Part shown: one piece after another, positions 1-64,000 of the stretch
Layout: each line of letters opens with the position of its first letter
How positions within the stretch are numbered: position 1 is the stretch's first letter
Virus record (IMG/VR): IMGVR_UViG_2744054452_000001
Coordinates: 1-64,000 of that record
Length of the DNA: 64,000 nucleotides
DNA from: a virus
Lineage: Duplodnaviria; Caudoviricetes
Reading direction: 5' to 3' (one strand)
The notes under the pieces: generated by a model
Database searches by the model: none
Seen by the model: only the letters and a program-made list of their open reading frames with translations
What the model was told of the DNA's origin: nothing
Program-made: the position numbers and the translations under genes

Positions 1-1478
1 TCAATGTCGGGCACACGGTCTGCAGACTCGGAAAGCGACAGGTTGACCCCGTGTTCCTTCTCCATCTGCTTAGAGCAGGCGTAATCGAACGGCGACAGGT
101 TGTAGATTCGCGCGGAGTCGCGCAGGGCACCGGCTGCCTGCAGGGTAGAGAAGTTCACGATGCCGGCAACGCGATCCTGGCCATACTTGTTGACCAGGTA
201 GGAGATCACCTCGTGGCGGCGCGCGCTCATAAAGTCCAAGTCAGCGTCTGGCAAGTCAACGCGATCTGGATTGATGAAGCGCTCAAACAGCAGATTGAAC
301 CGAATCGGGTCAACGTCCGTGATGTACATCAGGTAGGCGATCAGCGAGCCGCCGACCGAACCCCGGCCTGGCCCCACCAGAATCCCATTGTTCTTTGACC
401 ACTGGACGATCTCCTGCACAAGCAAGAAGTAGCCAGAAAAGCCCATCTTGCGAATCACACCGAGCTCAAAGGTCAGGCGCTCCTTGTACTTCTCCATTTC
501 CTCGGGGCCAGGCACATGACCCCAGACCTTTGATTCAAAGCGCTTGCGCCATCCCGCCTTGCACGCATCCACCAGGGCGGCGAATTCATCGTCTGCCATT
601 TTGGGCATGCAGGGCTGCAGCTTCTGAAAGTCGTATGACAGGCCCGCAGCGAGGTTCTTGGTGTTGTTGCCTACCTGCGCAGCCAGAGTTTTAAGGTCTG
701 TCGCACCAGTCCTGCGCAGCATCGAGAGGATTTGCTTGGACTGCTCTGCGGCCGGCAGCAGCGTGAGGTCACGGGAGTATGGGCGGGCAAGCCATTTGCT
801 GTCGATGTTGTCATTGGTCATGATCGCGCGCAGCACATCGGTGGACAGCGCATGCCCCGTGCTTGCGTACATTGCGGGCCGCGTAACGATCAGCTTGCCG
901 CCGTGAGCATTGACGTGCTCGATTGCATCCCGGTTGACCCGGTCAAACAGGGGCGTGTCGATGGCGACGAGCTCGGTGTAGTAGTCCTGGCCGAAGCGAA
1001 TGCTCAGGGCTCGGTGAACCAGGGTCGGCTTCTTGGTGTGCCAAATAGAGCGCAGGTCGCCCGAGGTGACGACCACGTTTTCCAGCGCGAGCACGTCACG
1101 AATGCCAACGCGGGGCACGTAGTAGAAGTTTTCAGGCGTCAGCCCCTTGGACAGCAGGCGGTAGATCGACTGCATGCCCAGCTCGTCCTTTGGGAAGACC
1201 TTGATGCGAAAGGCACCGTTGTCCTTGTCCTTGATCTTCTCCTGGGGCTGATCGACCACGTTGATTACGACGCCAACAATTGGGGTCAGGCCGGCCTTGT
1301 GCGCCTTGCTGGTGAACTCCGGTGCGCCGGAGATCGTCATGAAGTCGCAAACTGCAACATGGCTGTAGCCGCGCTCTTTTGCGGTTTCGATGATCTGGCC
1401 AATCTGAAAGCTGGACTCCCCGAAGGAAAAGTCGGAGCGCACAGACATGGCGATTGCGGTAAGTTGTGGCGAGGTCAT
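1..1478 (-). CDS. dnaE: DNA polymerase III alpha subunit (5' part; runs off the left edge)
   Basis: Manual translation from ATG 1478: PHP-like start MTSPQLTAIAMSVRSDFSFGES, and near the left edge GPGRGSVGGSLIAYLMYITDVDPIRFNLLFERFINPDRVDLPDADLDF. ATGA overlap with the upstream gene. Absent from the ORF track because no stop lies in the window. Confidence 0.96.
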   Translation of the reverse strand, partial: MTSPQLTAIAMSVRSDFSFGESSFQIGQIIETAKERGYSHVAVCDFMTISGAPEFTSKAHKAGLTPIVGVVINVVDQPQEKIKDKDNGAFRIKVFPKDELGMQSIYRLLSKGLTPENFYYVPRVGIRDVLALENVVVTSGDLRSIWHTKKPTLVHRALSIRFGQDYYTELVAIDTPLFDRVNRDAIEHVNAHGGKLIVTRPAMYASTGHALSTDVLRAIMTNDNIDSKWLARPYSRDLTLLPAAEQSKQILSMLRRTGATDLKTLAAQVGNNTKNLAAGLSYDFQKLQPCMPKMADDEFAALVDACKAGWRKRFESKVWGHVPGPEEMEKYKERLTFELGVIRKMGFSGYFLLVQEIVQWSKNNGILVGPGRGSVGGSLIAYLMYITDVDPIRFNLLFERFINPDRVDLPDADLDFMSARRHEVISYLVNKYGQDRVAGIVNFSTLQAAGALRDSARIYNLSPFDYACSKQMEKEHGVNLSLSESADRVPDI

Positions 1479-2050
1479 AGTACGTTGTTGTGTGAAATCT
1501 GATCTTCATCCCGGAACCGTGGATGAAGCGTGATGTGGCCATCGTCCTGCTCGCGCAGAAGCAGGGTGTCTTGGAATAGCGTCAAGGCGGTGCTGCATCG
1601 GGTGCGTGCAGTCCCGTAGGTGAAATTGGTGCGGCCGTCTTCCATGAATGCGCGCACCAGAGCCTTCCTGGTGAGTGAGCCGCCGAGAAGCAGGTCAAAC
1701 AGAACCTGCTCCCATCCCTTCTTGCCTGGGTTGCGCCCACGGGCAAGGTCACGACCAGCAAGCGCAATAGACCCATCCTGCTTCTCTGCACGCGAGGCGC
1801 GCGCAGGCGCCCTCTTCGTCTTGGGGCTGGGTGCCCGGGCACCTTCAATCACAGCCACGGGTGGCGAAGTCTTCTTGAGGGCTTCCCCAATGCGGGCAAG
1901 CCTTCGGCGCTCCTGCTCAACCACTGTCGTCCCGCGAAAGCGATCCAAAAGCACATAAGCCCCCTCAACGCATGCGGCGCTGTGGGGGCACTTGCTGCAG
2001 GTCAGGCTTTTGTCGCTGACCTGCAGGGATGAAAAACACAATGGCTTCAT
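1475..2050 (-). CDS. hypothetical protein with N-terminal Cys cluster (possible Zn-binding) and possible C-terminal wHTH
   Basis: 191-aa ORF with a C..CxxC...C pattern, coupled to dnaE. Confidence 0.7.
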   Translation of the reverse strand: MKPLCFSSLQVSDKSLTCSKCPHSAACVEGAYVLLDRFRGTTVVEQERRRLARIGEALKKTSPPVAVIEGARAPSPKTKRAPARASRAEKQDGSIALAGRDLARGRNPGKKGWEQVLFDLLLGGSLTRKALVRAFMEDGRTNFTYGTARTRCSTALTLFQDTLLLREQDDGHITLHPRFRDEDQISHNNVL

Positions 2051-2088
2051 ACTGACTTACAGGCGGGCCCGGCCCGCCAACACTGCGC

Positions 2089-3366
2089 TCAGGCAAAGAT
2101 CCGATCTGCGAACTGCATTGCTGCAGTGCGGTCAACCGAACTGAGGCGGTTCATGTAAGCCTTCTCCAGGCCGATCTTGAGACTGCCGCGGGCGATACCA
2201 ATGCGGGCAGCGGCAATCAGGGAACGGGGGCTGATCGGGTTGGACAGACGGGCGCTGTCAAACTCCTTGCGAATCGCAGTGGCAAAGGACACCAGCTTTT
2301 TCGCATCAACCAAGTTGCACTTCGCGGCGGCGGCCACGACCGTTGCCTCCTGCCCTTCATCCATGTAGGGCATGTGCTCGACAATCCCGAAACGCTCGTA
2401 GTTGGCGGCGTTTTGAACAACCGTGCCCTGGTACAAGCCTGTCTCGTCGCCCTGGCCGTTGGTGTTGCCAGTAGCTGCAAAGCGGAAGTTCGGGTGAGGA
2501 AAAATCACTCGGTTCTCGGGGTCTGCTTCCTTGATGATGAGTGGCTTGCCTTCAAGCACGGCCTGGTAGAGCGAGAGCACTTCCGGGCGGGCGAAGTCGT
2601 ATTCGTCTGCCAGGTAGAGCCAGCCGTTCTTCATGGCCAGGGGCAGCATGCCTAGCTCAAAGATGGTTTTCCCGTCGCGCAGGCGCCAACCACCCACGAC
2701 ATGCTCTTCTTCCATGTTTGCGGTGTGCTGCACACGAATCATTGGACGCTGCGTGCGTGCGCAGATTTGCTCCCAGATGGTCGATTTGCCAGTACCAGCG
2801 TGCCCCCAGAGGTATGACGGAATGTTCAGCTCGATGCCGAGGGACAGTGTCTTGAGCACGTCCACATTGAATACGTAGTGCTCATTCAGCTCGGGGATGA
2901 AGCGAACGGAGCCATTCTTCGGCAGGTTCAGCACCGTGACAGGGATAGGCGCACCGGTAGTAGAGCTGCGGGCGGCCGGCGTGTCACCCAGCACGAAAAC
3001 CTCATGAAAGACGCCTCCTGTGCGAGGGTCGCCAGACACGCCGAGTTCATCGCCTGATTCAGTCAGCTCTGACTTAGTTTTTTCAGCGAATGACTTTGTG
3101 GCGTCAGCTGCTTCGATCGCCGCCTTGCGCTCTTTTTCGGCCAGGTGTTGTGCCATTGCTTGCTTGGCGTATGCAGAGTAAATCTCTTCGCCTGGGTACT
3201 TCTCTTGATACTCCTGAATGGTCATGACAGGCTTGCCGTCTGCGCCCTTGTGGTCGTTTTTCAGGTGCAGGGCAATGCTGTGGACAGGGGCATTGCAAAT
3301 TTTGCAGATCACGCGATCAGAAGACGTAGGCTGGATTGCGCGGATTGCATCAGTTGCTGCAGTCAT
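2089..3366 (-). CDS. CobS/MoxR-like AAA+ ATPase with N-terminal Zn finger
   Basis: Walker A GHAGTGKS, Walker B LYLADE, FAATGN, NAANYERF; N-terminal CxxC...HxxxxH. Confidence 0.9.
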   Translation of the reverse strand: MTAATDAIRAIQPTSSDRVICKICNAPVHSIALHLKNDHKGADGKPVMTIQEYQEKYPGEEIYSAYAKQAMAQHLAEKERKAAIEAADATKSFAEKTKSELTESGDELGVSGDPRTGGVFHEVFVLGDTPAARSSTTGAPIPVTVLNLPKNGSVRFIPELNEHYVFNVDVLKTLSLGIELNIPSYLWGHAGTGKSTIWEQICARTQRPMIRVQHTANMEEEHVVGGWRLRDGKTIFELGMLPLAMKNGWLYLADEYDFARPEVLSLYQAVLEGKPLIIKEADPENRVIFPHPNFRFAATGNTNGQGDETGLYQGTVVQNAANYERFGIVEHMPYMDEGQEATVVAAAAKCNLVDAKKLVSFATAIRKEFDSARLSNPISPRSLIAAARIGIARGSLKIGLEKAYMNRLSSVDRTAAMQFADRIFA

Positions 3367-3441
3367 TGGGTTTGCTCATAATTTGTTTCGACAGGGGGAA
3401 GTTTCCCCCTGGGTCTGTGGAACTCAGTTCTGACTTACATT

Positions 3442-5841
3442 TTATGCCAAAAGCATCGTCGTCAACTGATCCATCACCGTTGTGGGCAGATCGGACAGCC
3501 TCGCAAGGTTGATGCTCTTTGGATAGAACCTCTTGACGCCGACGTGCTGAATCCCCACACCGACCACCTCGATGCCTGAGCTGGTCACTTCATTGACGGC
3601 ATTGATGAGATCCATTGTCAGTGGATACCCGCCAGCAGCTGCAACGGCCATTGACCGGGCTTCTGATGTTGCATGGTCTGGGCAGGGGCATGCCGGGGAT
3701 CCATCGCTGAGCACCAGAACAATGCGACGGTCAGCCTTGACATTGGCAATTCTGCGAGCGGCGATGCGCAGGCTTTCCCCATCAACGTTCTCGCGCAGCA
3801 TGTAGGCCGCCTCATAGGTCAGCAGGTAGGCAATGCGCGACTGCTGCTCAAAGCTCAGGCGCTCCTCAAAGCCCTTGAAGACAGGCATATACAGTGGCTC
3901 AGAACGGGGGTAAAAAATGTCGCGGTCGAGGTCTGGACGCATCGCCCGCAGCATTTCTCCCTGGCGGTCTGTAGTGGTTGTGAACCCGATCACCTCGTGG
4001 GAGATTTTCAGGCGCTCAAGGGTGCTTGAGAGTGCAAATGCGGCATATGCAGCTGACTTGATACGGTTCTCGTGCCTCATTGAGCCGGAGCAGTCGATGA
4101 GCAGCGTCACGGCTGTGTTCTTGGCGCGAGTCGCATAGCGCTGACGGAACACGCGGTCATCGCCGGTCGATGTTCGGTACAGGGCACCTGGGTTGATTCG
4201 CCCGCGGCGCAGGCCTGGGTTCCACGTCACCTTGTCTTTCGCCGCGAGGGCACGCTGCAGCGACTTGGCCATGGGGGCGATCATCGGTGCGACGTGCGAA
4301 ACCATGGCAGCCACAACGCTGTCTGGCGCATGAGATTTCAGCGGTTCGACCTGGTCAAACTCCTGGCTGAAAATCATGTACTTGGAGCCATGGGCGCCAG
4401 AGGTTGCGGCGGCGCTTATCGCTTCTGACATGGAGTCATCGCTGATTGGGGTGGACTCAAACAGCTTGTCCAGGTCGAGCTCTTCTTCGGCCTCGTCATC
4501 TTCTTCCGCGACCTCTCCCGCAGCATGTGGAGTGTCATCAGGCATTCCATCGGTGCCTGGCAGTAGCGATGACGGAGCGACAGCGGGTTCGCTATCTTCT
4601 GCCTCCGAGGTTGATTCATCGTCACCGGTGCCGGGATCGGTGTCATCCGTGGTGTCTTCACCCGCGCCCATGGTGTCGTCACCCGCGGACGAGTCACCCA
4701 TGCCCGCGTCATCAGGATCTAAGTCGTCGTGCTCGCCATCACCGTCAGCAGGCGGCGATTCTTCTTCGTCCAGGTCTTCGTCTGTGGTTGCTGTGCTGGC
4801 GCTGCCCGTGCTGTCGTCCTGGTCGCGCTCCTGCTCTTCGACCGACGTTTTCGCCTCACTGCCCTCCCCGGGATCTTCTTCGCTGTCTTCTTCGCTGGCG
4901 CCCGCAGCTGCCTCTTCACTGTCTTCTGGCGGCTGGTCGGGCTCGGTCACAGACCCCTTGCCGGCATCTTCTTCATCAGGCTCGGATTCTTCTGTCGGTT
5001 CGGGCTTGGGCTTGGGCTCTTCTGTCGGTTCAGGTTCAGGCTCGGGCTTCTCGTCTGCGGGTTCTGGTTTGTCGTCGCCCCCGGCCTCGCGTTCAACGGA
5101 GTCAGTCATTTCTGACTTATCTTTTTCAGGCGGCTTTTTTTCGTCTGCCTTCTTTTTCTCGGCCTTTCGGGCAATCTCGGCGTCTTTGCTCTTGATGCGG
5201 TCGGTGATCTCAATGGCCAGTTTAAGGGACTCTTCTGAGCAGCTGACTGCCGCAACCTTTGCAAGCAGGTCATGCCCGATCTTGACCTCAAGCATGGCGA
5301 CGATCTCCTTGATCGGCTCGTTGCTTGAAATGAACTCCCTGCAGAGCTTTTGACCACCCCAGGCACGGAGCAGGTGAACCATCAGGTATGCAGTGGCGGT
5401 GCCCTTGTCGCCGGCTTGTATCGCAGAATTCACCTTCTCGGCAGCACCGGCGATCATGTATCGGCGCACTGCGTCAAGGTTCTCACCGGAGCCTGCGAAG
5501 CGACGTGTCATGCAGCCTTCGATGTACACATCTTCAATGATGTTGGTGAGACTTGCGACGGCAGAGCCCTTTTTGACTGACTTGAGCAGGGTGCGAGAGT
5601 CAGAGTCGAGGACGTGGCCAACTTCGTGATCCACGAATCCCTGGACGGCTGCAATCAGCTCAATAGGGGCGTCATCGGCCAGGAACGGGATGTTCATGCG
5701 CTTGATGTTCCCGCGGCTGTCGTACTCGACAAAGGCATCGACACCGCGCTGAGTGACCTTGATGGACTTCTGGGTCAGCAGGGACACCAGCTTAGTGATG
5801 GCCTGGCGAATGACTGCTACGTCAACATTGTGTTTGCTCAT
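3442..5841 (-). CDS. CobT-like VWA-domain protein with long acidic linker
   Basis: DHEVGH motif, D/E-rich linker, MIDAS DCSGS and SDGSP; adjacent to the AAA+ gene. Confidence 0.88.
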   Translation of the reverse strand: MSKHNVDVAVIRQAITKLVSLLTQKSIKVTQRGVDAFVEYDSRGNIKRMNIPFLADDAPIELIAAVQGFVDHEVGHVLDSDSRTLLKSVKKGSAVASLTNIIEDVYIEGCMTRRFAGSGENLDAVRRYMIAGAAEKVNSAIQAGDKGTATAYLMVHLLRAWGGQKLCREFISSNEPIKEIVAMLEVKIGHDLLAKVAAVSCSEESLKLAIEITDRIKSKDAEIARKAEKKKADEKKPPEKDKSEMTDSVEREAGGDDKPEPADEKPEPEPEPTEEPKPKPEPTEESEPDEEDAGKGSVTEPDQPPEDSEEAAAGASEEDSEEDPGEGSEAKTSVEEQERDQDDSTGSASTATTDEDLDEEESPPADGDGEHDDLDPDDAGMGDSSAGDDTMGAGEDTTDDTDPGTGDDESTSEAEDSEPAVAPSSLLPGTDGMPDDTPHAAGEVAEEDDEAEEELDLDKLFESTPISDDSMSEAISAAATSGAHGSKYMIFSQEFDQVEPLKSHAPDSVVAAMVSHVAPMIAPMAKSLQRALAAKDKVTWNPGLRRGRINPGALYRTSTGDDRVFRQRYATRAKNTAVTLLIDCSGSMRHENRIKSAAYAAFALSSTLERLKISHEVIGFTTTTDRQGEMLRAMRPDLDRDIFYPRSEPLYMPVFKGFEERLSFEQQSRIAYLLTYEAAYMLRENVDGESLRIAARRIANVKADRRIVLVLSDGSPACPCPDHATSEARSMAVAAAGGYPLTMDLINAVNEVTSSGIEVVGVGIQHVGVKRFYPKSINLARLSDLPTTVMDQLTTMLLA

Positions 5842-5876
5842 GGTTGATCGGTGTTTGTTGCTACAGACTTAATAGT

Positions 5877-5909
5877 AAAAAAGGGCATGCGGAACGTGCC
5901 CGCATGCCC
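5877..5909 (-). terminator. intrinsic terminator
   Basis: GGGCATGCGG stem with complement CCGCATGCCC and a U-run on the minus strand. Confidence 0.65.
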
Positions 5910-5930
5910 CCTAAGATCATCCTGAATTTG

Positions 5931-6161
5931 TCAGTTCAGTGTCTTTTCGGTCAGGTTGAATTTGACACCGATGTACTCGGAACGATCGCGCAACTCAAGC
6001 ATGGCACTCTCAACGCCGGACGGATCGCGCGTGATGTGCAGAGTCGTGTAGCGATCAATGGAAATTTCGGACTTTCCAGTACCAGTGCTGGAGATAACAT
6101 CGGCAGCTTGGTCAATGGTCATGCGCTCAAAGGACAGATCGGAGAGTGAAAGGTGCTTCAT
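5931..6161 (-). CDS. hypothetical protein (first gene of the leftward operon)
   Basis: 76-aa ORF just downstream of an 18-bp palindrome. Confidence 0.6.
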   Translation of the reverse strand: MKHLSLSDLSFERMTIDQAADVISSTGTGKSEISIDRYTTLHITRDPSGVESAMLELRDRSEYIGVKFNLTEKTLN

Positions 6162-6176
6162 CGGTGGACTTATAAA

Positions 6177-6450
6177 TAAGTAAAAACTGACTTATTAGTT
6201 AAACATTGTACGCCGTTCGTGACATGCCAAGTGGAACATGGGAGCGCGTGGCGGTGATCAGAAGTGAGCGGTAGCGATTCTAGTGTCTTCGGCACGCTTG
6301 TAACGGAATTGAACATATCAATGTTCATGTAGGTTAGTCAGTTTTGACACACTTAGGTTAAAGTTCCTAGTACCGTGTGTGTATAGAAACGCGGAGCCAC
6401 GCCGGTGCAACATATAATTTGCAAATTAAATCTAAGTCCGAACTGAATTA
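6177..6450. promoter_or_regulatory. divergent control region with three degenerate 18-bp palindromes
   Basis: Copies at 6177-6194, 6334-6351 (weak) and 6433-6450; AT-rich; lies between divergent genes. Confidence 0.75.
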
Positions 6451-6523
6451 CTCACAATGCAGTTCGTAAATCTTATAGCCCCGACCACAGGGGCAAGTCT
6501 CCAAACTTAAAAAGGCTTTCGTG

Positions 6524-7183
6524 ATGGCACAAGCGACCGATCAAAAAGACATGGCAACGGAGTCCGTTGGTGATATTTTCATCCGGCGAATGCACGACCT
6601 GAACCTGACTACCCAGAATGTTGCCGAGCAGCTGAATTTCAGTAAGTCCAACGTGATCTCGATGATTAGGTCTGGACGCATGCGACTTCCTGTGAACCGG
6701 GCAATCCTTGCGGCAAAGGAGCTCGATGTTGATCCCGTGTACCTTCTGAGAAGCCTGGCCCACGAAATCAAAGACAACGGCGACGATGACCGACTGCTGG
6801 AAATCCTCACGATCGCCCTTGGCCAGGAGCCACTGACAGAAGGTGAGTGGGAAATGGTCAAGATGTACCGCAAGGCAACTCACAAACGAGAGGTCGTCCT
6901 GTCGAGAGACTTCCCCGAAGAGTTTGAGCTGATGAACCTGGCACTTGAGGATGTAAGCAAGAAGGTCAAGAACGGCATAGAGAACTTCCAGCAGCGCAAG
7001 AGCACACGCCGCAAGACTGGCCCGGCCCAGGGCTACACACGCACAAAGCAAGATTTCGACATTGAGCGCCGGTCGCCAGTGGAAGAACTAACGCCAGAAG
7101 AAGCACTGCGCAGGAAGCAGGCACAGGAAGCAGAAGAGCTAAAAGCCCTCGTAGAGGCGCGCAAACAAGCTCAAGGAGGCTAA
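6524..7183 (+). CDS. XRE/cI-like HTH repressor
   Basis: LTTQNVAEQLNFSKSNVISMIRSGRMRLP is an XRE-type HTH; divergent, monocistronic, with its own terminator. Confidence 0.8.
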   Translation: MAQATDQKDMATESVGDIFIRRMHDLNLTTQNVAEQLNFSKSNVISMIRSGRMRLPVNRAILAAKELDVDPVYLLRSLAHEIKDNGDDDRLLEILTIALGQEPLTEGEWEMVKMYRKATHKREVVLSRDFPEEFELMNLALEDVSKKVKNGIENFQQRKSTRRKTGPAQGYTRTKQDFDIERRSPVEELTPEEALRRKQAQEAEELKALVEARKQAQGG

Positions 7184-7213
7184 ACCAGCTCCCGCCGTCC
7201 TTTCCCCACCACT

Positions 7214-7237
7214 AGCCCGCCATTGAGCGGGCTTTTT
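7214..7237 (+). terminator. intrinsic terminator
   Basis: AGCCCGC-CATTGA-GCGGGCT-TTTT. Confidence 0.85.
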
Positions 7238-7496
7238 CACGCCCTGACTCTGTTACAAACATAGTCAACTATATTTAATCATAGGTACATATATTTAAAT
7301 GGATGTACGTAGATGCTGATATGTGCGAATGTAGTTACCTCTATTTGGTGTGACTATGTTTAAATGCATGTCCATGCGTGTGAATGCAGGAACACTGGCT
7401 TAAATTAACTTGCCTCTGTGTACCTATATTTGATATAAACGCATGCAACGGGCGCAGCCGCGCCTGACCAACTTCAAATGCGCAGAGGATCACGTA

Positions 7497-8261
7497 ATGG
7501 GCAAGATCATCGCAATCGGATCGTCTAAGGGCGGCCCAGGCAAAACAACCGTCACAACCAACCTGGCCGCGGCCCTGGCGACAGCCGGCAATGAAGTCTT
7601 GATCGTGGACGCCGACAGCCAGCCTCACTCGTCGGGCTGGGGCGGTCGCCGCGCCGAGGCGCGCGATGCAGCTGGTCTCCCTCCTGACATCGTGACCGTG
7701 GTGAAGTTCGGCAAGATCGGCGCCGACGTGATCGAGCTGTCCAAGAAGTACGACTTTGTCCTGGTCGATGTGGGTGGCCGTGAGGGCACTGAGCTGCGCC
7801 AGGTGCTTGCGACTTGCAACCTGCACATTCAGCCCATCCGTCCCAGCGACTACGACACATGGACGGTCAGTGACATTCAGGAAATGATCACCAGCGTGCA
7901 GAACCAGACCGGCACCGAAGTGCAGTCTCACATCCTGATTAACGCCGCGCCCTCTAACCCCCTGATGCGCGACCACATCGACTTCCGTAAGGAGCTGGAG
8001 GACTCGTTCGACGGCATCAACATCCTGCAGACCGTGCTGCGCGACCGCGCGATGTACCGCCGCAGCGTTCGTCCCGGCAAGGGCGTGCTGGATTTCGCGG
8101 TTCACCCTCAGTATGAGAACGACAACGCTATCCAGGAAATGAAGGATCTCTACAAGGAGATTTTCGGCATCGACTGGAAGCCCGCTCACCCTGAGCACAT
8201 GAATCTGTGGGGCTTCGCTGCACCTAGCGGCCGCGGCCGCTCGCAATCTCAGGATAGCTGA
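7497..8261 (+). CDS. parA: ParA partition ATPase (short type Ib)
   Basis: Deviant Walker [28 protein letters not shown] before ATG 7497. Confidence 0.93.
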
Positions 8262-9055
8262 TGAACGCAACCAGAGTCGCCAGGCCAAAACCAGGGCTGG
8301 GCCTGCTCGGGGGTGACGACGAGCCGACCATCAACGAAATGCTGGAAAAAGACCCTGATTCGGTCTTCACTGGCATGGAGGAAGAGCGCCGCAAGGTTTT
8401 GATCGAGCGCTTCGGTGGGCACACCATGTCGCAGCTCAACAAGGTCATCGCAGCCGAGTCATTCAGCCCCAGGCTAGACAAGGTGCAAACCTCGCCCAAT
8501 CTGGTGCAGGGCGTGACCTCGGGCCGGCCCGGGAGTATCAAGGACGTGGAAGAGGCTCTGGACGAGAGCCAGAAGTCGCGTGACGCACTGCGCGCGGCGC
8601 TTAGCCTGGCAAATAACGTGGGGCTGCCCAGCTCCGTGTTGAAGAAGGAGCCGCACGCTGCCCCAGAGGCGACGCAAGAAGTAGGTGAGGGGGTTGCCGA
8701 GCCCGAGCAGCCCAAGCCCGCTGCAGCCCCGCTTTTGGCCGCGCCCCCTGCGCCATCGACCCCTGCGTCTGAACCAGTGGCACCGGCCCCCGCAGAGGTA
8801 GCCGACCCACTGATAAACATGCGTTCCCTCTATGAAGAGGTGAAGCGGTCAAATGCTGCAGTGACCGGCGGTGAGCGGAAGCTGAATCGCTCTGTGAACC
8901 TCGACCCAGCAATGGTGGATCTGATCCCTATCCTGTGTGACCTTTGGACTGGCCAGGCTGGTTTCAAGATTTCGATGGCCAACCTGATGCGCAAGTACAT
9001 CAAGGAAGGTCTTGAGCGTGACTGTGAACACTTCCTGGGAGGTAAGAAGGAATGA
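8261..9055 (+). CDS. putative centromere-binding partner of ParA (C-terminal ribbon-helix-helix-like)
   Basis: Coupled to parA; disordered Pro/Ala region followed by NRSVNLDPAMVDLI...SMANLMRKYIKEGL. Confidence 0.6.
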   Translation: MNATRVARPKPGLGLLGGDDEPTINEMLEKDPDSVFTGMEEERRKVLIERFGGHTMSQLNKVIAAESFSPRLDKVQTSPNLVQGVTSGRPGSIKDVEEALDESQKSRDALRAALSLANNVGLPSSVLKKEPHAAPEATQEVGEGVAEPEQPKPAAAPLLAAPPAPSTPASEPVAPAPAEVADPLINMRSLYEEVKRSNAAVTGGERKLNRSVNLDPAMVDLIPILCDLWTGQAGFKISMANLMRKYIKEGLERDCEHFLGGKKE

Positions 9056-9771
9056 TTGCCCCCACCAAGAACGATAAGCAGCTGGGGCTTCTGGATGACC
9101 AGGAGCTGTCTGCCCTGGCTCACTCGACCTTCATGATTCCCCGTTACCTTGTCCAAGAGAGCGGGTTGCTGTCAAAGATGACTGCGACAGCCTGGACGAT
9201 CTATACGGTGATTCGGAGCTTTGCGAATCCTGAGACCGGGAGGTCTTGGCCGGGTAATGAGCGAATCGGGAAACTGATTGACCGGAAGCATGACGCCATC
9301 GGTAGGGCGCTGCTGGAGCTGGAGAAGCTGGGCCTGGTCTACTTAGAATCGAAGGTCGGAGCTAATGCCCGAGGTGGGCGTGCCTTCTATGTCGTTGATC
9401 GCTTTCCTGCGTATGTGCTGGACGAAAAGGGTCAAGACATGGTGCTGGGCGAGGTGAGAATTCCGTTCATCCCTGCTCGCAGCTTTGAACTGCAGGAGTT
9501 TGCGATCAAGGCGGCTGCGCTTTCTGACCCTTCTACGCTGGTCAACCCTAAGCTATCAAGGCTTCAATGGGTAAGATTCACGCATGAGGGTGTTCGTGTG
9601 TTCTCTGTTGCACTGGCACCTGAGCATAATTCGCGTCCGTTCTTCGCAGCATCTGGCGCTCCAATCGAAGTGATGGACGAATTCTATGCCGAAGAAAAGC
9701 GAAAAAGCGAAGAAGAGATTGCGAAAAGGCGTGCGGCGTTCCTTTTGGACAGGGATGACGACGAATACTGA
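9052..9771 (+). CDS. putative replication initiator (N-terminal wHTH)
   Basis: AWTIYTVIRSFAN.ETGRSWPGNERIGKLI...IGRALLELEKLGLV; followed by an origin-like region. Confidence 0.65.
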   Translation: MIAPTKNDKQLGLLDDQELSALAHSTFMIPRYLVQESGLLSKMTATAWTIYTVIRSFANPETGRSWPGNERIGKLIDRKHDAIGRALLELEKLGLVYLESKVGANARGGRAFYVVDRFPAYVLDEKGQDMVLGEVRIPFIPARSFELQEFAIKAAALSDPSTLVNPKLSRLQWVRFTHEGVRVFSVALAPEHNSRPFFAASGAPIEVMDEFYAEEKRKSEEEIAKRRAAFLLDRDDDEY

Positions 9772-9774
9772 TGG

Positions 9775-10090
9775 ACTTTTCCACTGTTTTCGTTAGACTC
9801 CTACTAACCACTAAATTAATATTAAAAACTAAGAATCCATAAGAAAACCTATAAATCTATCGGTACGCATAAAAGCGTAGTTTTTAGAAAGTTGGTACGC
9901 TTTTTCGCGTAATGTGTGGATATTGGTTCCACAGGTTAGCCACAGGTTTTCGACAAAATACCAACTGATTTTTGGCACTTGTCCACAAGGAAAAACGGGT
10001 ACGCAAAAAAGCGTGCCCGTTGTTGTTTCTGAGCCTTGAATTCCCACTATTCCAAATGGGTATTTACTCGGAAAAGCGAAAAAGCGTTAT
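9775..10090. promoter_or_regulatory. putative replication origin
   Basis: AT-rich tract, three TACGC-N6-GCGT inverted repeats (9864, 9896, 10000) and several DnaA-box-like 9-mers. Confidence 0.65.
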
Positions 10091-10115
10091 GGTTTCGCAA
10101 CCTTCAAGGACTTCG

Positions 10116-10361
10116 ATGAACATCCTGACCCTCGTATCTTGCGGACACATCACGCCGAAGGACGATTTTGCGATCATGATCCAGAACGTGACCACGCTGC
10201 AGGCGCGGCAGTTCGGCCTTTTGCTGGCACTTTCAAACAAGAGCGACGCCGTGTTTCAGTTCCTGGGCATGGACATGGAGAGCGGAGAAATGCTCCCCGG
10301 CGAGCTGGTCGTTACCTACGAGGATGCGTTGAAGGCCGTCCAGGCAAAGGAACAACAATGA
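10116..10361 (+). CDS. hypothetical protein
   Basis: AAGGA RBS, ATG 10116, ATGA coupling to the next gene. Confidence 0.6.
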   Translation: MNILTLVSCGHITPKDDFAIMIQNVTTLQARQFGLLLALSNKSDAVFQFLGMDMESGEMLPGELVVTYEDALKAVQAKEQQ

Positions 10362-10645
10362 CCGGAAAACTGTGGCCAGCTACGCCGGCCGACATTCAGA
10401 AACTTCACACCGAAGGTCTGCCCATGCCTCCCTGGGAGGTCATCGAGGTGCCTCACCAAATCGGAGCGGCCCAGAAGATAAAAGAGATCCTGCCCCCTCT
10501 GCCTCTTCGGGAACCAAGGCACTACTTCTACATGGGGCCGGAGGGCGAGGTGGTGTTGCTTATCGGGCTTCGTGAGTCTGACGGCTCCTACACCTGCCGA
10601 GCCATACCCGTCATCAATCCAGAGCTGGCCAACCTCATTGAGTGA
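10358..10645 (+). CDS. hypothetical protein
   Basis: AAGGA RBS, ATG 10358, terminator follows. Confidence 0.6.
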   Translation: MTGKLWPATPADIQKLHTEGLPMPPWEVIEVPHQIGAAQKIKEILPPLPLREPRHYFYMGPEGEVVLLIGLRESDGSYTCRAIPVINPELANLIE

Positions 10646-10658
10646 CGCCTGGCCAAAG

Positions 10659-10683
10659 AAAAGCCCGCATCAGCGGGCTTTTT
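10659..10683. terminator. bidirectional intrinsic terminator
   Basis: AAAAGCCCGC-ATCA-GCGGGCTTTTT between convergent genes. Confidence 0.85.
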
Positions 10684-10723
10684 CATGACGGCTCAATTTC
10701 GCTAGAGCTTTACTTTGTGGGGC

Positions 10724-11608
10724 TCAGCTCAGCTTTAGAGATTTTGGTGCCTGTTTTGACGTTGACGGCGCCTGATCTTGATCGGCCTGGTGTCGCTCGC
10801 GTAACCTCCGAACCGTGGTGTTTGAGTTGGGCGGTATCACAAAGACATGCGGCGTGCCCTGCCATTCACCGACGAGCGGGTGGTATTCATAAAGAGGAAC
10901 GTGGGGAGTGGCGGTCATGGCGACCTTCGCTTCCTTTGGGTCGCCAATTATGAAGGTCTCCATCCCATTGGGGACAGTCAGAGACATAACAATCCCGTAA
11001 GCGTCAGGCGCGGCCTTGCTGTCCATGTGGTATTCGACGTGCCCCAATTTTCCGGGAGCTATTGAACCCACTACTGCGTGTGCCTCGTCTTCCAAAATCA
11101 CGCCAAGCTGCGCACGCTGCGCACGCTGATGTGCGCGAAGCTCCTGCAACCATTCGCCAATCTCCACGTCTACCTCCTTGGGAGGCACACCAGGGTTCTC
11201 AGGGTTCAGCATTGCTGTCAGCTCTGGGAACTTGTTCAGGATGGTGAAAAGGTGAACCAGTGCGGTGGGTGGCGTAGCCTGGCTGCGCTCGTAGCGCGAA
11301 AAAGCGTTCGGACCACCGCCGAAAAACTTCGCGGCTTCCGCCTGGTTCATCCCTAACTTGGCACGAGTGCTCTTCAATAGATCGGGCACAACCCCGTCAT
11401 CGAGTGCCGCATTTACTCGCTCCCTTTGGAGCCTCAATGCTTCTGAATAGATAGCACTGTTCTCTTTATCCATGACGACTTCACCGCATGCATTGCAGCT
11501 TGTGGCAGTCACGTCAACGGAAATCGTATCGCCCTTGTAGGTGCGGGTCAGCGCCATTTTCCCGTGCACAGTATCGGCACTGCCGCACACTTCGCAATGG
11601 TTTGTCAT
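10724..11608 (-). CDS. mqsA: MqsA antitoxin with about 155-aa C-terminal extension
   Basis: CxxC...CxxC Zn ribbon, HTH QAEAAKFFGGGPNAFSRYE, then an extra domain. Confidence 0.9.
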   Translation of the reverse strand: MTNHCEVCGSADTVHGKMALTRTYKGDTISVDVTATSCNACGEVVMDKENSAIYSEALRLQRERVNAALDDGVVPDLLKSTRAKLGMNQAEAAKFFGGGPNAFSRYERSQATPPTALVHLFTILNKFPELTAMLNPENPGVPPKEVDVEIGEWLQELRAHQRAQRAQLGVILEDEAHAVVGSIAPGKLGHVEYHMDSKAAPDAYGIVMSLTVPNGMETFIIGDPKEAKVAMTATPHVPLYEYHPLVGEWQGTPHVFVIPPNSNTTVRRLRERHQADQDQAPSTSKQAPKSLKLS

Positions 11609-11910
11609 GGTTGCCTTTCCTTAAACGAAACGACGAGACAGTCTTCCTGGACGATGACCTTTAGGTACAGCTCACCGGCGGTTGGATGAATCGGCGTGTA
11701 GACCTCATGCCATATCTTGTGGTCGGCGTGTGAGGTCATGCGCTTGTAAAAATCCTCTCTTGTTAGGTTGAGAATCGCATCGTAAATATCCTCAACTCCC
11801 AGCCCCAAGTCGTGTGCGCCATTGATGGCGCTTTGGGTGACTCGGACTTTGTCTTCCTTCACGAGCGCCTTTACTCTTTCGAGTGGTGTCTTCGGGCGGT
11901 GGTGCTCCAT
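11605..11910 (-). CDS. mqsR: MqsR mRNA interferase toxin
   Basis: DFYKRMTSHADHKIWHEVY...LYLKVIV...VVSFKE. Confidence 0.93.
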   Translation of the reverse strand: MEHHRPKTPLERVKALVKEDKVRVTQSAINGAHDLGLGVEDIYDAILNLTREDFYKRMTSHADHKIWHEVYTPIHPTAGELYLKVIVQEDCLVVSFKERQP

Positions 11911-11921
11911 CTTGAGGGCAG

Positions 11922-11940
11922 TTTAACCTAATAGGTTAAA
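11922..11940. promoter_or_regulatory. MqsA operator
   Basis: Perfect palindrome TTTAACCTA-A-TAGGTTAAA matching the MqsA TAACCT-N3-AGGTTA site, 11 bp upstream of mqsR. Confidence 0.85.
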
Positions 11941-11965
11941 TTTCTCATAGAGGCGTTTCCTCAGA

Positions 11966-11985
11966 TCACGTAAGTTACATTAAAT
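11966..11985. repeat. 20-bp direct repeat, copy 1 (TCACGTAAGTTACATTAAAT)
   Basis: Identical to 22136-22155. Confidence 0.85.
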
Positions 11986-12091
11986 AGGCTGCTCCATTTA
12001 TCTTAATCAGGACGCCACTTTTCATTGGCGTCTTCTACTTACGATAAGCATCCCTTATCGTTAGTAATCCTAGAGGGGTTATTCAGGCATG

Positions 12092-12116
12092 AAAAAGCCC
12101 GCTCAACGGCGGGCTT
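12092..12116 (-). terminator. intrinsic terminator
   Basis: AAGCCCGC-CGTTGA-GCGGGCTTTTT on the minus strand. Confidence 0.8.
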
Positions 12117-12135
12117 GTGGTATAGGGCAGGGTGC

Positions 12136-12492
12136 TCAGTCCGTGACAAGCGGCTCAATACCGAAACTTCTCTCCGTTCCAGGGATAAGCGTGCCAATAG
12201 ACAAATTGGCGCCCTTGGCACGCAAGGCACGCGCAGCATCGACGGCCTCTGAAATGGCCTGGTAGTCACCACGCCATGTTGGTCGATCCCAGCAGCCGCC
12301 ATCCAGGCAGTACACGGTATAGGTCTGCATGTTCGTCACGACATAAGGCTGCAGCCAGAAGACCATGTGAGTGAATGGTCGTTCCTCATTCGCGGTCTCG
12401 TGGAACCCATGGGGCAGTACCGGGTCGATAAAGATCCCGCGCAGACAGTCCTGTGCCTGAATCTGATGGGCGGCAATGAAGTAGGTTTTCAT
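12136..12492 (-). CDS. hypothetical protein
   Basis: 118-aa ORF in the operon; YCLDGGCWDRPTWRG motif. Confidence 0.65.
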   Translation of the reverse strand: MKTYFIAAHQIQAQDCLRGIFIDPVLPHGFHETANEERPFTHMVFWLQPYVVTNMQTYTVYCLDGGCWDRPTWRGDYQAISEAVDAARALRAKGANLSIGTLIPGTERSFGIEPLVTD

Positions 12493-12503
12493 GGGTCGTG
12501 GTG

Positions 12504-13148
12504 CTACAGGGCTTGCAGTTCATCGAGCAGACGCCGAACGTGGCGCGCGTCGGCACGCGGGGAGATCATCACCATATCAGCAAACCCCGCGACGATGCTG
12601 GGCCAGTTCTTCCCGAATGCCATTTCGGCATCATGCTGCAGGCTGAAAAGGGGCTGGGCTGTTGCGCCCTCCCACTCCCAGAACACATAGGGCAGCTTCG
12701 CGTGGCGGTGGTTGGCTCGCTCGCGCATGAGCATCTGCACGCTCGGGGATATGGGCAGCTTGTCTTGGTCATGCCAGGTCAGTCCAACAATGTCGTCGGG
12801 CAGCAGGTGCGATTCAAGGCACAGCAAGATGGCGTTCTGCCTGACCTCGGTGAGCTGGCCCATTGCGTCGATGAAGTCGTCCACGGTGAAGCGAGGATCT
12901 GGCGGCCGGTGAGCGACCAGAGCCAGGTCGGATACCTGCAGCTTGGACAGGTTGGCCATGAGCGCCTTCTGCGCCAGGCTGATCAGTTCAAGCGCCTGGT
13001 CGAACTGGTCTGTCATCTTTGCGCGCATGTAGAAAGCCTCCACACGCAGCGGCGTCATTTCGGAAAGTTGGAGTGTCCAGAATGGGTCATTTGCTAGGGG
13101 CGAATGGCTAAGCGACGCGCTAAAGCCTTCTACGTCTTGAATACGCAT
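12504..13148 (-). CDS. hypothetical protein, possibly a degenerate tyrosine-recombinase fold
   Basis: GGAGG RBS before ATG 13148; AILLCLESHLLPDDIVGLTWHD resembles box I without the catalytic Arg. Confidence 0.6.
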   Translation of the reverse strand: MRIQDVEGFSASLSHSPLANDPFWTLQLSEMTPLRVEAFYMRAKMTDQFDQALELISLAQKALMANLSKLQVSDLALVAHRPPDPRFTVDDFIDAMGQLTEVRQNAILLCLESHLLPDDIVGLTWHDQDKLPISPSVQMLMRERANHRHAKLPYVFWEWEGATAQPLFSLQHDAEMAFGKNWPSIVAGFADMVMISPRADARHVRRLLDELQAL

Positions 13149-13213
13149 AAAAAAGCCTCCCGTTAAGGAGGCCATTGTATGGGTCGCGTGGACGACACCC
13201 CTGTTATTCACAG

Positions 13214-13438
13214 TCAGCTGGCTTGAGTTGCCTGTGCTGCTGGAGTGGACAGGTAAGTCATTGCCTGGCAGTAGTCGAGCATGTCGAATAGCGGAACCTG
13301 GGTGCCTAGGGCGTTGAGCATGTAGACCTCGCCCATGTGAGGGACGTAGCGCCAGGGTGCAGGGTGCTGCACGAGCAGCTGTCGGAGCTTCTCGCTGTGC
13401 GCCTTGGTCATTTGCTCTGCTGTTGCTGTATCGGTCAT
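13214..13438 (-). CDS. hypothetical protein
   Basis: ATGA-coupled start at 13438 (MTDTATAEQ). Confidence 0.6.
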   Translation of the reverse strand: MTDTATAEQMTKAHSEKLRQLLVQHPAPWRYVPHMGEVYMLNALGTQVPLFDMLDYCQAMTYLSTPAAQATQAS

Positions 13439-13758
13439 TTCATTGAACAGTGACGTTTGAAATTCTGGCGTGCCAGGATGTGATTGGTAGCCCGCTTGAT
13501 AGCGCGCATCTGCTGTAGGTGCCGGTAGGCGGATTCTTCGATGGTCAGGGCAATGGCTTTCTTGGCGTTGGCCACCAGCTCGTCCAGGTCGAACTCTTCC
13601 TTCCAGCAATCGTCGTCTTCTGCAAGGTTCAGCGGGTTGCCCGGGTGGCAGCAGCTGTTGCACGGTGGGCTGATATGGCAGCTGCAGTTGCCCGAGCTCC
13701 CATACTCTTCAACGAACTGGCTTCGCAGAGCTTCCCCGAGATCGTTCAGGACTCTCAT
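13435..13758 (-). CDS. hypothetical Cys-rich protein
   Basis: CSCHISPPCNSCCHP motif; coupled to the ligase gene. Confidence 0.65.
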   Translation of the reverse strand: MRVLNDLGEALRSQFVEEYGSSGNCSCHISPPCNSCCHPGNPLNLAEDDDCWKEEFDLDELVANAKKAIALTIEESAYRHLQQMRAIKRATNHILARQNFKRHCSMK

Positions 13759-15131
13759 GCTTCGACTGCTGCCTTCTTTGTGGCCTCGATCTTGGCCAGG
13801 TCGTCGGCTTCGCTCTTGTCCAGGCGACGCTCGACAAAGCGAGGCAGGAAGAGGGATTTGATGTTGTCGGTTTCGCGGTCGATCACATCATTGGCACGCA
13901 CGGTAATGATTGCGCCCGTCCACTCTTCGCGGCTGTTGTGGATCTCAGCACGCAGGGCGTCGGTGAAGCCGGACACATCGACCAGCAGCAGCCCGTCAGA
14001 GGACTTGCACTTGAGGGAGCCGAAGGTCGCTTCTGTCTTGGTGCCAGGGGTGCCAGGCTCGAAACCATAGACCTCCAGCTCGACCTCAAATTCCAGCTTG
14101 AGCTTGACCTGGTCTTTGCTGGTGCCGTCCTTCCAGACAGTGGCGGGGCTCTTGCAGATCACGCCCTCCATGCCTTGAGCCAGGTAGCCCTTGTAGAGGG
14201 CGAATGCCTCGGCGCGCGAGCGAACAACCTTTGTGTCGATCAGGCGCAGCAGCTTCGTGTCCTCCTGAGAGACCTTGAGCTGACGCAGCAGCGAGCTCAG
14301 GCGCTCTTTGTAGGGTGTCTCGTACTTGCCCTTGGGCACCACTGCGGAGAGCGGAATCTGATCCCAGAGGTCTGCCACGATGGTGTATTCGGCACCCAGC
14401 TTTTCGCCGTCGCTGATGACGCTGTTGAGCAGTCCATTGCCTTCCTTGCGGGACAGCAGCTGGCCGTTGCGATAGACGGTCAGCTCGCCATGGGATTGCG
14501 TGTTGTTGGCCAGCAGCTTCACCGCCTGGTCTGCCAGCGCCTGCATCTGGGGTGTCTCGATGGGCAGGGGCGTGCCGGAGCGGGTGGTGAACCAGACCTC
14601 ACCGTCTAGGCCACGGGTGATGTTGTTGAACATGCCATCAGCCTTGAGCTGCACGATCACGCCGTCTGCCCAATCCCACTTGCCCATGTTGGAGTCCGGC
14701 TCCAGGCTGCAGCGCATGTAGGGGAAGGTCTTGATAGCGCCCTTCTCAGCCTTGTTGATGGTGTTCTCGCTGAAACCCGCGCGCAGGTCACGCAGCAGCA
14801 CGCGCTTGAAGAGTTCGCGGCTGCTGTCGGGCATGACGGTCAGAATCGCGGCCACGGAGTCGATGGCGGCCGTGCCCGTCAGTTCGCGGCTGGCCAGCCG
14901 GTCGATGGTCTCCCAAACCATCGGGCTGTCCATGTCCAGCGAGTAGGTGTCCATGGGGGTGAACGGCGGGATCTTGGCGATGCCGTATGTCTTGAACGGG
15001 TCGTATGCGGCCAGACAGATGCGGCGCAGGGTGGGGCAGTCGGCAAAGCCCTTTTTCAGCAGCTCGATCTTCTCGTTTTTCGACGCGGTCGATGCGATGG
15101 ATTCCAGGATGGTGAATGCTTGATTGGACAC
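13755..15131 (-). CDS. ATP-dependent DNA ligase
   Basis: Motif I LKADG, EGVICK, VKLK, SLFLPRFVERRLDK; GTG start at 15131. Confidence 0.93.
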   Translation of the reverse strand: MSNQAFTILESIASTASKNEKIELLKKGFADCPTLRRICLAAYDPFKTYGIAKIPPFTPMDTYSLDMDSPMVWETIDRLASRELTGTAAIDSVAAILTVMPDSSRELFKRVLLRDLRAGFSENTINKAEKGAIKTFPYMRCSLEPDSNMGKWDWADGVIVQLKADGMFNNITRGLDGEVWFTTRSGTPLPIETPQMQALADQAVKLLANNTQSHGELTVYRNGQLLSRKEGNGLLNSVISDGEKLGAEYTIVADLWDQIPLSAVVPKGKYETPYKERLSSLLRQLKVSQEDTKLLRLIDTKVVRSRAEAFALYKGYLAQGMEGVICKSPATVWKDGTSKDQVKLKLEFEVELEVYGFEPGTPGTKTEATFGSLKCKSSDGLLLVDVSGFTDALRAEIHNSREEWTGAIITVRANDVIDRETDNIKSLFLPRFVERRLDKSEADDLAKIEATKKAAVEA

Positions 15132-15162
15132 GGTGGTTCTCTCTTGATGAGTGGTGAATGAA

Positions 15163-15783
15163 TTACGCGGGTGCGGTCGTGGCAGCTGCGCGCAAGCGAG
15201 CAATGAAGTCGAGCGGGCTTTCGCCAGGCAGCGGTGTGACTGCCACTTGCGGCTTGAGGGGCGCTGCAGCAGCTGGTGCGGGCGACGGGGTGGCTGAACC
15301 GGCAGATGCCCTGGCGCCCTCGATCGCGGGCTTGGGCGTGGTCTTGTGTGCTGCAGCAGCTTTGCTGACCGCCTCTGCATAGCTAGAGCCGGCGGCCGCG
15401 GCCGTCAGGGAGTCCTCAAAGCTCAGGGACTTGCTGGTGTCGCGCGACTTGAGCACCGTCAGGGTCATTTCGCCCTTGCGCATTCCTGCATCTGCGTGGA
15501 AGGTGAACGCGGCATCTGCCACCTTGATCTGCTCACGAGGCACGAAGTAGAGGGCATGGCCAGCAACCTTTTCCTCGTGGCGCATGTGCAGGGCTCGGCA
15601 CGATGCATTGCGCGAAGCGTCGCGGCATGCAGACCAGTCGGCGGGCGCAGGCTTGCTGCTGTCGATCACCTGCAGGCGGTTCAGACACGCGCAGTACGCG
15701 ACAGACTGCGACTGCACCTTGCACGGGACGTAGAAGGCGTTGCGCCCCGATGCGCTGTCCTCAAGCGTATGTAAGTTACTCAT
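15163..15783 (-). CDS. hypothetical protein
   Basis: ATG 15783 overlapped by an 18-bp palindrome; Cys-rich N-terminus, Ala/Pro-rich C-terminus. Confidence 0.65.
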   Translation of the reverse strand: MSNLHTLEDSASGRNAFYVPCKVQSQSVAYCACLNRLQVIDSSKPAPADWSACRDASRNASCRALHMRHEEKVAGHALYFVPREQIKVADAAFTFHADAGMRKGEMTLTVLKSRDTSKSLSFEDSLTAAAAGSSYAEAVSKAAAAHKTTPKPAIEGARASAGSATPSPAPAAAAPLKPQVAVTPLPGESPLDFIARLRAAATTAPA

Positions 15784-15833
15784 TTCTGACTTATGTTTGT
15801 TTCGATGATTGAAGTATCGAGCTGCGCTTTTGG

Positions 15834-16343
15834 CTACCACGTACCCGCGAACGGGTTCTCGCTGATAGAGGTGGCAATTGCGGATCGTGACTTGACCAGC
15901 TCCTTCTCATAAGCTGGGTCGTTTACCTTGGCCATGGAGCTGAGAATGGCGGATACGCCGCCCGGGTTGGTCAGGCCCATTCCTTTTTGCTCAGACGGGG
16001 TCGAGAGCTCAAGGCCATGGCGCTTGAGCATGACTAGCATTTCTGATTCGGAGTTGGCATCAGCAACGATCCAGGCCTCGCGGTCTGACTGGTAGCCGCT
16101 CTTTTGCTTTTCGCGGATCAGCTGATCGACGGTCTTTTCAAGGCCATAGACCTTTCGCGTCGCGCCGCCGGAAATCTTGCCGGCAGCCGCACGCTTCCCA
16201 ACGGGGCCATAGATGCCCAGGACATAGGTGTTGCCTGTCTCGTTATTCGTGACGGACACGACCTCATAGAACTTCGTGCCAAGCGAGTGCTTGCCGCTGA
16301 AATTGACTCGCGCGGTGAACTTGAATGTGGTGGCGGTGGACAT
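15834..16343 (-). CDS. WGR-like domain protein
   Basis: KFYEV...IYGPVGKR...IREKQKSGY resembles a WGR domain. Confidence 0.55.
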   Translation of the reverse strand: MSTATTFKFTARVNFSGKHSLGTKFYEVVSVTNNETGNTYVLGIYGPVGKRAAAGKISGGATRKVYGLEKTVDQLIREKQKSGYQSDREAWIVADANSESEMLVMLKRHGLELSTPSEQKGMGLTNPGGVSAILSSMAKVNDPAYEKELVKSRSAIATSISENPFAGTW

Positions 16344-16852
16344 TACCAAGCTCCCCAGCCTGCTGGCTTGAAGTGATGCTCGACCGAGCGGGCCGGCACA
16401 GCATCGGCAGGAATGTCCTCGCCAGGCAAGACAGCTGTTCCGTCTGTGCGCTTCATGTACACGAGGTTTGCCGTTGCTGCGCGGTGATACGCAGTAGCCT
16501 TGATGCGCCCGAACTCACGCTCAAGCCGATCAAGAAGTGCGTCCGAGTCCATCGTTTGGCTGATCGAATTGCCCTCCTGTTTGTGGCCACGCTTGAGGTG
16601 CATGTGGCGACGGCGGGTGCATTGATCTGCAGTCTGGTCAGGATGCAGCGAAAGGGCGCCACCGTGCAGTCGGTAGCTCACATCGGCGGCACTATCAATG
16701 AGTGCCGGCATCAGCCCCTTGTGGACGATCACGCAGATGGTTTCTGCACAGCGCTCACTGTCATTCTGGATCTCGTAGTTGACGACGAATTCTTCCTTGT
16801 CTGTCTCGGAATTGAGGTAAGTCCAGCTGGTGCGTTTGAACGTGAATTTCAT
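16343..16852 (-). CDS. hypothetical protein
   Basis: 169-aa ORF, tightly packed. Confidence 0.6.
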   Translation of the reverse strand: MKFTFKRTSWTYLNSETDKEEFVVNYEIQNDSERCAETICVIVHKGLMPALIDSAADVSYRLHGGALSLHPDQTADQCTRRRHMHLKRGHKQEGNSISQTMDSDALLDRLEREFGRIKATAYHRAATANLVYMKRTDGTAVLPGEDIPADAVPARSVEHHFKPAGWGAW

Positions 16853-16853
16853 A

Positions 16854-17963
16854 TTAGTTGCGCATGCGTGCTGCTTGAAGCGTCAGAAGAATCATTGATT
16901 TTTTGCTGACTGGTGTGGCGCGAAAGATGGCGTCGAGCACCATGCTTGGTGGCGTGATGACGTTGCCCGGGCCTTGGGCCGGGTCGTAGTCGGCCGGCAG
17001 CAGCGCAATGGAGACTTCCAGCCCTATTCCGATCAGCAGCTTTGACGCCTCGATCGCCTTGAGCAGTGCCTTGCCTTCGCCGTCCCACATAAAGGTCACA
17101 TGCTTGAGGCCGCGCCTGCGCATCTGGTCGAACTTTGCAACCTGGCCAGCCTCACCTGCGGAAAGGTGCATGCCGAATGTGGCCAGGGCGATCATGTAGT
17201 TCAGCCCTGTCGCCCCGAGCAATGCTTGCCGAATAGCGATAGCGTCGAATGCCCCCTCCCCCACCACCGCGTGGGTATGGATGCCCTCAATGAACGTGTT
17301 CGCGTTGTAGAGGTGCGATCCCGCGACCGCAAAGCCTGCAGGGAAGAGGTACTTGGGCTCACGAGTGCCGGATATGTCGCGGCCCTGGTAGCTCACTAGG
17401 GTGCCCGCCATGTCCCTGATGGGAATGAGCACGCGCTGGTCGAAGGACACATACTTCTCGCCGCCGTCACTGGTCTTGTACGTGTACCAGCCGCCATGAC
17501 AGTACGACAGCTCGAAGTGAACCAGGCTGTCCAGCGTCACGCCGCGGGCCTGCAGGTAGGCCAGGTTCTGCCCCTCGATTGGCAAAGGGATGCACTTGCT
17601 GGGCATGGACAGGTGGTCGGCAGGCTTGTATATCTCCCGCACAGGCTTAGCGGGTGCCCAGCCGGCGTCGGCCGCCAGGTCGATCAGGTAGTTGTCCAGG
17701 GCGTCACCATGGAGGCCGGAGATCAGGCGCACCAGCTTGAACTTGTTGAACTTTTCGCCGCAGGCTCCATGAAAACAGTTGCCGAGGCCCGTGCCTGCAT
17801 TGACGTACACCTTGCGGCCGCCCTCACCACACGCGGGGCATGTCTCCACGTTCAGCTGCATGCCGTTGGTGCCGTAGCTCTGTGTGTAGTCGATGCCTTC
17901 GCGGTCGAAATACTGCTCAATGTCGATCTTCTCAAGGCAGCGGGATAGGTCTTTTGAATCCAT
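16854..17963 (-). CDS. DNA primase (Zn finger + TOPRIM)
   Basis: CPAC...CFHGAC, YQGR, PKYLFP, EGAFDA, MWDGE, DYDP. Confidence 0.9.
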   Translation of the reverse strand: MDSKDLSRCLEKIDIEQYFDREGIDYTQSYGTNGMQLNVETCPACGEGGRKVYVNAGTGLGNCFHGACGEKFNKFKLVRLISGLHGDALDNYLIDLAADAGWAPAKPVREIYKPADHLSMPSKCIPLPIEGQNLAYLQARGVTLDSLVHFELSYCHGGWYTYKTSDGGEKYVSFDQRVLIPIRDMAGTLVSYQGRDISGTREPKYLFPAGFAVAGSHLYNANTFIEGIHTHAVVGEGAFDAIAIRQALLGATGLNYMIALATFGMHLSAGEAGQVAKFDQMRRRGLKHVTFMWDGEGKALLKAIEASKLLIGIGLEVSIALLPADYDPAQGPGNVITPPSMVLDAIFRATPVSKKSMILLTLQAARMRN

Positions 17964-18274
17964 TACTGCACCTCGGGATATGCAGGCTCGGTTCCAGTGA
18001 ATGAGTTGACCTCGCGCTTCAAGCGCAGGACTTCTTCCTCTAACTCCTTGATGCGCTCGCCGTTGTAGGTCGTGTCCAGCACCAGTTCATCATTGAGATA
18101 GACATGGGCACCAATCACATCGCCCATTTCCACCTCATGCGCGCACTGGTGACACAGGCACTGGCGTCCAGCCTGATCGCACTCTGCGAGCTCTGCTGCT
18201 TCCTGGGGACTATTGGCCTTGTATGCGCCGCTGTTGCTGGCGTCATAGATGACGGTTACGTCGTACTTGTTCAT
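17963..18274 (-). CDS. hypothetical protein
   Basis: 103-aa ORF with LCHQCA, coupled to the primase gene. Confidence 0.65.
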   Translation of the reverse strand: MNKYDVTVIYDASNSGAYKANSPQEAAELAECDQAGRQCLCHQCAHEVEMGDVIGAHVYLNDELVLDTTYNGERIKELEEEVLRLKREVNSFTGTEPAYPEVQ

Positions 18275-18382
18275 TTGTGTTGGGTAAAAAAAAGGGGGCT
18301 AGACCGTGATGATCTGCCCCTGTCTATGGACAATTAAACCCAAAACCAGCCCCTAAGAGACTCAGTTCTGACTTAGATTGTA

Positions 18383-19819
18383 TCAGGCTTCACCGATAAC
18401 TTCAACGAGGAACTTTGCCCGTTCAATGTCCTGCTTGATGCTCAGCGTGACGCCGGTGCGCTGGTTGCGCGAGGCGGCAAAGTGCAAGCGTGCGTTGTTG
18501 GCAGCTCGCTCTTCTTCTGTCACGTTGATGGAGATCACCACGTCAGCAATGCGGATCTTGTTGAAGTCTTCGGCAACGTCTGTAGCGCCGGCAACGGCCT
18601 TCTTTGCACCCTCACGATTGGTCTGGGTGGCGGTCAGCAGCGCAAAGCCCTCGGACATGGCCATACCGCGCAGATCCACATAGATCGTGCGGCTGTTTTC
18701 CTGCACGTTGTCGGTGCGGTACTCGGGCGCCATCAGGTCGGCATAGTCAACGACAACGAGGTCGAAGATGATGCCTTGCTGCTTGTAGCGCTCGATCAGG
18801 CGGCGCAGATCGCTAACCTTCATCGAGCCTGTCGGGAACTCGTGTAGGGTCAGGCTAGACAGCTTCGCCAGGCGCTCCTTCACGCGAATCGAGACCTGCT
18901 CGGACTTCGCGTCCAACTCATACATCGGTGTGTCTGAGAGGTTCGCGTCCATGCGGTCAGCGATGATGCCGTTTGCAACCTCAAGGGTGATGTAGAGCAC
19001 CCGGAAGCCAGCATCGGCGGCATTGATCGCAAAGTTAATCATGGCCATGGACTTGCCAGACTTGGCAGCGCCCATGAGCAGCGACATTTCTTTGCGCCCC
19101 CAGCCCTTGTGATACAGGTAGGCGTCGAGCTCTGGATAGCCCGTAGTGATGCCGTTGGGCGCGATGGCACCGCTTGCACGCAAGGCGCGCTCTTTGGTGC
19201 GTGCCTCCAGCATGTCGGCGTAGCTATAGCCCTCCGCACCGTGCGCTACGCCCACCTCAAGGGCGGCACGCATGATCTTTGCGATGCGTTCAAAGTCGCC
19301 CTTGTCAACGAGCTCGGCAGCTTCCAGCACCGCATTCGTGACGGCCTGCTTTTGGGCAAACATGCCCACCTTCTCGGCAACATAGTCTCGATCGGACAGG
19401 TCAACCGAGGGCAAGCGGGTTCGCACGAACTCGATGACCTGGCGGGCAACATCGGGAATGAGCGCCTTCTCAAGCAGCGCGTCCTTGATCGCTGAATTCA
19501 GCGTGACCAGGCTGGGCGCTTCCTTGTACTTGTTGAAGTGACGCTGGGCGATCTTGACCAGGCCGGCATGCGCGGGCTTTTCAAAATACTCAGGGCGCAC
19601 CAGCCCATCCGTCAGCTGGCAGAACTTGGTGTCCCGCGTGAGCATCGCCGCGATCTTCTCTTGGAAGTCGAGGTCGAATTCATAGTGTGCCTCTGCGGGC
19701 GATGATGGGGCTGGCGCTGGTGCAGTTGCGGAGATAGCCGCGACCGCCACCGGTGTCATTCCAGGCAGAGTTGCTGGGTCTGCCACCACCACGCAGGCAG
19801 ATCCATCGTAGCCATCCAT
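18383..19819 (-). CDS. DnaB/gp41-like SF4 replicative helicase
   Basis: GITTGYPELD, GAAKSGKS, YITLE, VVDYAD, TATQTNR. Confidence 0.93.
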   Translation of the reverse strand: MDGYDGSACVVVADPATLPGMTPVAVAAISATAPAPAPSSPAEAHYEFDLDFQEKIAAMLTRDTKFCQLTDGLVRPEYFEKPAHAGLVKIAQRHFNKYKEAPSLVTLNSAIKDALLEKALIPDVARQVIEFVRTRLPSVDLSDRDYVAEKVGMFAQKQAVTNAVLEAAELVDKGDFERIAKIMRAALEVGVAHGAEGYSYADMLEARTKERALRASGAIAPNGITTGYPELDAYLYHKGWGRKEMSLLMGAAKSGKSMAMINFAINAADAGFRVLYITLEVANGIIADRMDANLSDTPMYELDAKSEQVSIRVKERLAKLSSLTLHEFPTGSMKVSDLRRLIERYKQQGIIFDLVVVDYADLMAPEYRTDNVQENSRTIYVDLRGMAMSEGFALLTATQTNREGAKKAVAGATDVAEDFNKIRIADVVISINVTEEERAANNARLHFAASRNQRTGVTLSIKQDIERAKFLVEVIGEA

Positions 19820-20247
19820 TACTTGACCTCGGACTTGTTGAACTCGGGCAGGTCGATGGTGTCGATGGCGTGCTTGTAGATGATGGAATGCACGACCGTG
19901 TTGTTGCCAACTGAGCGCTCCATCGTCACGGTGAAGCGATCGCGGCGAACGATGATGCCGGTGATCTGCGAGCCGTTCAGACGGGTAATGGTGACGGGCT
20001 GGGCGTGATTTTGCACATGAGACAGTGCCGCGTCATGACCCTCGGGCCGAGCACGCTGCACACCTGCGCCGCCGTTGCGGGCCTGGCCCTGCTTGCCGCC
20101 GCGGGCCGCCAGTGTCATCGTGGAGCGATCGGGACGCTCGACGCGCGGAGCTGCGATGTGGCGATGGGCCAGCACGCCGGGCTCAGCCGAGGCTTGGCGG
20201 TTTGCGTCAGAGGGGAATGCTGTGTTGCCGTGGATAGGGGAGTTCAT
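19819..20247 (-). CDS. hfq: Hfq-family (Sm-like) RNA chaperone with N-terminal extension
   Basis: HDAAL...PVTITRLNGSQITGII..RDRFTV...IIYKHAIDTI aligns with Hfq Sm1/Sm2, including the YKHAI signature. Confidence 0.88.
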   Translation of the reverse strand: MNSPIHGNTAFPSDANRQASAEPGVLAHRHIAAPRVERPDRSTMTLAARGGKQGQARNGGAGVQRARPEGHDAALSHVQNHAQPVTITRLNGSQITGIIVRRDRFTVTMERSVGNNTVVHSIIYKHAIDTIDLPEFNKSEVK

Positions 20248-20345
20248 ACTGGTTCAATCATTCGGGCGTCGCCCGGTGCTCAAATTGTGTTTTTCAAGGT
20301 CTGGACTGACCAAGATGCGAGCATTCTAACTGACTCAGTTCTGAC

Positions 20346-21029
20346 TTACTTAAATTGCTTGTAGTGAAGCAATGCAGCCTCTGCTTCTGCCGGGAAGAAC
20401 CTGGTTGCCAGGGCTTCATCAAGCACGCCTTCTTTGATGAGTCGGGAGACCAGTCGATGACGGGGTGCGGCGCGCTTAGAGAGCTGATCCACGACGAACT
20501 CGATATGCGCAACTTGAACCGGGTGCTCTTCCCACTGCAGGGCAAGAAAGAAGGGTTCGCGGCTGTAGGTCAGCTCACGCGCTACCCGCTCCTTCCAAGC
20601 GTTGTAGAGGTCAACCACGCTGTCGTAGCCATACATTTGGTTGGGGCGCGGGAAGGTGCGCCATCCATTGTTGATCGCTCGTCGCATCAGGAACTGCAGC
20701 GCCCACGGGTACGGGCAGCCGATTTTGTCGAGTACCTGCCGCGCTCTCCACACAGAGTTCGCCTCCCGGCTGCGAAGTGCGTCTGCCGGAGCTATCCCAA
20801 CCACCGAGTCGGCCGTGCCGGTGTCCTTGCATGTTGCATAGAACTTCTTCGCCTGCTCGTTGTAGAAGTGCGCCCAGAGATAGGTGGCCTCAGTTGGGTG
20901 CAGAAGCCGGTAGTCAAACCATTTTCGCTGCAGCGCGTCAGGCTCCTTCTCTCTGAACTTCTCATCAATGATGAGCATGGACATTTCGTAGTGATCCCGG
21001 CTGAGTCCTGAGCCGAAGTAGGGTGTCAT
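20346..21029 (-). CDS. hypothetical phage protein
   Basis: 227-aa ORF heading the hfq-helicase operon. Confidence 0.7.
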   Translation of the reverse strand: MTPYFGSGLSRDHYEMSMLIIDEKFREKEPDALQRKWFDYRLLHPTEATYLWAHFYNEQAKKFYATCKDTGTADSVVGIAPADALRSREANSVWRARQVLDKIGCPYPWALQFLMRRAINNGWRTFPRPNQMYGYDSVVDLYNAWKERVARELTYSREPFFLALQWEEHPVQVAHIEFVVDQLSKRAAPRHRLVSRLIKEGVLDEALATRFFPAEAEAALLHYKQFK

Positions 21030-21150
21030 TTGTTCGCTGCCCCATTAAGAACGGTATTTAAGAGAGGGTTATATATAGGGGAAACGCGAAAATCGCTAAC
21101 AAAATTTTCGCTTTATGAAAAATCACCGGTAAGTTATTGAATTGAATAAT

Positions 21151-21186
21151 AAAAAAAGAACCCCGGAATGATGAATTCAGGGGTTC
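21151..21186 (-). terminator. intrinsic terminator after phoH
   Basis: GAACCCC...GGGGTTC stem with a U-run on the minus strand. Confidence 0.7.
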
Positions 21187-21205
21187 GGAACGCTTGGGAG
21201 GAAGC

Positions 21206-22069
21206 CTATCTGCCTGTTTTAATCCATGCAGGGAGGTTCACCGTCAGTAGTTTAGACAGCCCGGTAGGACGGGAACTGGACTCGTCCTGGCGGGAATACA
21301 CACCGAGCATGCTTTTGACAAACCCGGAGCGAACACAGTCTGCGATGGAGAACTCCACGACCGCGACTTCATCGAGCTTACCGGTGCGGCGGATTGCATC
21401 ACCCATGCCAGAGAGACCCTGAATGTCAGATTGATCCAGGTCGCCGCAGATCATCACCTTGCAATTCTGGCCAACTCGGGTGAGCAGCATCTTCATTTGC
21501 TCCGGCGTGGTGTTCTGCGCCTCGTCAACGATGATCCAGGCATCATTGAAGGTGCGCCCGCGCATGAATGCCAGAGGAAGGGGTTCTACCTGGCCACTCT
21601 TGAGCGCATATTCCAGTTGGCCAGCGCCCATGCTGTCCTTCATGATCTGTCGGACTGGCTCGATGTAAGGGGCGAATTTTTCATCCAGCTCGCCAGGCAG
21701 AAAGCCCAGCTTCTCGCCGGCCGCCTCGATTGCGGGTCGTGTAAGGACGATCTTGCTGATTCGCTTAGAAGTGAATGCCTCGCATGCCATTGTCACGGCA
21801 ACATAGGTCTTGCCGGTGCCCGCTGGGCCTGTTGCGAAGATAAGCTGGCTCGTATTGATCGCGGAGATCAGGAGCTTCTGATTGGCGCTCTGCGCCTGCA
21901 GCTTTTTGGCTGGCCTGCTCGGCTGGTATTCCAGCTGAGCAAGTGCATTTGTAAGGTGTGAGTTCACCGGATCGCCCCGGCCAATGCGCCCACTTTTGTT
22001 ATTTTTGTTCTTATGGTTGCTTGCGCTTGCCATCGTCATCTCCAGTGAACTCAGGAACGAACTATACAT
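21206..22069 (-). CDS. phoH: PhoH-family ATPase
   Basis: GPAGTGKT, TRPAIE, LGFLPG, RGRTF, DEAQN, GDLDQSD. Confidence 0.95.
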   Translation of the reverse strand: MYSSFLSSLEMTMASASNHKNKNNKSGRIGRGDPVNSHLTNALAQLEYQPSRPAKKLQAQSANQKLLISAINTSQLIFATGPAGTGKTYVAVTMACEAFTSKRISKIVLTRPAIEAAGEKLGFLPGELDEKFAPYIEPVRQIMKDSMGAGQLEYALKSGQVEPLPLAFMRGRTFNDAWIIVDEAQNTTPEQMKMLLTRVGQNCKVMICGDLDQSDIQGLSGMGDAIRRTGKLDEVAVVEFSIADCVRSGFVKSMLGVYSRQDESSSRPTGLSKLLTVNLPAWIKTGR

Positions 22070-22135
22070 AGTCAGTCCTGACTTACCTATAAGGCAAATG
22101 AAGAAAGTTGAAATATTTTTTCATTTCCACCTTCT

Positions 22136-22155
22136 TCACGTAAGTTACATTAAAT
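22136..22155. repeat. 20-bp direct repeat, copy 2
   Basis: Identical to 11966-11985. Confidence 0.85.
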
Positions 22156-22165
22156 CCAGATGCGA

Positions 22166-22188
22166 GAAAGCCCGCGCAATGGCGGGCT
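22166..22188 (-). terminator. intrinsic terminator at the end of the late operon
   Basis: AAGCCCGC...GCGGGCTTT. Confidence 0.7.
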
Positions 22189-22193
22189 TGTCG

Positions 22194-22409
22194 TCACTTC
22201 TTGGCCGAAAAGCGAGCTATGCGGTCTGCCAAAACTCCCTGCAGCTGGGTCATCAACCCAGACTGACGCACCAGCAGCTTTGAGTCCTCCCAATCGAGCT
22301 TCGCAAACGCTTCGCCCGCAATGAACGAATTGAGCTTGGCCAGGCGTTCGTCCAGCTCGTTCTTCTCATGCACGACTCGCAGCTCGTGCGGCATCAGGCC
22401 GGCGGTCAC
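22194..22409 (-). CDS. small helical protein, crAss001_48-like
   Basis: PHELRVVHEKNELDERLAKLNSFI...LLVRQ..LM...LADRIARF; GTGA coupling at 22409. Confidence 0.7.
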   Translation of the reverse strand: MTAGLMPHELRVVHEKNELDERLAKLNSFIAGEAFAKLDWEDSKLLVRQSGLMTQLQGVLADRIARFSAKK

Positions 22410-22756
22410 AGGCGGCCGTCCTTCTTGGCCAGCTCTGTGAGCAGTTGAAAGCCCATCGGTTGCCACATCTGGCGCACGGCGTCCTCGCGGGCGTAATGGC
22501 GGCCCAGCTCGGCGTCGAAGTTCTTGGGCGAAACAACCTGGCTCTTGCCGACGATGGTGCCGCCGTTAGCCAGCGTGAAGATGCAGAAGGTCAGCAGCTC
22601 CAGTGGCTTGAGGTCGGCGTCCATGCCAAGTGGCACTTCCTTACCGACGTATGTGCCGGCCTCGATCGCTCCGTTGCGGCCGTCAGCGGCAGTGAAATAG
22701 TGCTCGCTCACGATGAAGGCTTCAATATCAGCCAGGGTCACTTTTGGGGCGTTCAT
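22406..22756 (-). CDS. N4 gp49/Sf6 gp66-family protein
   Basis: LTFCIFTLANGGTIVGKSQVVSPKNFDAELGRHYAREDAVRQMW. Confidence 0.85.
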   Translation of the reverse strand: MNAPKVTLADIEAFIVSEHYFTAADGRNGAIEAGTYVGKEVPLGMDADLKPLELLTFCIFTLANGGTIVGKSQVVSPKNFDAELGRHYAREDAVRQMWQPMGFQLLTELAKKDGRL

Positions 22757-23376
22757 TCGCCACTCTCCTTGTTGTTGTTATTGGTGCAATAGGTCTGCAC
22801 CCAGCCCACCAGCTTGTCGTGCTTCACGGCAAGGGCTAGATAGGTCTGTGAGCTTTCCTGGTCGCTCAGTGCAAGGTCTGCCCACGTAGGGGCTTGAGGC
22901 CCGGTGCCGGCGTCATCAGCTCGGCCGGCAGCGGCGGCAGCTGGTGCCCTGCCCGCACGTAGATCGGGGTTGGTTTTTGCACGGGCTTCGTTGAGCAGGC
23001 TGACAATGCCAGGATCGACGCGGCTGCCGCCCATCGAATCAGCCTTACAGGATTGAGATCCACTTTTCTTCCCTTCGTTGAGATATGCGGCAAGCTCGCG
23101 CTTCGCCCGGGTTGCGTCACCGCCCAGCCTTGCAATCTCTGCCTCGGCTCGTTCGCGGTAGTCGCTGGATGCGCGTGCGCGGGCTTCATCAATGGCCTCT
23201 TGCTTGCGCTTTTCCTCACCGGACTTTTGGGCGTATTCGTTGACCGCCTGGGTGTACCCAGCGGCTGTGCCCTGCAGACGACCTTCGATCTCGCCGGCGG
23301 CCCTGCCCTCTTGATAGGTCAGGAAGACCGTGAGCACTGCAGCGCCAGCGATCGCGGCTTTCGACAACCAGGTCAT
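22753..23376 (-). CDS. i-spanin (Rz-like)
   Basis: N-terminal TM segment, coiled coil, located after the holin. Confidence 0.75.
   Translation of the reverse strand: MTWLSKAAIAGAAVLTVFLTYQEGRAAGEIEGRLQGTAAGYTQAVNEYAQKSGEEKRKQEAIDEARARASSDYRERAEAEIARLGGDATRAKRELAAYLNEGKKSGSQSCKADSMGGSRVDPGIVSLLNEARAKTNPDLRAGRAPAAAAAGRADDAGTGPQAPTWADLALSDQESSQTYLALAVKHDKLVGWVQTYCTNNNNKESGE
22866..23063 (-). CDS. o-spanin lipoprotein (Rz1-like), embedded in Rz
   Basis: GTG 23063, signal RWAAAASILALSA|C lipobox, Pro-rich mature part. Confidence 0.8.
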   Translation of the reverse strand: MDLNPVRLIRWAAAASILALSACSTKPVQKPTPIYVRAGHQLPPLPAELMTPAPGLKPLRGQTLH

Positions 23377-23741
23377 TCGCTGTCCTTGTCTTCCTGGCGG
23401 TTCTGCGCGGCGCGCTCACCGAACCAGAAGCCCACCAGGGTCGCCACGATTGGGCCGATACCGTTCATGTATGCCTCTGCGGTAATGTCGTGGCGGTACC
23501 AGGCCATCGTGCAGACCACGGTGAATGCCGTGGCGAACATCACGGTCATGAACGGCCGCGCGGCGGCATTGAGCACCTGCATCCAGGTTAGTGCCGTGGT
23601 TGCTTGCTCGCGCTCTGCCAGCGCCAGCTGCGTGCGTTCGCGGGCGGTGCGCGGGGCACCCCCCTCAATGCGAGGCGTCACGTTGAGCGCGCGGCCGGCG
23701 GCAGGGTCGTTGGGGATCAGGGGTTCGCGGTCGTCTTTCAT
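23373..23741 (-). CDS. putative holin
   Basis: ARP motif and two TM helices ending GFWFGER; coupled to the endolysin gene. Confidence 0.75.
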   Translation of the reverse strand: MKDDREPLIPNDPAAGRALNVTPRIEGGAPRTARERTQLALAEREQATTALTWMQVLNAAARPFMTVMFATAFTVVCTMAWYRHDITAEAYMNGIGPIVATLVGFWFGERAAQNRQEDKDSE

Positions 23742-24229
23742 GGCACCAGCCCCGCGAGGTATTGGGTCTTTTTGCCCGGGCTGAACTTGGCGGTCAGTAC
23801 CTGGCGCTTTGTGCCGACACTGATGTGAACCCAGCTCCCCTCCCAGATCAGTTGGCCAAACACAATGTTCGATTTCTGGATTGCGCGGCAGATCTCGAGC
23901 GGCGTGCCGTAGCGCGGGCATGTGAAATCGGCAGCCAGGCCCAGCAGGTGATCGCTGTTTTTGGATCCACCGACCGCAGCATTGACTTCGGGCGAGCGAT
24001 AGCCGGAGCTGACGTGAATCACCTTGTTGCCCAGCAGGGAGCGCACTTGCTCCAGCAGTTGAGCTACCTTGAACAGATTGCGCAGGGCGTCTTGGTCAGG
24101 GATGTTGGACAGCCCCTTGCGCGTTGCGGTGTCGCTGCGTGTGAACTCCTGCAGCATGAAGTGAAGGGAAAGCTCAAGCGGGCGCTTGGCTGCGTCTGTG
24201 CGCAGCACGTTCTGGGTCGAAGCACTCAT
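23738..24229 (-). CDS. endolysin, peptidase M15A
   Basis: SSGYRS, SDHLLGLAADF, WVHIS. Confidence 0.92.
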   Translation of the reverse strand: MSASTQNVLRTDAAKRPLELSLHFMLQEFTRSDTATRKGLSNIPDQDALRNLFKVAQLLEQVRSLLGNKVIHVSSGYRSPEVNAAVGGSKNSDHLLGLAADFTCPRYGTPLEICRAIQKSNIVFGQLIWEGSWVHISVGTKRQVLTAKFSPGKKTQYLAGLVP

Positions 24230-24567
24230 TGGCCAGCACCCTTCTGCAGGATGGGCAGTACCCAGGCAAAGGCTGCTGCGCCGCCGGCAGCCCACATGGC
24301 GCGCACAAGCCAGATGGTCGTTTGAACACGGGTTTTGTCGCGCTCGTACTCGATGTAAATGTCCCGAACGGACTTCTCGACGGTGTCCAGCCGGCGCTCA
24401 ACGCGGTCGTGGAACTTCTGCATCATGGCGATGCGCTCGTCAATCACGGTGATGCGCTGCATGGCTTCTGTCATGCGGCGCATCAGCTCTTTCATTTCAC
24501 CCAGCTCGTCTGCCAGGTGCTTGAGGTCGCGCTGAGTGGCGACATTCTGGTCTGTTGTGGTTGTCAT
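24226..24567 (-). CDS. lysis-cassette membrane protein (coiled coil + C-terminal TM)
   Basis: Coupled to the endolysin gene. Confidence 0.65.
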   Translation of the reverse strand: MTTTTDQNVATQRDLKHLADELGEMKELMRRMTEAMQRITVIDERIAMMQKFHDRVERRLDTVEKSVRDIYIEYERDKTRVQTTIWLVRAMWAAGGAAAFAWVLPILQKGAGQ

Positions 24568-24639
24568 TATTCTTATAGTCCACTTAGTAAGTAAGTCAAA
24601 ACTGACTTCTTAAAAAGCGGAGTATATAGACATGACGGA

Positions 24640-24894
24640 CTATTTACCAGTCGCTACCAATGCCTTGGGCGAGTGCTCGCGTGCCAGCTCTGCGCTGTAG
24701 GCTCCCCGGCAGTGGTTTGACTGCCAGAAAAAGAGTGCATTCACCACGGCGACGAAAACGCCCCACTTTCGGCTGCCGGCCGTCTTCATGCGCCAGGCGC
24801 GGGAGCAAATGGTCTCATCAGGCATGCCTGCCCAGAGAGTGTTCCAGAGCTGGCTCAGGGCAATGCCTACATGGCCAAGGTAGTTTTTCATCAT
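24640..24894 (-). CDS. small phage protein
   Basis: G.PDETICSRAWR...LFFWQSNHC motif, common near tail genes. Confidence 0.7.
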   Translation of the reverse strand: MMKNYLGHVGIALSQLWNTLWAGMPDETICSRAWRMKTAGSRKWGVFVAVVNALFFWQSNHCRGAYSAELAREHSPKALVATGK

Positions 24895-24908
24895 GCTTCC
24901 TTTTCTAT

Positions 24909-25625
24909 TTAATTGATGATGGGTCGAGGTGTTATTTCGGTCGGCGTATCGCCTGGCTCATACGTGTCTTCTGGTGCATCTACTGGTGGCTGCGGGGTCG
25001 GCTCTGGCACACCTGGGTTTGATGGCACGGCATCTTCGACGCCTTCCCAGATGCATCCCCTCACCTCCTGAACGGTGGTCGCCTCCATGATGCGTTCACG
25101 CAGCTCGCGCGCCTTGACATGCAGTGAGCTTGCGTACAGGGCGAATGCCGCGGGCATGCCAATCACGTCCTCCCGGGATAGCTCGATGGTCGAGTTGTCG
25201 GCGCAGACCCAGAGGGTTGAGAAATCCTGGTCGAAGAATTTTGCAGCGATCGCCGCCTGCGCAGTGGTGTTAATGCGGGACGCGCTGCGTTCGTCGGAGT
25301 CGAACACCCTCCCCTTGTACGGAAAGCCCCTGGTTTCAAGACCGTCGCGGATTCGGACGATGGCGGCCCAGCGTGCAGCCTGTTCTTCTTCTAGCGGGCT
25401 CTGGTATGGGCCTGAGTCGATGATGCCCTCGGCAAAGAGCCTGGCGCGGGTCTTGCTGTAGACCTCCGATGTGAGTTCTGTGTATTCGCCGTCAATCTTC
25501 ACGGAGCGAAATCCAAGCGACTGCTGAATCCCGTCCATATCGAAAGAGGTCAGCGCTGTGCCGACCCACGAAAACCCGTCGCCAGGATTGCATGCGACAC
25601 TGCTGATGCTAAAGTTTCTTTTCAT
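24909..25625 (-). CDS. DUF4376-like tail-associated protein
   Basis: RDGLETRGFPYKGRVFDSDERS...WVCADNS. Confidence 0.75.
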   Translation of the reverse strand: MKRNFSISSVACNPGDGFSWVGTALTSFDMDGIQQSLGFRSVKIDGEYTELTSEVYSKTRARLFAEGIIDSGPYQSPLEEEQAARWAAIVRIRDGLETRGFPYKGRVFDSDERSASRINTTAQAAIAAKFFDQDFSTLWVCADNSTIELSREDVIGMPAAFALYASSLHVKARELRERIMEATTVQEVRGCIWEGVEDAVPSNPGVPEPTPQPPVDAPEDTYEPGDTPTEITPRPIIN

Positions 25626-25628
25626 TTT

Positions 25629-26120
25629 TTAACCGCCTGTTTGTTCGTAGTTGAACCAAGTTCTGTAGCCAGTGTTGAGATACGCGGCCTTTCCATTTGC
25701 AAAGGTCACATAGATTTGAATGTCATGCCCGACCGGGCCGCCGGAGCCGAATGCGCTAATGTTGATCTGGGCAGCGCCAGCAACGCTGCACTGCATAAGG
25801 AGCTCATAGCCGGGGGTATAGGCGGTTGACGCCCAATTGGTCATATTTGCGAAAACAACGGATGTAATGGCTCCATTGTTTGTGGCGACGTATATGTAGG
25901 CTCCGCTTGTCCCCCTCTGCTCGTAGTAGTCGAGCCATGTAATTCCCGACACGTAGGCATAGGAGTTGGTCTTTCCCTGCAGGTTCGCCATGGAAATGGA
26001 GCCGCTTGGCACGCCGGCAAGGGAGCGCACTCGTGAGTCGTTCAGATTGAGCCCGCCTGCGCCGATGCCAAGCTCAGCGGCAACTTGCGCCATAGTGATC
26101 TGGCCTGTTGGAAGAGTCAT
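25629..26120 (-). CDS. tail-fibre-associated protein
   Basis: LPTGQITMAQVAAELG...ISMANLQGK N-terminus, typical of genes after tail fibres. Confidence 0.65.
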   Translation of the reverse strand: MTLPTGQITMAQVAAELGIGAGGLNLNDSRVRSLAGVPSGSISMANLQGKTNSYAYVSGITWLDYYEQRGTSGAYIYVATNNGAITSVVFANMTNWASTAYTPGYELLMQCSVAGAAQINISAFGSGGPVGHDIQIYVTFANGKAAYLNTGYRTWFNYEQTGG

Positions 26121-26159
26121 GATGGGCGGCCATGGCCGCCCTCCTTTCCTTGTAAGAAT

Positions 26160-29100
26160 TTACTTTGTACGAATGGCCGCTTCGAGGCTTGCCAGGCGCA
26201 GTTCAAGCGCTTGGTTTTTCTCGTCCAGCTCCTTGATCGCCTCGACCAAATGAGGCACCAAGCGCTCGTACTTGAGGGTCAGGTAGAACTTGCCGGTTTT
26301 GGATTCGCCCTTCACCGCTGTACGGTCGAATGGAGCCTGCTCAACCACCTCGGGAATGATCGCCTGCACGTCCTGAGCCAGCAGGCCGACCTCGGCCTTT
26401 TCCGGGTCGTAGCCATACTTCGCGCCCAGCTTGTTGGCGTGGTAGTGGTAGCCGGTCAGCTGTGCAACGGCTGCCAGCGCACCCTTGATCGGCTTGAGCT
26501 TGGTCTTGAGGCGCTTGTCGGAGTAGTAGGCGGTGACGTTGCCCGTGAACGCGCCCTCATTGCCGACATACAGCGCCTTGCCGTTGTAGACCCGCACCCA
26601 GGTGGAGTCCTGCATCATCATGCCGCCGCCGTATGACTCGCTGTACCAGCCGCAGTTGCCGGTCGTGCGCAGCCAGTCGCTCACGTAGATGCGGGTCGCG
26701 TTAACGCTATTGGCAACATTCCAGTTGCCGCTGTTGTCCATTGCGCAGCCGCCGACATTTGGCTTGTAAAAGCCGATTGCGCCGGAGTTGCCATATGCAT
26801 AGCCGCCACTGCTCGTGAAGAACAACTGCCCTTCACCAGAAGATGTGATCTTTACAGAGCCCGTGACCTCCAGACCGTTGCTGTCGGCACGCAGAAGCTG
26901 TGTGGTTACGTTGGTGCCCGCATTGATGTTGGCAGCACTTGCCCACGACAAATGCCAGCTTTCGCCAAGTTGACCGATGGCAAAGGAGTTGCCACCAGCT
27001 GTCTTTTGCGATGCCCATGCGTGCCAGGAGGATGCAGTGGAGGGGCTGAACACAATAGCGGCCTGGCCGCGGCCGGTGCCGTCAATCCACGATGCGGCGG
27101 CTGTTGGCAGCGTCATAGCGCCCGACACATTGGCAGAGCCGTCGAAGCTCACGCCATTGATGGTGCGCTCGATAGCCAGTTTGGTCGCCGTGCTGGCGTT
27201 GCCTGTCAGCGGGCCGTTGAAACCAGCCGCGAACACCTGGCCAGCAAAGCCAGCGCCGCCCTTGACGATCAGGGAGCCAGTTGTTGTGCTGGTTGCGGCA
27301 GTCGTGGCATTGACGCGCAAAATACCGCTCAGCAAGTTCTCAGACTCGCCGGTCGAATAGATGCCATAGCGCACCCCGGAGAATGTGCCCGAGATACCGA
27401 CCTTGATGCCATATGCGGTCGTTGCCGTGCCCGCCTGATTGCGCACATATGCCTCGTAGCCAATCATGTTGGTGGCGACAGCGGTGGAGTTATTCAGGTG
27501 GGGGTAGCTGTAGTTGCCAATGACAGTCGTAGCGGTCTGGTTGGCAGCACTCAACAGCGAGTAACCGCGCACGCCCTCAATGCGGCCGGTGACTTGCTCG
27601 GTGACAGTGCCTCCTGTTGGCTGTGAGACGACCGCATAACCCCGCACACCGTACAGCTCCTGGGTATGTGCACCGTCAATCGCATCCTGCGCCTCAAAGT
27701 GACCCGCAACGGTCGTCATGTTGAACCCCAGCTCCTTGCCGTTGGCATAGGTGAGGTAAGAGCGAATGCGGGCATATTCCCCGTAAGCGGTACGGGACGC
27801 CGTCAGTGCCCCGTCCTTCACATCGACAAGAATGCGGGAGCCGAAGGGGCTGGAGTTTGCCACGATGGTGTTCTGCAGCACGTCAAGCTGGACACTCGAT
27901 GCGGAAGACGTGCCAATACCAACGCGATCACCAAAGACGCTGACGCCCTTGACGCCCACACCGCCCAGCACACGCAGGGCGCCATCAGTTGCGTCAGTCT
28001 TGCTCGCAATAGAGGTGCTTCGGATGGTTGCTGCAGCGGTGGTCTCAAACATCGAGGCGACAACCTGGAGCACGCCGCCGGCCGAGCCCGTCGTGCCGCC
28101 GTAAGCCATGATGCGGGAGTCGTAATCGACAACAGACGTTCCACTGTGGAAGTCGATATAGGGCGTGGTCGCCACGGTGCCGTTGATGTCGCCAATCTCG
28201 ATAGCTGCGCTCTTGCCGGTTGCCACGATGGAGAGTGAGTCGCTGATCGTTGGGCTGGTACTCAGCACCACGTTACCCGAGCCGGTTGACGTGGTGGTGC
28301 CGGTGCCGCCGCGGGCGACGGGAAGGGTGCCGGCGCTGATGTTCCCTGCGTTCAGCGAGGTCAGGGCCGCGCCGTTGCCGCTGAATGTGGATGCCGCGAG
28401 GTTGCCGTCCCAAATACCATTGCCGTTTTCATCCAGCAGCACCGCGTTCTTGCTAACCGAGTTCGTGTTGGCATCGACGTTGGCCTTGGTCATGTAGTAG
28501 GCGCGCAGCGTGCCCTGGTAGGTCGCAAGACCAATGGAGCCACTGGTCGTATTACCAGCCAGGAACGGCATGAACGCACCAGCTGTCGAGTTCGACGGCT
28601 GCAGGATGGAGCCACCTGCGCGCAGGCTTGCAACGTAGCTCGTGCCAGTTGCAGAGGTGAAGCCATTGATCGTAGAGACCTGGCCGGGGAAGTTCGTGTT
28701 GCCGTTCTCGTCCAAGAGCGCGGCCTGGCGCTTGATTGCGGCAAACGATCCCGTGTACTGGCGCACATAAATCTGCTCAGATCCGTCATCGGCAGTGGCC
28801 AGCTCGGCAAAGCCGTTGTTCGTGGACGTGGCACCAACACCCAGGCGGAACGCATCGCTGCCGCCCATCTTCGCGTAGATGATCGGGGCAACCACGTTCG
28901 ACACATTGGCGGCCGTCATCGAAATGTAGCTATTGGGGTCGTCAGGAACTACAAACTTCTTGCCTGGTTTCAGCTCCAGGTCGATTGAGTCGGTAAGGAC
29001 GCGCTCCCATTCAGACCAGTCGGAAACAGGCGTTCCCGTTGCGTCGTTGCCGCGAACAAAGAGCGCCTTGCCGTTGTTCAGGATCTGGGCAACGTCATTT

Positions 29101-32100
29101 CGTGCGGAGCTCCCCAGCACCACGCCGCCGAAGTCGGCAGCACCAGTAAAGGGCAGCGAGTCGGCATATGTGTTGGCACTGCTGTCAGTGCTTGAGCGGG
29201 AACCATGAAAGAAGCCAGCGGACAGCACAGTGTTGAGCGACTTGGCTGTTACGTCTTCGATGGATGCCGGCACCACAATGTCGCTTGTGCCGTCGAAGTC
29301 CGTGCCGTTGATCGTGCGAGTGTTCAGCAGCTTGGTGGCGCTGGCCACGTTGCCGCTAACGAACGCAACTTCTTGAGGCGCAGTCCATGAGTATGTGGCT
29401 ACGTCGCCATGGGCACGCACAAAAAGGCGCGTCTTGCCGGATTGCCACTCGTGGTAAATCTCAGTCGTGGCGATGCCCTGATGGCCAACCAGGCGAATGC
29501 GATTGCCGTAGGTGATCGGGTATCCAGATGCGGTGCCGTTGTAGATGCCGTCAACGTACACGCCTGACGTGAGGCCGTAGGTCGCCGTGCCGGTGGGCAT
29601 CGCTCCCGAGGCATTGCCGAGGTATGGGGCGTTGACAGTAATGTTGCCGGTGCCGTCGAACTCCACACCGTTGATGGTGCGTGCCGTCTGCAGCTTGTTT
29701 GCCGACTCAACGAGGGACGTGAGCGACCATGCCTTCCAGGTCTTGCCGCTATCGACCGACCAGCGCATTGCGCTGGCGTAAGGAGCGGTATCGCTCATGG
29801 CCTCTTGGACAATGCGCGGGCCGTTATGGCTGACACGGATCATGCCCCAGCTCGTGAGGTTCGTGCCGCTGATGCTTGGGCCGCCGGGCTGCACGCTCAG
29901 ACCCTGCTGGCTGAAATAGTCACCAGGGGTCACGAGGTTGTCGAGGTTCGCTGTCTTGCTCAGCAGCAAGCCGTCTGTGACGAAGTTGTCGAGCGCGCTC
30001 GGCTTGTAGGCGGTGGCGACCTTACCCATTTCGATCTGGACGTTGTCAACGTCCATGAACACAGGCGTGACTCCGTCGATACCGTTGATGCGGCCGAAAT
30101 AGACGTAGACGCCAGTGGTGCCGGCGGGCGCAGGGCCGGCGGCCAGAATACAGCGCTGGAAGTCGGTCTCTGAGCCAATATCAAACGCCCGGCTTGGCGT
30201 GCTGATTGTTCCATTGGAGGCATTGCGCCACTGCAGGTACATGCGGAACGTCGCGCCTACAGTGCCACGGATATGCGAGCTGGCAACAACGAAGTCTCCT
30301 GGCTGCGCAGGGATGGTCGCCGCCGTCACAACGTCCATGTAGCGAGTCGCAGAGAGCTTTTCCCCGTACATGCGGAATGCCACGGAGCTTTGGGCCAGGG
30401 GTGACTCGACATAGGAGCGCGTCACCTTCTCGCCAGAAACCGCGCTGGTGCCCGCAATGCTGGAGCCAAAACCCTTCGGTGACACGGTCACTGTGCCTAC
30501 CAGTGGCTCGCCCTCTTCTGTCCTTGCCTCAAAGCTGGAGTTGACCTGCAGGTTCGCACCGCCGACCGAAAGGGAGCTGTTGAGCACGTTGGAAAGGAGA
30601 TCCGGCGACAGCTGCGCCTCCGGAACGAAACCGCCGGAGTCGAGCGTTGCAACGCCGCTCTTTGCCCCCGCCTTGTTGGCATCGAGCTTGGCGTTCAGGG
30701 CGGTCTGGGTCGCTGTGCTGATCGGCTTGTTGGCGTCAGACGTGTTGTTCACGTTGCCCAGGCCAAGGTCTGCGAGCGTCCATGCGATGTTTGCAGAGCC
30801 GTCGAATGAACGTGCCGTCGATCCGATGGTCACTGTGCGCGCTGTGGTCAGCTTCGCCGCGCTCCCGGTTGTGTTTTGGTTGCCGGTGGTGTTGACGCCA
30901 GGAAGGTCAATATTCGCGGTGCCGTCGAAGTTCACACCGCCAATAGAGCGCACCGTTGCCAGCTTGGCAGCAGCGGTTGCCGTGCCGCGTGATGTTGTGA
31001 CGTTCTCGGCCCAATCGGTGAAAACCCAGCCAGATGCGCCGCGAGCGCCAGTGCGCGACCAGGACGTGTTGCCGGAATAGACCGTCTGAATTACAGCAGA
31101 GCCAGCGTCATACAGGCGCCGAATGATGTGAATGACGCCCGTGTAAGAAGCGCTCGCGCCCAATGGGCCGTTGGTGTACGTACCGGACAGGGTATAGAAG
31201 CCGCCTGCCGTGGCCGTCACCATGGTGTCGAAGTCGGTTCCGCCGTCTGTGGCTGCCCCGCCGTTGCCTGGCGCATTGCGTGCCTGGGCAACGCCTAGCG
31301 CAACCAGTGCGCTCAGAGGCGCCTCACCAGTCAGCATCGACGCATCCAGCGCAGTCACAGGGATGATCGCGTTGCCAGAGCCGTCGAATACGGTCGCCGT
31401 ACCAGTTGCCGCGCCAGCCATCGAAATGGTGCGGGCGGTCTGCAGCTTGGTGGCGGTGCCGGCATTGCCCGACACGGCCAGGGGCGGGTCATTGGTTGTA
31501 TAGACCCGCTCCCATGCACTCCACTCATTGACGCCGTAGAACGCACGCTGGTAGGTTTTTCGTCCAGAGTCAGAGCGGTAGGTCGTCAGCTCTTGGATGT
31601 AGCCGGCGGCGCGCCACACGCGCAGAGAAAATGCCTCTCCCGTGGGGCAATTCAGCAGTGTTGCTGCCGTCACGTTGGCGGCGCAGTAGTACGCCCCTTC
31701 GTTTTTGAAGTCGTTGAGGTCTTGATTGGACGCGATGGGCACGCCCTGCCACTGCAGAGCGATATTGCTGGTGCCATCGAAGTTCACACCGTTGATGGTT
31801 CGCGCGGTCTGCAGCTTTGTCGCTGTGGCGGCGTTACCGGTGGTGCTCTGGTTGCCGGCAGTGTTCACGCCTGGCAGGTTGATGTTCGCCGTACCGTCGA
31901 AGCTCACACCGCCGATCGTGCGGGCAGTCTGCAGCTTGGTGGCGCTAGCCACGTTGTCGGTCTTGGTAGCGGCACCAACATCAGCAGCCGACAGCACGAC
32001 CGCCCCGGTCTTGCCGTTGACGGTCGTTACAGCCGCGGAATTGTTGATGCGGTAGAAGGCCGCCAGCACCTTGGAGTAGATCAGGAAGTCGCCTGCCTCG

Positions 32101-33203
32101 TACAGCACGCCACTCACGGTTCCACCGACCTGGACGCGCCAGATAGAGGCAAGGCCAGGGGTTGCTGGATACTTTCCCGTGCTCAGATCCACGCCGCCCA
32201 TTTCAGCGAACGAGTTCTGGACGCTGCCGACGATCGAACGTGCGGTGTCCTCGCTCTCTTTGGCGGCTGCAGCAGAAGCCGCTGCAGCGGTCTCGCTGGT
32301 CTTTGAGTTGGTCTCGCTGGTCTTTGCATTCAGCGCAGACGCCGCGGCGTTCGATGCGCTGTTGCTCGCCTCCGTTGCCTTGGACGATGCGGTCGATGCA
32401 CTGCCGGCGGCCGCAGTTTGGCTGGCGGCAGCGTTGGTTTCGCTGGTCTTGGCCGCAGTTTGGCTGGCGGCAGCGTTGGTTTCGCTGGTCTTGGCCGCAG
32501 TTTGGCTGGCGGCAGCCGCAGTTTGGCTGGCAGCAGCAGCAGTTTTGCTCGATGCGGCGTTGGTCTCGCTGGTCTTGGCGTTGGTCTCGCTGGTCTTAGA
32601 TGCCGTCTGGCTGGTTTTTGCCTGGTCGGCGTAGTATTTGGCACCGTAACCCTGGCCAGTCACCACTTCTGAGGTGGTCTGTGTTGCCCACTTTTGTGCC
32701 TGTGCCGCACTGGAGCTGGAGCTGGTTGCGCTCGCGGCGGCATTACCGGCGCTGGCTGCAGCATTGGTCTCGCTGTTCTTGGCGTTCGTTGCGTGCGTGT
32801 TGGACTTGGCGATGTTTTCAGTCGTGACCGCCATGGCCTCGCTGGCAACGACCGCAGACTCGGCTGCTTTTTCAATCGCCAGATTCGCACTCTCAAGCGC
32901 GCTCAGAACGTCCGACGAGACAGTTTTGTGGGCATTGATAATGTCTGCCGCAGAGTGCGCCAGCTCACGCGAATAGCCCTGGACAGGGATGATCTCGTAA
33001 GGGGCGGTGGTGCTGGGGCCGGCGTATGCCCTGGCAAGCGTGATCTCAGTTGCCGAGACCACGGTTTTGATTTCGTAGTGTTTGCCGTCCGGGCCCACGA
33101 AGGCTTCACCGCGCTCAATGTTGTCAACAAAGTTGGCGAGCGAGCAAATGACCTTCGCGGAACCGTTCACGACGGTAGCGTTACCGCGCTTGTACCATTC
33201 CAT
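26160..33203 (-). CDS. long tail fibre with C-terminal S74 intramolecular chaperone
   Basis: Stf-like AAKTSETN repeats, repeated ATKLQTARTIxGVxFDGT modules, YSDKRLK...GLLAQDVQ C-terminus. Confidence 0.92.
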   Translation of the reverse strand: MEWYKRGNATVVNGSAKVICSLANFVDNIERGEAFVGPDGKHYEIKTVVSATEITLARAYAGPSTTAPYEIIPVQGYSRELAHSAADIINAHKTVSSDVLSALESANLAIEKAAESAVVASEAMAVTTENIAKSNTHATNAKNSETNAAASAGNAAASATSSSSSAAQAQKWATQTTSEVVTGQGYGAKYYADQAKTSQTASKTSETNAKTSETNAASSKTAAAASQTAAAASQTAAKTSETNAAASQTAAKTSETNAAASQTAAAGSASTASSKATEASNSASNAAASALNAKTSETNSKTSETAAAASAAAAKESEDTARSIVGSVQNSFAEMGGVDLSTGKYPATPGLASIWRVQVGGTVSGVLYEAGDFLIYSKVLAAFYRINNSAAVTTVNGKTGAVVLSAADVGAATKTDNVASATKLQTARTIGGVSFDGTANINLPGVNTAGNQSTTGNAATATKLQTARTINGVNFDGTSNIALQWQGVPIASNQDLNDFKNEGAYYCAANVTAATLLNCPTGEAFSLRVWRAAGYIQELTTYRSDSGRKTYQRAFYGVNEWSAWERVYTTNDPPLAVSGNAGTATKLQTARTISMAGAATGTATVFDGSGNAIIPVTALDASMLTGEAPLSALVALGVAQARNAPGNGGAATDGGTDFDTMVTATAGGFYTLSGTYTNGPLGASASYTGVIHIIRRLYDAGSAVIQTVYSGNTSWSRTGARGASGWVFTDWAENVTTSRGTATAAAKLATVRSIGGVNFDGTANIDLPGVNTTGNQNTTGSAAKLTTARTVTIGSTARSFDGSANIAWTLADLGLGNVNNTSDANKPISTATQTALNAKLDANKAGAKSGVATLDSGGFVPEAQLSPDLLSNVLNSSLSVGGANLQVNSSFEARTEEGEPLVGTVTVSPKGFGSSIAGTSAVSGEKVTRSYVESPLAQSSVAFRMYGEKLSATRYMDVVTAATIPAQPGDFVVASSHIRGTVGATFRMYLQWRNASNGTISTPSRAFDIGSETDFQRCILAAGPAPAGTTGVYVYFGRINGIDGVTPVFMDVDNVQIEMGKVATAYKPSALDNFVTDGLLLSKTANLDNLVTPGDYFSQQGLSVQPGGPSISGTNLTSWGMIRVSHNGPRIVQEAMSDTAPYASAMRWSVDSGKTWKAWSLTSLVESANKLQTARTINGVEFDGTGNITVNAPYLGNASGAMPTGTATYGLTSGVYVDGIYNGTASGYPITYGNRIRLVGHQGIATTEIYHEWQSGKTRLFVRAHGDVATYSWTAPQEVAFVSGNVASATKLLNTRTINGTDFDGTSDIVVPASIEDVTAKSLNTVLSAGFFHGSRSSTDSSANTYADSLPFTGAADFGGVVLGSSARNDVAQILNNGKALFVRGNDATGTPVSDWSEWERVLTDSIDLELKPGKKFVVPDDPNSYISMTAANVSNVVAPIIYAKMGGSDAFRLGVGATSTNNGFAELATADDGSEQIYVRQYTGSFAAIKRQAALLDENGNTNFPGQVSTINGFTSATGTSYVASLRAGGSILQPSNSTAGAFMPFLAGNTTSGSIGLATYQGTLRAYYMTKANVDANTNSVSKNAVLLDENGNGIWDGNLAASTFSGNGAALTSLNAGNISAGTLPVARGGTGTTTSTGSGNVVLSTSPTISDSLSIVATGKSAAIEIGDINGTVATTPYIDFHSGTSVVDYDSRIMAYGGTTGSAGGVLQVVASMFETTAAATIRSTSIASKTDATDGALRVLGGVGVKGVSVFGDRVGIGTSSASSVQLDVLQNTIVANSSPFGSRILVDVKDGALTASRTAYGEYARIRSYLTYANGKELGFNMTTVAGHFEAQDAIDGAHTQELYGVRGYAVVSQPTGGTVTEQVTGRIEGVRGYSLLSAANQTATTVIGNYSYPHLNNSTAVATNMIGYEAYVRNQAGTATTAYGIKVGISGTFSGVRYGIYSTGESENLLSGILRVNATTAATSTTTGSLIVKGGAGFAGQVFAAGFNGPLTGNASTATKLAIERTINGVSFDGSANVSGAMTLPTAAASWIDGTGRGQAAIVFSPSTASSWHAWASQKTAGGNSFAIGQLGESWHLSWASAANINAGTNVTTQLLRADSNGLEVTGSVKITSSGEGQLFFTSSGGYAYGNSGAIGFYKPNVGGCAMDNSGNWNVANSVNATRIYVSDWLRTTGNCGWYSESYGGGMMMQDSTWVRVYNGKALYVGNEGAFTGNVTAYYSDKRLKTKLKPIKGALAAVAQLTGYHYHANKLGAKYGYDPEKAEVGLLAQDVQAIIPEVVEQAPFDRTAVKGESKTGKFYLTLKYERLVPHLVEAIKELDEKNQALELRLASLEAAIRTK
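32405..32600. repeat. 21/42-bp intragenic tandem repeats (AAASQT/AKTSETN)
   Basis: Repeated GCAGTTTGGCTGGCGGCAGC and TCGCTGGTCTTGGC units. Confidence 0.8.
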
Positions 33204-33261
33204 GTTTTTCTTCTTCTTATGTGGTTGGGCGCGGTAATTCTAAGTCAGTATTGACTTATCT

Positions 33262-33876
33262 TCAATCGCTCGGCCACTCTATCGCCTTGACCGCGTCGAT
33301 GGTCGTGCAGCAGTTGATTTGGGCACGCAGGCTGCGGCCGATCGCATGGACAGAGTTTGTGTAGTCACCCAGCTGCGCGCAGATTTCCTGCAGCTCTTCG
33401 GCCCCCAGCGAAATTTCACCGTTGTCGGAGGTCGTCCACTCCACATGGAACCCGGGCACGTTCTGGGCGATCAGGGCATAGGACACGATCTTGCTGCGGC
33501 TCGAATCGTCGTTGTCGATCGGGATGCCGCGCCACTGAAAACCAGTTGCTTCAACGACCGCGCGTCGCTCCTTGATCTCTATCCAGCGAGCAGCCTTCAC
33601 CTGCGCCAGCGAGCGCCCCTCGACCCATTCATGGGACACGAAGTCATAGATGGCACCCTCATACGGCGGCATGCCCAGCGAGACAACGACCTTGGCGTCG
33701 AAGTCCCAATAGCATGTGCCGGAGTTGGCGGCTTGATAGCCATCGTCATCCAGCTCGATGGCGAGCAGTTCATCGCCAAACAGCGATTGGGCGTATTCGG
33801 TATCGGGTTCGCCCAGGGTGACAAGGCGAGCAATCTCGCCTGTCTTGCCCTTGACCCCTGCAAAGTAGCAGGTCAC
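33262..33876 (-). CDS. DUF4376-like tail-associated protein
   Basis: RAVVEATGFQWRG...WTTSDNG; paralogous to 24909-25625. Confidence 0.75.
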   Translation of the reverse strand: MTCYFAGVKGKTGEIARLVTLGEPDTEYAQSLFGDELLAIELDDDGYQAANSGTCYWDFDAKVVVSLGMPPYEGAIYDFVSHEWVEGRSLAQVKAARWIEIKERRAVVEATGFQWRGIPIDNDDSSRSKIVSYALIAQNVPGFHVEWTTSDNGEISLGAEELQEICAQLGDYTNSVHAIGRSLRAQINCCTTIDAVKAIEWPSD

Positions 33877-36800
33877 TTTTTGATCTCCTGTAGCATCATT
33901 GTTCGATTGGTCACGCTGAAACCGAGCAGGTTGCCGCCTTCGCCATAGACGCGAATTGCGTATTGCCAGCGGCCAGCGTTTGCGTTGACGATGGTGTCAA
34001 CGTAAGTGAGCACGATTGAGCCCATGCCGTATGCATAGAGCGCGGTGCTGAATGCGCGGCTGTAGCCGATGACCAGGCCAGAGCGCACAACGGTCTCCCC
34101 TCCCCAGGGGTCGATTCGGATAATGTCGGCCTTGTAGCTCAGGTTGGTGCCCTTGTAGGCCGCAACGTCACCGACCGGACGGAGCAGGAAATTGGCAGTC
34201 ATCACCAGCTTGAAGGTGCCGCCGGACGTTCCAGATCCCGAGCAGGTAATGCCGCCGGTCATGATGCGGGCGTCGCCCAGCCAGCCCGTGTCGCCCGAGG
34301 CGATAGTTCCACTGAACTGGTGATAGATGGCCTGTGTGACCGCCTGGTCTTTGATTTTCAGAGTCTCGACCTGCAGGTTGCCAATCTTCGCGGAGGTAAT
34401 CACACCGTTCTTGATGAACGCCTCGCTGATATAGACGCCGGGGTTGACGGTCTGGCCATTGATCGTGGTCGCGGTCGTCAGCACCTGGAACGGCGTCGAT
34501 GTAGTGGCCAGGGCCGAGGTCTCTGGCGTGGCGATGATGAACTTATCGGACGCCACGATGAACGACGAGGTCGGTGCCGCGTTATTGGCCGTCGAGATCA
34601 ACCCGAACCCGGAGACATGCCCCTTGTTGTTGACCTTGACGGAATACTTGGCCTCTGTCCCGCTGATGCTGCTGGCGAGCGTGCTGAACTTTTGCTCCAT
34701 GGTCACGCTGCCGCCGCCGGCTGTGTTCAGGCGGGCTGTCAGCTGGGTGATGCTGGTTGCGTTGGCACTGTCGGCGGTGGCACGGGTGCTTTCTTCTTTC
34801 GCCAGGCGGGCCTCAACGCTGTTCACGGGCTTGCCCGTGGCGTCAAAGGTATTCAGGCGAGAGACCATGTCGGTGATCGACTTTGTGAGCACGCTGTCGG
34901 CGTCTGCCCGGGTCTTCTGTTCTGCTGCCAGCACGGCCTCGTAGGAGCCCGCAGGCTTGCCAGTCGCGCTGTACTTATCCAGGCGGGAGGTCACTGAGTT
35001 GATAAGGCTGGTGGTGGCAGAGTCACCATCTGCGCGCGCGGTCGCCTCGTTCTGAATCAGGTTGGTGGTGCTGGCCAGGTTAGAGGACACCGTGGTGGTC
35101 AGATTCGTGATGCGAGTGCTCAGCGCCGAATCTTCGGTCGCGCGGGTGCGTTCCTCAGTCTGGATCAGTGCCTTGACTGCCGAGTCATTGGCCGTCACGG
35201 TCGAGGTCAGATTCGTGATGCGGGTGCCCAGCGCCGTGTCAGCGGTGATGCGCGACTTTTCCTCTGTCTGAATCAGGGTCGTGAGCTTGGAGTCACCGGC
35301 CATGAATTCAGTCTGGGAGGAATTGATCAGGATCGTCAGTGCCTCGTCGCGCGAGACTCGTGCGGTCGATTCGGTCTGAATCAGTGCGCGAAGAGCTGCC
35401 GCCTCGGTGCTCAGCGAAGCCTGCATTGCCGTGATCGACTTGGTCAGCACGCCATCTGCATCAGCCCGGGCCTTTTGCTCGGCAACGATCAGACCGGACA
35501 GGCGCAGGTCTTCGGCGTCCATGGATACCTGCATGCCGTCGATCCGTGTGGTCATGGCGCTGTCGGCAGTGGTACGGGCAGTTGCCTCGGCCTGGATCAG
35601 CGCCCTGGCGGCGGTGTCGTTGGTCTTGACCGTGGCGGTCAGCTCTGTGACCGTCTTGGCGATAGCCTCGTCTGCCGTGGTGCGCGCCAGGGCTTCGGAG
35701 CCGACCGCCGCTGTGTTGGCGCTGTCGGCCAGTTTCAGCTCGGCATACACGGTGTCGATGCGTTTCCCCAACGCGGTATCGGCGTTGGTGCGAGCAGTGG
35801 CCTCAGAACCGACCGAGGCGGCTGTGGAACTGTCGGCCAGCTTCAGCTCAGCATACACCGTGTCGATACGCTTGCCCAGCGCTGTGTCGGCGGTGGTACG
35901 GGCTTCTGTTTCGGTTTTCACCGCACCCACGCTTGCGGTGTCGCCCGCGAGCATTTCGGCATAGACGGTATCGACACGCTTGCCGAGCGCTTCATCGGCG
36001 GCTGCCCGGGCAGTCTGCTCGGTGGTCACAAGGCCGGTGATGCGCTCGGTCTCAGTGGTCAGTGTTGCCGCCAGCTGCTCGATGCGTGTGCTCAGGGCTC
36101 CGTCTGCGGTGGTGCGTGCGCTCTCTTCAAGGGAGATAAGTGCTTTCAGGCTCTTGTCGAGCGCACCGGTCTGCTCGGCCACCAGGGCATTGACACGGGC
36201 AGCCTCGGCGGAGTCGGCGCTTACGCGAGCGGACTCTTCTGCCTTGATGGATGCCTTAATGTCAACGATCTCCTTGTCACGAGCCACCTGCTGTGCCGCG
36301 ATCAGCTCGGAGACCTTGCCGATGGCAGTGTCTGTGTCAGTGGCCAGCTTCACGACCTCTTCACGCAACGAGGCAATGGCATTGGTGGTTGAGTTCTTCA
36401 CCTCTTCGGTGAGCACCACGGAGCGCAGCAGCAAGTCGCCGTCACGCTGCAGCTTCCAGCCCACAGAGCGCAGCTCTTCGCGCAGGCTCACCAGATCGAC
36501 ATTCAGGGCTTCGGACAGGGAGGTCAGATCCTCCAGCGCCTCGGGCGTCAGGATGGCAGTCAAGTCACCGATCTTTTCGATCTCGGTGATGACCTCGCTG
36601 AAAAAGCCGGTGCGCTTGAACGATTCCTCAAGGCCATTGAGGATGTCGGTCACGTCTGTGTTGGCCTTGGCCTTCAAGACGCGGTCAGTCGGGTAAAAGT
36701 CCGAGTGAATGCCGCGCTTGTCGATGGCGCGCAGCTTGTACTGGCGCTCGGCACCAGGCGCCAGGTCTTGATGTGTCCATGCCGTCGCCACCGATGGCAC

Positions 36801-39239
36801 GGTCTGCATCAGCTTGAACGGCTCGCTGTATGTGGGCGAGTTGGGGTCTGCCTCCTTGGCCCAGACCTCGACCGCGTTGATCTCGCTTGCGATGGCAGGA
36901 TTGAGCTTCCAGCCCACCACGATGGACAAGAAGCCATTGGACGCGCTCATTGAGGCGAACGGGGGCTGCACGGCCTGGCCAGTCTCGGGGATGAGCACGC
37001 TCTTGAACCCCAGGGCCAGGACGGCGCTGGTGGCCCAGGTCGAGGCAGAGCCCTTGAAATTGAGCGAGCGCACGCGCACCACATACTCGCCGGCGGGCAG
37101 ACCATCGAACGAATGCGAGGGAATGCCGGTGACGCGGTTGCGCACGGGGTTGCCCGAGCTTGGCAGCAGTTCAACGTCCCAGCGCGTCACGCCTGCCTGC
37201 TTCGGCCAGGACATTTCGATGTTGCCGATGTAGGTGTCCTGGTCGCGGCTGGCATTGACAACCTCGACCTCCAGGCCGTCTGGTGCGGCCGGCACTTCGT
37301 TGCTCAGACCAGGGTTGCCGATGAAGCCCGGGTCATCCTCGAGCAGATCAAGGTTGTCGGCATAGGAGTATTTGCGCTCGTCATATTCCAGCGCTGTGAT
37401 GCTGACAATGCGGCCACCCTCGTTGCCGTTATCACCCGCGTCTTCGGCAACTGTCAGCACGCGGTAGAGGCGATCCTTGGCGTCGCCAGAAGCAGAGATC
37501 ACCCATGTGGCGCCGACGATTGGCGCGGACGCGCCGGTCGGGAGGGCTTCATTCAGACGCACCTGGTCGCCGGCGGTACCGTTGACCCACTGGCATGTGC
37601 CGGTGAACAGGCCGCCCGGCAGCATGATGTTGATCTTGTTGCTGTCGGTGCTAATGGCAACGGGCGCATCCAGCGTCAGGATGGTGCGGCGGTCTGTGTC
37701 CCCCACCGCTGCGGGGGTGATCTTCTTGATTCGACCACCCAGGCGCTTGCCGTAGCGCAGGTTGTCGCGCAGCTTGATGACCATGCCCGGGCTGACGGCA
37801 ACGCCCTCAATACCCGTCGAGAACGTGACGGTCTCGGTCAGCAGGCGCTCAGACGCCAGGATTGCGCGGCCAAAGCGGTGGGCCTGGCCACGGGATGTGC
37901 AACCGTAGGCGGCAACCTCGGTCTCGATAATCCCGTACTTCCTGATGCCTTCGGCATCCTCGACGTACTCGACCTTTTGACGGCCAAAGTCATTGAGGTC
38001 ATTCCATGTCACCAGGGCAACGGTATGACGCGCGCTGATGGACGAACCCTGATAGCTGAACTTGCCATTGATGACATTGGAGTTCGTGAACAGGTACTCG
38101 GGCAGCGCGGGCCGGTCTTGCACGGGCACGATCGAACCAGATGCCATGTAGGCCATGCCAGAGAAGGCGCTGGCCATGTTCTTGACCAGCTCGTATGCCT
38201 GCACCCGGGCCTGCACGTAGCAGTTCAGGGTGTAGCGTGGCTCCATGCCGCCTCGGCCGTCGCTGACCAGCTCGTCGCAATACTTGCCAATCGTGTAGAG
38301 CGTCCACTTATCGACGCTGCCCTTGGGGATTTCACGACCCAGGCCGTAGCGCTCATTGGTCAGAAGGTCATAGAAGCACCAGGCGGGGTTGTCTGTCCAG
38401 GCGATCTTGAATGAACCGTCCCAAGAACCGGCGTAGCTGCGTGTGGCGGGCGTGTAGTTGCTCGGTACGCGCACGCGCATGAGCTTCATGTCGTAGGCGC
38501 GATTGGGGATAGCGTCAAATGCCTCTGCATCAACGGTCAGGCCAACGATGGCGCTGTTTGCGTAGTTCAGCTTCGACTCAACGATCTCGGTATAGGAGCT
38601 GAAAATCGTCTTGTTGTTGACCGTGGCCTTGTCGGAATCGGGCGATAGGCGAACCATGCGGAACTGCCAAGGCGCCGAGCCCTGCAGGGGGAAGCGGTAT
38701 TCGCGTTCGTAGGCAGCCGTGGTCTTGCCGACAATGCGGTCTTCGCCCACGGTAATCCAGACACCGCTGTTTGCGCTCTCCATCTGGAAGCGCATGCTTA
38801 CTTCTGCGCCGTTCAGGTTGCCGTTGCCCGTGTCCTGGGTGGTCAGGGATGGGATGCGCAACTTCACCCGGATCGCATTCAGGTTCTCGTTGGTGATCGA
38901 GCGAGTCACCGGACGGTTGGCCAGCACCTCGACATTCACGCTCACTTCATTTTCGACAGCGCTAAAGCCAGGCATGTGCGCCTGGCCAAGAGTGCCGTTG
39001 CGAAACTCGACGGCAGCGTCAAAGTTCCTTGAGCCGTCCTTGTTCTCCAGGGGTGTCTCGTTCAGGTAGATGGAGCGGGCGCCATCGACCAGACCTTCGA
39101 TCTCGCCCTCGGAAACGAGGTCGAGCACGCGGGCAAAGGACTTGGAGCGCAGGGTGTTGTCTGCCTCAACTGCGCCGCCTCCACCGCCCGCACCCTTCTT
39201 TCGACCGGTGATGACCGGCCAGGGCATATTGTGTTTCAT
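33873..39239 (-). CDS. tail tip attachment / host-specificity protein J
   Basis: DLVSEGEIEG, AWTDNPAW, GCTSRGQAHR, FN3 region, coiled repeats. Confidence 0.95.
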   Translation of the reverse strand: MKHNMPWPVITGRKKGAGGGGGAVEADNTLRSKSFARVLDLVSEGEIEGLVDGARSIYLNETPLENKDGSRNFDAAVEFRNGTLGQAHMPGFSAVENEVSVNVEVLANRPVTRSITNENLNAIRVKLRIPSLTTQDTGNGNLNGAEVSMRFQMESANSGVWITVGEDRIVGKTTAAYEREYRFPLQGSAPWQFRMVRLSPDSDKATVNNKTIFSSYTEIVESKLNYANSAIVGLTVDAEAFDAIPNRAYDMKLMRVRVPSNYTPATRSYAGSWDGSFKIAWTDNPAWCFYDLLTNERYGLGREIPKGSVDKWTLYTIGKYCDELVSDGRGGMEPRYTLNCYVQARVQAYELVKNMASAFSGMAYMASGSIVPVQDRPALPEYLFTNSNVINGKFSYQGSSISARHTVALVTWNDLNDFGRQKVEYVEDAEGIRKYGIIETEVAAYGCTSRGQAHRFGRAILASERLLTETVTFSTGIEGVAVSPGMVIKLRDNLRYGKRLGGRIKKITPAAVGDTDRRTILTLDAPVAISTDSNKINIMLPGGLFTGTCQWVNGTAGDQVRLNEALPTGASAPIVGATWVISASGDAKDRLYRVLTVAEDAGDNGNEGGRIVSITALEYDERKYSYADNLDLLEDDPGFIGNPGLSNEVPAAPDGLEVEVVNASRDQDTYIGNIEMSWPKQAGVTRWDVELLPSSGNPVRNRVTGIPSHSFDGLPAGEYVVRVRSLNFKGSASTWATSAVLALGFKSVLIPETGQAVQPPFASMSASNGFLSIVVGWKLNPAIASEINAVEVWAKEADPNSPTYSEPFKLMQTVPSVATAWTHQDLAPGAERQYKLRAIDKRGIHSDFYPTDRVLKAKANTDVTDILNGLEESFKRTGFFSEVITEIEKIGDLTAILTPEALEDLTSLSEALNVDLVSLREELRSVGWKLQRDGDLLLRSVVLTEEVKNSTTNAIASLREEVVKLATDTDTAIGKVSELIAAQQVARDKEIVDIKASIKAEESARVSADSAEAARVNALVAEQTGALDKSLKALISLEESARTTADGALSTRIEQLAATLTTETERITGLVTTEQTARAAADEALGKRVDTVYAEMLAGDTASVGAVKTETEARTTADTALGKRIDTVYAELKLADSSTAASVGSEATARTNADTALGKRIDTVYAELKLADSANTAAVGSEALARTTADEAIAKTVTELTATVKTNDTAARALIQAEATARTTADSAMTTRIDGMQVSMDAEDLRLSGLIVAEQKARADADGVLTKSITAMQASLSTEAAALRALIQTESTARVSRDEALTILINSSQTEFMAGDSKLTTLIQTEEKSRITADTALGTRITNLTSTVTANDSAVKALIQTEERTRATEDSALSTRITNLTTTVSSNLASTTNLIQNEATARADGDSATTSLINSVTSRLDKYSATGKPAGSYEAVLAAEQKTRADADSVLTKSITDMVSRLNTFDATGKPVNSVEARLAKEESTRATADSANATSITQLTARLNTAGGGSVTMEQKFSTLASSISGTEAKYSVKVNNKGHVSGFGLISTANNAAPTSSFIVASDKFIIATPETSALATTSTPFQVLTTATTINGQTVNPGVYISEAFIKNGVITSAKIGNLQVETLKIKDQAVTQAIYHQFSGTIASGDTGWLGDARIMTGGITCSGSGTSGGTFKLVMTANFLLRPVGDVAAYKGTNLSYKADIIRIDPWGGETVVRSGLVIGYSRAFSTALYAYGMGSIVLTYVDTIVNANAGRWQYAIRVYGEGGNLLGFSVTNRTMMLQEIKK

Positions 39240-39255
39240 GCTGTTCTTCTTCTAG

Positions 39256-40554
39256 TTATTTCGGCACGCGAACAAGGATGGTTCCGTCTGACGAATAGCG
39301 CGATGCGCCGGAGTCTTCGCTGGTGTAGCGCTCAACCGCGATGGAAATCATTGATCCCTCGCTGGTGGCCAGGTAGTCCATGACCGCCGGTGTCATCCAG
39401 GCAGAGTGCTGGGGAGAAAAGACCACGCCCTTACCGTTCTGGGCCGACCAGACCCCCTGCGTCTTGCCCTGGGTGATCCGGGCGTCATTGATCGTGGGGT
39501 CAGTGGTGTCGCGCACGGCGCGCAAATTCAGTGCATTCTCGAAATACGACGAGCTGCGGCCGTCTGCCATCGAGTCAAAGGCGGTGCCCCTCCACTTCGC
39601 CGGATCTGCACCGTCTGCCCTGATGCCGGCGTCGGTCGTGCTCAGGCACATGACCGCGGCGTTTGAGCTCGGCCCGAAGCGGCGGCGACCCAGGTACACC
39701 GTGCGCTTGGCGCCGGCGCTGTCGGTCAGGGAGAAGTTCCCGAAGGAAATCAGGCCTTGGCGAAATGCATACGCCGGCTCTTCGGTGCGGGTGCGCGCCA
39801 GCTTGGTGCCATTGCCTGCAAACCAGCCGATCACGCGCACTCCAGACTCGGTCTCGCCCGTGAAGTCCAGGAAGAGGTTGCCGCCGAACTCGGTGTCGAT
39901 CACCGCCTGGGTAGTCTCTTCGGACTTGGTCAGCAGCTCGTTGACGGACAGGCCGGCAGAAATGACGGCAGAGCCCGTAATCATTCGCCCGTAGCCAAAT
40001 GGGACGGGATGGCCCTGGGCCTGTACATTGACTGCTCCATTGAAGATGAAGCTGGTGGAGTCGCTTTTCTCCTGGCCGCTGCTGATACCGGTGGTCGGTG
40101 TCAGCAGCTGCACCACGCCGCCCAGCGCCATGGCCATGCCCATGCTGTACGCTGCAGCAGAAATGCCCGTCGCTGCGGTTGCGGCGGTTCCAGCTGCGGC
40201 GTTTGCTGCAACAGCTGCGCCAGGCATGTAGAAGGACGCCACCACCAGGGCCGCGCCCAGAATGATCTGCCCAATCCCGCCCTTCTTGGCACCCTGCAGC
40301 ACAGGGGTCAGAAAGATCGAGCCGGACACGGGCATGCCGAGCTCGCTCTCGGCAATCTGGATCTCGTCGCGCTTTTTGCCGCAGCTGAGCGTGTAGCCAT
40401 AGCCTTTCTCGCCCAGGTCGCGCAGCGTCGCAATGAAGCCGCTGTGGTTCGCCTCCATTGCGCGCAGTGCCTCGGAGGGCGTGTCCACGTCAAACGTGTG
40501 CGAACGACCGTACTGCTTTGCAAGGGGGCCGTACAGACGGAGCTCACGCATCAT
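39256..40554 (-). CDS. tail assembly protein I with C-terminal extension
   Basis: LYGPLAKQYG...QGHPVPFGYGRMITGS followed by about 230 extra residues. Confidence 0.85.
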   Translation of the reverse strand: MMRELRLYGPLAKQYGRSHTFDVDTPSEALRAMEANHSGFIATLRDLGEKGYGYTLSCGKKRDEIQIAESELGMPVSGSIFLTPVLQGAKKGGIGQIILGAALVVASFYMPGAAVAANAAAGTAATAATGISAAAYSMGMAMALGGVVQLLTPTTGISSGQEKSDSTSFIFNGAVNVQAQGHPVPFGYGRMITGSAVISAGLSVNELLTKSEETTQAVIDTEFGGNLFLDFTGETESGVRVIGWFAGNGTKLARTRTEEPAYAFRQGLISFGNFSLTDSAGAKRTVYLGRRRFGPSSNAAVMCLSTTDAGIRADGADPAKWRGTAFDSMADGRSSSYFENALNLRAVRDTTDPTINDARITQGKTQGVWSAQNGKGVVFSPQHSAWMTPAVMDYLATSEGSMISIAVERYTSEDSGASRYSSDGTILVRVPK

Positions 40555-41266
40555 GCTTGACCCCCTTGTGGCGCATCACATGGGTGGTATGGCGACGCCA
40601 GTAGCCGCCATAAACGTCTTTGCTGCTCAAGCGCCCGTAGAGGTGGTGGCCAATGAGGTCGTCACCGACAACAACGGCGGCATGGTTGGGCACATCGGAC
40701 AGAACCTGCATCAGCAGCACATCCCCGATGCGCAGCGCCTCGGTGTCTTGGACGCGCTCAAAGCCCCACTTCTTGTAGTTGTCCAGGTACAGGTTCTGGC
40801 CCTTGGCCCACCACTCGTCCTCACGCACGGGGGTATCGAGCTTGATGCCGTGGGTCTGCCAGTACCATGCCTGCACGAAGCCGAAGCAGTCGAAGCTGCC
40901 ATGGTGGAACTCCCGCTGGTACAGCGGACGGTTCTCAAAGTCGGGCTGTGTGTAGCTCCAGCGGCCCGCCGGCCAGCTGAGAATCACCCAGGGCAGGCCG
41001 GAGCGCTGGCACGACGCCAGGTCGAAATCGCTGGGCAAATGGATGTAGTTGGGGTGCGAGTGAAACACCCCCACCAGCTCGCCCATGTCTTCGGCAGCCC
41101 GGTAGTCGGTGTCGGAGATGGCGAAATAGTCCCCGGGCTTGTCGGAGATATTTGCGCAGGGCACGTACTTGATGCCGCCGGCGGCGCGCACCAGCAGACC
41201 ACATGCCTCCTTGGGAAACTCGCGCTGAGCGTGCTCCTGCATTGCCTGCTGCAGCGCAGGCGTCAT
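40544..41266 (-). CDS. tail tip protein K (JAB + NlpC/P60)
   Basis: EACG, HSHP, DCFGFV, HHLYGRLS; start at 41266 or 41287. Confidence 0.92.
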   Translation of the reverse strand: MTPALQQAMQEHAQREFPKEACGLLVRAAGGIKYVPCANISDKPGDYFAISDTDYRAAEDMGELVGVFHSHPNYIHLPSDFDLASCQRSGLPWVILSWPAGRWSYTQPDFENRPLYQREFHHGSFDCFGFVQAWYWQTHGIKLDTPVREDEWWAKGQNLYLDNYKKWGFERVQDTEALRIGDVLLMQVLSDVPNHAAVVVGDDLIGHHLYGRLSSKDVYGGYWRRHTTHVMRHKGVKHDA

Positions 41267-41288
41267 TTCTTCTTCTAGTTCTTGCATT

Positions 41289-41984
41289 TCACACTCGCAT
41301 CAGGCCGGCGGCAGGGAAGCCGCCGAACGGGAGCACAGCACTGCCAAAGCGCAGCTTGCAGCTCCTGAGCCGCTTGCCACACTGGTCTTGTGCCTCTTCG
41401 GTAACAGGGTTGTCGTGAATGTCGGCACAGGGGCCGCCCGTGTAGCCGCAGTCAGCACCGCGGTATGCCCAGGGGCATGCGTTCTGAATGATCTGGCGAC
41501 GCGGCAGCATCACGTTGGTCATTTCCAGGGACGAGCGCAGCTCAAACTCAACGACCGCGTCGTCCTCGGACTTCTTCTGGTCGATGAAATACACGTCGCT
41601 GGGCAGCTCGACCGTGGGGTCTGCCGTGGGGTTGCCGCCCTTGAAATTGACGGCATCGAGATAGCGGGCCGTCGTGCGGCGGCGCACCACCTTCGCGCCA
41701 ACAATGTCGCGCTCCAGCAGCAGCGCACTGATGACGCCTTCAATGTTGGCCAGGCGCATCTTCGGCCTGGGCAGGCTGCCGTTGGTGGTCTGCTCAAAGC
41801 CCTCGATCAGCACGGGAAAGGGCGTGTATTGCCGGCCGCCCCACACGAGGGGGCCGAAGTATTCATTGACGCCAGCATGGAAGTAGTGCACCTCGTCATC
41901 CAGGTGCAGCTCGTACATCGAGACAATGGCGCTCGGCTCAAGTGACTGCAGCTCTGCAGCCAGGGCAAGATTCAGCGTTGCCAT
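41289..41984 (-). CDS. minor tail protein L
   Basis: CPWAYRGADC...CGKRLRSCKLRF..FGGFP. Confidence 0.93.
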   Translation of the reverse strand: MATLNLALAAELQSLEPSAIVSMYELHLDDEVHYFHAGVNEYFGPLVWGGRQYTPFPVLIEGFEQTTNGSLPRPKMRLANIEGVISALLLERDIVGAKVVRRRTTARYLDAVNFKGGNPTADPTVELPSDVYFIDQKKSEDDAVVEFELRSSLEMTNVMLPRRQIIQNACPWAYRGADCGYTGGPCADIHDNPVTEEAQDQCGKRLRSCKLRFGSAVLPFGGFPAAGLMRV

Positions 41985-41987
41985 GTC

Positions 41988-42329
41988 TTAAACCTCGGGC
42001 AGCTGCTCAAAGGTGCCCGAGAGCGCGGAGATCGTGCCGTGATCGCGCGCACGTTTCCACGAGCGGCACAGGTAGACGCCGCTGACCTCATCGGGATTCA
42101 CCCAGATGAAGCCCTTGTAGCCTCCGTGCTCTCGCAGGAAGTCGTCAATCGCTTTGATCTCGGCCCGGGTGCCTGTGAATTTCAACTCCCAGGCTTCAAG
42201 GATCGGTGTAATGCTGTTTGGTGCGCGCTGTTCGTAACCGTCGCCCATCTTGGCGCTGCTTACGGATGGCTCAACGTTCAAGGACAGCGATGCGTCGGGG
42301 AACCACCCAAATGTTTTTCTTGTTGTCAT
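41988..42329 (-). CDS. minor tail protein M
   Basis: MGDGYEQR, FLREHGG..F.W, TFEQ. Confidence 0.92.
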   Translation of the reverse strand: MTTRKTFGWFPDASLSLNVEPSVSSAKMGDGYEQRAPNSITPILEAWELKFTGTRAEIKAIDDFLREHGGYKGFIWVNPDEVSGVYLCRSWKRARDHGTISALSGTFEQLPEV

Positions 42330-42383
42330 GGGGAATCCAGTGGCTTGTTTGCCACTGGATTCTAAGTCAGCACTGACTTAGCA

Positions 42384-45300
42384 TCAAGACGCCAGGATAC
42401 CCCCTTGACGCTTTTGGTTCATCAATTCCTCGCGCACAACGTCCTTGACGCGGTTTGCCAGGCCACGGGCGAATGCGTCATTGGTGCCGCCTGCCGAGCT
42501 ACCGGTGGTCGATTCCTTGCCGCTGTCGTTGATCGTGATGTGGATGTTGTTGACGATGCCCTGGCCACCGCCCGACATGGTTACGGGGATACTGCGACCG
42601 TCAGGCAGCGGCACGTAGGCTTCGGAGTATTTGCCCTCACCGTACAGCGCCAGCTGTGGCGAATCAGCAATCCCGCCCTTGGCGTACTTGCGCAGAGGCA
42701 CCGAGCCCAGCTCGGTCATGATGCCGCCATCGGCAAATGGTGTCGTTGGCAGCTTGAGGCCCAGGCCGGAGCTTCCGCTGCCCAGCGAGTAGTCCACCTT
42801 TGAGCCGCTGCCCAGCGGGCCGGTACCGGCGCCACCGCTCATCCAGCTACCAACGGCGCTCATGCCCATTTGGATCAGCACCGAGAATGCCTTGTTGGTA
42901 TACAGGCGCGCCAGATCCTTCAAGATGGACGACACCATGTCCTTGATGCTCGACTTGCCCGTGGTTGCGAACTCAAGGAATGCGTCGGACGCGGTCTGTG
43001 CCCAGCCTGCTGTGGACTGTTCGAGGTTGTCAGAGAAGTGCCCCCACTCTTCTGCCAGCTTTTGCAGCGGAGGCTTGACCTGATCGACCATGGCCAGGGC
43101 GCGGGCACGGTTGTTCTTAAAGATGGCGTCCTGCAGTGCCGCCAGCTGATTTGCAGCTGCACCCTCGGCTGCCACGCGGTCATACAGGTTTTGCATTTCA
43201 CGCGCGTGGGCATCGTTCTCGCCTGTGATGCGCTCCTGGCGTTGAATGCGTGTCTCATTGGTCAGGCGCCCGGACAGCTGCTGAGTTTCTGAGACCAGGT
43301 TGCGCATGGCGTTGGCAATATCAATCGTTGCTGCCTGGCTCTTGATGTTCGCAACCACATCGGCGAACGTCTGGCCTGTCTTCTTGGCATATGCCTCGTA
43401 CAGGTCAGCGTGCGCCAGCAGCTGCTTGGCTACCGAGTTCATGCGCTGGGTGCTGGTGCTCACGCCCATGGGGTCGGAGATAACCTCCATGGCCTGCTCA
43501 AACTCTGGCGCCAGGGACTCGATGTAACGCGCAGCGTGCTCGGCCTTGCGTGCCATGGTCTGGGCATCCTTAATGTCCTGCTCCTTGGCGGCGTTGGCCT
43601 TGATCTGCTCGATCAGCCCATCCAGCATGGAGCGAGTGACCTTGTCCTTCTTGAAGGCGCCTTCCTTGAACTTCGTTTCCAGGTCGTTGATAACGTCAGC
43701 GACAGAAATGCCCTTCTTGCCTGTCTCGAGTACGTTGTCCAGTTCTTCGTCCAGGCGCAGCCGGTCGCCCTTCACATCGGACACGAGCTTTTCCCAGGCA
43801 GAAACGGCGGGCCCATTGCCCTTTTTCTTGCCGGCCTTGTCGTCAGCGAGTGTCTCGGGCAGGATCGTGGCGCTCATTTGGTCGCGCAGCTCGCGTGCCT
43901 GGGCGCCCAGCTTCTTGACCTCGTCCAGCTTCGCCTGCAGGTTCACCGCGTCCTGGCCGGTTGACTTCTGCAGCTGTGCTGTCAGGGTGTCTTCCTGCTT
44001 TTTCCAGTGCTCTGCCTGCTGCGCATACCCCTCGGAAGAGATTTTGTAGCGCTGCTCGGTGAACTTCTTGAGCGCGGCCGCCTGCTCTTTGCTGCCGTCC
44101 TTGAACTTCTTGCGCTCTGCCTCGGCAGCCTGGTCAACGGCATCAATGCGCTTTTTCGTGCTCAGCTGCATTTCGTTGACGAACTGATCTGCCTGCTCGC
44201 GCATGTAGAAAGCAACCTCGTCACCGGCCTTATCGCGCGAGATATTGGCGACCATCTGGTTGTAAACCTTCATGGCCCTGTTCAGCTCGGCGGTCTTCTG
44301 CTCGATGACTGCCTTTTCATCCCCGAGCTGCTTCTTGTCCTTGTTGAGGGTGATGGACTGGCCGCTCGCGGGATCGTAGATTTCGACCTTGTCGCTCTTG
44401 AGCTCTTCGAGTTCCTTTTTCAGGCGATCGACCTGCTCACCCTGGGCGTCACGCTCAGAGGCAGTCGAATGGCCGTCAGCGGCACGGCGCTGGGCCTGGG
44501 CAGCCGCCTCGGCGGCACGCTTCACGTCGTACCACTTCGCAACCAGCAGCCCAATGGCGGTGATCGCCACCCCCACCCAGCCGCCCATGGCATTGAGTAC
44601 AGACCCGAATGCGTTGCCGGCAACCGTTGCCGCCTTCATGGCGAAAGTCTGGGCGTTCAGGGCGATGATGCTGCGGCCGAGTGCCGCGGTCTTTGCGGCA
44701 GTAGCCCTCTCAGCACGCTGAATCGTGTTCACCAGGGCGCCAACGGTTCGGTCGTTGGTGTTCATCACCTGGGTCTGCTGCACGATCGTCTGGCTGAGCT
44801 TGCCGGCCTCCAGGCGCATCTTGTCGATCTCTCTGGATGCATTGCTCAGCTGGCCGATCTGGCGATTGATCGAGTTGACCTGCTTCTTGCTTGTCGCGTC
44901 TGCCAGCGATGCCTGCAGATTGGCCATGCGTGTATCGTGCGCAAGAATCGTCGCACGCATTTGCGAGTACGAGTCCATGCGCTGCTGCTGCAGCTGATTG
45001 ATCGTGGCGTTCTCGTTGCGCACCACTGCGATCTTCTCGACGGCGGCGCGCTTCGATTCAGCAATCTCATTGAGCGTCGCATTGGCGGCATCACGGGCAC
45101 GGGCAACATTCATCTTGCCGTTGTCGGCAATAGTCCTCGTGGACTCGGCAGCTGCCTGCGACAACTCCTTGAACTTGCTGCCGACAGCGCCCACGGCACC
45201 GCCCACCAGCGAGGTCTGTACCTTGTATGCCGCCCAGGCAAGTGCGGCGATCTTGATGTACTCGGCGTTGTCGTAAATGACCTTGCCCAGATCCTTCATC

Positions 45301-46244
45301 ACGCCGATGGCTTCGCCCAGGCCACTGCCAAAATTGCGGCCAAACTCCCGGAATTCCGGGCTGGCCAGCATTGTCGTGAGCTCCTTGACCGCGGACTTCA
45401 TGGCATCGCCAAATCCAGAGTCGGCAATGTCCTTGCTTGCCAGCATCCACTGCGTCTTGAGCTGCGCTGTCATGCCGACCCAGGTGGTCATCATTTCAGC
45501 TGCGGCGCCGTCGTTTTGGACTTTCAGCTCGCGCATCATCGCGGCGATGGCAGTCTTGGCAACCAGCGTGCCCTTGGAGACCGCCTTAGTCAGCTCTGCC
45601 ATGGACATGCCGAGACCCGTGGCCATGGCCTGCATGGCATTCGGAATCGCTTCACCGAGCTGCTGGCGCAGTTCTTCCATCGAGACCACGCCCTTGCCCG
45701 CCATCTGGGAGATAGCCACGGATGCGCGCTTGAGCACTTCTGAGGTGCCCCCGAACCGGGCTACAGAGTCCACCAGGGTTTGAAGCGAGCCATTGGTCGG
45801 GTCGATGCCGGCGGTCTTGAGCTTCACGAATGAGTCAGACAGGGCAGAAATCTCAAATGGCGCACTCTTGGCCATCTGGGTGATGAAGTTGAAGTCCCGG
45901 ATGCCCTCGGCTGCCTTGGCCATCTTCTCTGTCTCTTTGGACAGACCAGCCATCAGCGCCTGCATGCGCTCCAACTCGCCCGCGTTCTTCATGATGTGCA
46001 TCGGCAGGCGGCCGAATGCGTCATACAGGTTCAGCAGGGCAAAACGCATCGTTCCAGTGACCAGTACGAAGTCACGGAAGCGATGCGTTACGGATTTGAT
46101 TGAGGTCTCAGCCTTCTTTGCAGCCGGTGATACCTGCTCAAACTCGCCCTTCATCTTTTTGAGCGAGTCAGTTACCTTTTGGGCGATGACCTTGTAGCCG
46201 TCATCATCCAGCTCAAGACGAATCTTGATGTCGGAATCTCCCAT
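42384..46244 (-). CDS. tape measure protein
   Basis: QMAGKGVVSMEELRQQLGE, long helical body, FADGG and YGEG..SEAYVPL. Confidence 0.93.
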   Translation of the reverse strand: MGDSDIKIRLELDDDGYKVIAQKVTDSLKKMKGEFEQVSPAAKKAETSIKSVTHRFRDFVLVTGTMRFALLNLYDAFGRLPMHIMKNAGELERMQALMAGLSKETEKMAKAAEGIRDFNFITQMAKSAPFEISALSDSFVKLKTAGIDPTNGSLQTLVDSVARFGGTSEVLKRASVAISQMAGKGVVSMEELRQQLGEAIPNAMQAMATGLGMSMAELTKAVSKGTLVAKTAIAAMMRELKVQNDGAAAEMMTTWVGMTAQLKTQWMLASKDIADSGFGDAMKSAVKELTTMLASPEFREFGRNFGSGLGEAIGVMKDLGKVIYDNAEYIKIAALAWAAYKVQTSLVGGAVGAVGSKFKELSQAAAESTRTIADNGKMNVARARDAANATLNEIAESKRAAVEKIAVVRNENATINQLQQQRMDSYSQMRATILAHDTRMANLQASLADATSKKQVNSINRQIGQLSNASREIDKMRLEAGKLSQTIVQQTQVMNTNDRTVGALVNTIQRAERATAAKTAALGRSIIALNAQTFAMKAATVAGNAFGSVLNAMGGWVGVAITAIGLLVAKWYDVKRAAEAAAQAQRRAADGHSTASERDAQGEQVDRLKKELEELKSDKVEIYDPASGQSITLNKDKKQLGDEKAVIEQKTAELNRAMKVYNQMVANISRDKAGDEVAFYMREQADQFVNEMQLSTKKRIDAVDQAAEAERKKFKDGSKEQAAALKKFTEQRYKISSEGYAQQAEHWKKQEDTLTAQLQKSTGQDAVNLQAKLDEVKKLGAQARELRDQMSATILPETLADDKAGKKKGNGPAVSAWEKLVSDVKGDRLRLDEELDNVLETGKKGISVADVINDLETKFKEGAFKKDKVTRSMLDGLIEQIKANAAKEQDIKDAQTMARKAEHAARYIESLAPEFEQAMEVISDPMGVSTSTQRMNSVAKQLLAHADLYEAYAKKTGQTFADVVANIKSQAATIDIANAMRNLVSETQQLSGRLTNETRIQRQERITGENDAHAREMQNLYDRVAAEGAAANQLAALQDAIFKNNRARALAMVDQVKPPLQKLAEEWGHFSDNLEQSTAGWAQTASDAFLEFATTGKSSIKDMVSSILKDLARLYTNKAFSVLIQMGMSAVGSWMSGGAGTGPLGSGSKVDYSLGSGSSGLGLKLPTTPFADGGIMTELGSVPLRKYAKGGIADSPQLALYGEGKYSEAYVPLPDGRSIPVTMSGGGQGIVNNIHITINDSGKESTTGSSAGGTNDAFARGLANRVKDVVREELMNQKRQGGILAS

Positions 46245-46298
46245 GACCTATCCTTGTTTTTCTTGTTATGTCGGACGGGCCACGGGAGCTAAGCTGGC

Positions 46299-46987
46299 CT
46301 AGATCATCATGGCCCGCAGTCGGGCAGAAGCGTCATGGTCGCGTTGGCTGTTGGCCATGATTACTGCCTTGGTAGAGCGCTTTACAGGCTCTGGTGCCTG
46401 TTCTTGCAGCCTTTCGGCAAGCGTCTTTGCAGACTCAGAGGACTGCGATGCAGAGAAGACCTGCAGATCCAGGAATGACCGGGCTGCACTGATGCGCTGG
46501 GTGAAGCCGGCCAGCTTCCAGAACGCGCGCATGGGCATGGCCATGGTGTTCTGGTAGGAGTGACCATAGGTGGCCATCACTTGCGCCAGCATGAAGCCCA
46601 GATCAATCGACTCGATCAGGTCTTCCGTGCCACTCAGTCCTTTTTTTTATCGGCGTCGGGCGATTTCAGGACTTCCTCATCCATGTCGCCACGGATGAAG
46701 CGCAGGATCGCGCTCATGGCGGGCAGCTGCAGGGAGCGCAGGTCTGCCTCGGGGAATTCGGGGATCGACTCCAGGATGTTCTTGATGGCCAGTTCAACCT
46801 GGGCGGACACAGCTTCGGGCTGCTTTTCCTTTGCGCCGCCCTGGGCTTCCAGATCCTCGGCGGCTTTCAGGTTGTCAATGAAGGCTTGAACGGACAGTTC
46901 CTTGACTTCGTAGTCGGTGCCCTTGAAGCGCAGCACGCGCTTGACTGTGGCGAATTCGTCAATGTTCAGGATTTTCGGTGCAGACAT
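46299..46987 (-). CDS. tail assembly chaperone GT-like, -1 frameshift product
   Basis: A AAA AAG slippery site at 46640-46646; the -1 frame reads GLSGTEDLIESIDLGFMLAQV, in frame with ORF 46299-46592. Confidence 0.8.
46634..46987 (-). CDS. tail assembly chaperone G-like
   Basis: Between the major tail and TMP genes; ends ...DKKKD. Confidence 0.85.
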   Translation of the reverse strand: MSAPKILNIDEFATVKRVLRFKGTDYEVKELSVQAFIDNLKAAEDLEAQGGAKEKQPEAVSAQVELAIKNILESIPEFPEADLRSLQLPAMSAILRFIRGDMDEEVLKSPDADKKKD

Positions 46988-47048
46988 TTTTTTCTTCTTA
47001 TTGAGCTGCTGGGCGGCACCCGGCTGGGGCCGCCCATGGGGTCACTGG

Positions 47049-47918
47049 TTATGCGCCAGCGGTTGCGGCCATGTCGCCCAGGGCGAACAGCTTGCCGTCA
47101 TTGGTGGGGTAGCCGGTGAAGTTGGCGTTGAACACACGCTCACTGTCGATCTGGTAGGCGAAGGACAGCTCACCGGGAGCGGCAGCGCGGTAGATGGTGA
47201 AGTCTTCCGATGTGTCGCTGTCGGGCTTGTTGATGGGGTGCAGGCGCAGTTCGCCGGCGAAATCCAGCAAGTCCAGGCCGGCGCCAGTCTGCACGTCCAG
47301 GCGCATCTTGGTCGGGGCAATGCCGCCGGCCAGGGTCGCACCAGATGCGGTTGCCTTGGAGCTGGTCGAGGACAGCTCGACAGCATTCGCTTCGGAGCCG
47401 TAGTCAATGGCGGTGATGACCACCTTGGTAGTGCCTTCGCGCACCGACTGCACGCCGCCGTAGGTGCCGGCCGCGCCGGAGCGGTTGATCGCGGTCACGG
47501 TCTTGTTCAGCGTTTCGGTCAGGTCGGCGCCGATGTTGATCTGGTTGACGGATGCGACAGGGGTATTTGCCGCCACGAACGTGAACGTCTGGCCGCCCAG
47601 CTTGAAGGTATCTGCGGGTGCAGGCTGGCCGGTGAACGTCAGAGTGCCAGTTGCGCGCTTGCCATCGGTCACGATGGTGGAGCCAGGCATCAGGGCACCC
47701 ATGTTTTCAATGGTCGATTCGGCCATGGGCACTGTTGCGGTCACGGTACGGCCCTGCACCAGTTCCTTGATGGGGGTCTTACCGTATTGGTCAACCTCCA
47801 CCTTGTAGGTTTCGGTGGACACCGAAACCTCAACGCCGCCCTTGGTCAAGCCCAGGTCACGGCCCTTGAAGTAGCCGCGGCAAACGCCCAGCTTCACGTT
47901 TTCGGTCTTAGAAGCCAT
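47049..47918 (-). CDS. major tail tube protein
   Basis: DLGLTKGGVEV...VEVDQYG; position in the tail operon. Confidence 0.85.
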   Translation of the reverse strand: MASKTENVKLGVCRGYFKGRDLGLTKGGVEVSVSTETYKVEVDQYGKTPIKELVQGRTVTATVPMAESTIENMGALMPGSTIVTDGKRATGTLTFTGQPAPADTFKLGGQTFTFVAANTPVASVNQINIGADLTETLNKTVTAINRSGAAGTYGGVQSVREGTTKVVITAIDYGSEANAVELSSTSSKATASGATLAGGIAPTKMRLDVQTGAGLDLLDFAGELRLHPINKPDSDTSEDFTIYRAAAPGELSFAYQIDSERVFNANFTGYPTNDGKLFALGDMAATAGA

Positions 47919-48011
47919 TGCTCTATTTCCCTCTATTCTTATTCTTATGGGTAAGTCAGGACTGACTTAGCTATGTATTCTAAGCAGAGTCAGTCGGTGT
48001 GGCAACACCCT

Positions 48012-48443
48012 CTATGGGGCGATGTAGTTGAGCTCGACTTCCATTTCAAACTCGTTGAAACCTCCGTCAGAGCTTTTGTAGGGGGTCGGTTCATTGACCA
48101 CCCGGATGCCCCGCAGCAGTACGGACGTGCCGGCGCCGAGCAATTCGTCCAGGTGCTTGCCACTGATGACACGCTCCAAGCTGTCGGTCGCAAGACGCTC
48201 CAGCTGCCTTGCCAGGCGATAGCCACGCGAGTACGGCGCAGAGCGCACCACCATTCGCAGGCCACCGAAGCGCAGCAGCGGGATGTACGGGTCGATCGGC
48301 GTCCCCTCGGGGTACGAGTCCATCAGCAGCACCCCGTGCTTGCACTGCAGGGGCATTTCGTTGATGAACACCTGGCCAAGGTCGAGGTCTGGGTGCGCGC
48401 GCGCGATCTCCATCAGGAAATCTGCCACAAGTTCCATCTTCAT
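48012..48443 (-). CDS. putative tail terminator
   Basis: Position and size. Confidence 0.6.
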   Translation of the reverse strand: MKMELVADFLMEIARAHPDLDLGQVFINEMPLQCKHGVLLMDSYPEGTPIDPYIPLLRFGGLRMVVRSAPYSRGYRLARQLERLATDSLERVISGKHLDELLGAGTSVLLRGIRVVNEPTPYKSSDGGFNEFEMEVELNYIAP

Positions 48444-48958
48444 CGGGTTTTCCTCTTGCGGGTTCTGCTACGCGCCGTCTGGGTTGCGGGGCGGTATGCA
48501 TTCTTGAGCTGTACGAATGCCGCTGGCTTGCCGCGGGCGACTGCTTGCAGCTCTTCTTTCAGTAGCAAGGTTCCCTCACGGACAGCACGCGCAAAGAACT
48601 TCCGGCCGACCTTGTTACCGGCCATGGCCTTCTTGCGTGAACCAGGGCCGAGGTTGTACTTGCCCTGCTCCATCAGCTTCGCGTACTCGCTCAGCGAGCC
48701 ACTGCGCTTGCCGACGCGCTTCGCGTCACCGTCGATATAGACCAGGTAGGCGTTGCGCCTGCGCGCGTCCTTGAGCGTCACATATTCGATGTTCTTCTCC
48801 AGCACGCCGGTCTTGACCGGGGCGTAGCTGCGCGCCAGGTCGCGGATCATCTGGGCACGGCGACGCATTACGTCACTCATGCCCTTCATGGCCTTCTCGC
48901 CAGTCTGGGTGATCCTTGACTCAATGCTGCGCACATCGAAGTCGATCTTCATCCCCAT
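48440..48958 (-). CDS. HK97 gp10-like tail completion protein
   Basis: APVKTGVL, YAKLMEQG, KFFARAV. Confidence 0.8.
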   Translation of the reverse strand: MGMKIDFDVRSIESRITQTGEKAMKGMSDVMRRRAQMIRDLARSYAPVKTGVLEKNIEYVTLKDARRRNAYLVYIDGDAKRVGKRSGSLSEYAKLMEQGKYNLGPGSRKKAMAGNKVGRKFFARAVREGTLLLKEELQAVARGKPAAFVQLKNAYRPATQTARSRTRKRKTR

Positions 48959-49317
48959 TGCTCAGGCACCTTCTGATCGCACGTCAGTTCATAGTGGTCA
49001 AGAATGCCGCGCACGTTGAAGCGCGGCTCCCGGCCGATGACGCGAACCTTTGTTTCCAGCATGCCGATCACATCGTCAATGCGTACAACGCTCAGCGGCG
49101 GCACCAGGATGCGGATCTCGGCAACCTCTTCCTCGGCATGGCCACGGGTGCCCGACGAGTCGGTACGCACCGTGGTTGCCATGGATTTGAAGCGCAGGCG
49201 CACCGGGGCGCACCTCTCCTTGACGGGACGCTCGGCATAGATCGGTTCAGAGTAAGCACTAACGCCCAACTTCTTGAACACGTCAATTCGCATGGTCGTG
49301 TACAGGAGTGATGCCAT
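48949..49317 (-). CDS. putative head-tail adaptor/stopper
   Basis: ATG 49317; position; ...LDHYEL. Confidence 0.65.
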   Translation of the reverse strand: MASLLYTTMRIDVFKKLGVSAYSEPIYAERPVKERCAPVRLRFKSMATTVRTDSSGTRGHAEEEVAEIRILVPPLSVVRIDDVIGMLETKVRVIGREPRFNVRGILDHYELTCDQKVPEQWG

Positions 49318-49319
49318 GG

Positions 49320-50189
49320 TCAGCCCCTGTTCAACCGAACGGAAAAGTCCAGCCAGCGACCCAGCGCCTGCGTTGCCTTCTTCGACGCAACACCCAGCGA
49401 AGACTCCAGCGTCTTTGCGGCGCCAAAGAACTGGCTCGACTCGCCCACGGTCATCGAGATCAGGCCATCCCGACGTGCCTGGCGAACAGGATCGTCCGTG
49501 ATTGCCTCTGCCGCCTCGTAAATCTGGGCGCGAATCATCGCCGCCAGAAAGTCGGGGTCGAGGGCTGCAACCTCTGCGCGTTGCTCGGGCGTAATGGACG
49601 CCAGACGCTTGCCATGGTGCTTGCATTGGGCGCGCACCACCAGCGGCAGGGACATGATGGCAAGGAACGCATCGCTCATCGCCACATTGCGCTCATGCCG
49701 ATCCATGGCGAGCAGGTCTCCTGTGACCTGGATCGGGTAGTCGAGCATTTCCATCTGCATCGCGTCGTCAGCAAGGATGCCCGTCACCCAGGGCTTCATC
49801 ATGCTGCCGCTGATCGAAACCAGCTGCCGGGTGTTGTGCAGGTTGCCAGAAACGTCTTCGATGGACACAACCAGCGCAATGCCCTCGCTTTTACCGCTTT
49901 CGGGCTGGCGCAGCGAGGTCAGTGTTCCGTCGAGAATGACGAGCAGGCTATCTACGGCGGCAGTTGGGTCATACGGGGTTGAGGTGCTGTCGTCTTGGTC
50001 TTCGCGGTCGATGGTCAAGACATGGCGGTCAACCGTGGCATCAAGCTCACGCTCGCGCACCAGGACGGCCCCATCCAGGCCGACCACAGACACCATTACG
50101 GCCGTTGGCAGGACACGGGCGCCATTGGTGTCAACGATGGGCACCTGCACGCCCAGGCGTGCCCCAGGATCGGTACGGATTGGGGCCAT
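49320..50189 (-). CDS. putative head-tail connector
   Basis: AQIYEA...GLISMTVGESS; position after the capsid genes. Confidence 0.65.
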   Translation of the reverse strand: MAPIRTDPGARLGVQVPIVDTNGARVLPTAVMVSVVGLDGAVLVRERELDATVDRHVLTIDREDQDDSTSTPYDPTAAVDSLLVILDGTLTSLRQPESGKSEGIALVVSIEDVSGNLHNTRQLVSISGSMMKPWVTGILADDAMQMEMLDYPIQVTGDLLAMDRHERNVAMSDAFLAIMSLPLVVRAQCKHHGKRLASITPEQRAEVAALDPDFLAAMIRAQIYEAAEAITDDPVRQARRDGLISMTVGESSQFFGAAKTLESSLGVASKKATQALGRWLDFSVRLNRG

Positions 50190-50192
50190 GGC

Positions 50193-50591
50193 TTAGTTCT
50201 GCGCGGCCAGGATGCCGGTGATCAGATCCGTGATCGACTTGCCGCTCACGCCCAGAGGTGCGGCAATTTCACGCACGCCCTTGATGCCGCTCTTGTCGGC
50301 CACTGCCTCCAGTGCATCGCGCGTCCAGGCCTCGCCGGCGGCAGGCTTCTCGTCCACAGTCACCAGGGGCTCCGGCGCGGGCGCGGCGGCAGCGCTCTTG
50401 AGCGTCACAACGGCGGGCTCGTTGGTGTCGGTGATCTCGTCGCCATGCTGTTCGACGCGCAGCAGAGCCTGCATGCGCTTGAACTCAATATCGCTGACGG
50501 GACTTGCAGAAATGCCGTCCTTGAAAGCGATGATGCCGAAGTAGCCCGAGAAGCCTTCGTAGCCAGCTTCTGTGATTTTCAGGTGTTTCAT
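50193..50591 (-). CDS. head-associated protein with HeH-like C-terminus
   Basis: GIKGVREIAAPLGVSGKSITDLI. Confidence 0.65.
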   Translation of the reverse strand: MKHLKITEAGYEGFSGYFGIIAFKDGISASPVSDIEFKRMQALLRVEQHGDEITDTNEPAVVTLKSAAAAPAPEPLVTVDEKPAAGEAWTRDALEAVADKSGIKGVREIAAPLGVSGKSITDLITGILAAQN

Positions 50592-50601
50592 TCTTGGTTC
50601 C

Positions 50602-50644
50602 TAAACAAAAAAGACGGGGCCGAGGTTCCACCACAGCTCCCGCC
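50602..50644 (-). terminator. putative terminator after the capsid gene
   Basis: GGCGGGAGC...GCCCCGTC stem followed by U6. Confidence 0.55.
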
Positions 50645-50681
50645 TTGCAAATAAGTCAGTCAGAACTGACTTATATCACGC

Positions 50682-51587
50682 TTACACGTTGGTCACACCA
50701 GCCAGGCGAGCCAGCGACTTGGTGGATTTCAGTGCCAGGCCGCAGTACCACTTCAAGCGGGTGCGGATCGCATCCTTGTTCTGCACGGTGCCGATGGTTT
50801 CCACGCGAATACCGGCAGAGGCACCGCCGTACAGGCCGTGCAGACCATCCAGCTCGTTCGCACGCACGGCGTACACCGAGCAGGTCGAGCTGTTGGAGCC
50901 CATCAGTTCATCACCGGGCATGAAGTCGTTGATGATGATGGGGCAGCCGTTGTGCGCCAGCACGGGCACGTCGAAGTTGGGATGCTGGATCATCGCGCCG
51001 GTGTTGCCGCCGGCAGCACGCAGCTGGGCCACGTAGGCACGACGGGTGCCGGAGCGCATCATCAGGAAGTCGGGGCCGCCGTTGGGCACGGAGTCCACCA
51101 GGTGATCCAGTGCGCTCAGGGTCAGCGCACCGCCATCCACGCCTGCCTCGATGGTCTGCTCGGCAGTGACCAGGGCTTTCAGGCCGTCGAATTCCTTTTC
51201 GTTCACGGACGAATCGCCGTTGACCACCGACTTCTGGAAGGCACGGGCCATCGACTTGGCTTTCAGTGCGATCTGCACGCCCAGCTGGTCTTCGGTGTCG
51301 GACATGGTTTCGGCCATGAACTTGTCCACGTCCACGTCACCGATCAGGATGCGCAGCTTGGTGGTGACTTCCTTGAAGGTCGAAGCGTTTTCGGGCACCA
51401 CTTCGTTCACGTCCAGGTAATCCACCGTTGCCAGCGTACCCTCGCGCTTGTACAGGTATGCCTTGCCGCTCACCTTGGTGAAGGGCAGCATGTTGTACAT
51501 CTCGTTCGTGGTGAAAATTTCTTCCACGATGCCCTGGACAACTTGATCCTGGGACAGCTTTTCAGCTTCTACTTTCAGCAGAGGCAT
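50682..51587 (-). CDS. major capsid protein
   Basis: GGAG RBS, ATG 51587; EFDGL motif, ends ARLAGV. Confidence 0.9.
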   Translation of the reverse strand: MPLLKVEAEKLSQDQVVQGIVEEIFTTNEMYNMLPFTKVSGKAYLYKREGTLATVDYLDVNEVVPENASTFKEVTTKLRILIGDVDVDKFMAETMSDTEDQLGVQIALKAKSMARAFQKSVVNGDSSVNEKEFDGLKALVTAEQTIEAGVDGGALTLSALDHLVDSVPNGGPDFLMMRSGTRRAYVAQLRAAGGNTGAMIQHPNFDVPVLAHNGCPIIINDFMPGDELMGSNSSTCSVYAVRANELDGLHGLYGGASAGIRVETIGTVQNKDAIRTRLKWYCGLALKSTKSLARLAGVTNV

Positions 51588-51701
51588 GTTTTCTCCGTTC
51601 TTCTTCTTGTTATAGGAGTGAGTAAGTTCTGACTTACTTATTTTATGAACACAGTTGCCATTTTGCAAGCGGCCAGATGCAAATACTGACCGCCATGCAA
51701 A

Positions 51702-52613
51702 TTAAGCAGCTGCCGCGGCCATGCGCAGGCCGGCACTAATGCGCTCGGCGGGTGTCATGGCGCGCTTTGTCGCCTCTGCCGCGATGCCCTTGCGGGCCGC
51801 GAGGGACGTATTGGCAGGGGCACTGCCGGCGCCAGGCTTTGCGTTGGAGCGCAGCATCTGGTCGCGTTCGGGGTCAGGGTCGGCCTTGACCAGCTGAATC
51901 AGAGCATCGTTGAAGGACAGGGGCTCGCCGCTGGAGTCAACCAGCTGCGTGCGTTCGGCGCTGCCACGGGGCTTGTCAAAGCCAACAACCTTGCCGTCGA
52001 CAAAGTCGAAGTGCTCGCCGTAGACCTTGCGTGCCTTTGCGCGGGTCATCAGCAGCATTTCGCCAATCACGGGGGACGTGGCGAAGGCGTTGCCCACGGT
52101 CAGCTCACTGATCTGCTGCTGCAGACTGCCGATTTCGCTACGCAGTGTTTCGCGCTCAGAAACCGTGGATTCCATTTCTTCCTTGTGACGCTGCGCCATT
52201 TGCTGCGTCAGGCGGTCGTACTCGCCACGGGCTTCCAGCTGCTTGCGCTCCAGCTCAGCCTGCTCGGCCTTCCATGCCTTGTAGGCTTCCACGTCAACGC
52301 CGTCAAACTGCGCCAACTTGCCCTGCAGTTCGGAGATCTGGCCCTGCAGCTGATTGGCGCGGCCCTTGTGCTTCATCACATCGCGCAGCAGGCCGGCTTC
52401 GGAGTCGGTCGGCTTTTTGGATCCATCGCCCTCTTCGGCGGTCTTGGTGCCGGCGGGGTCATCGCCTTCGCCATCACCTTCGTCCGATTCGGCCTTGCCC
52501 GGGGTGTTGCCCTCTTGGGCAGCGGCACCCGTGCCACCGGTATCAGAGCCGCCCTCACCGGCAGCATCCATCAGCTTGTGCAGCTTGAGCAGTTTTTGCA
52601 AACGCAGATTCAT
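51702..52613 (-). CDS. capsid scaffolding protein
   Basis: Acidic N-terminus, coiled coil; between portal and capsid genes. Confidence 0.8.
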   Translation of the reverse strand: MNLRLQKLLKLHKLMDAAGEGGSDTGGTGAAAQEGNTPGKAESDEGDGEGDDPAGTKTAEEGDGSKKPTDSEAGLLRDVMKHKGRANQLQGQISELQGKLAQFDGVDVEAYKAWKAEQAELERKQLEARGEYDRLTQQMAQRHKEEMESTVSERETLRSEIGSLQQQISELTVGNAFATSPVIGEMLLMTRAKARKVYGEHFDFVDGKVVGFDKPRGSAERTQLVDSSGEPLSFNDALIQLVKADPDPERDQMLRSNAKPGAGSAPANTSLAARKGIAAEATKRAMTPAERISAGLRMAAAAA

Positions 52614-52685
52614 GTTCTTCTTCCTCGGCCAGTCTCTCGGCCTGATGTTGGTGATTCGGGGCCAGTCTCTCGGCCCCTGCTAAGG

Positions 52686-54275
52686 TCAGGAGGCAACCAT
52701 TTCCTTGGCTGTCTTCTGGGTCGCGGCAGCCCTCACGGGGTCGCCGCCTTTGTTCGCGTTGCTGTCGCCGCCCTTCTCCGTACCAGGCAGCGATCCGGTG
52801 GCCTTGGCCATCTTCTGCGCCTGCTCGATTGGGTCGGGCGGCCACTTCTTGATCGCTGCCTCGATCACCTTGCGGTCGGACTTGCTCATTGCAGGGAAGA
52901 GCTTTTCGACCACCTGGAGCATTTGCTTGCGACGCACCTCGTCAGGCGCGGCCAGCAGGGACAGGCGGGCACCGATCTCAAACTCGTCATACAGGCTGCG
53001 CGTGTCGAACTTCTTGGGATACGCCAGCAGCTCGGCAACATCGGCGGGCACGGTCTCTTGGCCCTTCCAAAGCATGACGAGAGCCAGGATTCGGATCTCA
53101 GTTTGTTCAAGCGATGCGGATTTCGCCGCCAGCAGCGAGTTAACGCGCTCAAAGTCGTAGGCTTTGGCAACGCCAGAGCTGTTATCGACACCACCGCCGT
53201 TGTCATCCTTGGTGCGCTCTGCACTCAGGCCAACGGAGTGGTAAATCTCATTGATGATCTTGCCGACCGCCGCCAGGATCATGCTTGCCTGGCGCGGGTC
53301 GGGACTGATGAATTCGGGCTTCTGGCCAGCCTCGCCGTTGTAGGTGAAGATGCGCTTCGTGCCGGCCTCAACCAGCTTTTGGTGCATGTCATCACCCGGC
53401 ATCAGACCCTGGGCAGGCATGGTGAGCTGCGAGAAGGTCTGGTCTTGAATGATGGCGTCGAGGTTGCTCAGGTAGTTCGCGTTGGCGCGATCCAGGTAGG
53501 CAATGTCATCAATCAGACCCTGGGTCTCGTACAGCTCTTCGCTCAGTACGTGGTCTGCTTGCACGACTGGCACGACGCCAAGATCGTGCTTGCCCTGGGC
53601 CAGCATTGCGTAGCGTGATCGGCGCAGGTGACGACCGTAGCGCTCTTCCCCGATCAGGAACCACGAATCGCGCGTCCAAAGACGGAAGCGCTCAAGATAT
53701 TTGCCCGTGGCATTCAGGGGGTCGGCGTCGTCGCGCACCATTTCCCGAAACAGAATCCAGTTCAGACGCCCCATTTCGTCATAGGACATATCGAGGGCAT
53801 CTTGCGGCTTGACGATGTAGGCGTAGACGCGGGCGCCCTGCTTTTTCTCGTCGGCCTTGCTCACTGCCTCATCGTCTTGCGCTGTGAGTGTGCTGTCCAC
53901 CACCACCCAGACACGGCCAAACTTGCTCGTGGAGTTGCTGATCCGGCGGGAGAAGTTGTCCATGTTCAGGCCGGAGAGCGTCGCATTCTTCCAGAACGCG
54001 GCAATTTCCTCGGGCGCATCTTCACTGCGGTGAATTGGCTGCTTGAACAGGTACTTGTCGATCAGGTCAACGACCTGGCGTGTGTGATTGAAGCGATACG
54101 CGCGCTTTACGCGGCCAGCGTATTCCTCGTCGCCTTCCTTGAGGTAACGAAAAATGTTGTCCTTGAACCATGCACGGCCGCCCTCATAGGTAGCTTCCAG
54201 GAAGTTCCAATGCGGGAGATTTTCGTTATAGAGGGGGTGCCGCCGATCAATCAGCGAGGTCAAGGTGTCGGTCAT
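52686..54275 (-). CDS. portal protein
   Basis: RHPLY...YEGG; downstream of terL; start at 54275 or 54308. Confidence 0.87.
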   Translation of the reverse strand: MTDTLTSLIDRRHPLYNENLPHWNFLEATYEGGRAWFKDNIFRYLKEGDEEYAGRVKRAYRFNHTRQVVDLIDKYLFKQPIHRSEDAPEEIAAFWKNATLSGLNMDNFSRRISNSTSKFGRVWVVVDSTLTAQDDEAVSKADEKKQGARVYAYIVKPQDALDMSYDEMGRLNWILFREMVRDDADPLNATGKYLERFRLWTRDSWFLIGEERYGRHLRRSRYAMLAQGKHDLGVVPVVQADHVLSEELYETQGLIDDIAYLDRANANYLSNLDAIIQDQTFSQLTMPAQGLMPGDDMHQKLVEAGTKRIFTYNGEAGQKPEFISPDPRQASMILAAVGKIINEIYHSVGLSAERTKDDNGGGVDNSSGVAKAYDFERVNSLLAAKSASLEQTEIRILALVMLWKGQETVPADVAELLAYPKKFDTRSLYDEFEIGARLSLLAAPDEVRRKQMLQVVEKLFPAMSKSDRKVIEAAIKKWPPDPIEQAQKMAKATGSLPGTEKGGDSNANKGGDPVRAAATQKTAKEMVAS

Positions 54276-54454
54276 TGCGTTTGTTTTTATTGTTTTCGCA
54301 GATGCCATAGTAAGTCATTACTGACTTACAAGCAAGCAAAGAGCGGGGCACGGGCTGGGAACATCCCCAGGCGAGAAGGGAGGAAAGATCTAAAAACTTC
54401 CCGCCTACCCGTGCCCTGTCTCATGGCTTGCGGCGAGTATAACTCAGTTCTGAC

Positions 54455-55762
54455 TTATACCGAAACACCCAAAATTTCCACCTTGCGCACAGGGAATTCG
54501 TACTCGATGCAGTAGCCGGCCGCGTCAGCCGCGTGTTCGACACCTGCAGTCTTGTCAACTTCGCGGCTGTGGGGCTTGTACAGCGTCTGCTCAAGCGCCT
54601 CGATCAGCTTCTTGCATCGTGGGTCAACGTACATGCGAACCGCACCGCTTGCGCTCTTGAGCATGCGGTTGACGGAATTCACGCGGTCAGCGACTGGCGG
54701 GTGCTTCTTACGGTATTTCTGGCGCTTGAACCCGCGCTCACGGAACACGTCCAGGTCAGACTCCCCGCGCTGGTGCCCACGGTACGCGCCGGCGGGGTCG
54801 GGATAGATCGTGATCTGGTTGATGAAACGCCAGTACCGGCGCTCGATCTCGTCGCACAGCTCTTCGGTGTTGGAGCTCGGCAAGCAGATTTCATCGACGG
54901 CCCACAGCTCCTTGGTGCGCGGCTGGTACTGGAACACCACGGAACTCATGGGGTCGATGTTGAAGTCCTGCCCGATCCACAATGGCAGGTCGGGGTTGAA
55001 CGCCAGGCTCTTAACGTGCGTTTTTCGGTCGAATGCGTGATACACGCGGCCGCTCATGGTCTCGAATGACGCCTCAAACTCCTGCTTGAAGCTCTTTTCG
55101 TCCATGTCCTCACGAGCCGCCTGCAGTTCCTCCAACGGGATGAACGGCGAGGTGATCGTGGGGAACTGCCAGCTCATCCAGTCGCGCAGACCCTTCTTGC
55201 CCAGCGCGTAAAGCTCATGCAGGAAGTTGTACGCCTTGGGCGTGCCGATGAACAGGGCATGGCCGCCGGTGGATGCCAGCGTTGGGCGCAGCACCTTCTT
55301 CCAGGCCTCGGGGTCAATATCCTGCACCTCGTCCATGACAAGGTAATGGATCCCCACGCCGCGCAGCGAGTCGGGATTGTCCGCGCCCTTGAGCTCGATG
55401 CGCGTGCCATTGACCAACGTGATCGCCAGGATCGTTTCGTTGTACTTTTTGACCCACCCGCGCGGGATGGCCTCGACCAGCTCAGGCCACATGATCTGCT
55501 TGGCCATGCGGTAGGAAGGGGCGACGTACCAGACCAGGCGCTTTTTCTTGCGGGCGAACTTGATAAGGCTGGTCTTGGCCAGCTGGGTCTTGCCCCAGCG
55601 CCGGCCGGCGACCACCACCTTGAAGCGGTAAGGCGCGCTGTAGACCTCCATCTGCTTCTTGTGCAGAAAGAGCGTGTTTTCAGGAGGGCGGAACGACTCG
55701 CGGATCTCGTCGGTTGCTTCGGAGACCGCTGCTGCTACCGCCGTGGGCACGAGAAGGGTCAT
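54455..55762 (-). CDS. terL: terminase large subunit
   Basis: AGRRWGKT, VMDE, IGTPK, GQDFN, HAADAAGY. Confidence 0.96.
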   Translation of the reverse strand: MTLLVPTAVAAAVSEATDEIRESFRPPENTLFLHKKQMEVYSAPYRFKVVVAGRRWGKTQLAKTSLIKFARKKKRLVWYVAPSYRMAKQIMWPELVEAIPRGWVKKYNETILAITLVNGTRIELKGADNPDSLRGVGIHYLVMDEVQDIDPEAWKKVLRPTLASTGGHALFIGTPKAYNFLHELYALGKKGLRDWMSWQFPTITSPFIPLEELQAAREDMDEKSFKQEFEASFETMSGRVYHAFDRKTHVKSLAFNPDLPLWIGQDFNIDPMSSVVFQYQPRTKELWAVDEICLPSSNTEELCDEIERRYWRFINQITIYPDPAGAYRGHQRGESDLDVFRERGFKRQKYRKKHPPVADRVNSVNRMLKSASGAVRMYVDPRCKKLIEALEQTLYKPHSREVDKTAGVEHAADAAGYCIEYEFPVRKVEILGVSV

Positions 55763-56388
55763 TCCAGACTCCCCAGCTCGTCCAGACCATCGGTCTCGCC
55801 CGCACCCATGTCGTCGGTTTCAGGAACTGCGTCGCGCAGCTGCTCGACTTCGCCCTGGGTCAGCTCGCGCACGGTCAAATCTGGCAGGTCGTCAATGTCC
55901 TCCATTGCCTCCATCTTTGGCACGTTCAGGAGGTCATAGGCTTCCTTGCGTGTGATGGCCAGCACCTCGGCAGCCATCTTGTAGACGGCCATCGACTTGC
56001 GCAGCGTCCCAACGTCCACGCCGGCGGCGCGGGACTTGTGAATGTCCTGAAACGCCATCTGTGCCAGCATCTGCGACATGCTGTAGTGGCGCTCTTTGAC
56101 GGACTTAATGCGCTTGAGTGTTTCGTCCAGCTCGCTCCTGACGACCTCTTCGACCGCTTCTGCCACGGCCTTCGTCGCCGCGGTGCTGGCAACGTCCTCG
56201 ACACTGGTGCCCTTGGAGATACCCATCTTGGCGAACAGGCGCGAGAAGGTCTCGGGGCGCTTGCCGAACTTCTTGGACAGATCAGCGAGGGTTACGGTGC
56301 CCGAAGTCCACAGTGCCGCTGCCTCTGCGCGCTGGCGGGGTGTCAGGTTGCCCCGAATCACCTTTTCCTTCTTGGTCTCTTCGCTCAT
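55759..56388 (-). CDS. terS: terminase small subunit
   Basis: N-terminal HTH; coupled to terL. Confidence 0.8.
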   Translation of the reverse strand: MSEETKKEKVIRGNLTPRQRAEAAALWTSGTVTLADLSKKFGKRPETFSRLFAKMGISKGTSVEDVASTAATKAVAEAVEEVVRSELDETLKRIKSVKERHYSMSQMLAQMAFQDIHKSRAAGVDVGTLRKSMAVYKMAAEVLAITRKEAYDLLNVPKMEAMEDIDDLPDLTVRELTQGEVEQLRDAVPETDDMGAGETDGLDELGSLE

Positions 56389-56561
56389 GCGCCCACCCCT
56401 TGCGCATGGCCTTCACCCTCTTCCGTTTGGGCAAAAAAAAGGGCGGGTACTAAGCCCGCCTGTACTCCAAACTCGTCTGAGGTGTAGTGAGCGGAATTAT
56501 AGCATCCAAATTCAGTCAGTTCTGACTTATTTTTTGGAATGCCGGTAGATGCATGGCTCAT
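56385..56561 (-). CDS. 58-aa putative leader ORF coupled to terS
   Basis: (AAN)6 tract before ATG 56561; its TGA overlaps the terS ATG. Confidence 0.5.
   Translation of the reverse strand: MSHASTGIPKNKSELTEFGCYNSAHYTSDEFGVQAGLVPALFFAQTEEGEGHAQGVGA
56433..56460 (-). terminator. intrinsic terminator upstream of terS
   Basis: GGCGGG-CTTAGTA-CCCGCC-C-T8. Confidence 0.8.
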
Positions 56562-56685
56562 GTTTTCTTCTTCTTCTTGTTGGCCAGGGGCTCCGGGTCT
56601 GTGTCGGCCCGGGAACCTCAAAAACACCTTACCCCCCATCTAAAAGGTATTCAGAGAACCTTATTAATAGGGGAAACCGAAAAAC

Positions 56686-56852
56686 CGCTAACAATTGTTA
56701 GCGCTATTCTTTTTATAGCAAAAATAGCTCCCGGCAGTGAATATTTTTCTTTTCAAAATCAACGGTTTACAGCAAATCGCTAACAATTGTTAGCGCTATC
56801 GTTTCTGTAGCGCTAACAATTGTTAGCGCTACTGTTTTGGTAGCACTAACAA
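56686..56852. repeat. three perfect palindromes CGCTAACAATTGTTAGCG plus a half copy
   Basis: 56686-56703, 56778-56795, 56811-56828, half copy near 56841. Confidence 0.9.
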
Positions 56853-56855
56853 ACC

Positions 56856-57212
56856 TCAGTCCTCCAGTACGAACTCACCCGGCTCGACGGTGATTTCCGG
56901 CACTTCGTCTTCCAGTTCTGGGATGGGCACCGAGGCGGAAAGAGGACGAGGATCGTAGAAAGCCAGACCACCCGGAGCGAGCCCGAATGTCTGACGCATG
57001 CGGCCCCTTCGCTGGGCAACCCCCAATTTCACGATCAGCCCCTTGGTGGCCATGGCGCGGATCGTGAACTGCAGGGATGCCTTGCTGGCGGACTCGGTGA
57101 GATCAAGGATCTCGTCCAGGTCGGGATCGCCGCGCTCACGGATGAAGTCCATGATTTTTCGCTGCATGGCGGAAGGCGCCCTCTTCTTGACGGGCTTGCG
57201 TGCGACTGTCAT
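56856..57212 (-). CDS. winged-helix DNA-binding protein
   Basis: QRKIMDFI...LDEILD...SKASLQFTIRAMATKGLIVK. Confidence 0.75.
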   Translation of the reverse strand: MTVARKPVKKRAPSAMQRKIMDFIRERGDPDLDEILDLTESASKASLQFTIRAMATKGLIVKLGVAQRRGRMRQTFGLAPGGLAFYDPRPLSASVPIPELEDEVPEITVEPGEFVLED

Positions 57213-58288
57213 TCGGCAAGCACCTCACCGCGCTGGATGCGCTCGAGTTCCTTCAACTGCTCTTTCAGCGCTTCGCGCTCGCTGGGCTTCAAGGGCGGCT
57301 CGTTGACGGGATACTGGCCAGCCCATGTCGGCACCCAGCCTTCCCAATTGCCACTAAGGGCGGCATCAGGCGCCTGCTCATCGAATGCCAGCAGAGGCAT
57401 GACGTTCGGCAGCGGCTGGCTGGTGGGCGGGGCACTGAAAATCCAGTACACCGTAGCCGAATAGACCAGCTGCTGAATCTGGCGCACCACGTACTCGATG
57501 GCCAGCTCGTTCACGCGGGTCATGCCCAAGTCGCGCTTGTCGCCCGACTTCTCGACGGATGACCACTTGTAGTAGAACTCGCGCAGCTTGCGATCCATGA
57601 CCGCGCGCTCGGCATCTGGAAGCCCACGCAGCTCGGCCAGAACCGCGACTATGTCGTAGCCTGGCGCCTTGAAGTAGGCGGCAAAGAAGACCAGGCCATC
57701 ATTGAGCGCCGATGCCGTCTTGGGGCGGGTGAACTTCATGCCCGTCTTCACTGAGAAGGGGTTGAAGCGGCCCATTGAACTGCGGCTCTCAATGAATCGG
57801 ATTTCGTAGCGGGCGCAGTACATGCGATAGGCCAGGTTTTTGAACCGGTAGGCGATGCCGGCACCGCGGTACATGGTGTCGAGCACGGTGCGGTTGTTCC
57901 AGGCTAGGTTGCGGTTGATCCAGGCCAGGCGCGTCTGGTTGACCAGGCGGTTATCACGCCCGTTCACGTTTGGGCGCAGGCGCGGGAATACGTCGTTGCG
58001 GCCGCCGTCCAATGGGCGAGGGTTCGCAATGACCGTAACGCCGACGAGCTGGGGAGCTTCGCCTGGAACGCGCAGCATGCAGCGCAGAAAACGAGAACCC
58101 GCAGCCAGCGTGTGTCCCTTGTAATGCAGCTCACTGAGAGCATGCCAGTCGTCAACAGTGCCCCATTCCACATAAAGGTGCTTCATCAGGCTCAGCGTGT
58201 GGGACTTGCCGGGACGCCGAGGCTGATAAAGGATCTCCACTTCCTGCTGCTCCAGCATGTCGGCAATTTTTTCTTGATAGCTTTTCAT
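57209..58288 (-). CDS. GNAT/Mom-like acyltransferase
   Basis: ELHYK, RTVLDTMYRGAGIA (acyl-CoA motif A), SMGRFNPF. Confidence 0.75.
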   Translation of the reverse strand: MKSYQEKIADMLEQQEVEILYQPRRPGKSHTLSLMKHLYVEWGTVDDWHALSELHYKGHTLAAGSRFLRCMLRVPGEAPQLVGVTVIANPRPLDGGRNDVFPRLRPNVNGRDNRLVNQTRLAWINRNLAWNNRTVLDTMYRGAGIAYRFKNLAYRMYCARYEIRFIESRSSMGRFNPFSVKTGMKFTRPKTASALNDGLVFFAAYFKAPGYDIVAVLAELRGLPDAERAVMDRKLREFYYKWSSVEKSGDKRDLGMTRVNELAIEYVVRQIQQLVYSATVYWIFSAPPTSQPLPNVMPLLAFDEQAPDAALSGNWEGWVPTWAGQYPVNEPPLKPSEREALKEQLKELERIQRGEVLAE

Positions 58289-58300
58289 GCTGGCGCCTGA

Positions 58301-58630
58301 TCAGATCGCGTTAGCGGCCACCAACTTGGACAGGATCTGGGCCTCCGTGGCATCACCGGTGTGCACCAGCTTGGCGGTGGACTCGCCACTGCCATTTGCA
58401 CGCAGGGAAACGACAGATGGCGAGCCACGCAGGCCCAGGGCACGGGCATCGGCCAGGTTCTCCTGAATGTCCACCGTCACCATGGGCACAAGGTTCTCTT
58501 CGCAGACCTTTTCCAGAATGGGCTTGAGGCGCTTGCAGGGCGCGCAATTGGCGGCAGTGAAGCACACCACCCCGTCAAAGCCGCTCAAAACCAGTTCGCG
58601 GTATGTCATATTTTTATTGTTCAGGTTCAT
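58301..58630 (-). CDS. thioredoxin-like protein
   Basis: FTAANCAPCK, cis-Pro GSPS; start at 58630 or 58609. Confidence 0.88.
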   Translation of the reverse strand: MNLNNKNMTYRELVLSGFDGVVCFTAANCAPCKRLKPILEKVCEENLVPMVTVDIQENLADARALGLRGSPSVVSLRANGSGESTAKLVHTGDATEAQILSKLVAANAI

Positions 58631-58687
58631 ATCTAACTAAGTCAGTTGTGACTTACTTTTTATTTTAATTCAGCGCGACCGTGCTGG

Positions 58688-58891
58688 CTACTTGAGACTC
58701 GGCACGCACTCTTCGTACAGCCAGACGGCCAGGCCAATCACCGCCATGGTGATGAATTCAAAGACGCCGACCAGGAAGCAGGCAACCACGAAGGCCGCCA
58801 GCAGCAGCACGCCGACCAGGCCGACAGTGACAGCCAGCAGCAGCACAAAGATGGCAATTACGACTGCCAGGACGTTGTAGATCACATTCAT
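58688..58891 (-). CDS. small membrane protein
   Basis: 67 aa, almost entirely hydrophobic. Confidence 0.6.
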   Translation of the reverse strand: MNVIYNVLAVVIAIFVLLLAVTVGLVGVLLLAAFVVACFLVGVFEFITMAVIGLAVWLYEECVPSLK

Positions 58892-58914
58892 AGATATTTC
58901 TCTTCGGGAAGGGG

Positions 58915-59598
58915 TCAGGAAAGGGCCGCGACGCGCTCTGCATCGCGGTTGAATACATCGACGGTCAGCTTTTCACGAAAGCGCTTGGTGATGCACAGAT
59001 CAGGCGCCAGGTCATCGACCATGTCGGTGTGGGTTGTGGCCACCAGCAGCGTGGCACCGACCTGGCGGGCCATCTTTTGCATGGTGTAGGCGACGACCTT
59101 GGCGGCCGTGCGGTCAAGGATGGCCAGGAATTCGTCGGCAGCCCAGACTTGAGCGCCGGTCTCGATGGCCTTTGCCAGCCGGAAGCGGTAGCGCTGGCCG
59201 TCCGACAGCTCGGAGGGGCGACGGCAGTACAGGTAGGCGTCTTGAATGCCGGCCACGCCCAGCAGGCGAATGGCGTCCTTGGCATCTTTGCCAATTTGGT
59301 CGATCAGGGGCTCGTCGGTGAAGGAAATCGAGTCCAGGTTGATGACGGAGTCGCCGGCAGCGGCCATCTGGGCTTGCAGCTCGCGCAGCAGCACGGATTT
59401 GCCCCCGCCCGACTGGCCAGTGATGTAAACCACGTCGCCTTGGGCAATCTGCAGCTCTAGGTTGTCGAAAACGACGAATTCCTTGTCATCCAGACCGATG
59501 CCAAACGCTTCGGCAATGGTCAGCACACGGTCAGAGCGCTGGATGCGCGTCATAAAGCGCTTGTCGATCTTGTAGGTGCGTCGCACGGGGGCGTTCAT
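58915..59598 (-). CDS. soluble ABC-type ATPase
   Basis: GQSGGGKS, LSDGQ signature, WAADEF, ATTH. Confidence 0.9.
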   Translation of the reverse strand: MNAPVRRTYKIDKRFMTRIQRSDRVLTIAEAFGIGLDDKEFVVFDNLELQIAQGDVVYITGQSGGGKSVLLRELQAQMAAAGDSVINLDSISFTDEPLIDQIGKDAKDAIRLLGVAGIQDAYLYCRRPSELSDGQRYRFRLAKAIETGAQVWAADEFLAILDRTAAKVVAYTMQKMARQVGATLLVATTHTDMVDDLAPDLCITKRFREKLTVDVFNRDAERVAALS

Positions 59599-60248
59599 GC
59601 TGTCTCCTTCTCGGTGAGCTCTTGAACCCATTTGCTGAACGCAGCCGCACCGGTCTCCCCGGTCGTCTTCTCTGCGATCGCCAGCATCTTTGCGATACCC
59701 CGGGCGGTGTCGGTGGGCACGTCCTTGAATCCGAAGGCGCGCGCAAGAGTGACGCGTGCCTCTGCAGCTGCAGCTGTACGCTTTGTCAGCTCTGCTTCCT
59801 GCTCCTGCAGCACGTCGTCCATGTCCTCCATGAACGCGCTGGTGTCGATGGCGCCCAGGTCGGCCGTGCCAAAGTCCAGCTCCTTGGCATCAAAGATGCC
59901 GCCCAGCAGCTCGGTGTTGAATTCAGCCAGGTCAGCGGTCAGCTTCTGGGTGTCCAGATCACCGATAGCCACGCGGTTGTCTGCGAGGCGGGCGGCCTTG
60001 ACCTGGTCGGGGGTGAGGTCGTAGCGCACCAGCACCAGAACCTCGGTCATGCCGAGCTCCAGGCATGCCAGGCGACGGCCATGGCCCTTGATGATGACGC
60101 CGAACTGGTCAACAACGATCGGCTGGTCAAAGCCGAAGCGCTGGATCGACGCGGCAATTGCCTTTACCTGTGCCTTGTCGTGCTTTTTGGCATTCAGCTC
60201 ATACGGAATGAGCGCGTGAATGTCCCATTTTTCAATCTTGCTATCCAC
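59595..60248 (-). CDS. ParB/Srx N-terminal domain protein
   Basis: PYELNAKKH, FGFDQPIVVD, IKGHGRR, RLADN; GTG 60248. Confidence 0.88.
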   Translation of the reverse strand: MDSKIEKWDIHALIPYELNAKKHDKAQVKAIAASIQRFGFDQPIVVDQFGVIIKGHGRRLACLELGMTEVLVLVRYDLTPDQVKAARLADNRVAIGDLDTQKLTADLAEFNTELLGGIFDAKELDFGTADLGAIDTSAFMEDMDDVLQEQEAELTKRTAAAAEARVTLARAFGFKDVPTDTARGIAKMLAIAEKTTGETGAAAFSKWVQELTEKETA

Positions 60249-60271
60249 TTTTCTTCTTCTTCTGTGGGTGA

Positions 60272-60412
60272 TTACTTGACGCGGGCGAGGATGACTCCGG
60301 CACTCTTTGCGCCAAGGTAAGCCTTGACCGTGTCGATGGCTGCCGCGTGGTCGTCTGTCTTCACGTCGAACTTGGAGACCTTGCCGCTCTTGTCCTTGAA
60401 GTACACGCGCAT
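60272..60412 (-). CDS. 46-aa small protein (below the ORF-track cutoff)
   Basis: MRVYFKDKSGKVSKFDVKTDDHAAAIDTVKAYLGAKSAGVILARVK; GGAG RBS; fills the gap between the two parB-like genes. Confidence 0.65.
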   Translation of the reverse strand: MRVYFKDKSGKVSKFDVKTDDHAAAIDTVKAYLGAKSAGVILARVK

Positions 60413-60414
60413 GG

Positions 60415-61092
60415 TTACTCCAGCCCCAGGTTGGACTTCGCGGCGTTGGCCACCTCCACCAGGGCCATGCCGGCGGCAACCAGGCTGTCTTCTTCCTTGT
60501 CGAAGCCACGGGCAACGATGAGCTTCTTGATGAGCTTTTCGACCGCCTCGCGGTCTTGGACGGGCACCTTGAAGCGCATCAGCTCGGTCAGCTTGACCGG
60601 GCGCTCGGCGGGTGCAGGAGTCACGTCATCCAGCGGGTCAACGTCAGCATCGAAGCCGATCTTCGACAGGTCGATCTCGTCAACGGCCTTGAACATGCCG
60701 GCCAGCTCGTCCTCCGTGTACGGCAGCATGGCAGCAACGTCTTCCATGCCAATGTCCTGCAGCACGGAGTTCAGGCGGGTCACGTCATCAATGCCGTAGC
60801 CGCCGTTGTCAGCAAGGCCGATCAGCTTGGCCTGCTTGTCATCAATCTTGCCCAGGCAGATGACAGGCACTTGCTCATGGCCGAGGTCTTTTGCGGCCCG
60901 CCAGCGGTGCTCACCACCTAGAATCTGAAAAGTGCCGTCATCCAGCTCACGCACGATGATCGGCTTGTAAAAATTGAGTTGCTTGAGCGAATTGCGCAAG
61001 CGCCCCTCCATTTCAGGAGAGACAACATTGGAGTTCCATGGGTTCGGGCGCAGGTGCCCCGTTGGAACGTAGATGATTTTCAGTTGATCCAC
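60415..61092 (-). CDS. ParB/Srx N-terminal domain protein
   Basis: LRPNPWNSN, KPIIVR, GGEHRWRAA. Confidence 0.88.
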   Translation of the reverse strand: MDQLKIIYVPTGHLRPNPWNSNVVSPEMEGRLRNSLKQLNFYKPIIVRELDDGTFQILGGEHRWRAAKDLGHEQVPVICLGKIDDKQAKLIGLADNGGYGIDDVTRLNSVLQDIGMEDVAAMLPYTEDELAGMFKAVDEIDLSKIGFDADVDPLDDVTPAPAERPVKLTELMRFKVPVQDREAVEKLIKKLIVARGFDKEEDSLVAAGMALVEVANAAKSNLGLE

Positions 61093-61112
61093 GATAATCG
61101 GGCCAATAAATG

Positions 61113-61130
61113 TAAGTCAGAACTGACTTA
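61113..61130. promoter_or_regulatory. perfect 18-bp palindrome TAAGTCAGAACTGACTTA (one of about 20 copies)
   Basis: Lies in the divergent parB/helicase gap; other copies are listed under findings. Confidence 0.85.
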
Positions 61131-61162
61131 CTTTAACTGCAAAGGCATACATAGGCAAGAAG

Positions 61163-62902
61163 ATGGTTCAGATTGGATATAACGCGGTTCACGCACAGGT
61201 TTTTGGCGCCACGACGGAGGAAAAGGTCGAGATCCACCGGCTGCTGAGCGTCGATGTGGAGAATTCGACAGGCAACACGCTGATTGGCCTCGACAGCTCG
61301 CGCTGGACTGGCCAGACGAGCTTTTTCAGCTTCGACAAGGGCACTTTCCCCGCCGGATTCGTTCATTTGGTCACGCAGGGGCTGCAGAAGTTCGGCAGCC
61401 AGGTGCGTGTGCAGCGCCCCGCCCTGCCCGAGCCCCTGGGGCCAGAGTTTCCCGAGGTCGATGAATTCGGCTACACCCCGCGCTATGACTATCAGCCCCG
61501 AGCGGTCGAGCAGCTGGTGCGCCATGGCCAGATCACCGTTCAGGTGGCGACCGGCGGCGGCAAATCACGCATCGCCCGGATGGCGCTCAAGCGCATCGAC
61601 CGGCGCTCTCTGTTCCTGACCACCAGGGGCATCCTGATGCACCAGATGCAGCGCGAGATCGAAAAGATGGAGGGCGAGTGCGCAATCCTGGGCGACGGAG
61701 AATGGGGCATCCCCTACACGAAGCCTGACGGTACAGAGGGCCGCCGACTGAGCAAGTTCTGCGTGGGCATGGTGCAGACGCTGGCGCAGCGCCTGGAGCC
61801 CAAGACCGTCAAATGGGAGCTGCAGGCGACGCTCGACCGCAACATGACTGCCCTCAAGAAGAAGGTGCAGGAATACAAGGCGCAGCTTGAAAAAGAAGGC
61901 ATCAAGGGTCTGGAGCGCGCGAATCGCCTGGTCGCTTTTGAGGACGACCTGAAATCCAAGCTCCCTACCGAGGATGACCTGCGCCCCGAGATCGAGATAA
62001 AGGTCGAGCGTCACGAGAAGATGCGCCTGGCGACCCAGAAGATGCTGGCCAAGTTTGAGCTGGTGATCGTTGAAGAGGCACACGAGGTCAGCTCAAACAG
62101 CTTCTACGCGGTGATGGAGTGCTGTACCGGCGCCTACTACCGCATGGCGGTCACTGCAACGCCCTTCATGCGCGAGGACGAGGCTGCAAACATGCGCTTG
62201 ATGGCAGCGTGCGGCCCGGTAGCCATTCAAATTTCGGAGCAGACCCTGATCGAGCGCGGCATTCTCGCCCGCCCCTTTTTCAAGATTCTGCAGGTGCCTG
62301 CGGATAAGAAGCCCGCCCTACTGACTCGCAGCACCCCATGGCAGCGCGCATACACCCTGGGCATCGTTGAGCACGAGTACCGCAACAAGATGATCGCCGC
62401 CGAGCTGATTATGGCCAAGCGCTTCGGTCTGAACGCGATGGTGCTGGTGCAGCACAAGACACACGGCAGAATCCTCAAGGAGCTGCTGACCAAGTACGGA
62501 CTGCGCTGCGAATTCATCTTCGGTGAGGACAACCAGAAAGCCCGCGACAAGGCGATCAAGAAGCTGGCCACCGGAGAGATTGACGTGCTGATCGGCTCCA
62601 CCATCCTTGACGTGGGTGTGGACGTGCCCAGCGTGGGCCTGATCGTGCTCGCCGGCGGCGGCAAGGCGGAGGTGGCGACACGCCAGCGCATCGGCCGCGG
62701 CCTGCGCGAAAAGAAGGGCAAACAGGCAGACGGCTCTCCCATGCCCAACTTCGCCTTCATCGTGGACGTGAACGACGACGCGAACAACTACCTGCAGGAT
62801 CACGCCCTGCAGCGCCTGCTCATCATCCAGAAAACACCGGGCTTTGCCGAGAACATCGTCAAGCAGTTTGACTACGAAGCCCTGGGATTCAATCGCATTT
62901 AA
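61163..62902 (+). CDS. SF2 DNA helicase
   Basis: YQ, ATGGGKS, VEEAH, TATP, DVGVDVP, QRIGRGLR. Confidence 0.93.
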   Translation: MVQIGYNAVHAQVFGATTEEKVEIHRLLSVDVENSTGNTLIGLDSSRWTGQTSFFSFDKGTFPAGFVHLVTQGLQKFGSQVRVQRPALPEPLGPEFPEVDEFGYTPRYDYQPRAVEQLVRHGQITVQVATGGGKSRIARMALKRIDRRSLFLTTRGILMHQMQREIEKMEGECAILGDGEWGIPYTKPDGTEGRRLSKFCVGMVQTLAQRLEPKTVKWELQATLDRNMTALKKKVQEYKAQLEKEGIKGLERANRLVAFEDDLKSKLPTEDDLRPEIEIKVERHEKMRLATQKMLAKFELVIVEEAHEVSSNSFYAVMECCTGAYYRMAVTATPFMREDEAANMRLMAACGPVAIQISEQTLIERGILARPFFKILQVPADKKPALLTRSTPWQRAYTLGIVEHEYRNKMIAAELIMAKRFGLNAMVLVQHKTHGRILKELLTKYGLRCEFIFGEDNQKARDKAIKKLATGEIDVLIGSTILDVGVDVPSVGLIVLAGGGKAEVATRQRIGRGLREKKGKQADGSPMPNFAFIVDVNDDANNYLQDHALQRLLIIQKTPGFAENIVKQFDYEALGFNRI

Positions 62903-62973
62903 TTTTATTTCAGAATACCTCAATAATATTTTGAGGTATATAATCTAAATAATATTGACAGAGTTACAAGAAA

Positions 62974-63354
62974 ATGAGCGAAGAAAACAAAGAAGTCAGG
63001 AAGCCAGGCAGACCCAAGGGCAGCGTGGACACGAAGCCCCGTGCATCGCGCAAGTCTGGCGAGCGCGAGGAAACCCATCAGAGCAGCTATCGCATCACCA
63101 AGCGAGAGGCAGAGGGTCTGCAGGCGTTCCTTGGTGTGCTCGGCAAGGATGTGGGGGTCAGCACCTTGCTGGGTTTGATCGGACGCAATGCCGAGCAGCT
63201 GACCGAAGAGGTGGCACCGGTGTTCGTGAACCTGTTGTCCAAGGATCGTGACGAGCAAAAGTCGGCTGTCCGTATTGCCGGCGCTGCCGACCGACTGCGC
63301 AAGTTTCTGACGCCGGATGAGCTGCAGCAGCTCGCTACAGAACTGAAAGCCTGA
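62974..63354 (+). CDS. hypothetical protein (AT-hook-like GRPKG)
   Basis: 126-aa ORF. Confidence 0.65.
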   Translation: MSEENKEVRKPGRPKGSVDTKPRASRKSGEREETHQSSYRITKREAEGLQAFLGVLGKDVGVSTLLGLIGRNAEQLTEEVAPVFVNLLSKDRDEQKSAVRIAGAADRLRKFLTPDELQQLATELKA

Positions 63355-63357
63355 GAC

Positions 63358-64000
63358 ATGGCAGCCATGACCTCTATGTCGGAAGTGACTGCCCTGGTAC
63401 TGGAGCGCGGCTCCCGCGACCCCGCGCACGTCGCAGGGCCAGATCTGACCATTGCGGTACGGGTGCTCAAATCCCATGGCGTCGCCCCGCCCAGCGGCTC
63501 GGCAGTCGCCGCGTCCACTGTCAAGAGGTGGTTCGCCTCTGTCCCCGCGGCCGCCAGCGTGGTCGTGGGCGGCAAGGCATGCCTCGTGCAGGCTCCGAAT
63601 CCCGTGATTGACGAGCTGGTGCGTGCATGGACGGCAGACAACACCTCTGCCCTATCGAGCTACCTGCAGGAGTTCAAGACCATGCCCGACATGCTGGAGC
63701 TGGTCGGATTTGATGACCTGGTGCCGGAGGACGCCCGGGTGCTGACCTGCACCGACCATGAATCGTTCCTGCACCTGCACACGGACATTGAATCGAAGGA
63801 GCCGACTCCGGCATCCAAGCCTGGGCCAAAGTTCATGCCAGAGGTAAGCGCCGCATTGGAGCGCAATCGGGATGCATTCGACGCGAAGTCAGAGCCCGTC
63901 AAGGTCACACTTGCGGAGGATTCCCTGGTGAACAAGCAGCTTGCAGAGCGCATGGCAAACGAGCTCGCGCGCCAGCGCGGAAGCGAGCAGACCATCGAGG
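63358..64000 (+). CDS. hypothetical protein (partial, runs off the right edge)
   Basis: Frame opens at ATG 63358, directly after the previous stop. Confidence 0.6.
   Translation, partial: MAAMTSMSEVTALVLERGSRDPAHVAGPDLTIAVRVLKSHGVAPPSGSAVAASTVKRWFASVPAAASVVVGGKACLVQAPNPVIDELVRAWTADNTSALSSYLQEFKTMPDMLELVGFDDLVPEDARVLTCTDHESFLHLHTDIESKEPTPASKPGPKFMPEVSAALERNRDAFDAKSEPVKVTLAEDSLVNKQLAERMANELARQRGSEQTIE

What the first reader, a model, noticed from the sequence alone, without database searches (positions are those of the whole stretch)
19819..20247. Phage-encoded Hfq with intact proximal face but lost distal face and rim
Seen: an Sm-fold core with the YKHAI signature, coupled (TAATG) to the helicase gene and preceded by an 18-bp palindrome. 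By manual alignment to E. coli Hfq, D9, D40, F42, Y55, K56 and H57 (proximal, U-rich 3'-end binding) are kept. Y25 becomes T and I30 becomes S (distal ARN pocket), and rim R16/R17/R19 are missing. It also has an about 70-aa Arg/Gly-rich N-terminal extension. Known: Y25 and I30 substitutions impair (ARN)n binding. Inference: the protein may form mixed hexamers with host Hfq and weaken its distal face, or sequester sRNA 3' ends.
Basis: partly seen in the sequence, partly recalled or inferred. Interest (0 to 1): 0.85.

Follow-up and report, generated by a model that had tools for sequence, protein, structure and literature searches.

The report
Phage Hfq-like ring beside replicative helicase
This phage gene encodes a divergent relative of the bacterial RNA chaperone Hfq, from a phage-only group that sits directly before the replicative helicase gene in every related stretch examined, and it keeps only one of Hfq's three RNA-binding surfaces.

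Summary
The ORF at 19819-20247 (-) is real. It encodes a 142-aa Hfq-family Sm protein: Pfam Hfq 42.8 bits against a cut-off of 27, a confident AF2 core, and Hfq structures as every listed PDB match.

Q8, F39 and Q41 are also changed, so the proximal face is not fully intact. The perfect palindrome is 13 nt, not 18.

These traits belong to a whole clade, not to this protein alone. About 100 metagenomic proteins share KGHD...RD[KR][FY]T[IV]T...YKHAIE and a basic N-terminal tail. Proximal positions are near-invariant; distal and rim positions vary or are acidic.

The gene always lies between a phrog_2500 gene and the DnaB-like helicase gene:
- all 19 clade IMG/VR contigs,
- Pseudomonas phage hairong,
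- 11 of 12 metagenome loci.

In the window, the two genes are bracketed by copies of an 18-site phage motif.

Best reading: a homo-oligomeric ring that binds RNA on one face only, made together with the helicase. Its target is unknown. Mixed hexamers with host Hfq have no support. A role as helicase partner stays open. No paper describing this clade turned up, though one GenBank record already labels it hfq.

The parts
19819..20247 (-). Hfq-like gene, 142 aa (P0001)
   Evidence: ORF list and translation. Pfam Hfq 42.8 bits. The start codon is supported by the N-terminal motifs N-T/S-x-F/Y-P-S-D and RHIxAPR shared with P0003 and P0004, and by the ATG-AAC start common in relatives.
19852..20037 (-). 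Sm/Hfq core, residues 71-132: one helix and five strands
   Evidence: AF2 with the 93-sequence alignment gives block-mean pLDDT of 93-98 over residues 71-130 and 92 over 131-140, with H71-80, E84-89, E94-102, E106-113, E117-124 and E128-132. Every row listed by Foldseek against the PDB is an Hfq entry, with target-normalised TM of 0.8-0.89 for most.
20038..20247 (-). Basic, low-complexity N-terminal tail (residues 1-70), predicted disordered
   Evidence: pLDDT 50-58. 9 Arg, 8 Gly and 12 Ala in the 69 residues before G70, net charge +5. All 93 of 93 clade members have a net-positive tail of 17-86 residues.
19817..19821 (-). TAATG stop/start overlap with the helicase gene
   Evidence: Sequence. 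In relatives the Hfq-like stop lies from an overlap to about 25 nt before the helicase start.
18383..19819 (-). DnaB-like replicative helicase, 478 aa
   Evidence: Pfam DnaB_C, E 1.9e-17. It is 41-47% identical to the helicases of Nickievirus, RHEph10-like, SSU5-like, Stenotrophomonas and Xanthomonas phages.
20263..20275 (-). 13-nt perfect palindrome, seen as a small GC hairpin in the predicted leader
   Evidence: Several relatives have a small GC-rich hairpin at a similar place in the leader but with a different sequence (by eye and RNAfold; no statistics).
20323..20348 (-). Copy of the phage motif TAAGTCAG-N-CTGA... followed by a -10-like TAGAAT; putative promoter/operator of the Hfq-like/helicase pair
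   Evidence: The pattern gives 24 matches at 18 sites in the window, against 0.09 expected. Relatives have the same motif followed by TATAAT upstream of their Hfq-like gene. Promoter function is inferred.
18358..18375 (-). Next copy of the same motif, just after the helicase stop; it bounds the two-gene unit
20346..21029 (-). Upstream gene of unknown function (phrog_2500), conserved neighbour
   Evidence: PHROGs E 1.3e-39. Conserved upstream of the Hfq-like gene in relatives.
21206..22069 (-). PhoH-like ATPase, conserved neighbour
   Evidence: Pfam PhoH, E 3.4e-71; synteny.
16854..17963 (-). DNA primase, in the same replication module
   Evidence: Pfam DNAG_N; synteny.

Best explanation
SHOWN. 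The gene encodes a member of a distinct, so far phage-only clade of the Hfq family. The clade has four marks: (1) the motifs K-G-H-D ... R-D-K/R-F/Y-T-I/V-T ... Y-K-H-A-I-E; (2) a beta3-beta4 loop of variable length; (3) a basic, probably disordered N-terminal tail in place of Hfq's C-terminal tail; (4) a fixed position directly upstream of a DnaB-like replicative helicase gene, in the order PhoH, phrog_2500, Hfq-like, DnaB, primase, ligase, in roughly 100-110-kb siphophages related to Pseudomonas Nickievirus.

INFERRED. The protein forms a homo-oligomeric Sm ring, most likely a hexamer as Hfq does. It binds single-stranded, probably U-rich nucleic acid on one face only. That face is the conserved proximal pocket (H8, D9, R39, D40, K/R41, F/Y42, Y55, K56, H57 in Hfq numbering), made more basic than in Hfq and helped by the basic N-terminal tails that leave the ring on that side. 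The A-rich (distal) site and the arginine rim patch are absent across the clade, so it cannot pair an sRNA with an mRNA the way Hfq does. It more likely holds, protects or sequesters RNA 3' ends or leaders. It is made from a short two-gene unit with the helicase, so it acts when replication genes are expressed. Whether its RNA targets are the phage's own transcripts (for example its own leader or the helicase mRNA) or host sRNAs is not known.
For: FAMILY AND FOLD. Pfam Hfq 42.8 bits against a cut-off of 27. The AF2 core has block-mean pLDDT above 90. Every row listed by Foldseek against the PDB is an Hfq entry.

CLADE. The exhaustive phmmer search gave 107 hits at E <= 1e-3. About 100 of them are 80-160-aa proteins with the KGHD/RDKFT/YKHAIE pattern and an N-terminal extension. 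Only 2 look canonical, and 3 are spurious repeat proteins. 91 of 93 aligned members hit Pfam Hfq.

ONE-FACE CONSERVATION (93 sequences).
- Proximal positions: H8 93, D9 93, R39 89, D40 93, K/R41 92, F/Y/W42 93, Y/F55 93, K56 93, H57 87.
- Distal position 25: T30, V16, I10, R7.
- Distal position 30: E35, D18, S11.
- Rim position 16: Q in 88. Position 17 is variable. Position 19: G32, K30, R12.

TAIL. It is net positive in 93 of 93 members, with a median length of 39 residues.

SYNTENY.
- All 19 distinct IMG/VR contigs that carry a clade member have the helicase directly downstream. So does phage hairong.
- 11 of 12 metagenome loci do too.
- The gap from stop to helicase start runs from an overlap to about 25 nt.

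TWO-GENE UNIT. Motif copies lie at 20331-20348 and 18358-18375, with none between them.

PHAGE-ONLY SO FAR.
- No hit in 72,556 plasmids.
- No hit in two pattern-limited scans of 185,579 species genomes.
- Cluster members come from metagenome contigs of up to 110 kb.

PRECEDENT FROM A PAPER. T4 GoF, a predicted LSm-like protein, in its D25Y form stabilises the mRNA of the T4 helicase gene 41 (PMC12152347; abstract, introduction and discussion read).
Against: Q8, which contacts uracil in Hfq (recalled), is His throughout the clade. Specificity for U is therefore an assumption, and ssDNA is equally possible.

The helicase's relatives in Rhizobium RHEph10-like and SSU5-like phages have no gene in this slot. 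The protein is therefore dispensable for that helicase family.

Stenotrophomonas phages have an Hfq-fold protein in the slot with N-R-R in place of Y-K-H. This suggests that what is conserved may be the ring next to the helicase rather than the YKH pocket.

The invariance counts come from 93 sequences that I selected. Ten more divergent clade-like hits were left out. Some of them have G-H-E, or S or A at position 39.

This copy has no clear Shine-Dalgarno sequence before its ATG.
Confidence: 0.5

Rival explanations
1. Helicase partner. The Hfq-fold ring works directly with the DnaB-like hexamer in DNA replication, for example as a loader, an ssDNA or primer-handling factor, or a stoichiometric accessory subunit. 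RNA regulation would be secondary or absent.
For: The stop-to-helicase-start gap runs from an overlap to about 25 nt in every clade locus examined. The two genes form a unit bounded by promoter-like motifs. The slot is also filled by an Hfq-fold protein that lacks YKH in Stenotrophomonas phage BUCTxx99. A 94%-identical homologue, P0118, folds with pLDDT 91.5, and its top PDB hits are all Hfq, with TM 0.73-0.80. In many phages the gene just upstream of the replicative helicase encodes its loader; lambda P and SPP1 G39P are examples (recalled).
Against: Helicases 42-47% identical in RHEph10-like and SSU5-like phages have only 118 nt and 60 nt of non-coding DNA in the slot, so the helicase family does not need such a partner. 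The strongest constraint in the clade is on the RNA-type proximal pocket. No Sm-fold helicase loader is known to me (recalled). The interaction could not be modelled. The P0118 model rests on an alignment of 4 sequences, and 2 of its 5 models were poor, at pLDDT 61.8 and 52.5.
Confidence: 0.2
2. Decoy for host sRNAs. A homo-hexamer soaks up the U-rich 3' ends of host Hfq-dependent sRNAs. Without a distal face or rim it cannot deliver them to mRNAs, so host riboregulation is switched off.
For: The proximal pocket is conserved, and the distal and rim surfaces are not, over 93 members. The basic tails would add affinity. An Hfq encoded on a mobile element has precedent: pXO1 Hfq3 (PMC5348863, abstract read).
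Against: Nothing links the gene to host-takeover genes; it sits in the replication module. Q8 is replaced by His. The host is unknown. The YKH-less Hfq-fold protein in the same slot in Stenotrophomonas phages would not fit a 3'-end decoy.
Confidence: 0.15
3. Poison subunit. The phage protein co-assembles with host Hfq into mixed hexamers whose distal face and rim are defective.
For: The beta4-beta5 segment that forms the subunit interface in Hfq (recalled) is the most Hfq-like part of the protein: IIYKHAIDTI here against LIYKHAISTY in the printed 1kq1 alignment.
Against: No test was possible. Overall identity to solved Hfqs is only 25-34%. The clade has its own invariant motifs (K-G-H-D, R39, Q16) across members whose hosts are unidentified apart from Pseudomonas syringae for the Nickievirus isolates. 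That fits a self-contained ring better than a fit to one host's Hfq. A 70-residue basic tail on each subunit and a longer L4 loop would have to be accommodated.
Confidence: 0.05

Closest known systems
Canonical bacterial Hfq (Pfam PF17209; solved structures 1kq1/1kq2 and 3qsu from S. aureus, 6gwk from C. crescentus, 3rer and 3qhs from E. coli)
   Same: Sm fold with an N-terminal helix and five strands. The YKHAI Sm2 motif is present. D9, D40, F/Y42, Y55, K56 and H57 are kept. Every row listed in the structure search is an Hfq entry.
   Different: His replaces Gln at position 8. Arg replaces Phe/Tyr at 39. There are no aromatic or aliphatic distal residues at 25 and 30, and no R16/R17/R19 rim patch. 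The beta3-beta4 loop is 5 residues longer. A long basic N-terminal tail replaces the C-terminal tail. The score is below NCBIfam's Hfq equivalog cut-off. The gene is phage-encoded and coupled to a helicase gene.
Pseudomonas syringae Nickievirus phages (hairong, nickie, phiK7B1, ZY21, Nican01): the small ORF upstream of the replicative helicase
   Same: Same clade: the A2 profile hits the hairong ORF at E 2.2e-17. Same gene order: PhoH, hypothetical, Hfq-like, helicase, primase, ligase.
   Different: Only about 23% identity to the window protein over 64 residues in tblastn. The N-terminal tail is shorter (88 aa in total), and hairong has G-H-E, Q-F-D-N-Y and Y-K-H-C-I. Four of the five phages annotate it as hypothetical protein; Nican01 annotates it 'hfq: RNA-binding protein Hfq'. 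The Nican01 paper's main text does not mention Hfq (0 occurrences).
T4 GoF / MotB.1 / Frd.2, predicted LSm-like proteins of Tevenvirinae (Kim et al. 2025, PMC12152347)
   Same: Phage-encoded Sm/LSm-like fold. GoF(D25Y) raises the stability of the mRNA of the T4 replicative helicase gene 41, which links a phage Sm-like protein to helicase expression.
   Different: According to the paper, those proteins have no sequence homologues outside phages and were recognised only by AlphaFold3. The protein here is a sequence-detectable Hfq homologue with the YKH motif. I made no direct comparison of the sequences or models.
Pfam PF21979 Hfq_1 ('Hfq related')
   Same: 13 of 93 clade members also match it at E <= 1e-3. 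The nearest ESM Atlas clusters carry PF21979 and PF17209, and their members are of similar length.
   Different: The window protein itself shows no PF21979 match at E <= 1. The Atlas clusters are labelled mostly Bacteria/Acidobacteriota from the few members with a record. I did not examine that family's definition.
Hfq3 of the Bacillus anthracis plasmid pXO1 (Keefer et al. 2017, PMC5348863)
   Same: An extra Hfq homologue carried on a mobile element.
   Different: According to the abstract, Hfq3's toxicity on overexpression depends on its distal face, which is exactly the surface missing here. It is plasmid-borne, not phage-borne, and has no helicase coupling that I know of.
69-72-aa Hfq-fold proteins of Stenotrophomonas phages (BUCTxx99 WPH68506 and homologues P0118-P0121)
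   Same: Same slot between the phrog_2500-like gene and the helicase gene, overlapping the helicase start. Predicted Hfq fold.
   Different: No significant sequence similarity to the clade (hhalign E 0.014, probability 3%). N-R-R replaces Y-K-H. There is no N-terminal tail, and a C-terminal helix is present instead.

Membership tests
Hfq family (Pfam PF17209) | Score at or above Pfam's gathering cut-off | tested here: met
   42.8 bits against 27, E 4.1e-11, residues 72-131 on profile positions 3-57 of 64. 91 of 93 clade members match at E <= 1e-3.
Hfq family (Pfam PF17209) | Sm fold: N-terminal helix followed by a five-stranded bent sheet | tested here: met
   AF2 gives H71-80 plus five strands, with block-mean pLDDT above 90 across the core. 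Foldseek against the PDB lists Hfq entries in every row, with target-normalised TM up to 0.89.
Hfq family (Pfam PF17209) | Sm2 motif Y-K-H-A-I | tested here: met
   Y124-K125-H126-A127-I128.
Hfq family (Pfam PF17209) | Homo-hexameric ring | not testable with these tools
Only a monomer was modelled.
Canonical RNA chaperone Hfq (NCBIfam TIGR02383 equivalog; sRNA-mRNA matchmaker) | Equivalog score cut-off | tested here: not met
   40.9 bits against a cut-off of 61.7. NF001602 gives 32.2 against 95.
Canonical RNA chaperone Hfq (NCBIfam TIGR02383 equivalog; sRNA-mRNA matchmaker) | Complete proximal uridine pocket (Q8, F39, Q/K41, F/Y42, K56, H57; residue list recalled) | tested here: inconclusive
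   F105, K125 and H126 are kept, and R104 resembles K41 of S. aureus. But position 8 is His and position 39 is Arg. Both changes are fixed across the clade: 93 of 93 and 89 of 93.
Canonical RNA chaperone Hfq (NCBIfam TIGR02383 equivalog; sRNA-mRNA matchmaker) | Distal A-rich site (Y25/I30 in E. coli, F25/F30 in S. aureus) | tested here: not met
   T88 and S93 align with F25 and F30 of 1kq1. Across the clade, position 25 is variable and position 30 is mostly Glu or Asp.
Canonical RNA chaperone Hfq (NCBIfam TIGR02383 equivalog; sRNA-mRNA matchmaker) | Arginine patch on the rim (R16, R17, R19; recalled) | tested here: not met
   Q79, N80 and A82 occupy these positions. Position 16 is Q in 88 of 93 clade members.
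Phage KGHD-type Hfq-like clade (defined here) | Motifs K-G-H-D and R-D-K/R-F/Y-T-I/V-T, plus a basic N-terminal tail | tested here: met
   The window has E69 (K in 85 of 93 members), G70-H71-D72 and R102-D103-R104-F105-T106-V107-T108. Its tail is 69 residues with net charge +5.
Phage KGHD-type Hfq-like clade (defined here) | Position directly upstream of a DnaB-like helicase and downstream of a phrog_2500 gene | tested here: met
   Window. All 19 clade IMG/VR contigs, phage hairong, and 11 of 12 metagenome loci.
T4 GoF-type LSm-like family | Homology or structural match to GoF, MotB.1 or Frd.2 | not tested
   No GoF sequence or model was compared. The relation rests on the paper's description only.

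The most novel reading that the evidence does not exclude
Hfq-fold rings are dedicated partners of a phage replicative helicase. On this reading a hexameric Sm ring has been recruited into DNA replication, loading DnaB or handing ssDNA or RNA primers to it. The YKH-containing clade found here and the YKH-less Stenotrophomonas-phage proteins would be two versions of the same helicase accessory.
Probability: 0.15. Interest if true: 0.85.

Novelty: new variant of a known kind. Interest (0 to 1): 0.6.

Why it matters
Hfq is the central RNA matchmaker of many bacteria, and its three RNA-binding surfaces have been dissected mostly by mutagenesis. This clade is a natural separation of those functions. 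The proximal pocket is under strict constraint, while the distal face and rim patch are gone and a basic N-terminal tail has been added. Phages maintain it across helicase divergence down to about 45% identity.

The clade offers three things:
- a simple system for asking what a proximal-face-only Sm ring can do;
- a possible new layer of post-transcriptional control, or a replication accessory, in a widespread group of roughly 110-kb phages, including phages under study for biocontrol of Pseudomonas syringae;
- a link to the unresolved observation that T4's LSm-like GoF affects helicase mRNA.

In four of the five isolate phages that carry it, the gene is annotated as a hypothetical protein.

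Tried and rejected
1. Close relatives in isolate phages. megablast of 18000-22000 and tblastn of P0001 against 50,697 phage records found nothing. Only a more typical clade member (P0019) and the hairong ORF gave hits.

2. PHROGs. P0001 has no hit. Of 93 clade members, 14, 4 and 2 hit three unannotated PHROGs, so PHROGs gave no function.

3. The search for related loci with the single protein found nothing.

4. Bacterial genomes and plasmids. There was no clade member in two pattern-limited scans of genome contigs or in PLSDB by tblastn with P0019. These negatives are limited by the patterns and the single query.

5. Long 'hits' P0031, P0037 and P0042 with 6-9 matched stretches. I checked them as possible tandem-Hfq proteins. 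They are unrelated repeat proteins with per-repeat scores near 4 bits, so I rejected them.

6. Small ORFs in the slot in BUCTxx99 and JGB6. Profile-sequence comparison to the clade was not significant (E 0.014 and 0.053). The Hfq fold of the BUCTxx99 type was then shown by modelling a homologue. A viral-contig scan for the BUCTxx99 protein found nothing.

7. RNA features. The window has no tRNA and no Rfam family at gathering score. The 116-nt leader folds with z = -2.05; 5 of 200 shuffles folded as well, which is weak. The consensus scan found no sigma-70 promoter and only one terminator-like site on the wrong strand.

8. Expression. No RNA holder was listed among the 8 public runs returned, and read laying was not used.

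Nothing was folded and nothing can be said.

11. Literature. Searches found no paper describing a phage-encoded Hfq clade. The terms 'phage-encoded Hfq', 'prophage-encoded Hfq' and 'viral Hfq' had 0 occurrences in the listed papers. One search found 8 papers that mention Nickievirus. I searched the main text of one (PMC11256456) and found no mention of Hfq.


Full report
WHAT IS THERE. The window is the first 64 kb of an 80.5-kb IMG/VR virus record that CheckV estimates to be 71% complete. It encodes a tape measure protein, a gpJ-like tail tip, a 2347-aa fibre with an S74 chaperone domain, a large terminase, CobT, an ATP-dependent ligase, a primase, a DnaB-like helicase and PhoH. It is therefore a siphophage. 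The ORF at 19819..20247 on the minus strand encodes 142 aa (P0001). Its TAA stop overlaps the ATG of the 478-aa DnaB-like helicase gene as TAATG.

IS IT AN Hfq? Yes, by sequence and by fold.
- Pfam PF17209 matches residues 72-131 at 42.8 bits (cut-off 27, E 4.1e-11).
- phmmer finds five solved Hfqs; the best is S. aureus 1kq1 at E 3e-4.
- An AF2 model built on a 93-sequence family alignment has a helix at 71-80 and five strands. Block-mean pLDDT is 93-98 over residues 71-130 and 92 over 131-140. Residues 1-65 are at pLDDT 50-58.
- Every row listed by Foldseek against the PDB is an Hfq entry. These include the E. coli construct with a lengthened L4 loop, 6xyj.
- It is not an orthodox Hfq. It scores 40.9 bits against NCBIfam's equivalog cut-off of 61.7.

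I used the printed alignments, in which the 1kq1 chain numbers 8-65 are given. The E. coli residue identities are recalled.

| Hfq positions | Residues in the window protein | Outcome |
|---|---|---|
| 9, 40, 42, 55, 56, 57 | D72, D103, F105, Y124, K125, H126 | kept |
| 25, 30 | T88, S93 | distal residues lost |
| 16, 17, 19 | Q79, N80, A82 | no rim arginines |

The N-terminal extension is 69 residues, with 9 Arg, 8 Gly, 12 Ala and net charge +5.

The perfect palindrome before the gene is 13 nt (20263-20275), not 18. An 18-bp element at 20331-20348 is discussed below.

THE KEY RESULT: THESE ARE CLADE TRAITS. An exhaustive phmmer search of 1.84 billion representatives gave 107 hits at E <= 1e-3. 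The sequences break down as follows:
- 3 are unrelated repeat proteins;
- 2 are canonical Hfqs, one single-domain and one tandem;
- 1 is a 98%-identical copy;
- the rest are 80-160-aa proteins with the pattern (F)xAKGHDAxLxxxQ ... xRD[KR][FY]T[IV]T ... variable loop ... [IF]YKHAIE, preceded by an N-terminal extension.

I aligned 93 of them as A2. That is 91 of the 107 hits plus P0001 and P0004. I dropped the 6 hits above and 10 more divergent clade-like ones, some of which have G-H-E, or S or A at position 39.

In A2 the proximal positions are almost invariant: H8 93/93, D9 93/93, R39 89/93, D40 93/93, K/R41 92/93, F/Y/W42 93/93, Y/F55 93/93, K56 93/93, H57 87/93. K at position -2 is present in 85/93 and G at -1 in 93/93.

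The distal and rim positions are not conserved:
- position 25: T30, V16, I10, R7;
- position 30: E35, D18, S11;
- positions 31 and 33: highly variable;
- rim position 16: Gln in 88/93;
- position 17: variable;
- position 19: G32, K30, R12.

Every member has a net-positive N-terminal tail of 17-86 residues (median 39) and a short C-terminal tail (median 10). 91 of 93 hit Pfam Hfq and 13 of 93 also hit PF21979 Hfq_1. Close relatives P0003 and P0004 (46-47% identical by BLASTP) share N-terminal motifs with the window protein, which supports the long ORF and its start.

WHERE THE CLADE LIVES. Cluster look-ups show only metagenomic sources, with contigs of up to 105-110 kb. One source calls its member 'RNA chaperone Hfq'.

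Scans of IMG/VR with three sub-alignments returned 24 loci on 23 contigs.
- Four (L004-L007) carry an ordinary 76-aa Hfq in an unrelated context.
- The other 19 contigs all have the DnaB-like helicase gene immediately downstream. Where the flank reaches, the order PhoH, phrog_2500, Hfq-like, DnaB, primase, ligase is seen, except that L015 shows no PhoH within its 5-kb flank (L021 by HMM).
- The Hfq-like stop lies from an overlap to about 25 nt before the helicase start.

A metagenome scan added 12 loci. Eleven have the helicase directly downstream; the twelfth is a 1.1-kb fragment without it.

Among isolates, Pseudomonas phage hairong (Nickievirus, 112.8 kb) has the same order. The ORF is also present in nickie, phiK7B1, ZY21 and Nican01. 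Four of these five phages annotate it as hypothetical, and Nican01 annotates it 'hfq: RNA-binding protein Hfq'.

There was no hit in 72,556 plasmids and none in two pattern-limited scans of 185,579 species genomes.

HOW FAR THE LINK TO THE HELICASE GOES. The helicase has 41-47% identical relatives in several phage groups.
- Rhizobium RHEph10-like phages have no gene between the phrog_2500-like gene and the helicase, only 118 nt. SSU5-like phage-plasmids have only 60 nt. The Hfq-like gene is therefore an accessory of part of this supergroup.
- Stenotrophomonas phage BUCTxx99 has a 69-aa ORF that overlaps the helicase start, and Xanthomonas phage JGB6 has a 68-aa ORF in the slot. Neither is significantly similar to the clade (hhalign E 0.014 and 0.053).
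- A 94%-identical homologue of the BUCTxx99 protein (P0118; alignment of 4 sequences) nevertheless folds at pLDDT 91.5. Three of its five models are confident and the other two are at 61.8 and 52.5. Its listed PDB hits are Hfq or Hfq-like entries throughout, with TM 0.73-0.80 and rmsd 1.3-1.7 A for the top-ranked ones. It has N-R-R where Hfq has Y-K-H, no N-terminal tail, and a C-terminal helix.
- An Hfq-fold protein next to the helicase gene is thus wider than the YKH clade.

TRANSCRIPTION UNIT. The pattern TAAGTCA-N2-5-TGA occurs 24 times at 18 sites in the window, against 0.09 expected. At six of the 18 sites the pattern matches on both strands; five of these are perfect TAAGTCAG-N2-CTGACTTA palindromes and the sixth (54311-54328) departs at one pair. 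Most sites lie between genes. One copy (20331-20348), followed by TAGAAT, lies just after the phrog_2500 stop and 84-101 nt upstream of the Hfq-like ATG. The next copy on that strand (18358-18375) lies just after the helicase stop. The Hfq-like and helicase genes therefore look like a two-gene unit.

Relatives have the same motif followed by TATAAT upstream of their Hfq-like gene, then a leader of 45-55 nt that often contains a small GC hairpin at a similar place but with a different sequence. In the window that hairpin is the 13-nt palindrome. That the motif is a promoter or operator is my inference. The simple sigma-70 scan found nothing.

MECHANISM. Shown: family, fold, clade, the conservation pattern and the synteny.

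Inferred:
- The protein forms a homo-oligomeric ring, as Sm proteins do.
- It binds single-stranded nucleic acid on the conserved proximal side. That side is more basic than in Hfq (K at -2, R39, K/R41).
- The basic tails add to that surface, because the N-terminal helix of Hfq lies on the proximal side (recalled).
- There is no A-rich site and no arginine rim, so it cannot match an sRNA to an mRNA in Hfq's way. It more likely holds, protects or sequesters RNA ends.
- Because it is produced with the helicase, I favour a post-transcriptional role during the replication phase. Its targets are undetermined: the phage's own leaders and 3' ends, or host sRNAs.

T4 offers a parallel. The predicted LSm-like GoF, in its D25Y form, stabilises helicase gene 41 mRNA (PMC12152347; abstract, introduction and discussion read). 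That paper states that, to the authors' knowledge, theirs is the first phage-encoded LSm-like family.

I give the one-face RNA-binder reading 0.5. A direct helicase partner gets 0.2; the YKH-less slot proteins raise it and the helicases that lack any such gene lower it. A host-sRNA decoy taken as a separate claim gets 0.15, and a poison subunit in mixed hexamers 0.05. These overlap in part and are not exclusive.

WHAT COULD NOT BE DONE.
- No RNA-seq holder was listed.
- The host of the window phage is unknown. The window has no tRNA and no Rfam match.

NOVELTY. The fold and family are known. Automatic annotation already labels some members as Hfq, and Pfam has an 'Hfq related' family that catches a minority of them. 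I could not find any description in print of the following:
- the clade as such;
- its one-face conservation pattern;
- its basic N-terminal tail;
- its fixed coupling to a replicative helicase;
- the presence of a second, YKH-less Hfq-fold protein in the same slot.

I rate it a new variant of a known kind, with interest 0.6.

Noticed in passing
window, 18 sites, e.g. 61113-61130, 42363-42380, 33241-33258, 22068-22085, 20331-20348, 18358-18375: The motif TAAGTCAG-N2-CTGACTTA is strongly over-represented: the pattern gives 24 matches against 0.09 expected. Five sites are perfect 18-bp palindromes. Most sites lie between genes and many are followed by a -10-like TAnAAT. It is probably the phage's own promoter/operator element, and it is also present in related phages upstream of their Hfq-like genes.
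   Followed up: partly
L004-L007 (IMG/VR contigs), ORF e.g. L005:5998-6228: An ordinary 76-aa Hfq with the QE..LRRERQPVTVFLMNGYQMQG...FDAF...YKHAIST pattern is carried on four viral contigs. None of the replication-module neighbours is present. So canonical Hfq genes also occur on viral or proviral contigs.
   Followed up: partly
L029:2781-2990 (Stenotrophomonas phage BUCTxx99) and L030:2774-2980 (Xanthomonas phage JGB6): Small ORFs of 68-69 aa sit in the same slot before the helicase gene. The BUCTxx99 type is predicted to have an Hfq fold but carries N-R-R in place of Y-K-H. The JGB6 protein was not modelled.
   Followed up: partly
L027 (Rhizobium phage RHEph10) and L028 (Salmonella phage SSU5): The window's helicase, and in RHEph10 the whole module, is shared with RHEph10-like phages and with SSU5-like phage-plasmids. 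Both lack any gene between the phrog_2500-like gene and the helicase. The window phage thus belongs to a wide supergroup that includes phage-plasmids of enterobacteria.
   Followed up: partly
window 2089-5841 (-): A CobT-like VWA protein (799 aa) lies next to a 425-aa ATPase assigned to phrog_249 ('porphyrin biosynthesis'). This is a CobS/CobT-like pair of the kind listed among auxiliary genes in large phages.
   Followed up: no
leaders upstream of the Hfq-like genes, e.g. window 20263-20275; L009, L025, L036, L037 and L040 about 25-45 nt before the start codon: A small GC-rich hairpin recurs at a similar place in the leader with a different sequence in each phage, in some of them followed by a T-run. 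It could be a 5' stabiliser, an attenuator or a binding site for the protein itself. I did no covariation statistics.
   Followed up: partly
window 26160-33203 (-): A 2347-aa ORF ends in a Peptidase_S74 intramolecular chaperone domain. It is a very long tail fibre, and it lies next to a 1788-aa gpJ-like tip protein.
   Followed up: no
P0109: A 145-aa protein contains two canonical Hfq domains in tandem, each with YKHAI.
   Followed up: no

Follow-up and report, generated by a model that had tools for sequence, protein, structure and literature searches.

For Pseudomonas, the host genus of phage nickie, an Hfq/Crc system has been described in which the CA site is given as AAnAAnAAnAA near the Shine-Dalgarno (SD) sequence (PMC5990048), and the amiE6ARN RNA reads AAAAAUAACAACAAGAGG (PMC6422490). 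A-R-N repeats bound by Hfq were reported to be often associated with SD sequences (PMC4104026), and among mobile elements the ribosome-binding site of the IS10 transposase is bound by Hfq (PMC5006887). A-rich or AG-repeat enhancers in the 5' UTR were found to need little or no SD sequence (PMC5389652). Our literature search found no description of a post-transcriptional regulon that spans a phage and relies on a host RNA chaperone.

The DNA analysed here, referred to as the window, is a stretch of 64,000 nt from an 80,515-bp record. The element, an SSU5/nickie-like phage-plasmid, has an unusual abundance of AAN triplet runs shortly before the starts of its virion genes. With moderate confidence, we propose that these tracts are cis-acting translation-initiation leaders, acting as A-rich ribosome landing sites that host Hfq could bind and in which the phage's own Hfq-like protein would take no part.

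Number, placement and phase of the AAN tracts

In the full record, 14 tracts of at least four AAN triplets occur on the minus (coding) strand and one on the plus strand. Eleven of the 14 end 0, 0, 0, 1, 2, 4, 8, 9, 11, 16 and 22 nt before a homology-supported start; the remaining three are situated in the 5' coding part of phoH, in the early codons of a tail gene and in an unannotated stretch. The tracts considered, including shorter runs, are as follows.

21995..22012 (previously given as 21992-22012), minus strand: in-frame (AAN)6 (KNKNNK) in the 5'-terminal part of phoH, ahead of the region that encodes the PhoH domain
22768..22782, minus strand: (AAN)5, 11 nt upstream of the gp49-family ATG (22756)
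33204..33218, minus strand: (AAN)5 abutting the tail-fibre ATG (33203); no SD core; palindrome 33241-33258 lies 22 nt upstream
39240..39251, minus strand: short tract AAG AAG AAC AGC ahead of the J-like gene (ATG at 39239), taking up its 16-nt spacer; x3 class
42313..42324, minus strand: (AAN)4 within codons 2-6 of a tail gene (ORF 41988-42329)
46253..46267, minus strand: (AAN)5, 8 nt upstream of the tape-measure (TMP) ATG (46244); SD downstream of the tract
46988..47002, minus strand: (AAN)5 abutting the tail-chaperone (G-like) ATG (46987); no SD core
47932..47946, minus strand: (AAN)4 plus AGA in the leader of the major tail gene (ATG at 47918), with a GAGGG SD after it; palindrome 47952-47969 lies 5 nt upstream
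51597..51611, minus strand: (AAN)5 in the leader of the major capsid gene (ATG at 51587), with a GGAG SD after it
52614..52622, minus strand: short run AAG AAG AAC directly next to the ATG (52613) of the scaffold-like gene; x3 class
54280..54294, minus strand: (AAN)5, 4 nt upstream of the portal ATG (54275); no SD core; 16 nt downstream of palindrome 54311-54328
56564..56581, minus strand: (AAN)6, 2 nt upstream of the ATG that opens a leader ORF of 58 codons; the stop codon of this ORF overlaps the terS-like ATG
58610..58621, minus strand: (AAN)4 immediately ahead of a thioredoxin-like gene, whose ATG (58609) is supported by homology; a strain variant alters the last triplet at its N position only
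60249/60250..60263, minus strand: (AAG)3 AAA, separated by 1 nt from the GTG (60248) that starts a ParB_N-domain / methyltransferase-like gene

An earlier sequence-only reading of this DNA had placed such tracts at translation starts on the mRNA strand, and all 11 coordinate sets that it listed were recovered on the minus strand with the letters as given. It had also rightly assigned the phoH tract to the 5' coding region. The tract said to precede K (about 41266-41280), however, is coding and lies inside codons 2-7 of K's own ORF. The gp49 tract does stand before its ATG, but it is also in-frame coding sequence in the 3' end of ORF 22753-23376, which lies upstream. The gene called parB has a ParB_N domain, but it is a second, weak protein of this kind (19.5 bits, below cut-off) and is homologous to a nickie gene annotated as a DNA methyltransferase. 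Several tracts were said to begin CAU or UAU; CAT or TAT directly precedes five of them (tail fibre, TMP, major tail, capsid, phoH), giving [CT]ATAA, whereas the chaperone-G tract itself starts AAT (AATAA).

The motif AANAANAANAA has 23 matches in the window (22 minus, 1 plus), compared with a mean of 0.76 (sd 0.92, maximum 4) in 100 dinucleotide shuffles. Gene starts were taken from our own crude ORF picker with four hand corrections. On this basis, 10 of 83 called genes carry at least four AAN triplets at -30..-1, against 0.43 expected (within-window shuffles, maximum 4 in 5000), and the enrichment in start windows that the sequence-only reading had suggested looking for is thus present. The portal start was set at 54277 in these counts; the ATG at 54275, which reads ATG ACC GAC as in the portal leader of genome G001, leaves the tract calls unchanged. 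The association with virion genes was likewise upheld, as 7 of 21 virion genes have a tract compared to 3 of the 62 remaining genes. Among genes not translationally coupled, the figures are 7 of 13 and 2 of 40, respectively (p=0.0003). Upstream tracts are also found at three non-virion genes, namely gp49, the thioredoxin-like gene and the ParB_N-domain gene.

Perfect triplet phase was observed in 10 of 34 A-rich 15-mers of this phage (0.72 expected) and in 7 of 40 A-rich segments of its close clade (0.56 expected). In orthologous tracts, for example those of the tape-measure gene in five relatives, the AA positions are fixed and the N positions vary. Both the strict phase, which an S1 or A-rich enhancer model does not predict, and the variation at N only are points against reading the tracts as A-rich leaders. 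Slippage together with selection for A-richness could yield the same phased pattern. To our knowledge, the distal face of Hfq is the only reader with triplet periodicity.

Leader structure, palindromes and relatives

The SD core (AGGA/GGAG/GAGG at -18..-4) is absent from six of the ten tract leaders and kept in four, in line with the earlier remark that several genes have no SD. These six leaders resemble A-rich SD-independent enhancers in that the SD is weak or absent and the element occupies the SD position. Leaders orthologous to those of four SD-less tract genes have an SD core in 10 of 18 cases and a tract in 0 of 18; for chaperone G, the leaders of relatives have a tract in 0 of 9 and an SD core in 4 of 9. 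As the six leaders contain no other ribosome-binding signal, the tract is not solely a repressor site, and since the SD-less genes include virion essentials (tail fibre, tail chaperone), it must permit initiation. Tract genes have a mean minimum free energy of -6.3 kcal/mol over the region -30..+30, compared with -11.1 for all other genes (p=0.014), a difference that partly follows from the A-rich composition itself. In all five leaders folded, that of the major tail gene among them, the tract is predicted to be unpaired; the portal tract is predicted to form a 17-nt loop.

Upstream of the tracts, two further kinds of element were identified, represented at the major-tail gene by the following.

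47952..47969, no strand assigned: 18-bp palindrome upstream of the major-tail tract, predicted to form a 5' hairpin if transcribed
47977..48005, minus strand: sigma-70-like promoter match, separated by 7 nt from the palindrome downstream of it

An 18-bp palindrome occurs 5-55 nt before 7 of the 14 minus-strand tracts (the others at 33241, 42363, 51619, 54311, 58638 and 22068), and similar sigma-70-like matches are located at 51640-51668 and 58662-58690. Such matches are overall no more frequent than shuffle expectation, and it is their placement alone that is notable. The late leader contains a terminator together with three operator repeats. This terminator-gated leader and the palindromic, operator-like sites found at sigma-70-like promoters form a candidate transcriptional route to silencing in the lysogen.

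Tracts occur in this phage and its closest clade only. Per strand, AANAANAANAA has 0-5 matches in the GC-rich relatives, compared to 24 in this phage; genome G002 has neither a match nor a tract, though it possesses the Hfq-like gene, and nickie has no coding-strand tract in 50 kb. The best conserved position is that of the tape-measure gene, with an orthologous tract in four of six relatives and also in G001, and tracts occur at the equivalent late-leader position in L004, L017, L009, G001 and L121. Tracts at these two positions are kept across relatives of 62-80% capsid identity, with differing flanks in the leaders compared. Capsid and major-tail tracts are sporadic (3 of 18 relatives, L003, L121 and L021, and 2 of 13, respectively), and the 60250 tract has one extra triplet in contigs of runs X1 and X2 (one study; 40 of 653 substitutions listed). 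This lability is consistent with a tuning element. Portal leaders of relatives carry CCTATAAGAA 2-4 nt before the ATG, and in L004 and L017 a TATATA box lies 7-19 nt ahead of the late-leader tract.

The phage Hfq-like gene

The phage encodes an Hfq-domain protein of its own.

19819..20247, minus strand: gene for the Hfq-like protein of the phage, which has its Sm core at residues 72-131; coupled to dnaB (18383-19819); not counted in the tract system

The protein scores 42.8 bits for the Hfq domain (cut-off 27) and retains the YKHAI motif. In the HMMER alignment it has Thr at the position of a Phe in solved Hfq chains, which we take to be Tyr25 of E. coli, and it has no basic rim-like residue where one solved chain has Arg/Lys. 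The substitution agrees with the earlier suggestion that the distal face of this protein may be defective. The sequence-only reading had built a switch on it, in which virion mRNAs, kept silent by host Hfq in the lysogen, would be freed after induction by the distal-defective phage protein. Besides these residues, the enrichment of tracts at virion genes speaks for such a circuit, and so does a plasmid-prophage state, which is plausible because the element carries a ParA-like, replication-initiator-like and repressor-like cassette.

However, tracts and gene do not occur together as the switch would demand. Of 19 near-complete relatives, 16 have the gene, and tracts are rare in the GC-rich ones; G002 has the gene and no tract. 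In all four genomes inspected (this phage, G001, G002 and nickie) it lies directly upstream of dnaB, and this constant coupling points to another role. Moreover, non-virion genes carry tracts too, a search for a complementary anti-tract RNA found none, and the operator-like palindromes with the terminator-gated late leader would allow silencing by conventional, transcriptional means. It is also not evident how a protein lacking the distal face would displace host Hfq from AAN RNA. We therefore regard the switch as extremely improbable. The phage Hfq-like protein appears to stand outside the tract system, to which nothing links it; as a family-wide protein it needs a different explanation, for which the constant coupling to dnaB is the lead.

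Readings of the tracts and comparison with known systems

In the proposed mechanism, each tract would be an unpaired, triplet-phased (AAN)4-6 run of 12-18 nt in a short 5' UTR, heading a translational unit, that is, a gene not translationally coupled to the preceding one. Given the transcription starts that we infer, it would be flanked on the 5' side by a transcribed palindrome of operator type (or a terminator) and on the 3' side by the start codon, and would occupy the position that the SD takes in relatives. The 30S subunit would thereby obtain an A-rich, structure-free landing site in a genome of 58-60% GC, with the tract assisting a weak SD in some leaders and substituting for it in others, and triplet slippage would lengthen and shorten the tracts. 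If they are merely landing sites of this kind, a GC-rich phage gains ribosome access without SD pairing. Because each tract forms a perfect (ARN)n run where the ribosome binds, host Hfq would be expected to be able to bind there too; as it could then compete with the ribosome, translation may be Hfq-tunable.

It is possible, though somewhat doubtful, that the tracts serve primarily as operators on which host Hfq, with or without a Crc-like partner, would repress translation through its distal face bound to (ARN)4-6. Virion protein synthesis would then track free Hfq and hence host physiology, tying virion production to a global host RNA chaperone. The 14 coding-strand tracts, with no fewer than the three to four consecutive A-R-N triplets of a distal-face operator, conform to the published definition of the CA site (PMC5990048, PMC6422490), as the sequence-only reading had claimed of distal-face-type sites, and their location 0-22 nt before starts in 11 of 14 cases and predicted single-strandedness agree with it as well; binding by host Hfq is plausible. 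The gp49 leader, AAT AAC AAC AAC AAG GAG, resembles amiE6ARN, and the perfect phase with variation at N only in this phage and its close clade, the frequent SD association of A-R-N repeats (PMC4104026) and the IS10 transposase precedent (PMC5006887) point the same way. Against a primary operator function stand the six leaders in which the tract is the sole ribosome-binding signal and the lack of tracts in nickie, although it infects the Hfq/Crc genus. We consider it rather doubtful that one clade has furnished almost all of its virion units with a high-affinity distal-face site at the head, so that late synthesis would be gated by free host Hfq or late mRNAs would act as an Hfq sponge.

Neutral or near-neutral trinucleotide microsatellites, arising by slippage in non-coding spacers and having no role in expression, would account for the exact (AAG)3-4 repeats inside several tracts, for the difference of exactly one triplet at one tract between near-identical strains and for the fast positional turnover. 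Such an origin is nevertheless improbable in view of the 14 to 1 strand asymmetry, the tight spacing to starts (0-16 nt), the enrichment at heads of virion units, the presence of non-simple repeats such as AAC AAT AAA AAC AAA and the persistence of the tape-measure and late-leader tracts between differing flanks. That the tracts are transcription signals rather than translation signals, for instance a phage-specific -10-like YATAAG with an A-rich initial transcribed region, is highly improbable. The [CT]ATAA and AATAA sequences, CCTATAAGAA before the portal ATG of relatives and the TATATA boxes of L004 and L017 would fit such signals, but the capsid, major-tail and tape-measure leaders have their SD downstream of the tract, which must therefore be part of the transcript. 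There would also be no space for a normal start site if a -10 element stood 0-16 nt from the ATG, and better sigma-70-like matches lie upstream of the palindromes.

Among known systems, the tracts are comparable to the Pseudomonas Hfq/Crc CA sites of the amiE6ARN type, with which they share four to six consecutive A-R-N triplets, here predicted to be single-stranded, at or overlapping the ribosome-binding site; the sequences are nearly interchangeable. The CA sites, however, belong to catabolic genes, whereas the tracts lie on phage virion and accessory genes and are lacking in nickie, a Pseudomonas phage of the same family. The A-rich and AG-repeat enhancers of E. coli (PMC7043885, PMC5389652) resemble the tracts in being A-rich over some 20 nt upstream of the start, in their weak or missing SD and in having little structure, but no triplet phase is reported for them, in contrast to the strictly phased, clade-conserved tracts. 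The IS10 transposase mRNA (PMC5006887) likewise comes from a mobile element, and a direct hold of Hfq at its ribosome-binding site, with no sRNA, is proposed for it; IS10 represents a single, experimentally examined gene, the phage a set of about ten leaders with putative Hfq sites. An Rfam search of the window found no known family. With the Hfq-titrating RNAs of the CrcZ type, finally, the phage would share several high-affinity A-rich Hfq motifs on abundant transcripts, and late mRNAs with (AAN)5-6 could titrate Hfq in a CrcZ-like fashion; the motifs of those non-coding RNAs are clustered, whereas in the phage they occur one per leader, spread over coding mRNAs.

Triplet tracts at translation starts

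The window covers the initial 64 kb of a virus record (G000) of 80,515 bp that is rated about 71% complete; its GC content is 58–60%, and the minus strand bears nearly all genes. The sequence-only reading had named a series of A-rich triplet tracts at the starts of virion genes, and each of them was present on the mRNA strand. Runs of at least four AAN triplets, (AAN)≥4, numbered 14 on the coding strand of the whole record and one on the other strand, and the 11-mer AANAANAANAA occurred 23 times in the window compared to an expected 0.76 ± 0.92 (maximum 4 in 100 dinucleotide shuffles). Distances to start codons were determined for 83 genes, comprising 82 ORFs from our own ORF picker and one added leader ORF, with four starts corrected from homologue N-termini. 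Ten of these genes had an (AAN)≥4 tract at most 30 nt from the start (mean 0.43, maximum 4 in 5000 within-window letter shuffles), and at the same distance 13 had (AAN)≥3 (mean 3.5, maximum 10, again in 5000 such shuffles). The gap between tract end and start codon was 0–22 nt for 11 of the 14 tracts; of the remaining three, one lies within the 5' coding region of phoH, one within codons 2–6 of a tail gene, and one in sequence without annotation. The tract of gp49 also forms the in-frame 3' end of the preceding ORF. At 4 of 11 leaders the tract was in frame with the start, which is not above chance. The tract observation is confirmed and statistically strong.

The proposed link to virion genes held as an enrichment, with tracts at 7 of the 21 genes of the virion module and 3 of the 62 others (Fisher p = 0.002). 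Among genes uncoupled from the preceding gene, tracts occurred at 7 of 13 virion and 2 of 40 other genes (p = 0.0003). However, the link is not exclusive, as a gp49-family gene, a thioredoxin-like gene, and one with a weak ParB_N domain carry tracts as well. No AAN tracts were found in the plus-strand maintenance genes.

To avoid pattern selection, triplet phase was determined on all non-overlapping 15-mers with at least 10 A by testing for a common phase of the non-A letters. On the G000 coding strand, 10 of 34 A-rich segments were perfectly phased (0.72 expected, maximum 5 in 5000), and 102 of 149 non-A letters fell into the dominant phase (mean 79.2, maximum 92). None of the 12 segments on the other strand was perfectly phased. 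Seven of the perfectly phased segments belong to untranslated leaders, and some phased tracts are coding, as AAN codons. The triplet phase of the tracts is real. Among relatives, the closest clade (eight loci with 71–80% capsid identity) was the sole significant group, with 7 of 40 segments phased and 0.56 expected; phase was not significant in relatives at 66–72% (1 of 33) or at most 64% capsid identity (6 of 582, 3.19 expected).

The element and its relatives

The capsid protein shares 60–61% identity with its counterparts in the 112-kb phages nickie, phiK7B1, ZY21, hairong, and Nican01 of Pseudomonas syringae, and about 49% with those of SSU5-type phage-plasmids. The gene order is nickie-like: helicase and ParB-like genes come first, then terminase, portal, capsid, tail, tape measure, and tail fibre, and after these phoH, dnaB, primase, and ligase. 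An AAA ATPase gene of the porphyrin-biosynthesis family and a CobT-like gene (2089–5841) are both carried by nickie, too. The sole sizeable plus-strand block is the following:

6521–9771, plus strand: regulator/maintenance cassette (repressor-like, ParA-like, unknown protein, HTH_36/replication-initiator-like)

Given its repressor-like, ParA-like, and initiator-like genes, a plasmid-prophage state of the element is plausible. With regard to the host, no full-length capsid match in a genome scan exceeded 60% identity. A fragment of 44 residues from a Burkholderiaceae MAG matched the capsid at 86%, and TerL was absent at E ≤ 1e-50 from 401 sampled genomes of the order of this MAG. The 52 matches to AANAANAANAA in 4.7 Mb of the MAG represent the background for one GC-rich genome and are no host test.

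No coding-strand tracts were found in 50 kb of nickie, and two complete relatives with 71–72% capsid identity had 3 and 0. Only 2 of 65 distinct capsid leaders of IMG/VR relatives contained (AAN)≥4, and most of those printed had a GGA-type SD core. In members of the close clade, some of the G000 tract genes bear tracts too, with other N letters.

Tracts at corresponding genes of relatives (L numbers, relatives' loci; G001, a complete relative)
Capsid: L003, L121, L021
Major tail: L119, L121; shorter run in L102
Tape measure: L119, L121, L004, L009, G001
Late leader: L004, L017, L009, G001, L121

Other positions were occupied in G000 only, namely those at chaperone G (0 of 9 relatives), the ParB_N gene (0 of 4), and the thioredoxin-like gene (0 of 4). 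The portal leaders of L003, L004, L009, and G001 carry CCTATAAGAA (CTTATACGAAG in L009) 2–4 nt 5' of the ATG; an (AAN)5 tract takes its place in G000. Near-identical strains, about 99% identical to the window, were represented by contigs from four runs of two studies. In these, one tract had gained a triplet in two runs, and another differed solely at an N position (of 653 substitutions, 40 were displayed).

Leader anatomy and candidates for late-gene control

An 18-bp palindrome, TAAGTCAGNNCTGACTTA, occurs in 20 copies in the window (3059–61130; 0.07 expected), and a copy is located 5–55 nt upstream of 7 of the 14 tracts. It is present in most relatives at any GC content, with 0–9 copies per 20 kb (loci L003–L082). 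Several copies lie directly 3' of sigma-70-like −10 boxes, resembling operators at +1, and between 41.5 and 61.4 kb four of five sigma-70-like promoter matches abut or overlap a palindrome. This placement hints that the palindrome may be an operator at about +1, a weak inference because the total of sigma-70-like promoter matches was not above shuffle expectation. When transcribed from such a position, the palindrome would form a 5' hairpin of the mRNA, and according to predicted folds the tract would be the unpaired stretch between this hairpin and the start codon.

The longest tract belongs to a composite region:

56380–56860, minus strand: late-operon control region

A 21-bp operator-like inverted repeat comes first, in three copies, followed by a promoter-like TTTCCCCTAT...TAA box (second copy at 21075–21084) and the (AAN)6 tract. 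The latter stands at the head of a leader ORF of 58 codons. Within this ORF lie a palindrome, a TGnTATAAT box, and a strong terminator (56442–56460), and its stop overlaps the terS-like ATG; the equivalent in G001 has 12 codons. The operator-like repeats, palindrome, and terminator at this leader are candidates for a conventional transcriptional control of the late genes.

A hairpin with the tract as its loop, hiding SD or AUG, had also been suggested by the folds; we rejected it as a general feature. With the upstream flank shuffled, the summed energy was −31.8 kcal/mol compared to −27.8 ± 5.8, the fraction at or below the observed value being 0.24; the portal leader alone stood out, at 0.008. 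In the tail-fibre leader (33174–33259, minus strand), a long-range stem of the 5' UTR with codons 5–9 is predicted to enclose the whole initiation region (z-score −5.04; 0 of 200 shuffles folded as well).

The Hfq-like protein and the reading of the tracts

The ORF at 19819–20247 encodes an Hfq domain (42.8 bits, cut-off 27). In HMMER alignments to solved Hfq chains the YKHAI motif is kept; Thr occupies the position at which solved chains have Phe, Ser-Gln that at which one chain has Val-Lys, and no basic residue is found at Arg/Lys of that same chain. The compared positions presumably correspond to Tyr25, Ile30, and the rim arginines of E. coli Hfq. In each of the four genomes examined (G000, the complete relatives G001 and G002, and nickie, whose copy scores 23.4 bits and thus below the cut-off), the gene lies immediately 5' of dnaB.

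Overlapping or abutting genes for Hfq-like protein and DnaB-like helicase
18383–20247: window
98–1863: relative's locus L103
1486–3191: relative's locus L104
42006–43737: relative's locus L002

A four-protein profile matched the Hfq-like gene in 16 of 19 near-complete relatives. The AANAANAANAA motif occurred 0–5 times per strand in the GC-rich ones and 24 times on the G000 coding strand; higher counts were obtained for four records, on both strands, and the 20-kb loci of these have a GC content of 41–46%. The Hfq-like gene is thus a trait of the whole family, the tracts one of a single clade. It had been proposed that host Hfq silences virion mRNAs in the lysogen and that a distal-defective phage Hfq frees them. 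The co-occurrence of tracts and phage hfq expected from this was not found among the relatives, the closest clade being represented by G000 only (L119, L121, and L124 left out). Lacking co-occurrence, and with candidates for transcriptional control at the late genes, the phage-Hfq switch is not supported. The adjacency to dnaB and the wide presence of the gene rather suggest a replication-linked role for the Hfq-like protein that would not be tract-specific.

Our first reading is that the tracts serve as initiation leaders heading translational units. Four G000 genes whose tract leaders have no SD core have orthologues, and among the 18 leaders of these an SD core is present in 10 and a tract in none. 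In addition, tract leaders are predicted to be less structured than others, and A-rich and AG-repeat leaders can stand in for SD according to PMC5389652. Judged by sequence, binding of host Hfq to the tracts in competition with the ribosome has to be taken seriously as a second reading, or may form a second layer on the initiation-leader function: the tracts fit the sequence definition of Hfq distal-face/CA sites given in PMC5990048 and PMC6422490, and their strict triplet phase is left unexplained by initiation leaders. As for other readers, (NTT) runs that could belong to a trans-acting anti-tract RNA did not exceed 9 nt on the mRNA-sense strand outside terminator tails, and no Rfam family matched in the window. 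A Pfam search for a clade-specific RNA-binding protein, covering the 20 proteins without homologue in G001, G002, or nickie, yielded no RNA-binding domain save one PIN domain. This PIN-domain protein (48.4 bits; G000 78208–78633, L199 14208–14633) is encoded beyond the window among small early genes, which likewise have no homologue in these three genomes.

In a literature search short of most subscription journals, no description of a phage-encoded Hfq was found, and no title or abstract on Hfq and phage late genes described such virion-gene tracts. The tracts of G000 are best filed as a new set within a known kind of leader element.

Follow-up and report, generated by a model that had tools for sequence, protein, structure and literature searches.

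The stretch that precedes terS, the gene that opens the packaging and virion block, contains a short open reading frame (ORF) that runs across a palindrome, a putative nested promoter and an intrinsic terminator, and that stops on the terS start codon. This anatomy is conserved in relatives, including the open frame and the overlap between its stop and the terS start, and it probably decides which transcripts reach the packaging genes. The window analysed is the whole stretch of 64,000 nt taken from the record IMGVR_UViG_2744054452_000001 (Caudoviricetes), which is estimated to be 71% complete, and all the leader features lie on the minus strand of this window.

Anatomy of the leader

The gene terS (phrog_867; 55759..56388, minus strand) is followed downstream by terL (54455-55762) and by the portal gene (52686-54308). 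The last gene before the regulatory region (56856..57212, minus strand) codes for a winged-helix protein of 118 aa that matches phrog_900 with an E value of 8e-6. Homologues were located by tblastn at 41 loci, and in all 37 of these with a mapped terS start they stand 5' of the terS leader. The AF2 model of the protein has a mean pLDDT of 83, and its top Foldseek matches, which are weak (E ~3e-3), are regulators of the MarR/PadR/MecI type, making it a candidate regulator. About 30 ORFs in 57-80 kb were scanned with PHROG and Pfam. The matches were to ParB-like proteins, ABC-type ATPases, a thioredoxin, a helicase and a phosphoesterase, and no antiterminator, sigma factor or repressor could be recognised. 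The relatives are members of the SSU5/nickie group, treated as phage-plasmids in the portions of the literature consulted; a metagenome scan by terS gave zero relatives.

The leader ORF has 58 codons (56385..56561, minus strand), with its ATG at 56561-56559 and its TGA at 56387-56385, and no stop interrupts the frame as far upstream as an ATG at 56639, which would give 84 codons. In the sequence ATGA, two bases of the TGA are also part of the terS ATG (56388-56386). The start codon is preceded by an (AAN)6 tract (56564..56581, minus strand), of which the six triplets end 2 nt before the ATG. Tracts of this kind are the usual pre-ATG signal of this phage: 10 of the 12 minus-strand (AAN)n tracts with n of at least 4 in the window lie 0-21 nt 5' of an ATG, including those of the late-gene starts 33203, 46987 and 46244, and only one AAN-tract start is found on the plus strand. 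The tract is likely to be a non-Shine-Dalgarno translation-initiation region of the leader ORF, and we take it to resemble an (ARN)n Hfq site. In the relatives, the leader starts were read by eye as having mostly a purine-rich context.

Within this ORF lies an intrinsic terminator (56433..56460, minus strand), made of a stem at 56460-56442 with six G-C pairs and a 7-nt loop, followed by T8 to 56433; the ORF also spans the palindrome and the nested promoter. At about -11 kcal/mol (-10.8), the hairpin is among the weakest of the ORF-bearing set. No promoter-like site was found by a promoter scan between the terminator and terS. The 58-codon ORF, its overlap with the terS ATG and the terminator were thus correctly recognised in the preliminary description, and so was the AAN tract, which it called the longest upstream tract and which ties for longest among the 12.

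Two elements were missed in the preliminary description: an extended -10, located between palindrome and terminator, and, further upstream, a promoter-like box. The extended -10 (TGCTATAAT; 56496..56504, minus strand) predicts a start near 56489, and TGNTATAAT occurs a single time in the 64 kb, at this place and on this strand, against 0.25 occurrences expected. It is positionally homologous to the -10 of a TTGACA-17-TAnnnT promoter in the relatives, where a promoter score of at least 9 of 12 was reached in 22 of 37 rows. The -35 has decayed in the window and in its nearest relative, L006 (promoter scores of 8 and 7 of 12), and was judged by eye to have decayed likewise in L064. Together these features point to a putative nested sigma-70 promoter, P-in, that is conserved in relatives. 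Given that its predicted start lies downstream of the leader start codon, its RNA of about 57 nt (56433..56489, minus strand) would be untranslated and would end at the terminator. This predicted transcript carries CACCTC at 56484-56479, then the hairpin and the U-tail, and folds with an MFE of -14.7 and a z of -1.7.

The upstream box is the putative promoter P-up (56661..56691, minus strand). Its -35-like TTAGCG (56691-56686) is separated by 16 nt, the last of which read TTTCCCC, from a -10-like box rich in T/A (56669-56661). A second copy is found at about 21080 on the minus strand, directly after a terminator at 21157. A C-run with a TATATA box was seen by eye in 17 of 17 relatives of one upstream set and in 10 of 20 of another, and this motif conservation suggests that P-up functions as a promoter; the consensus promoter scan gives it no score. 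The TTAGCG is provided by the promoter-proximal copy of three operator-like 20-bp palindromes of the GCGCTAACAATTGTTAGCGC type (56685-56704, 56777-56796 and 56810-56829), of which the window holds three matches against 0.01 expected. The ATGGGG that follows P-up was considered as a shared start codon and discarded for the second copy, where the annotated ORF at 21029 begins at a later ATG in another frame.

The palindrome inside the ORF (56512..56529) has a perfect core, AGTCAG-AA-CTGACT (56527-56514), and 7 of its 8 outer pairs hold; an inverted-repeat search gives arms of 12 nt with 83% complementarity. The 18-bp palindrome reported in the preliminary description is therefore present, but imperfect. 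It is one of about 20 dispersed copies with the consensus AGTCAG-N2-CTGACT: the core, with up to 3 mismatches, matches 41 strand-sites in the window against 4.0 expected, a number that none of 100 shuffles reached. In the whole records of five relatives the family has 10, 20, 13, 2 and 0 sites, with 0-1 for a reversed-pattern control, and one relative's record keeps the winged-helix gene and has 0 palindromes at up to 1 mismatch. The copy in the leader is centred some 31 bp upstream of the start predicted for the nested promoter, and of the five promoter-like matches in 33000-52000 four have a copy that overlaps or adjoins them, placed in the spacer or at the start site. Judged by this distribution, the palindrome is a dispersed DNA operator adjoining the nested promoter and not part of an RNA switch of the leader, and the position of the copies suggests that the family acts as repressor operators. 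A role as leader RNA hairpin was rejected on account of the roughly 20 copies and of their placement in promoter spacers or at start sites. In addition, four copies share the right arm CTGAGT, an uncompensated change that would give a G-G mismatch in RNA. The succession of a palindrome and a terminator within 80 nt, of which there are three cases, is by our own estimate not clearly above the intergenic-only expectation.

Conservation among related leaders

The comparison covered 41 distinct related leaders with a terminator, namely 34 from IMG/VR, phage nickie and the window, and 7 further metagenome leaders. In 31 of the 41, an open frame enters from upstream, passes through the hairpin and the T-run and stops at -5 to +8 of the terS start (24 of the 34, and all 7 of the metagenome leaders), with its own start upstream of the nested -35; this count includes one leader with a GTG start and one that qualifies only with a re-placed terS start. 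The overlaps between stop and start are of three types matching the frame, TGATG, ATGA/GTGA and ATGnnTGA, and in one relative (L008) leader frame and terS are fused. Of the 13 sequences whose terL is at least 79% identical, 10 have a terminator, and the spanning frame is present in all of these; the other three have no terminator. The peptide is unconserved, being alike only where the promoter or terminator DNA is alike. The preliminary description had proposed to look in relatives for conservation of the frame and the hairpin rather than of the peptide, and this is what was found. The terS ribosome-binding site was also compared by eye, and gave no clear sign of being weaker in leaders with the ORF.

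A hairpin with a T-run is found at most 90 nt from terS in 33 of 36 distinct leaders from IMG/VR and the window, and also in phage nickie, with stem sequences that vary between lineages. The distance from terminator to terS is 11-29 nt in most relatives and 44 nt in the window. The median hairpin energy is -16.2 kcal/mol in leaders with the ORF (n=24) versus -11.25 in those without (n=8), with p 0.0035 uncorrected for phylogeny.

The remaining 10 of the 41 leaders have the promoter and the terminator without a separate leader ORF (L013, L014, L032, L035, L036, L040, L041, L044, nickie and the fused L008). Given that these include outlying lineages, the ancestral route past the terminator probably differs from leader translation, and translation is not the family-wide route.

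The short transcripts share one further feature. In the 29 that were folded, a mostly unpaired 5' segment is followed by the terminator hairpin, and 33 of 34 sequences have a CTCC/CCTC box 12-50 nt 5' of the T-run, compared with 16% of background windows. The box is translated differently among the relatives (Ser-Pro-Pro, Leu-Leu-Leu, His-Leu-Gln and others), and being read in different frames it must be conserved at the level of RNA or DNA. RNAalifold on a MAFFT alignment of 22 short transcripts gave no consensus; the stems differ in sequence and the alignment is not structural, and the single-sequence folds were relied on in its place. Rfam gave no match over the whole window at the gathering score, and at a relaxed threshold only chance miRNA-like matches on the TTAGC palindromes.

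Passage of the terminator and alternative explanations

The 470-bp region 5' of terS could act as a composite gate, with two tandem promoters and one terminator. P-in, with its extended -10 and with the operator palindrome over its -35 region, would produce the short RNA that stops at the terminator. Transcripts starting at P-up near 56660, or reading through from the preceding operon, would carry the AAN-tract initiation region and the leader ORF. On these, the leader ribosome would trail the RNA polymerase across the hairpin, 121-199 nt past the start codon, and, by hindering the formation of the hairpin, would allow transcription to continue; it would then halt at the UGA overlapping the terS AUG and reinitiate at terS. 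The terminator would in this way be a filter that lets translated, upstream-initiated RNA pass and stops RNA from the nested promoter. That only upstream-initiated and translated transcripts pass, as at pyrBI, is the reading that we prefer, as a tentative one with somewhat less than even chances; both start sites, the translation of the ORF and the effect of translation on termination are what it would require. Across the leaders, the start codon lies 77-232 nt 5' of the T-run, which is in the range of ribosome catch-up with polymerase according to the parts consulted of PMC4824070 and PMC5021804, and which is near the length of the pyrBI leader, 135 bp. In the same part of PMC4824070, the pyrBI terminator in its 135-bp leader is not suppressed under normal conditions, so that suppression here would need tight coupling. 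The translated leaders of the relatives contain no pause signal, consistent stall motif or regulatory codon run.

What had been proposed in the preliminary description, a gate made by the leader before the packaging genes, holds in part. The conserved layout of a translatable frame and a terminator stands; a part for the palindrome in a leader RNA switch does not, nor does the control of a late block of roughly 34 kb by a single start codon. The late block has at least four more promoter-like sites overlapping or abutting operators, as well as a terminator at 50612, and one start codon therefore cannot gate all 34 kb.

The most serious competitor, which we hold to be rather unlikely, is factor-dependent antitermination of the PR'-tR' kind. 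P-in would then be the late promoter, stopped by default, with a phage protein or an RNA element giving resistance, and the leader ORF would have no other role than bringing ribosomes to terS or averting polarity on transcripts from upstream. The near-consensus promoter with a terminator 25-45 nt on is indeed the most widely kept part of the region, retained also in the ORF-less lineages and in phage nickie, and a conserved palindrome abuts the -35. The CU-rich box before the hairpin, also conserved, could bind a factor. By analogy, the conserved DNA-binding gene immediately upstream may be such a factor, since in lambda the Q gene is immediately upstream of its late gate. This protein is nonetheless predicted to fold as an ordinary winged-helix regulator, and at other promoters the palindrome lies now in the spacer, now at the start site, a placement more in keeping with a repressor than with a loading site. 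A known Q protein, which would fit the Q-like antitermination suggested earlier as the alternative, was not found: the families PF06530 and PF03589 matched none of five records (that of the window, 71% complete, and four of relatives, 94-100% complete), with positive controls that matched, and PF06323 matched none of the five, but its control was silent. The incompleteness of the window's record means that a factor gene could be missing from it. Only 2 of 34 sequences have a -10-like pause element early in the transcribed region (TAnnnT within -2 to +25 of starts that are predicted, not measured), and the terminator and the ORF persist in the window and L006 despite the decay of the nested -35. 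The nested promoter, with the CU-rich 5' segment and the terminator, can also be read as a gene for a trans-acting small RNA of 47-72 nt, acting for example on Shine-Dalgarno-like sequences, with the position before terS secondary and terS expressed by leak through the terminator. We judge this improbable, yet it too is a serious competitor. It agrees with the RNA having its own promoter and terminator, with the unpaired segment before the hairpin in the 29 folds, and with a nearly invariant box, directly 5' of the hairpin and kept irrespective of frame, of which the CCUCC core presumably resembles an anti-Shine-Dalgarno sequence. No target was found among the cis candidates inspected by eye (the terS and leader ribosome-binding regions), with which pairing is inconsistent between relatives: pairing of the box with the terS Shine-Dalgarno sequence or the leader AAN tract is good in L051 and L007 singly and inconsistent overall. 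The RNA matches no Rfam family, the box of the window (CACCTC) is weaker and predicted to be partly paired, and a small RNA alone leaves unexplained why the ORF is retained and constantly ends at the terS start. The two ideas could be combined in a promoter-selective filter, doubtful in our estimation, in which a small-RNA gene (operator-controlled promoter, CU-rich anti-Shine-Dalgarno-like seed and terminator) is nested in the translated leader ORF. Only polymerase coming from the upstream late promoter would have a trailing ribosome and would therefore reach the packaging genes. The choice of the firing promoter, together with the access to the AAN-tract start site, would set the switch between RNA and terminase. 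A single 200-bp segment would then serve as peptide frame, promoter, operator, regulatory RNA and terminator.

Two further explanations leave the open frame without regulatory function. The terminator could be a constitutive attenuator or insulator, ending transcription from the upstream operon and from P-in and damping terminase to a low and fixed level without regulation, an explanation to which we give little credence. It is the sole terminator found from the upstream operon (from about 61092) to terS, the weak hairpins of the ORF-less lineages (-7.5 to -13.6, nickie excepted) would leak, and the late block has internal promoters. A strong promoter before the terminator, kept down to about 25% terS identity, would however be odd for low expression, and the conservation of the open frame and of the stop/start overlap would be unexplained. 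Finally, the leader ORF could be a chance open frame, untranslated, in a GC-rich sequence constrained by motifs. At least one reverse-strand frame is open over the same segment in 19 of 34 sequences, and in our own analysis the -35 and -10 consensus eliminate the same one frame, leaving two. Between these two, though, the frame of the ORF is free of stops in 25 of 34 sequences versus 6 of 34 for the other. These frame statistics carry moderate weight, given that reverse-strand frames are commonly open (24 of 102) and that the lineages are not independent. The clustering of the stops at the terS start in 31 sequences with three types of overlap, together with the AAN tract at the start in the window and the purine-rich context in most relatives, makes a chance frame very improbable.

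Significance and comparison with known systems

To our knowledge, late-gene control has been detailed for few phage types only, namely through the lambdoid Q, the P2/Mu activators and the T4 sigma factor. SSU5/nickie-like phages and phage-plasmids, of about 110 kb, are widespread in soil, plant and gut bacteria, and a literature search on their late control found no paper. If leader translation does carry the polymerase past the terminator, this would be the use by a phage of coupling of the pyrBI type, with an ORF, an operator, a promoter, a short RNA and a terminator densely overlaid on one another. The layout is short and lends itself to direct tests with reporters, and the dispersed operator and the winged-helix gene would provide handles on the lysis-lysogeny circuit of the family.

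C1 of P1 is the master repressor of a plasmid-prophage with dispersed operators. The family described here is similar in that one operator occurs in many copies over a genome of about 100 kb, overlapping promoters at varying positions, and in that the relatives fall in a group discussed, in the parts of the literature consulted, as phage-plasmids. It differs in its site, a symmetric 5-4-5/6-2-6 palindrome, for which the position suggests a repressor role.

Attenuators of the trp/his/leu type have a short leader ORF ending before the terminator, an antiterminator hairpin and a run of regulatory codons. Common to both is a short ORF in a terminator-bearing leader before an operon. Here, the ORF crosses the terminator, there is no regulatory codon run, and the folds of the 29 short transcripts and of the window's transcript show no alternative antiterminator hairpin; in the 29, the terminator hairpin is the single element in common.

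The lambdoid late gate consists of the PR' promoter, a short terminated 6S transcript, the tR' terminator and the antiterminator Q. Likeness is found in the strong promoter directly before a terminator at the late or packaging genes, which by default would give a dead-end RNA, in the DNA site adjoining the promoter and in the candidate regulator gene just upstream. Here, unlike there, no Q-family protein or -10-like pause element (2 of 34) is apparent, a putatively translated ORF extends over the unit, there is a second, putative promoter further upstream, and the DNA site is one of about 20 dispersed copies.

The closest parallel may be E. coli pyrBI, where the leader ORF contains an intrinsic terminator that ribosomes suppress (Roland et al. 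1988, via PMC4824070). As far as the consulted part of that source goes, the two share the size of the leader ORF (126-255 nt here versus 135 bp), an ORF that crosses the terminator hairpin and ends just 5' of the structural gene, and the prevention of termination that a ribosome close behind the polymerase would bring about. In the present case neither a UTP-sensitive pause run nor any other signal for coupling was identified; the leader ORF here contains a promoter and an operator, its stop overlaps the next start codon, and the genes that follow are those of phage packaging instead of a biosynthetic operon.

Organization of the leader upstream of terS

The terS gene (55759-56388, phrog_867) is found on the minus strand together with terL (54455-55762) and the portal gene (52686-54308), within an IMG/VR record of 80.5 kb that CheckV rates as 71% complete; the window covers its first 64 kb. 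Given the DNA of terL, the nearest named phages are siphoviruses of approximately 100-120 kb: RHEph10-like (Rhizobium), nickie-like (Pseudomonas) and SSU5-like. The virion block, also on the minus strand, contains three very large ORFs (26160-33203, 33873-39239 and 42384-46244) of 2347, 1788 and 1286 aa, respectively.

The 58-codon leader ORF reported in the preliminary description was confirmed on the minus strand, from the ATG at 56561 to the TGA at 56385, as was the overlap of its stop with the start of terS, where ATGA is common to both. The frame is also open upstream to an ATG at 56639, and a start there would give 84 codons. The AAN tract that precedes the ORF (56581-56564, six triplets) ends 2 nt from the ATG and is the joint longest. 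Tracts of at least four such triplets occur 12 times on the minus strand, 10 of them 0-21 nt ahead of an ATG, and the strand bias is strong, with 22 overlapping starts versus a single one on the plus strand. Before late-gene starts, (AAN)4-6 tracts replace Shine-Dalgarno sequences (e.g., 33218-33204, 47002-46988, 51611-51597, and 46267-46253). Because most of the minus-strand tracts precede ATGs, late-gene starts included, the tract at the leader ATG looks like the usual non-Shine-Dalgarno initiation region of this phage. These tracts match the (ARN)n pattern of the Hfq distal face.

Inside the leader ORF, an 18-bp palindrome is followed directly 3' by TGCTATAAT (56504-56496), an extended -10 that has no other perfect example in the window and forms part of a predicted nested promoter. 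The relatives comprised 47 IMG/VR loci collected by terL, with terS found in 40, which yielded 35 distinct leaders in addition to that of the window. Most of them have at the same position the left half of the palindrome, TTGACA, 17 nt and TAnnnT, and the promoter scores at least 9/12 in 22 of 37 rows. The window has a -35/-10 spacer shorter by 9 nt, for which the extended -10 may compensate, and the palindrome is centered near -31 instead of about -41. In the relatives, a G+C-rich hairpin with a run of T5-9 follows 25-45 nt past the nested promoter, with terS 11-29 nt beyond it in most of them. The predicted transcript has 57 nt in the window and 47-72 nt in relatives. The intrinsic terminator described for the window is indeed present: its stem includes six G-C pairs and closes a loop of 7 nt, and T8 follows. 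Of 36 leaders, 33 have a terminator with a T-run no more than 90 nt from terS (L025, L037, and L048 do not), as does nickie, while RHEph10 showed no clear terminator before terS and SSU5 a hairpin without a continuous T-run. The hairpin is kept across lineages, although the stem sequences differ.

Of 34 sequences, 33 have a CTCC/CCTC box in the 5' part of the nested transcript, versus 16% of background windows. This CU-rich box, of the TCTCCTCC or ATCACCTCC type, is located 2-8 nt 5' of the hairpin in loci L006 to L083 and at 56479-56484 in the window, and is present also in leaders that have no leader ORF. Because relatives read the box in different frames, it is conserved at the nucleic-acid level; it resembles the anti-Shine-Dalgarno core. 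In two related loci (L010 and L011), the complement of the box is a strong Shine-Dalgarno sequence with an ATG 5 nt on, opening antisense ORFs of 17-19 codons that were not seen in other lineages.

Conservation of the leader frame in relatives

An ORF that begins at an ATG before the nested -35 and spans the nested promoter, the hairpin and the T-run is found in 24 of 34 terminator-bearing leaders (33 plus nickie), with its stop at -2 to +8 of the terS start; L028 is counted only after its terS start was moved to a GTG 11 nt past the T-run, and in L019 the ORF is in another frame. A metagenome scan with terS as query gave no relatives, and a second one gave 26 loci, of which nine repeat IMG/VR sequences, as judged by eye, and were not recounted, while L081 was omitted as too short. 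Loci L070, L071, L073, L078, and L079 have no terS match and fall outside the analysis; L082 has none either, and its terS is probably cut off, given that no more than 290 nt of the locus precede its terL match. Terminators are lacking in L061 and L074. All seven further distinct terminator-bearing leaders (L058, identical to L080; L059; L062, with a GTG start; L063; L064; L067; and L077) have the spanning frame, ending at -5 to +1 of the terS start, which brings the total to 31 of 41.

Leader peptides are alike only where the promoter or terminator DNA is the same. The check that had been proposed, conservation of frame and hairpin rather than of peptide, gave a positive result. Three stop/start overlaps occur, set by the frame (TGATG, ATGA/GTGA, and ATGnnTGA), and L008 has its frame fused to terS. 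No stop interrupts the ORF frame between the palindrome and terS in 25 of 34 sequences, versus 1/34 for the frame that the -35/-10 consensus would close, 6/34 for the third frame and 24/102 for the reverse-strand frames, in lineages that are not independent and in sequence where an open stretch of about 38 codons is nothing unusual. On the terL tree, leaders with the ORF fall into five or six clades, and the outlying lineages (L040, L044, and nickie), along with some others, lack it. Of 13 sequences with terL at least 79% identical to that of the window, three have no terminator, and the other 10 all carry the spanning frame. Hairpins are stronger where the ORF is present, with a median energy of -16.2 kcal/mol (n=24) versus -11.25 kcal/mol where it is absent (n=8; p 0.0035). 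These comparisons make a good but not overwhelming case for retention of the leader frame and for its link to the start of terS.

Palindromes and the upstream promoter region

The 18-bp palindrome noticed in the leader exists but is imperfect over that length, and only its core, AGTCAG-AA-CTGACT, is perfect. Allowing up to three mismatches, the window has 41 strand-sites for this core, versus 4.0 expected. With up to two arm mismatches there are 23 sites, the majority intergenic, several of which share one degenerate form of the half that is downstream on the coding strand. Approximately 20 oriented sites, mostly intergenic, follow (TA)AGTCAG-N2-CTGACT(TA), e.g., at 3422, 18360, 20333, 22070, 24594, 33243, 42365, 47954, 50658, 51621, 54313, 54442, 56514, 58640, and 61115. 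Four copies share an identical uncompensated change, which favors a protein-binding DNA site over an RNA hairpin. A promoter scan of 33000-52000 gave five minus-strand sites and none on the plus strand; four of the five overlap or adjoin a copy of the palindrome: at 42387 and 33265 it falls exactly inside the 17-nt spacer, and at 48005 and 51668 it covers the predicted start site, just 3' of the -10. We infer that the family serves a global phage regulator as its operators; the regulator would be a repressor, given that the palindrome-promoter geometry varies. The whole records of relatives contain 10, 20, 13, 2, and 0 sites of AAGTCA-N4-TGACTT (up to one mismatch); with the pattern reversed as a control, there were 0-1.

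On the minus strand, the palindrome is followed by a strong terminator within 46-67 nt in two more cases, 50612-50671 (3' of the 328-aa gene 50682-51668) and 18293-18373 (3' of gene 18383-19819); the layout is that seen before terS, but without a spanning ORF. The intergenic region 61093-61162 separates divergent genes for a ParB-like protein (60415-61092, minus strand) and a helicase (61163-62902, plus strand; Helicase_C, ResIII). It has a perfect palindrome copy at 61115-61128 and is probably a divergent promoter region under operator control.

Upstream of the leader ORF, three GCGCTAACAATTGTTAGCGC-type palindromes span 56685-56829, the proximal one providing a -35-like TTAGCG, with a C-run and a T/A-rich box (56669-56661) 16 nt on. 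The element has two minus-strand copies, 56640-56700 and 21040-21102 (GTTAGCG, 16 nt ending in TTTCCCC, a TAT(A/T)(A/T)ATA box, and CTCT..AATACC). The copy at about 21080 is 76% identical and lies just past a terminator at 21157, ahead of gene 20346-21029; the other heads the terS block. By eye, a similar box is found in 17 of 17 relatives in one set and 10 of 20 leaders in another. This element would be a second promoter; the promoter scan gives it no score. Part of the sequence 3' of it, TCTGAATAC, also occurs near the SSU5 genome end (L056, 20-32).

The gene of the winged-helix protein (56856-57212, minus strand) lies immediately upstream of the leader region. Homologues were found by tblastn in 41 loci, and the gene is upstream of the leader in all 37 loci with a mapped terS start. 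In the protein, a Q-F..R and RR(G)R core is invariant and the C-terminal tail is acidic. Because one relative keeps the gene in a record with zero AGTCA-N4-TGACT sites, the protein may bind something else.

A possible gate and its alternatives

Intrinsic terminators within or just past ORFs can be suppressed by a ribosome that trails the polymerase closely. Transcripts from the nested promoter would be untranslated, given that they lack the leader start codon, and would stop at the terminator. Those initiated upstream would bear the AAN tract and the leader ORF, so that a ribosome close behind the polymerase could suppress the terminator, and the overlapping stop/start would permit reinitiation at terS. 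By inspection, the terS ribosome-binding region of relatives lies no more than 11-29 nt from the T-run, often with a weak Shine-Dalgarno sequence. The distance from start codon to T-run is 77-232 nt across leaders (121 or 199 nt for the window). Published work puts ribosome catch-up with the polymerase at roughly 100-200 nt and places the pyrBI attenuator in a 135-bp leader gene (PMC4824070; PMC5021804). As a whole, this composite gate is the likeliest of the readings considered, yet still somewhat short of probable.

Ten leaders keep the promoter and terminator without a separate leader ORF; judged from these, the unit must be older than the ORF and must be passed in some other way, at least there. 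This favors an unrecognised antitermination factor, a reading that is nonetheless rather unlikely. A -10-like pause element is rare (2/34), and the known Q families, the alternative named in the preliminary description, were not found in the 71% complete record of the window or in the records of four relatives. The unit also has the look of a small-RNA gene whose CU-rich seed is conserved, a reading we consider improbable, and a fixed damper on terminase expression has slightly poorer prospects still. That the leader ORF is open merely by chance is very hard to credit. The proposal that one start codon gates approximately 34 kb is too strong, because the block has another terminator (50612) and at least four promoter-like sites adjoining or overlapping operators.

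Rfam gave no family match, and full-text literature searches gave no paper on this region or on late control in these phages. The region combines known kinds, being a variant of both ribosome-mediated attenuation and promoter-proximal terminator gates; relative to the latter, the new element would be a translated frame that spans the terminator.
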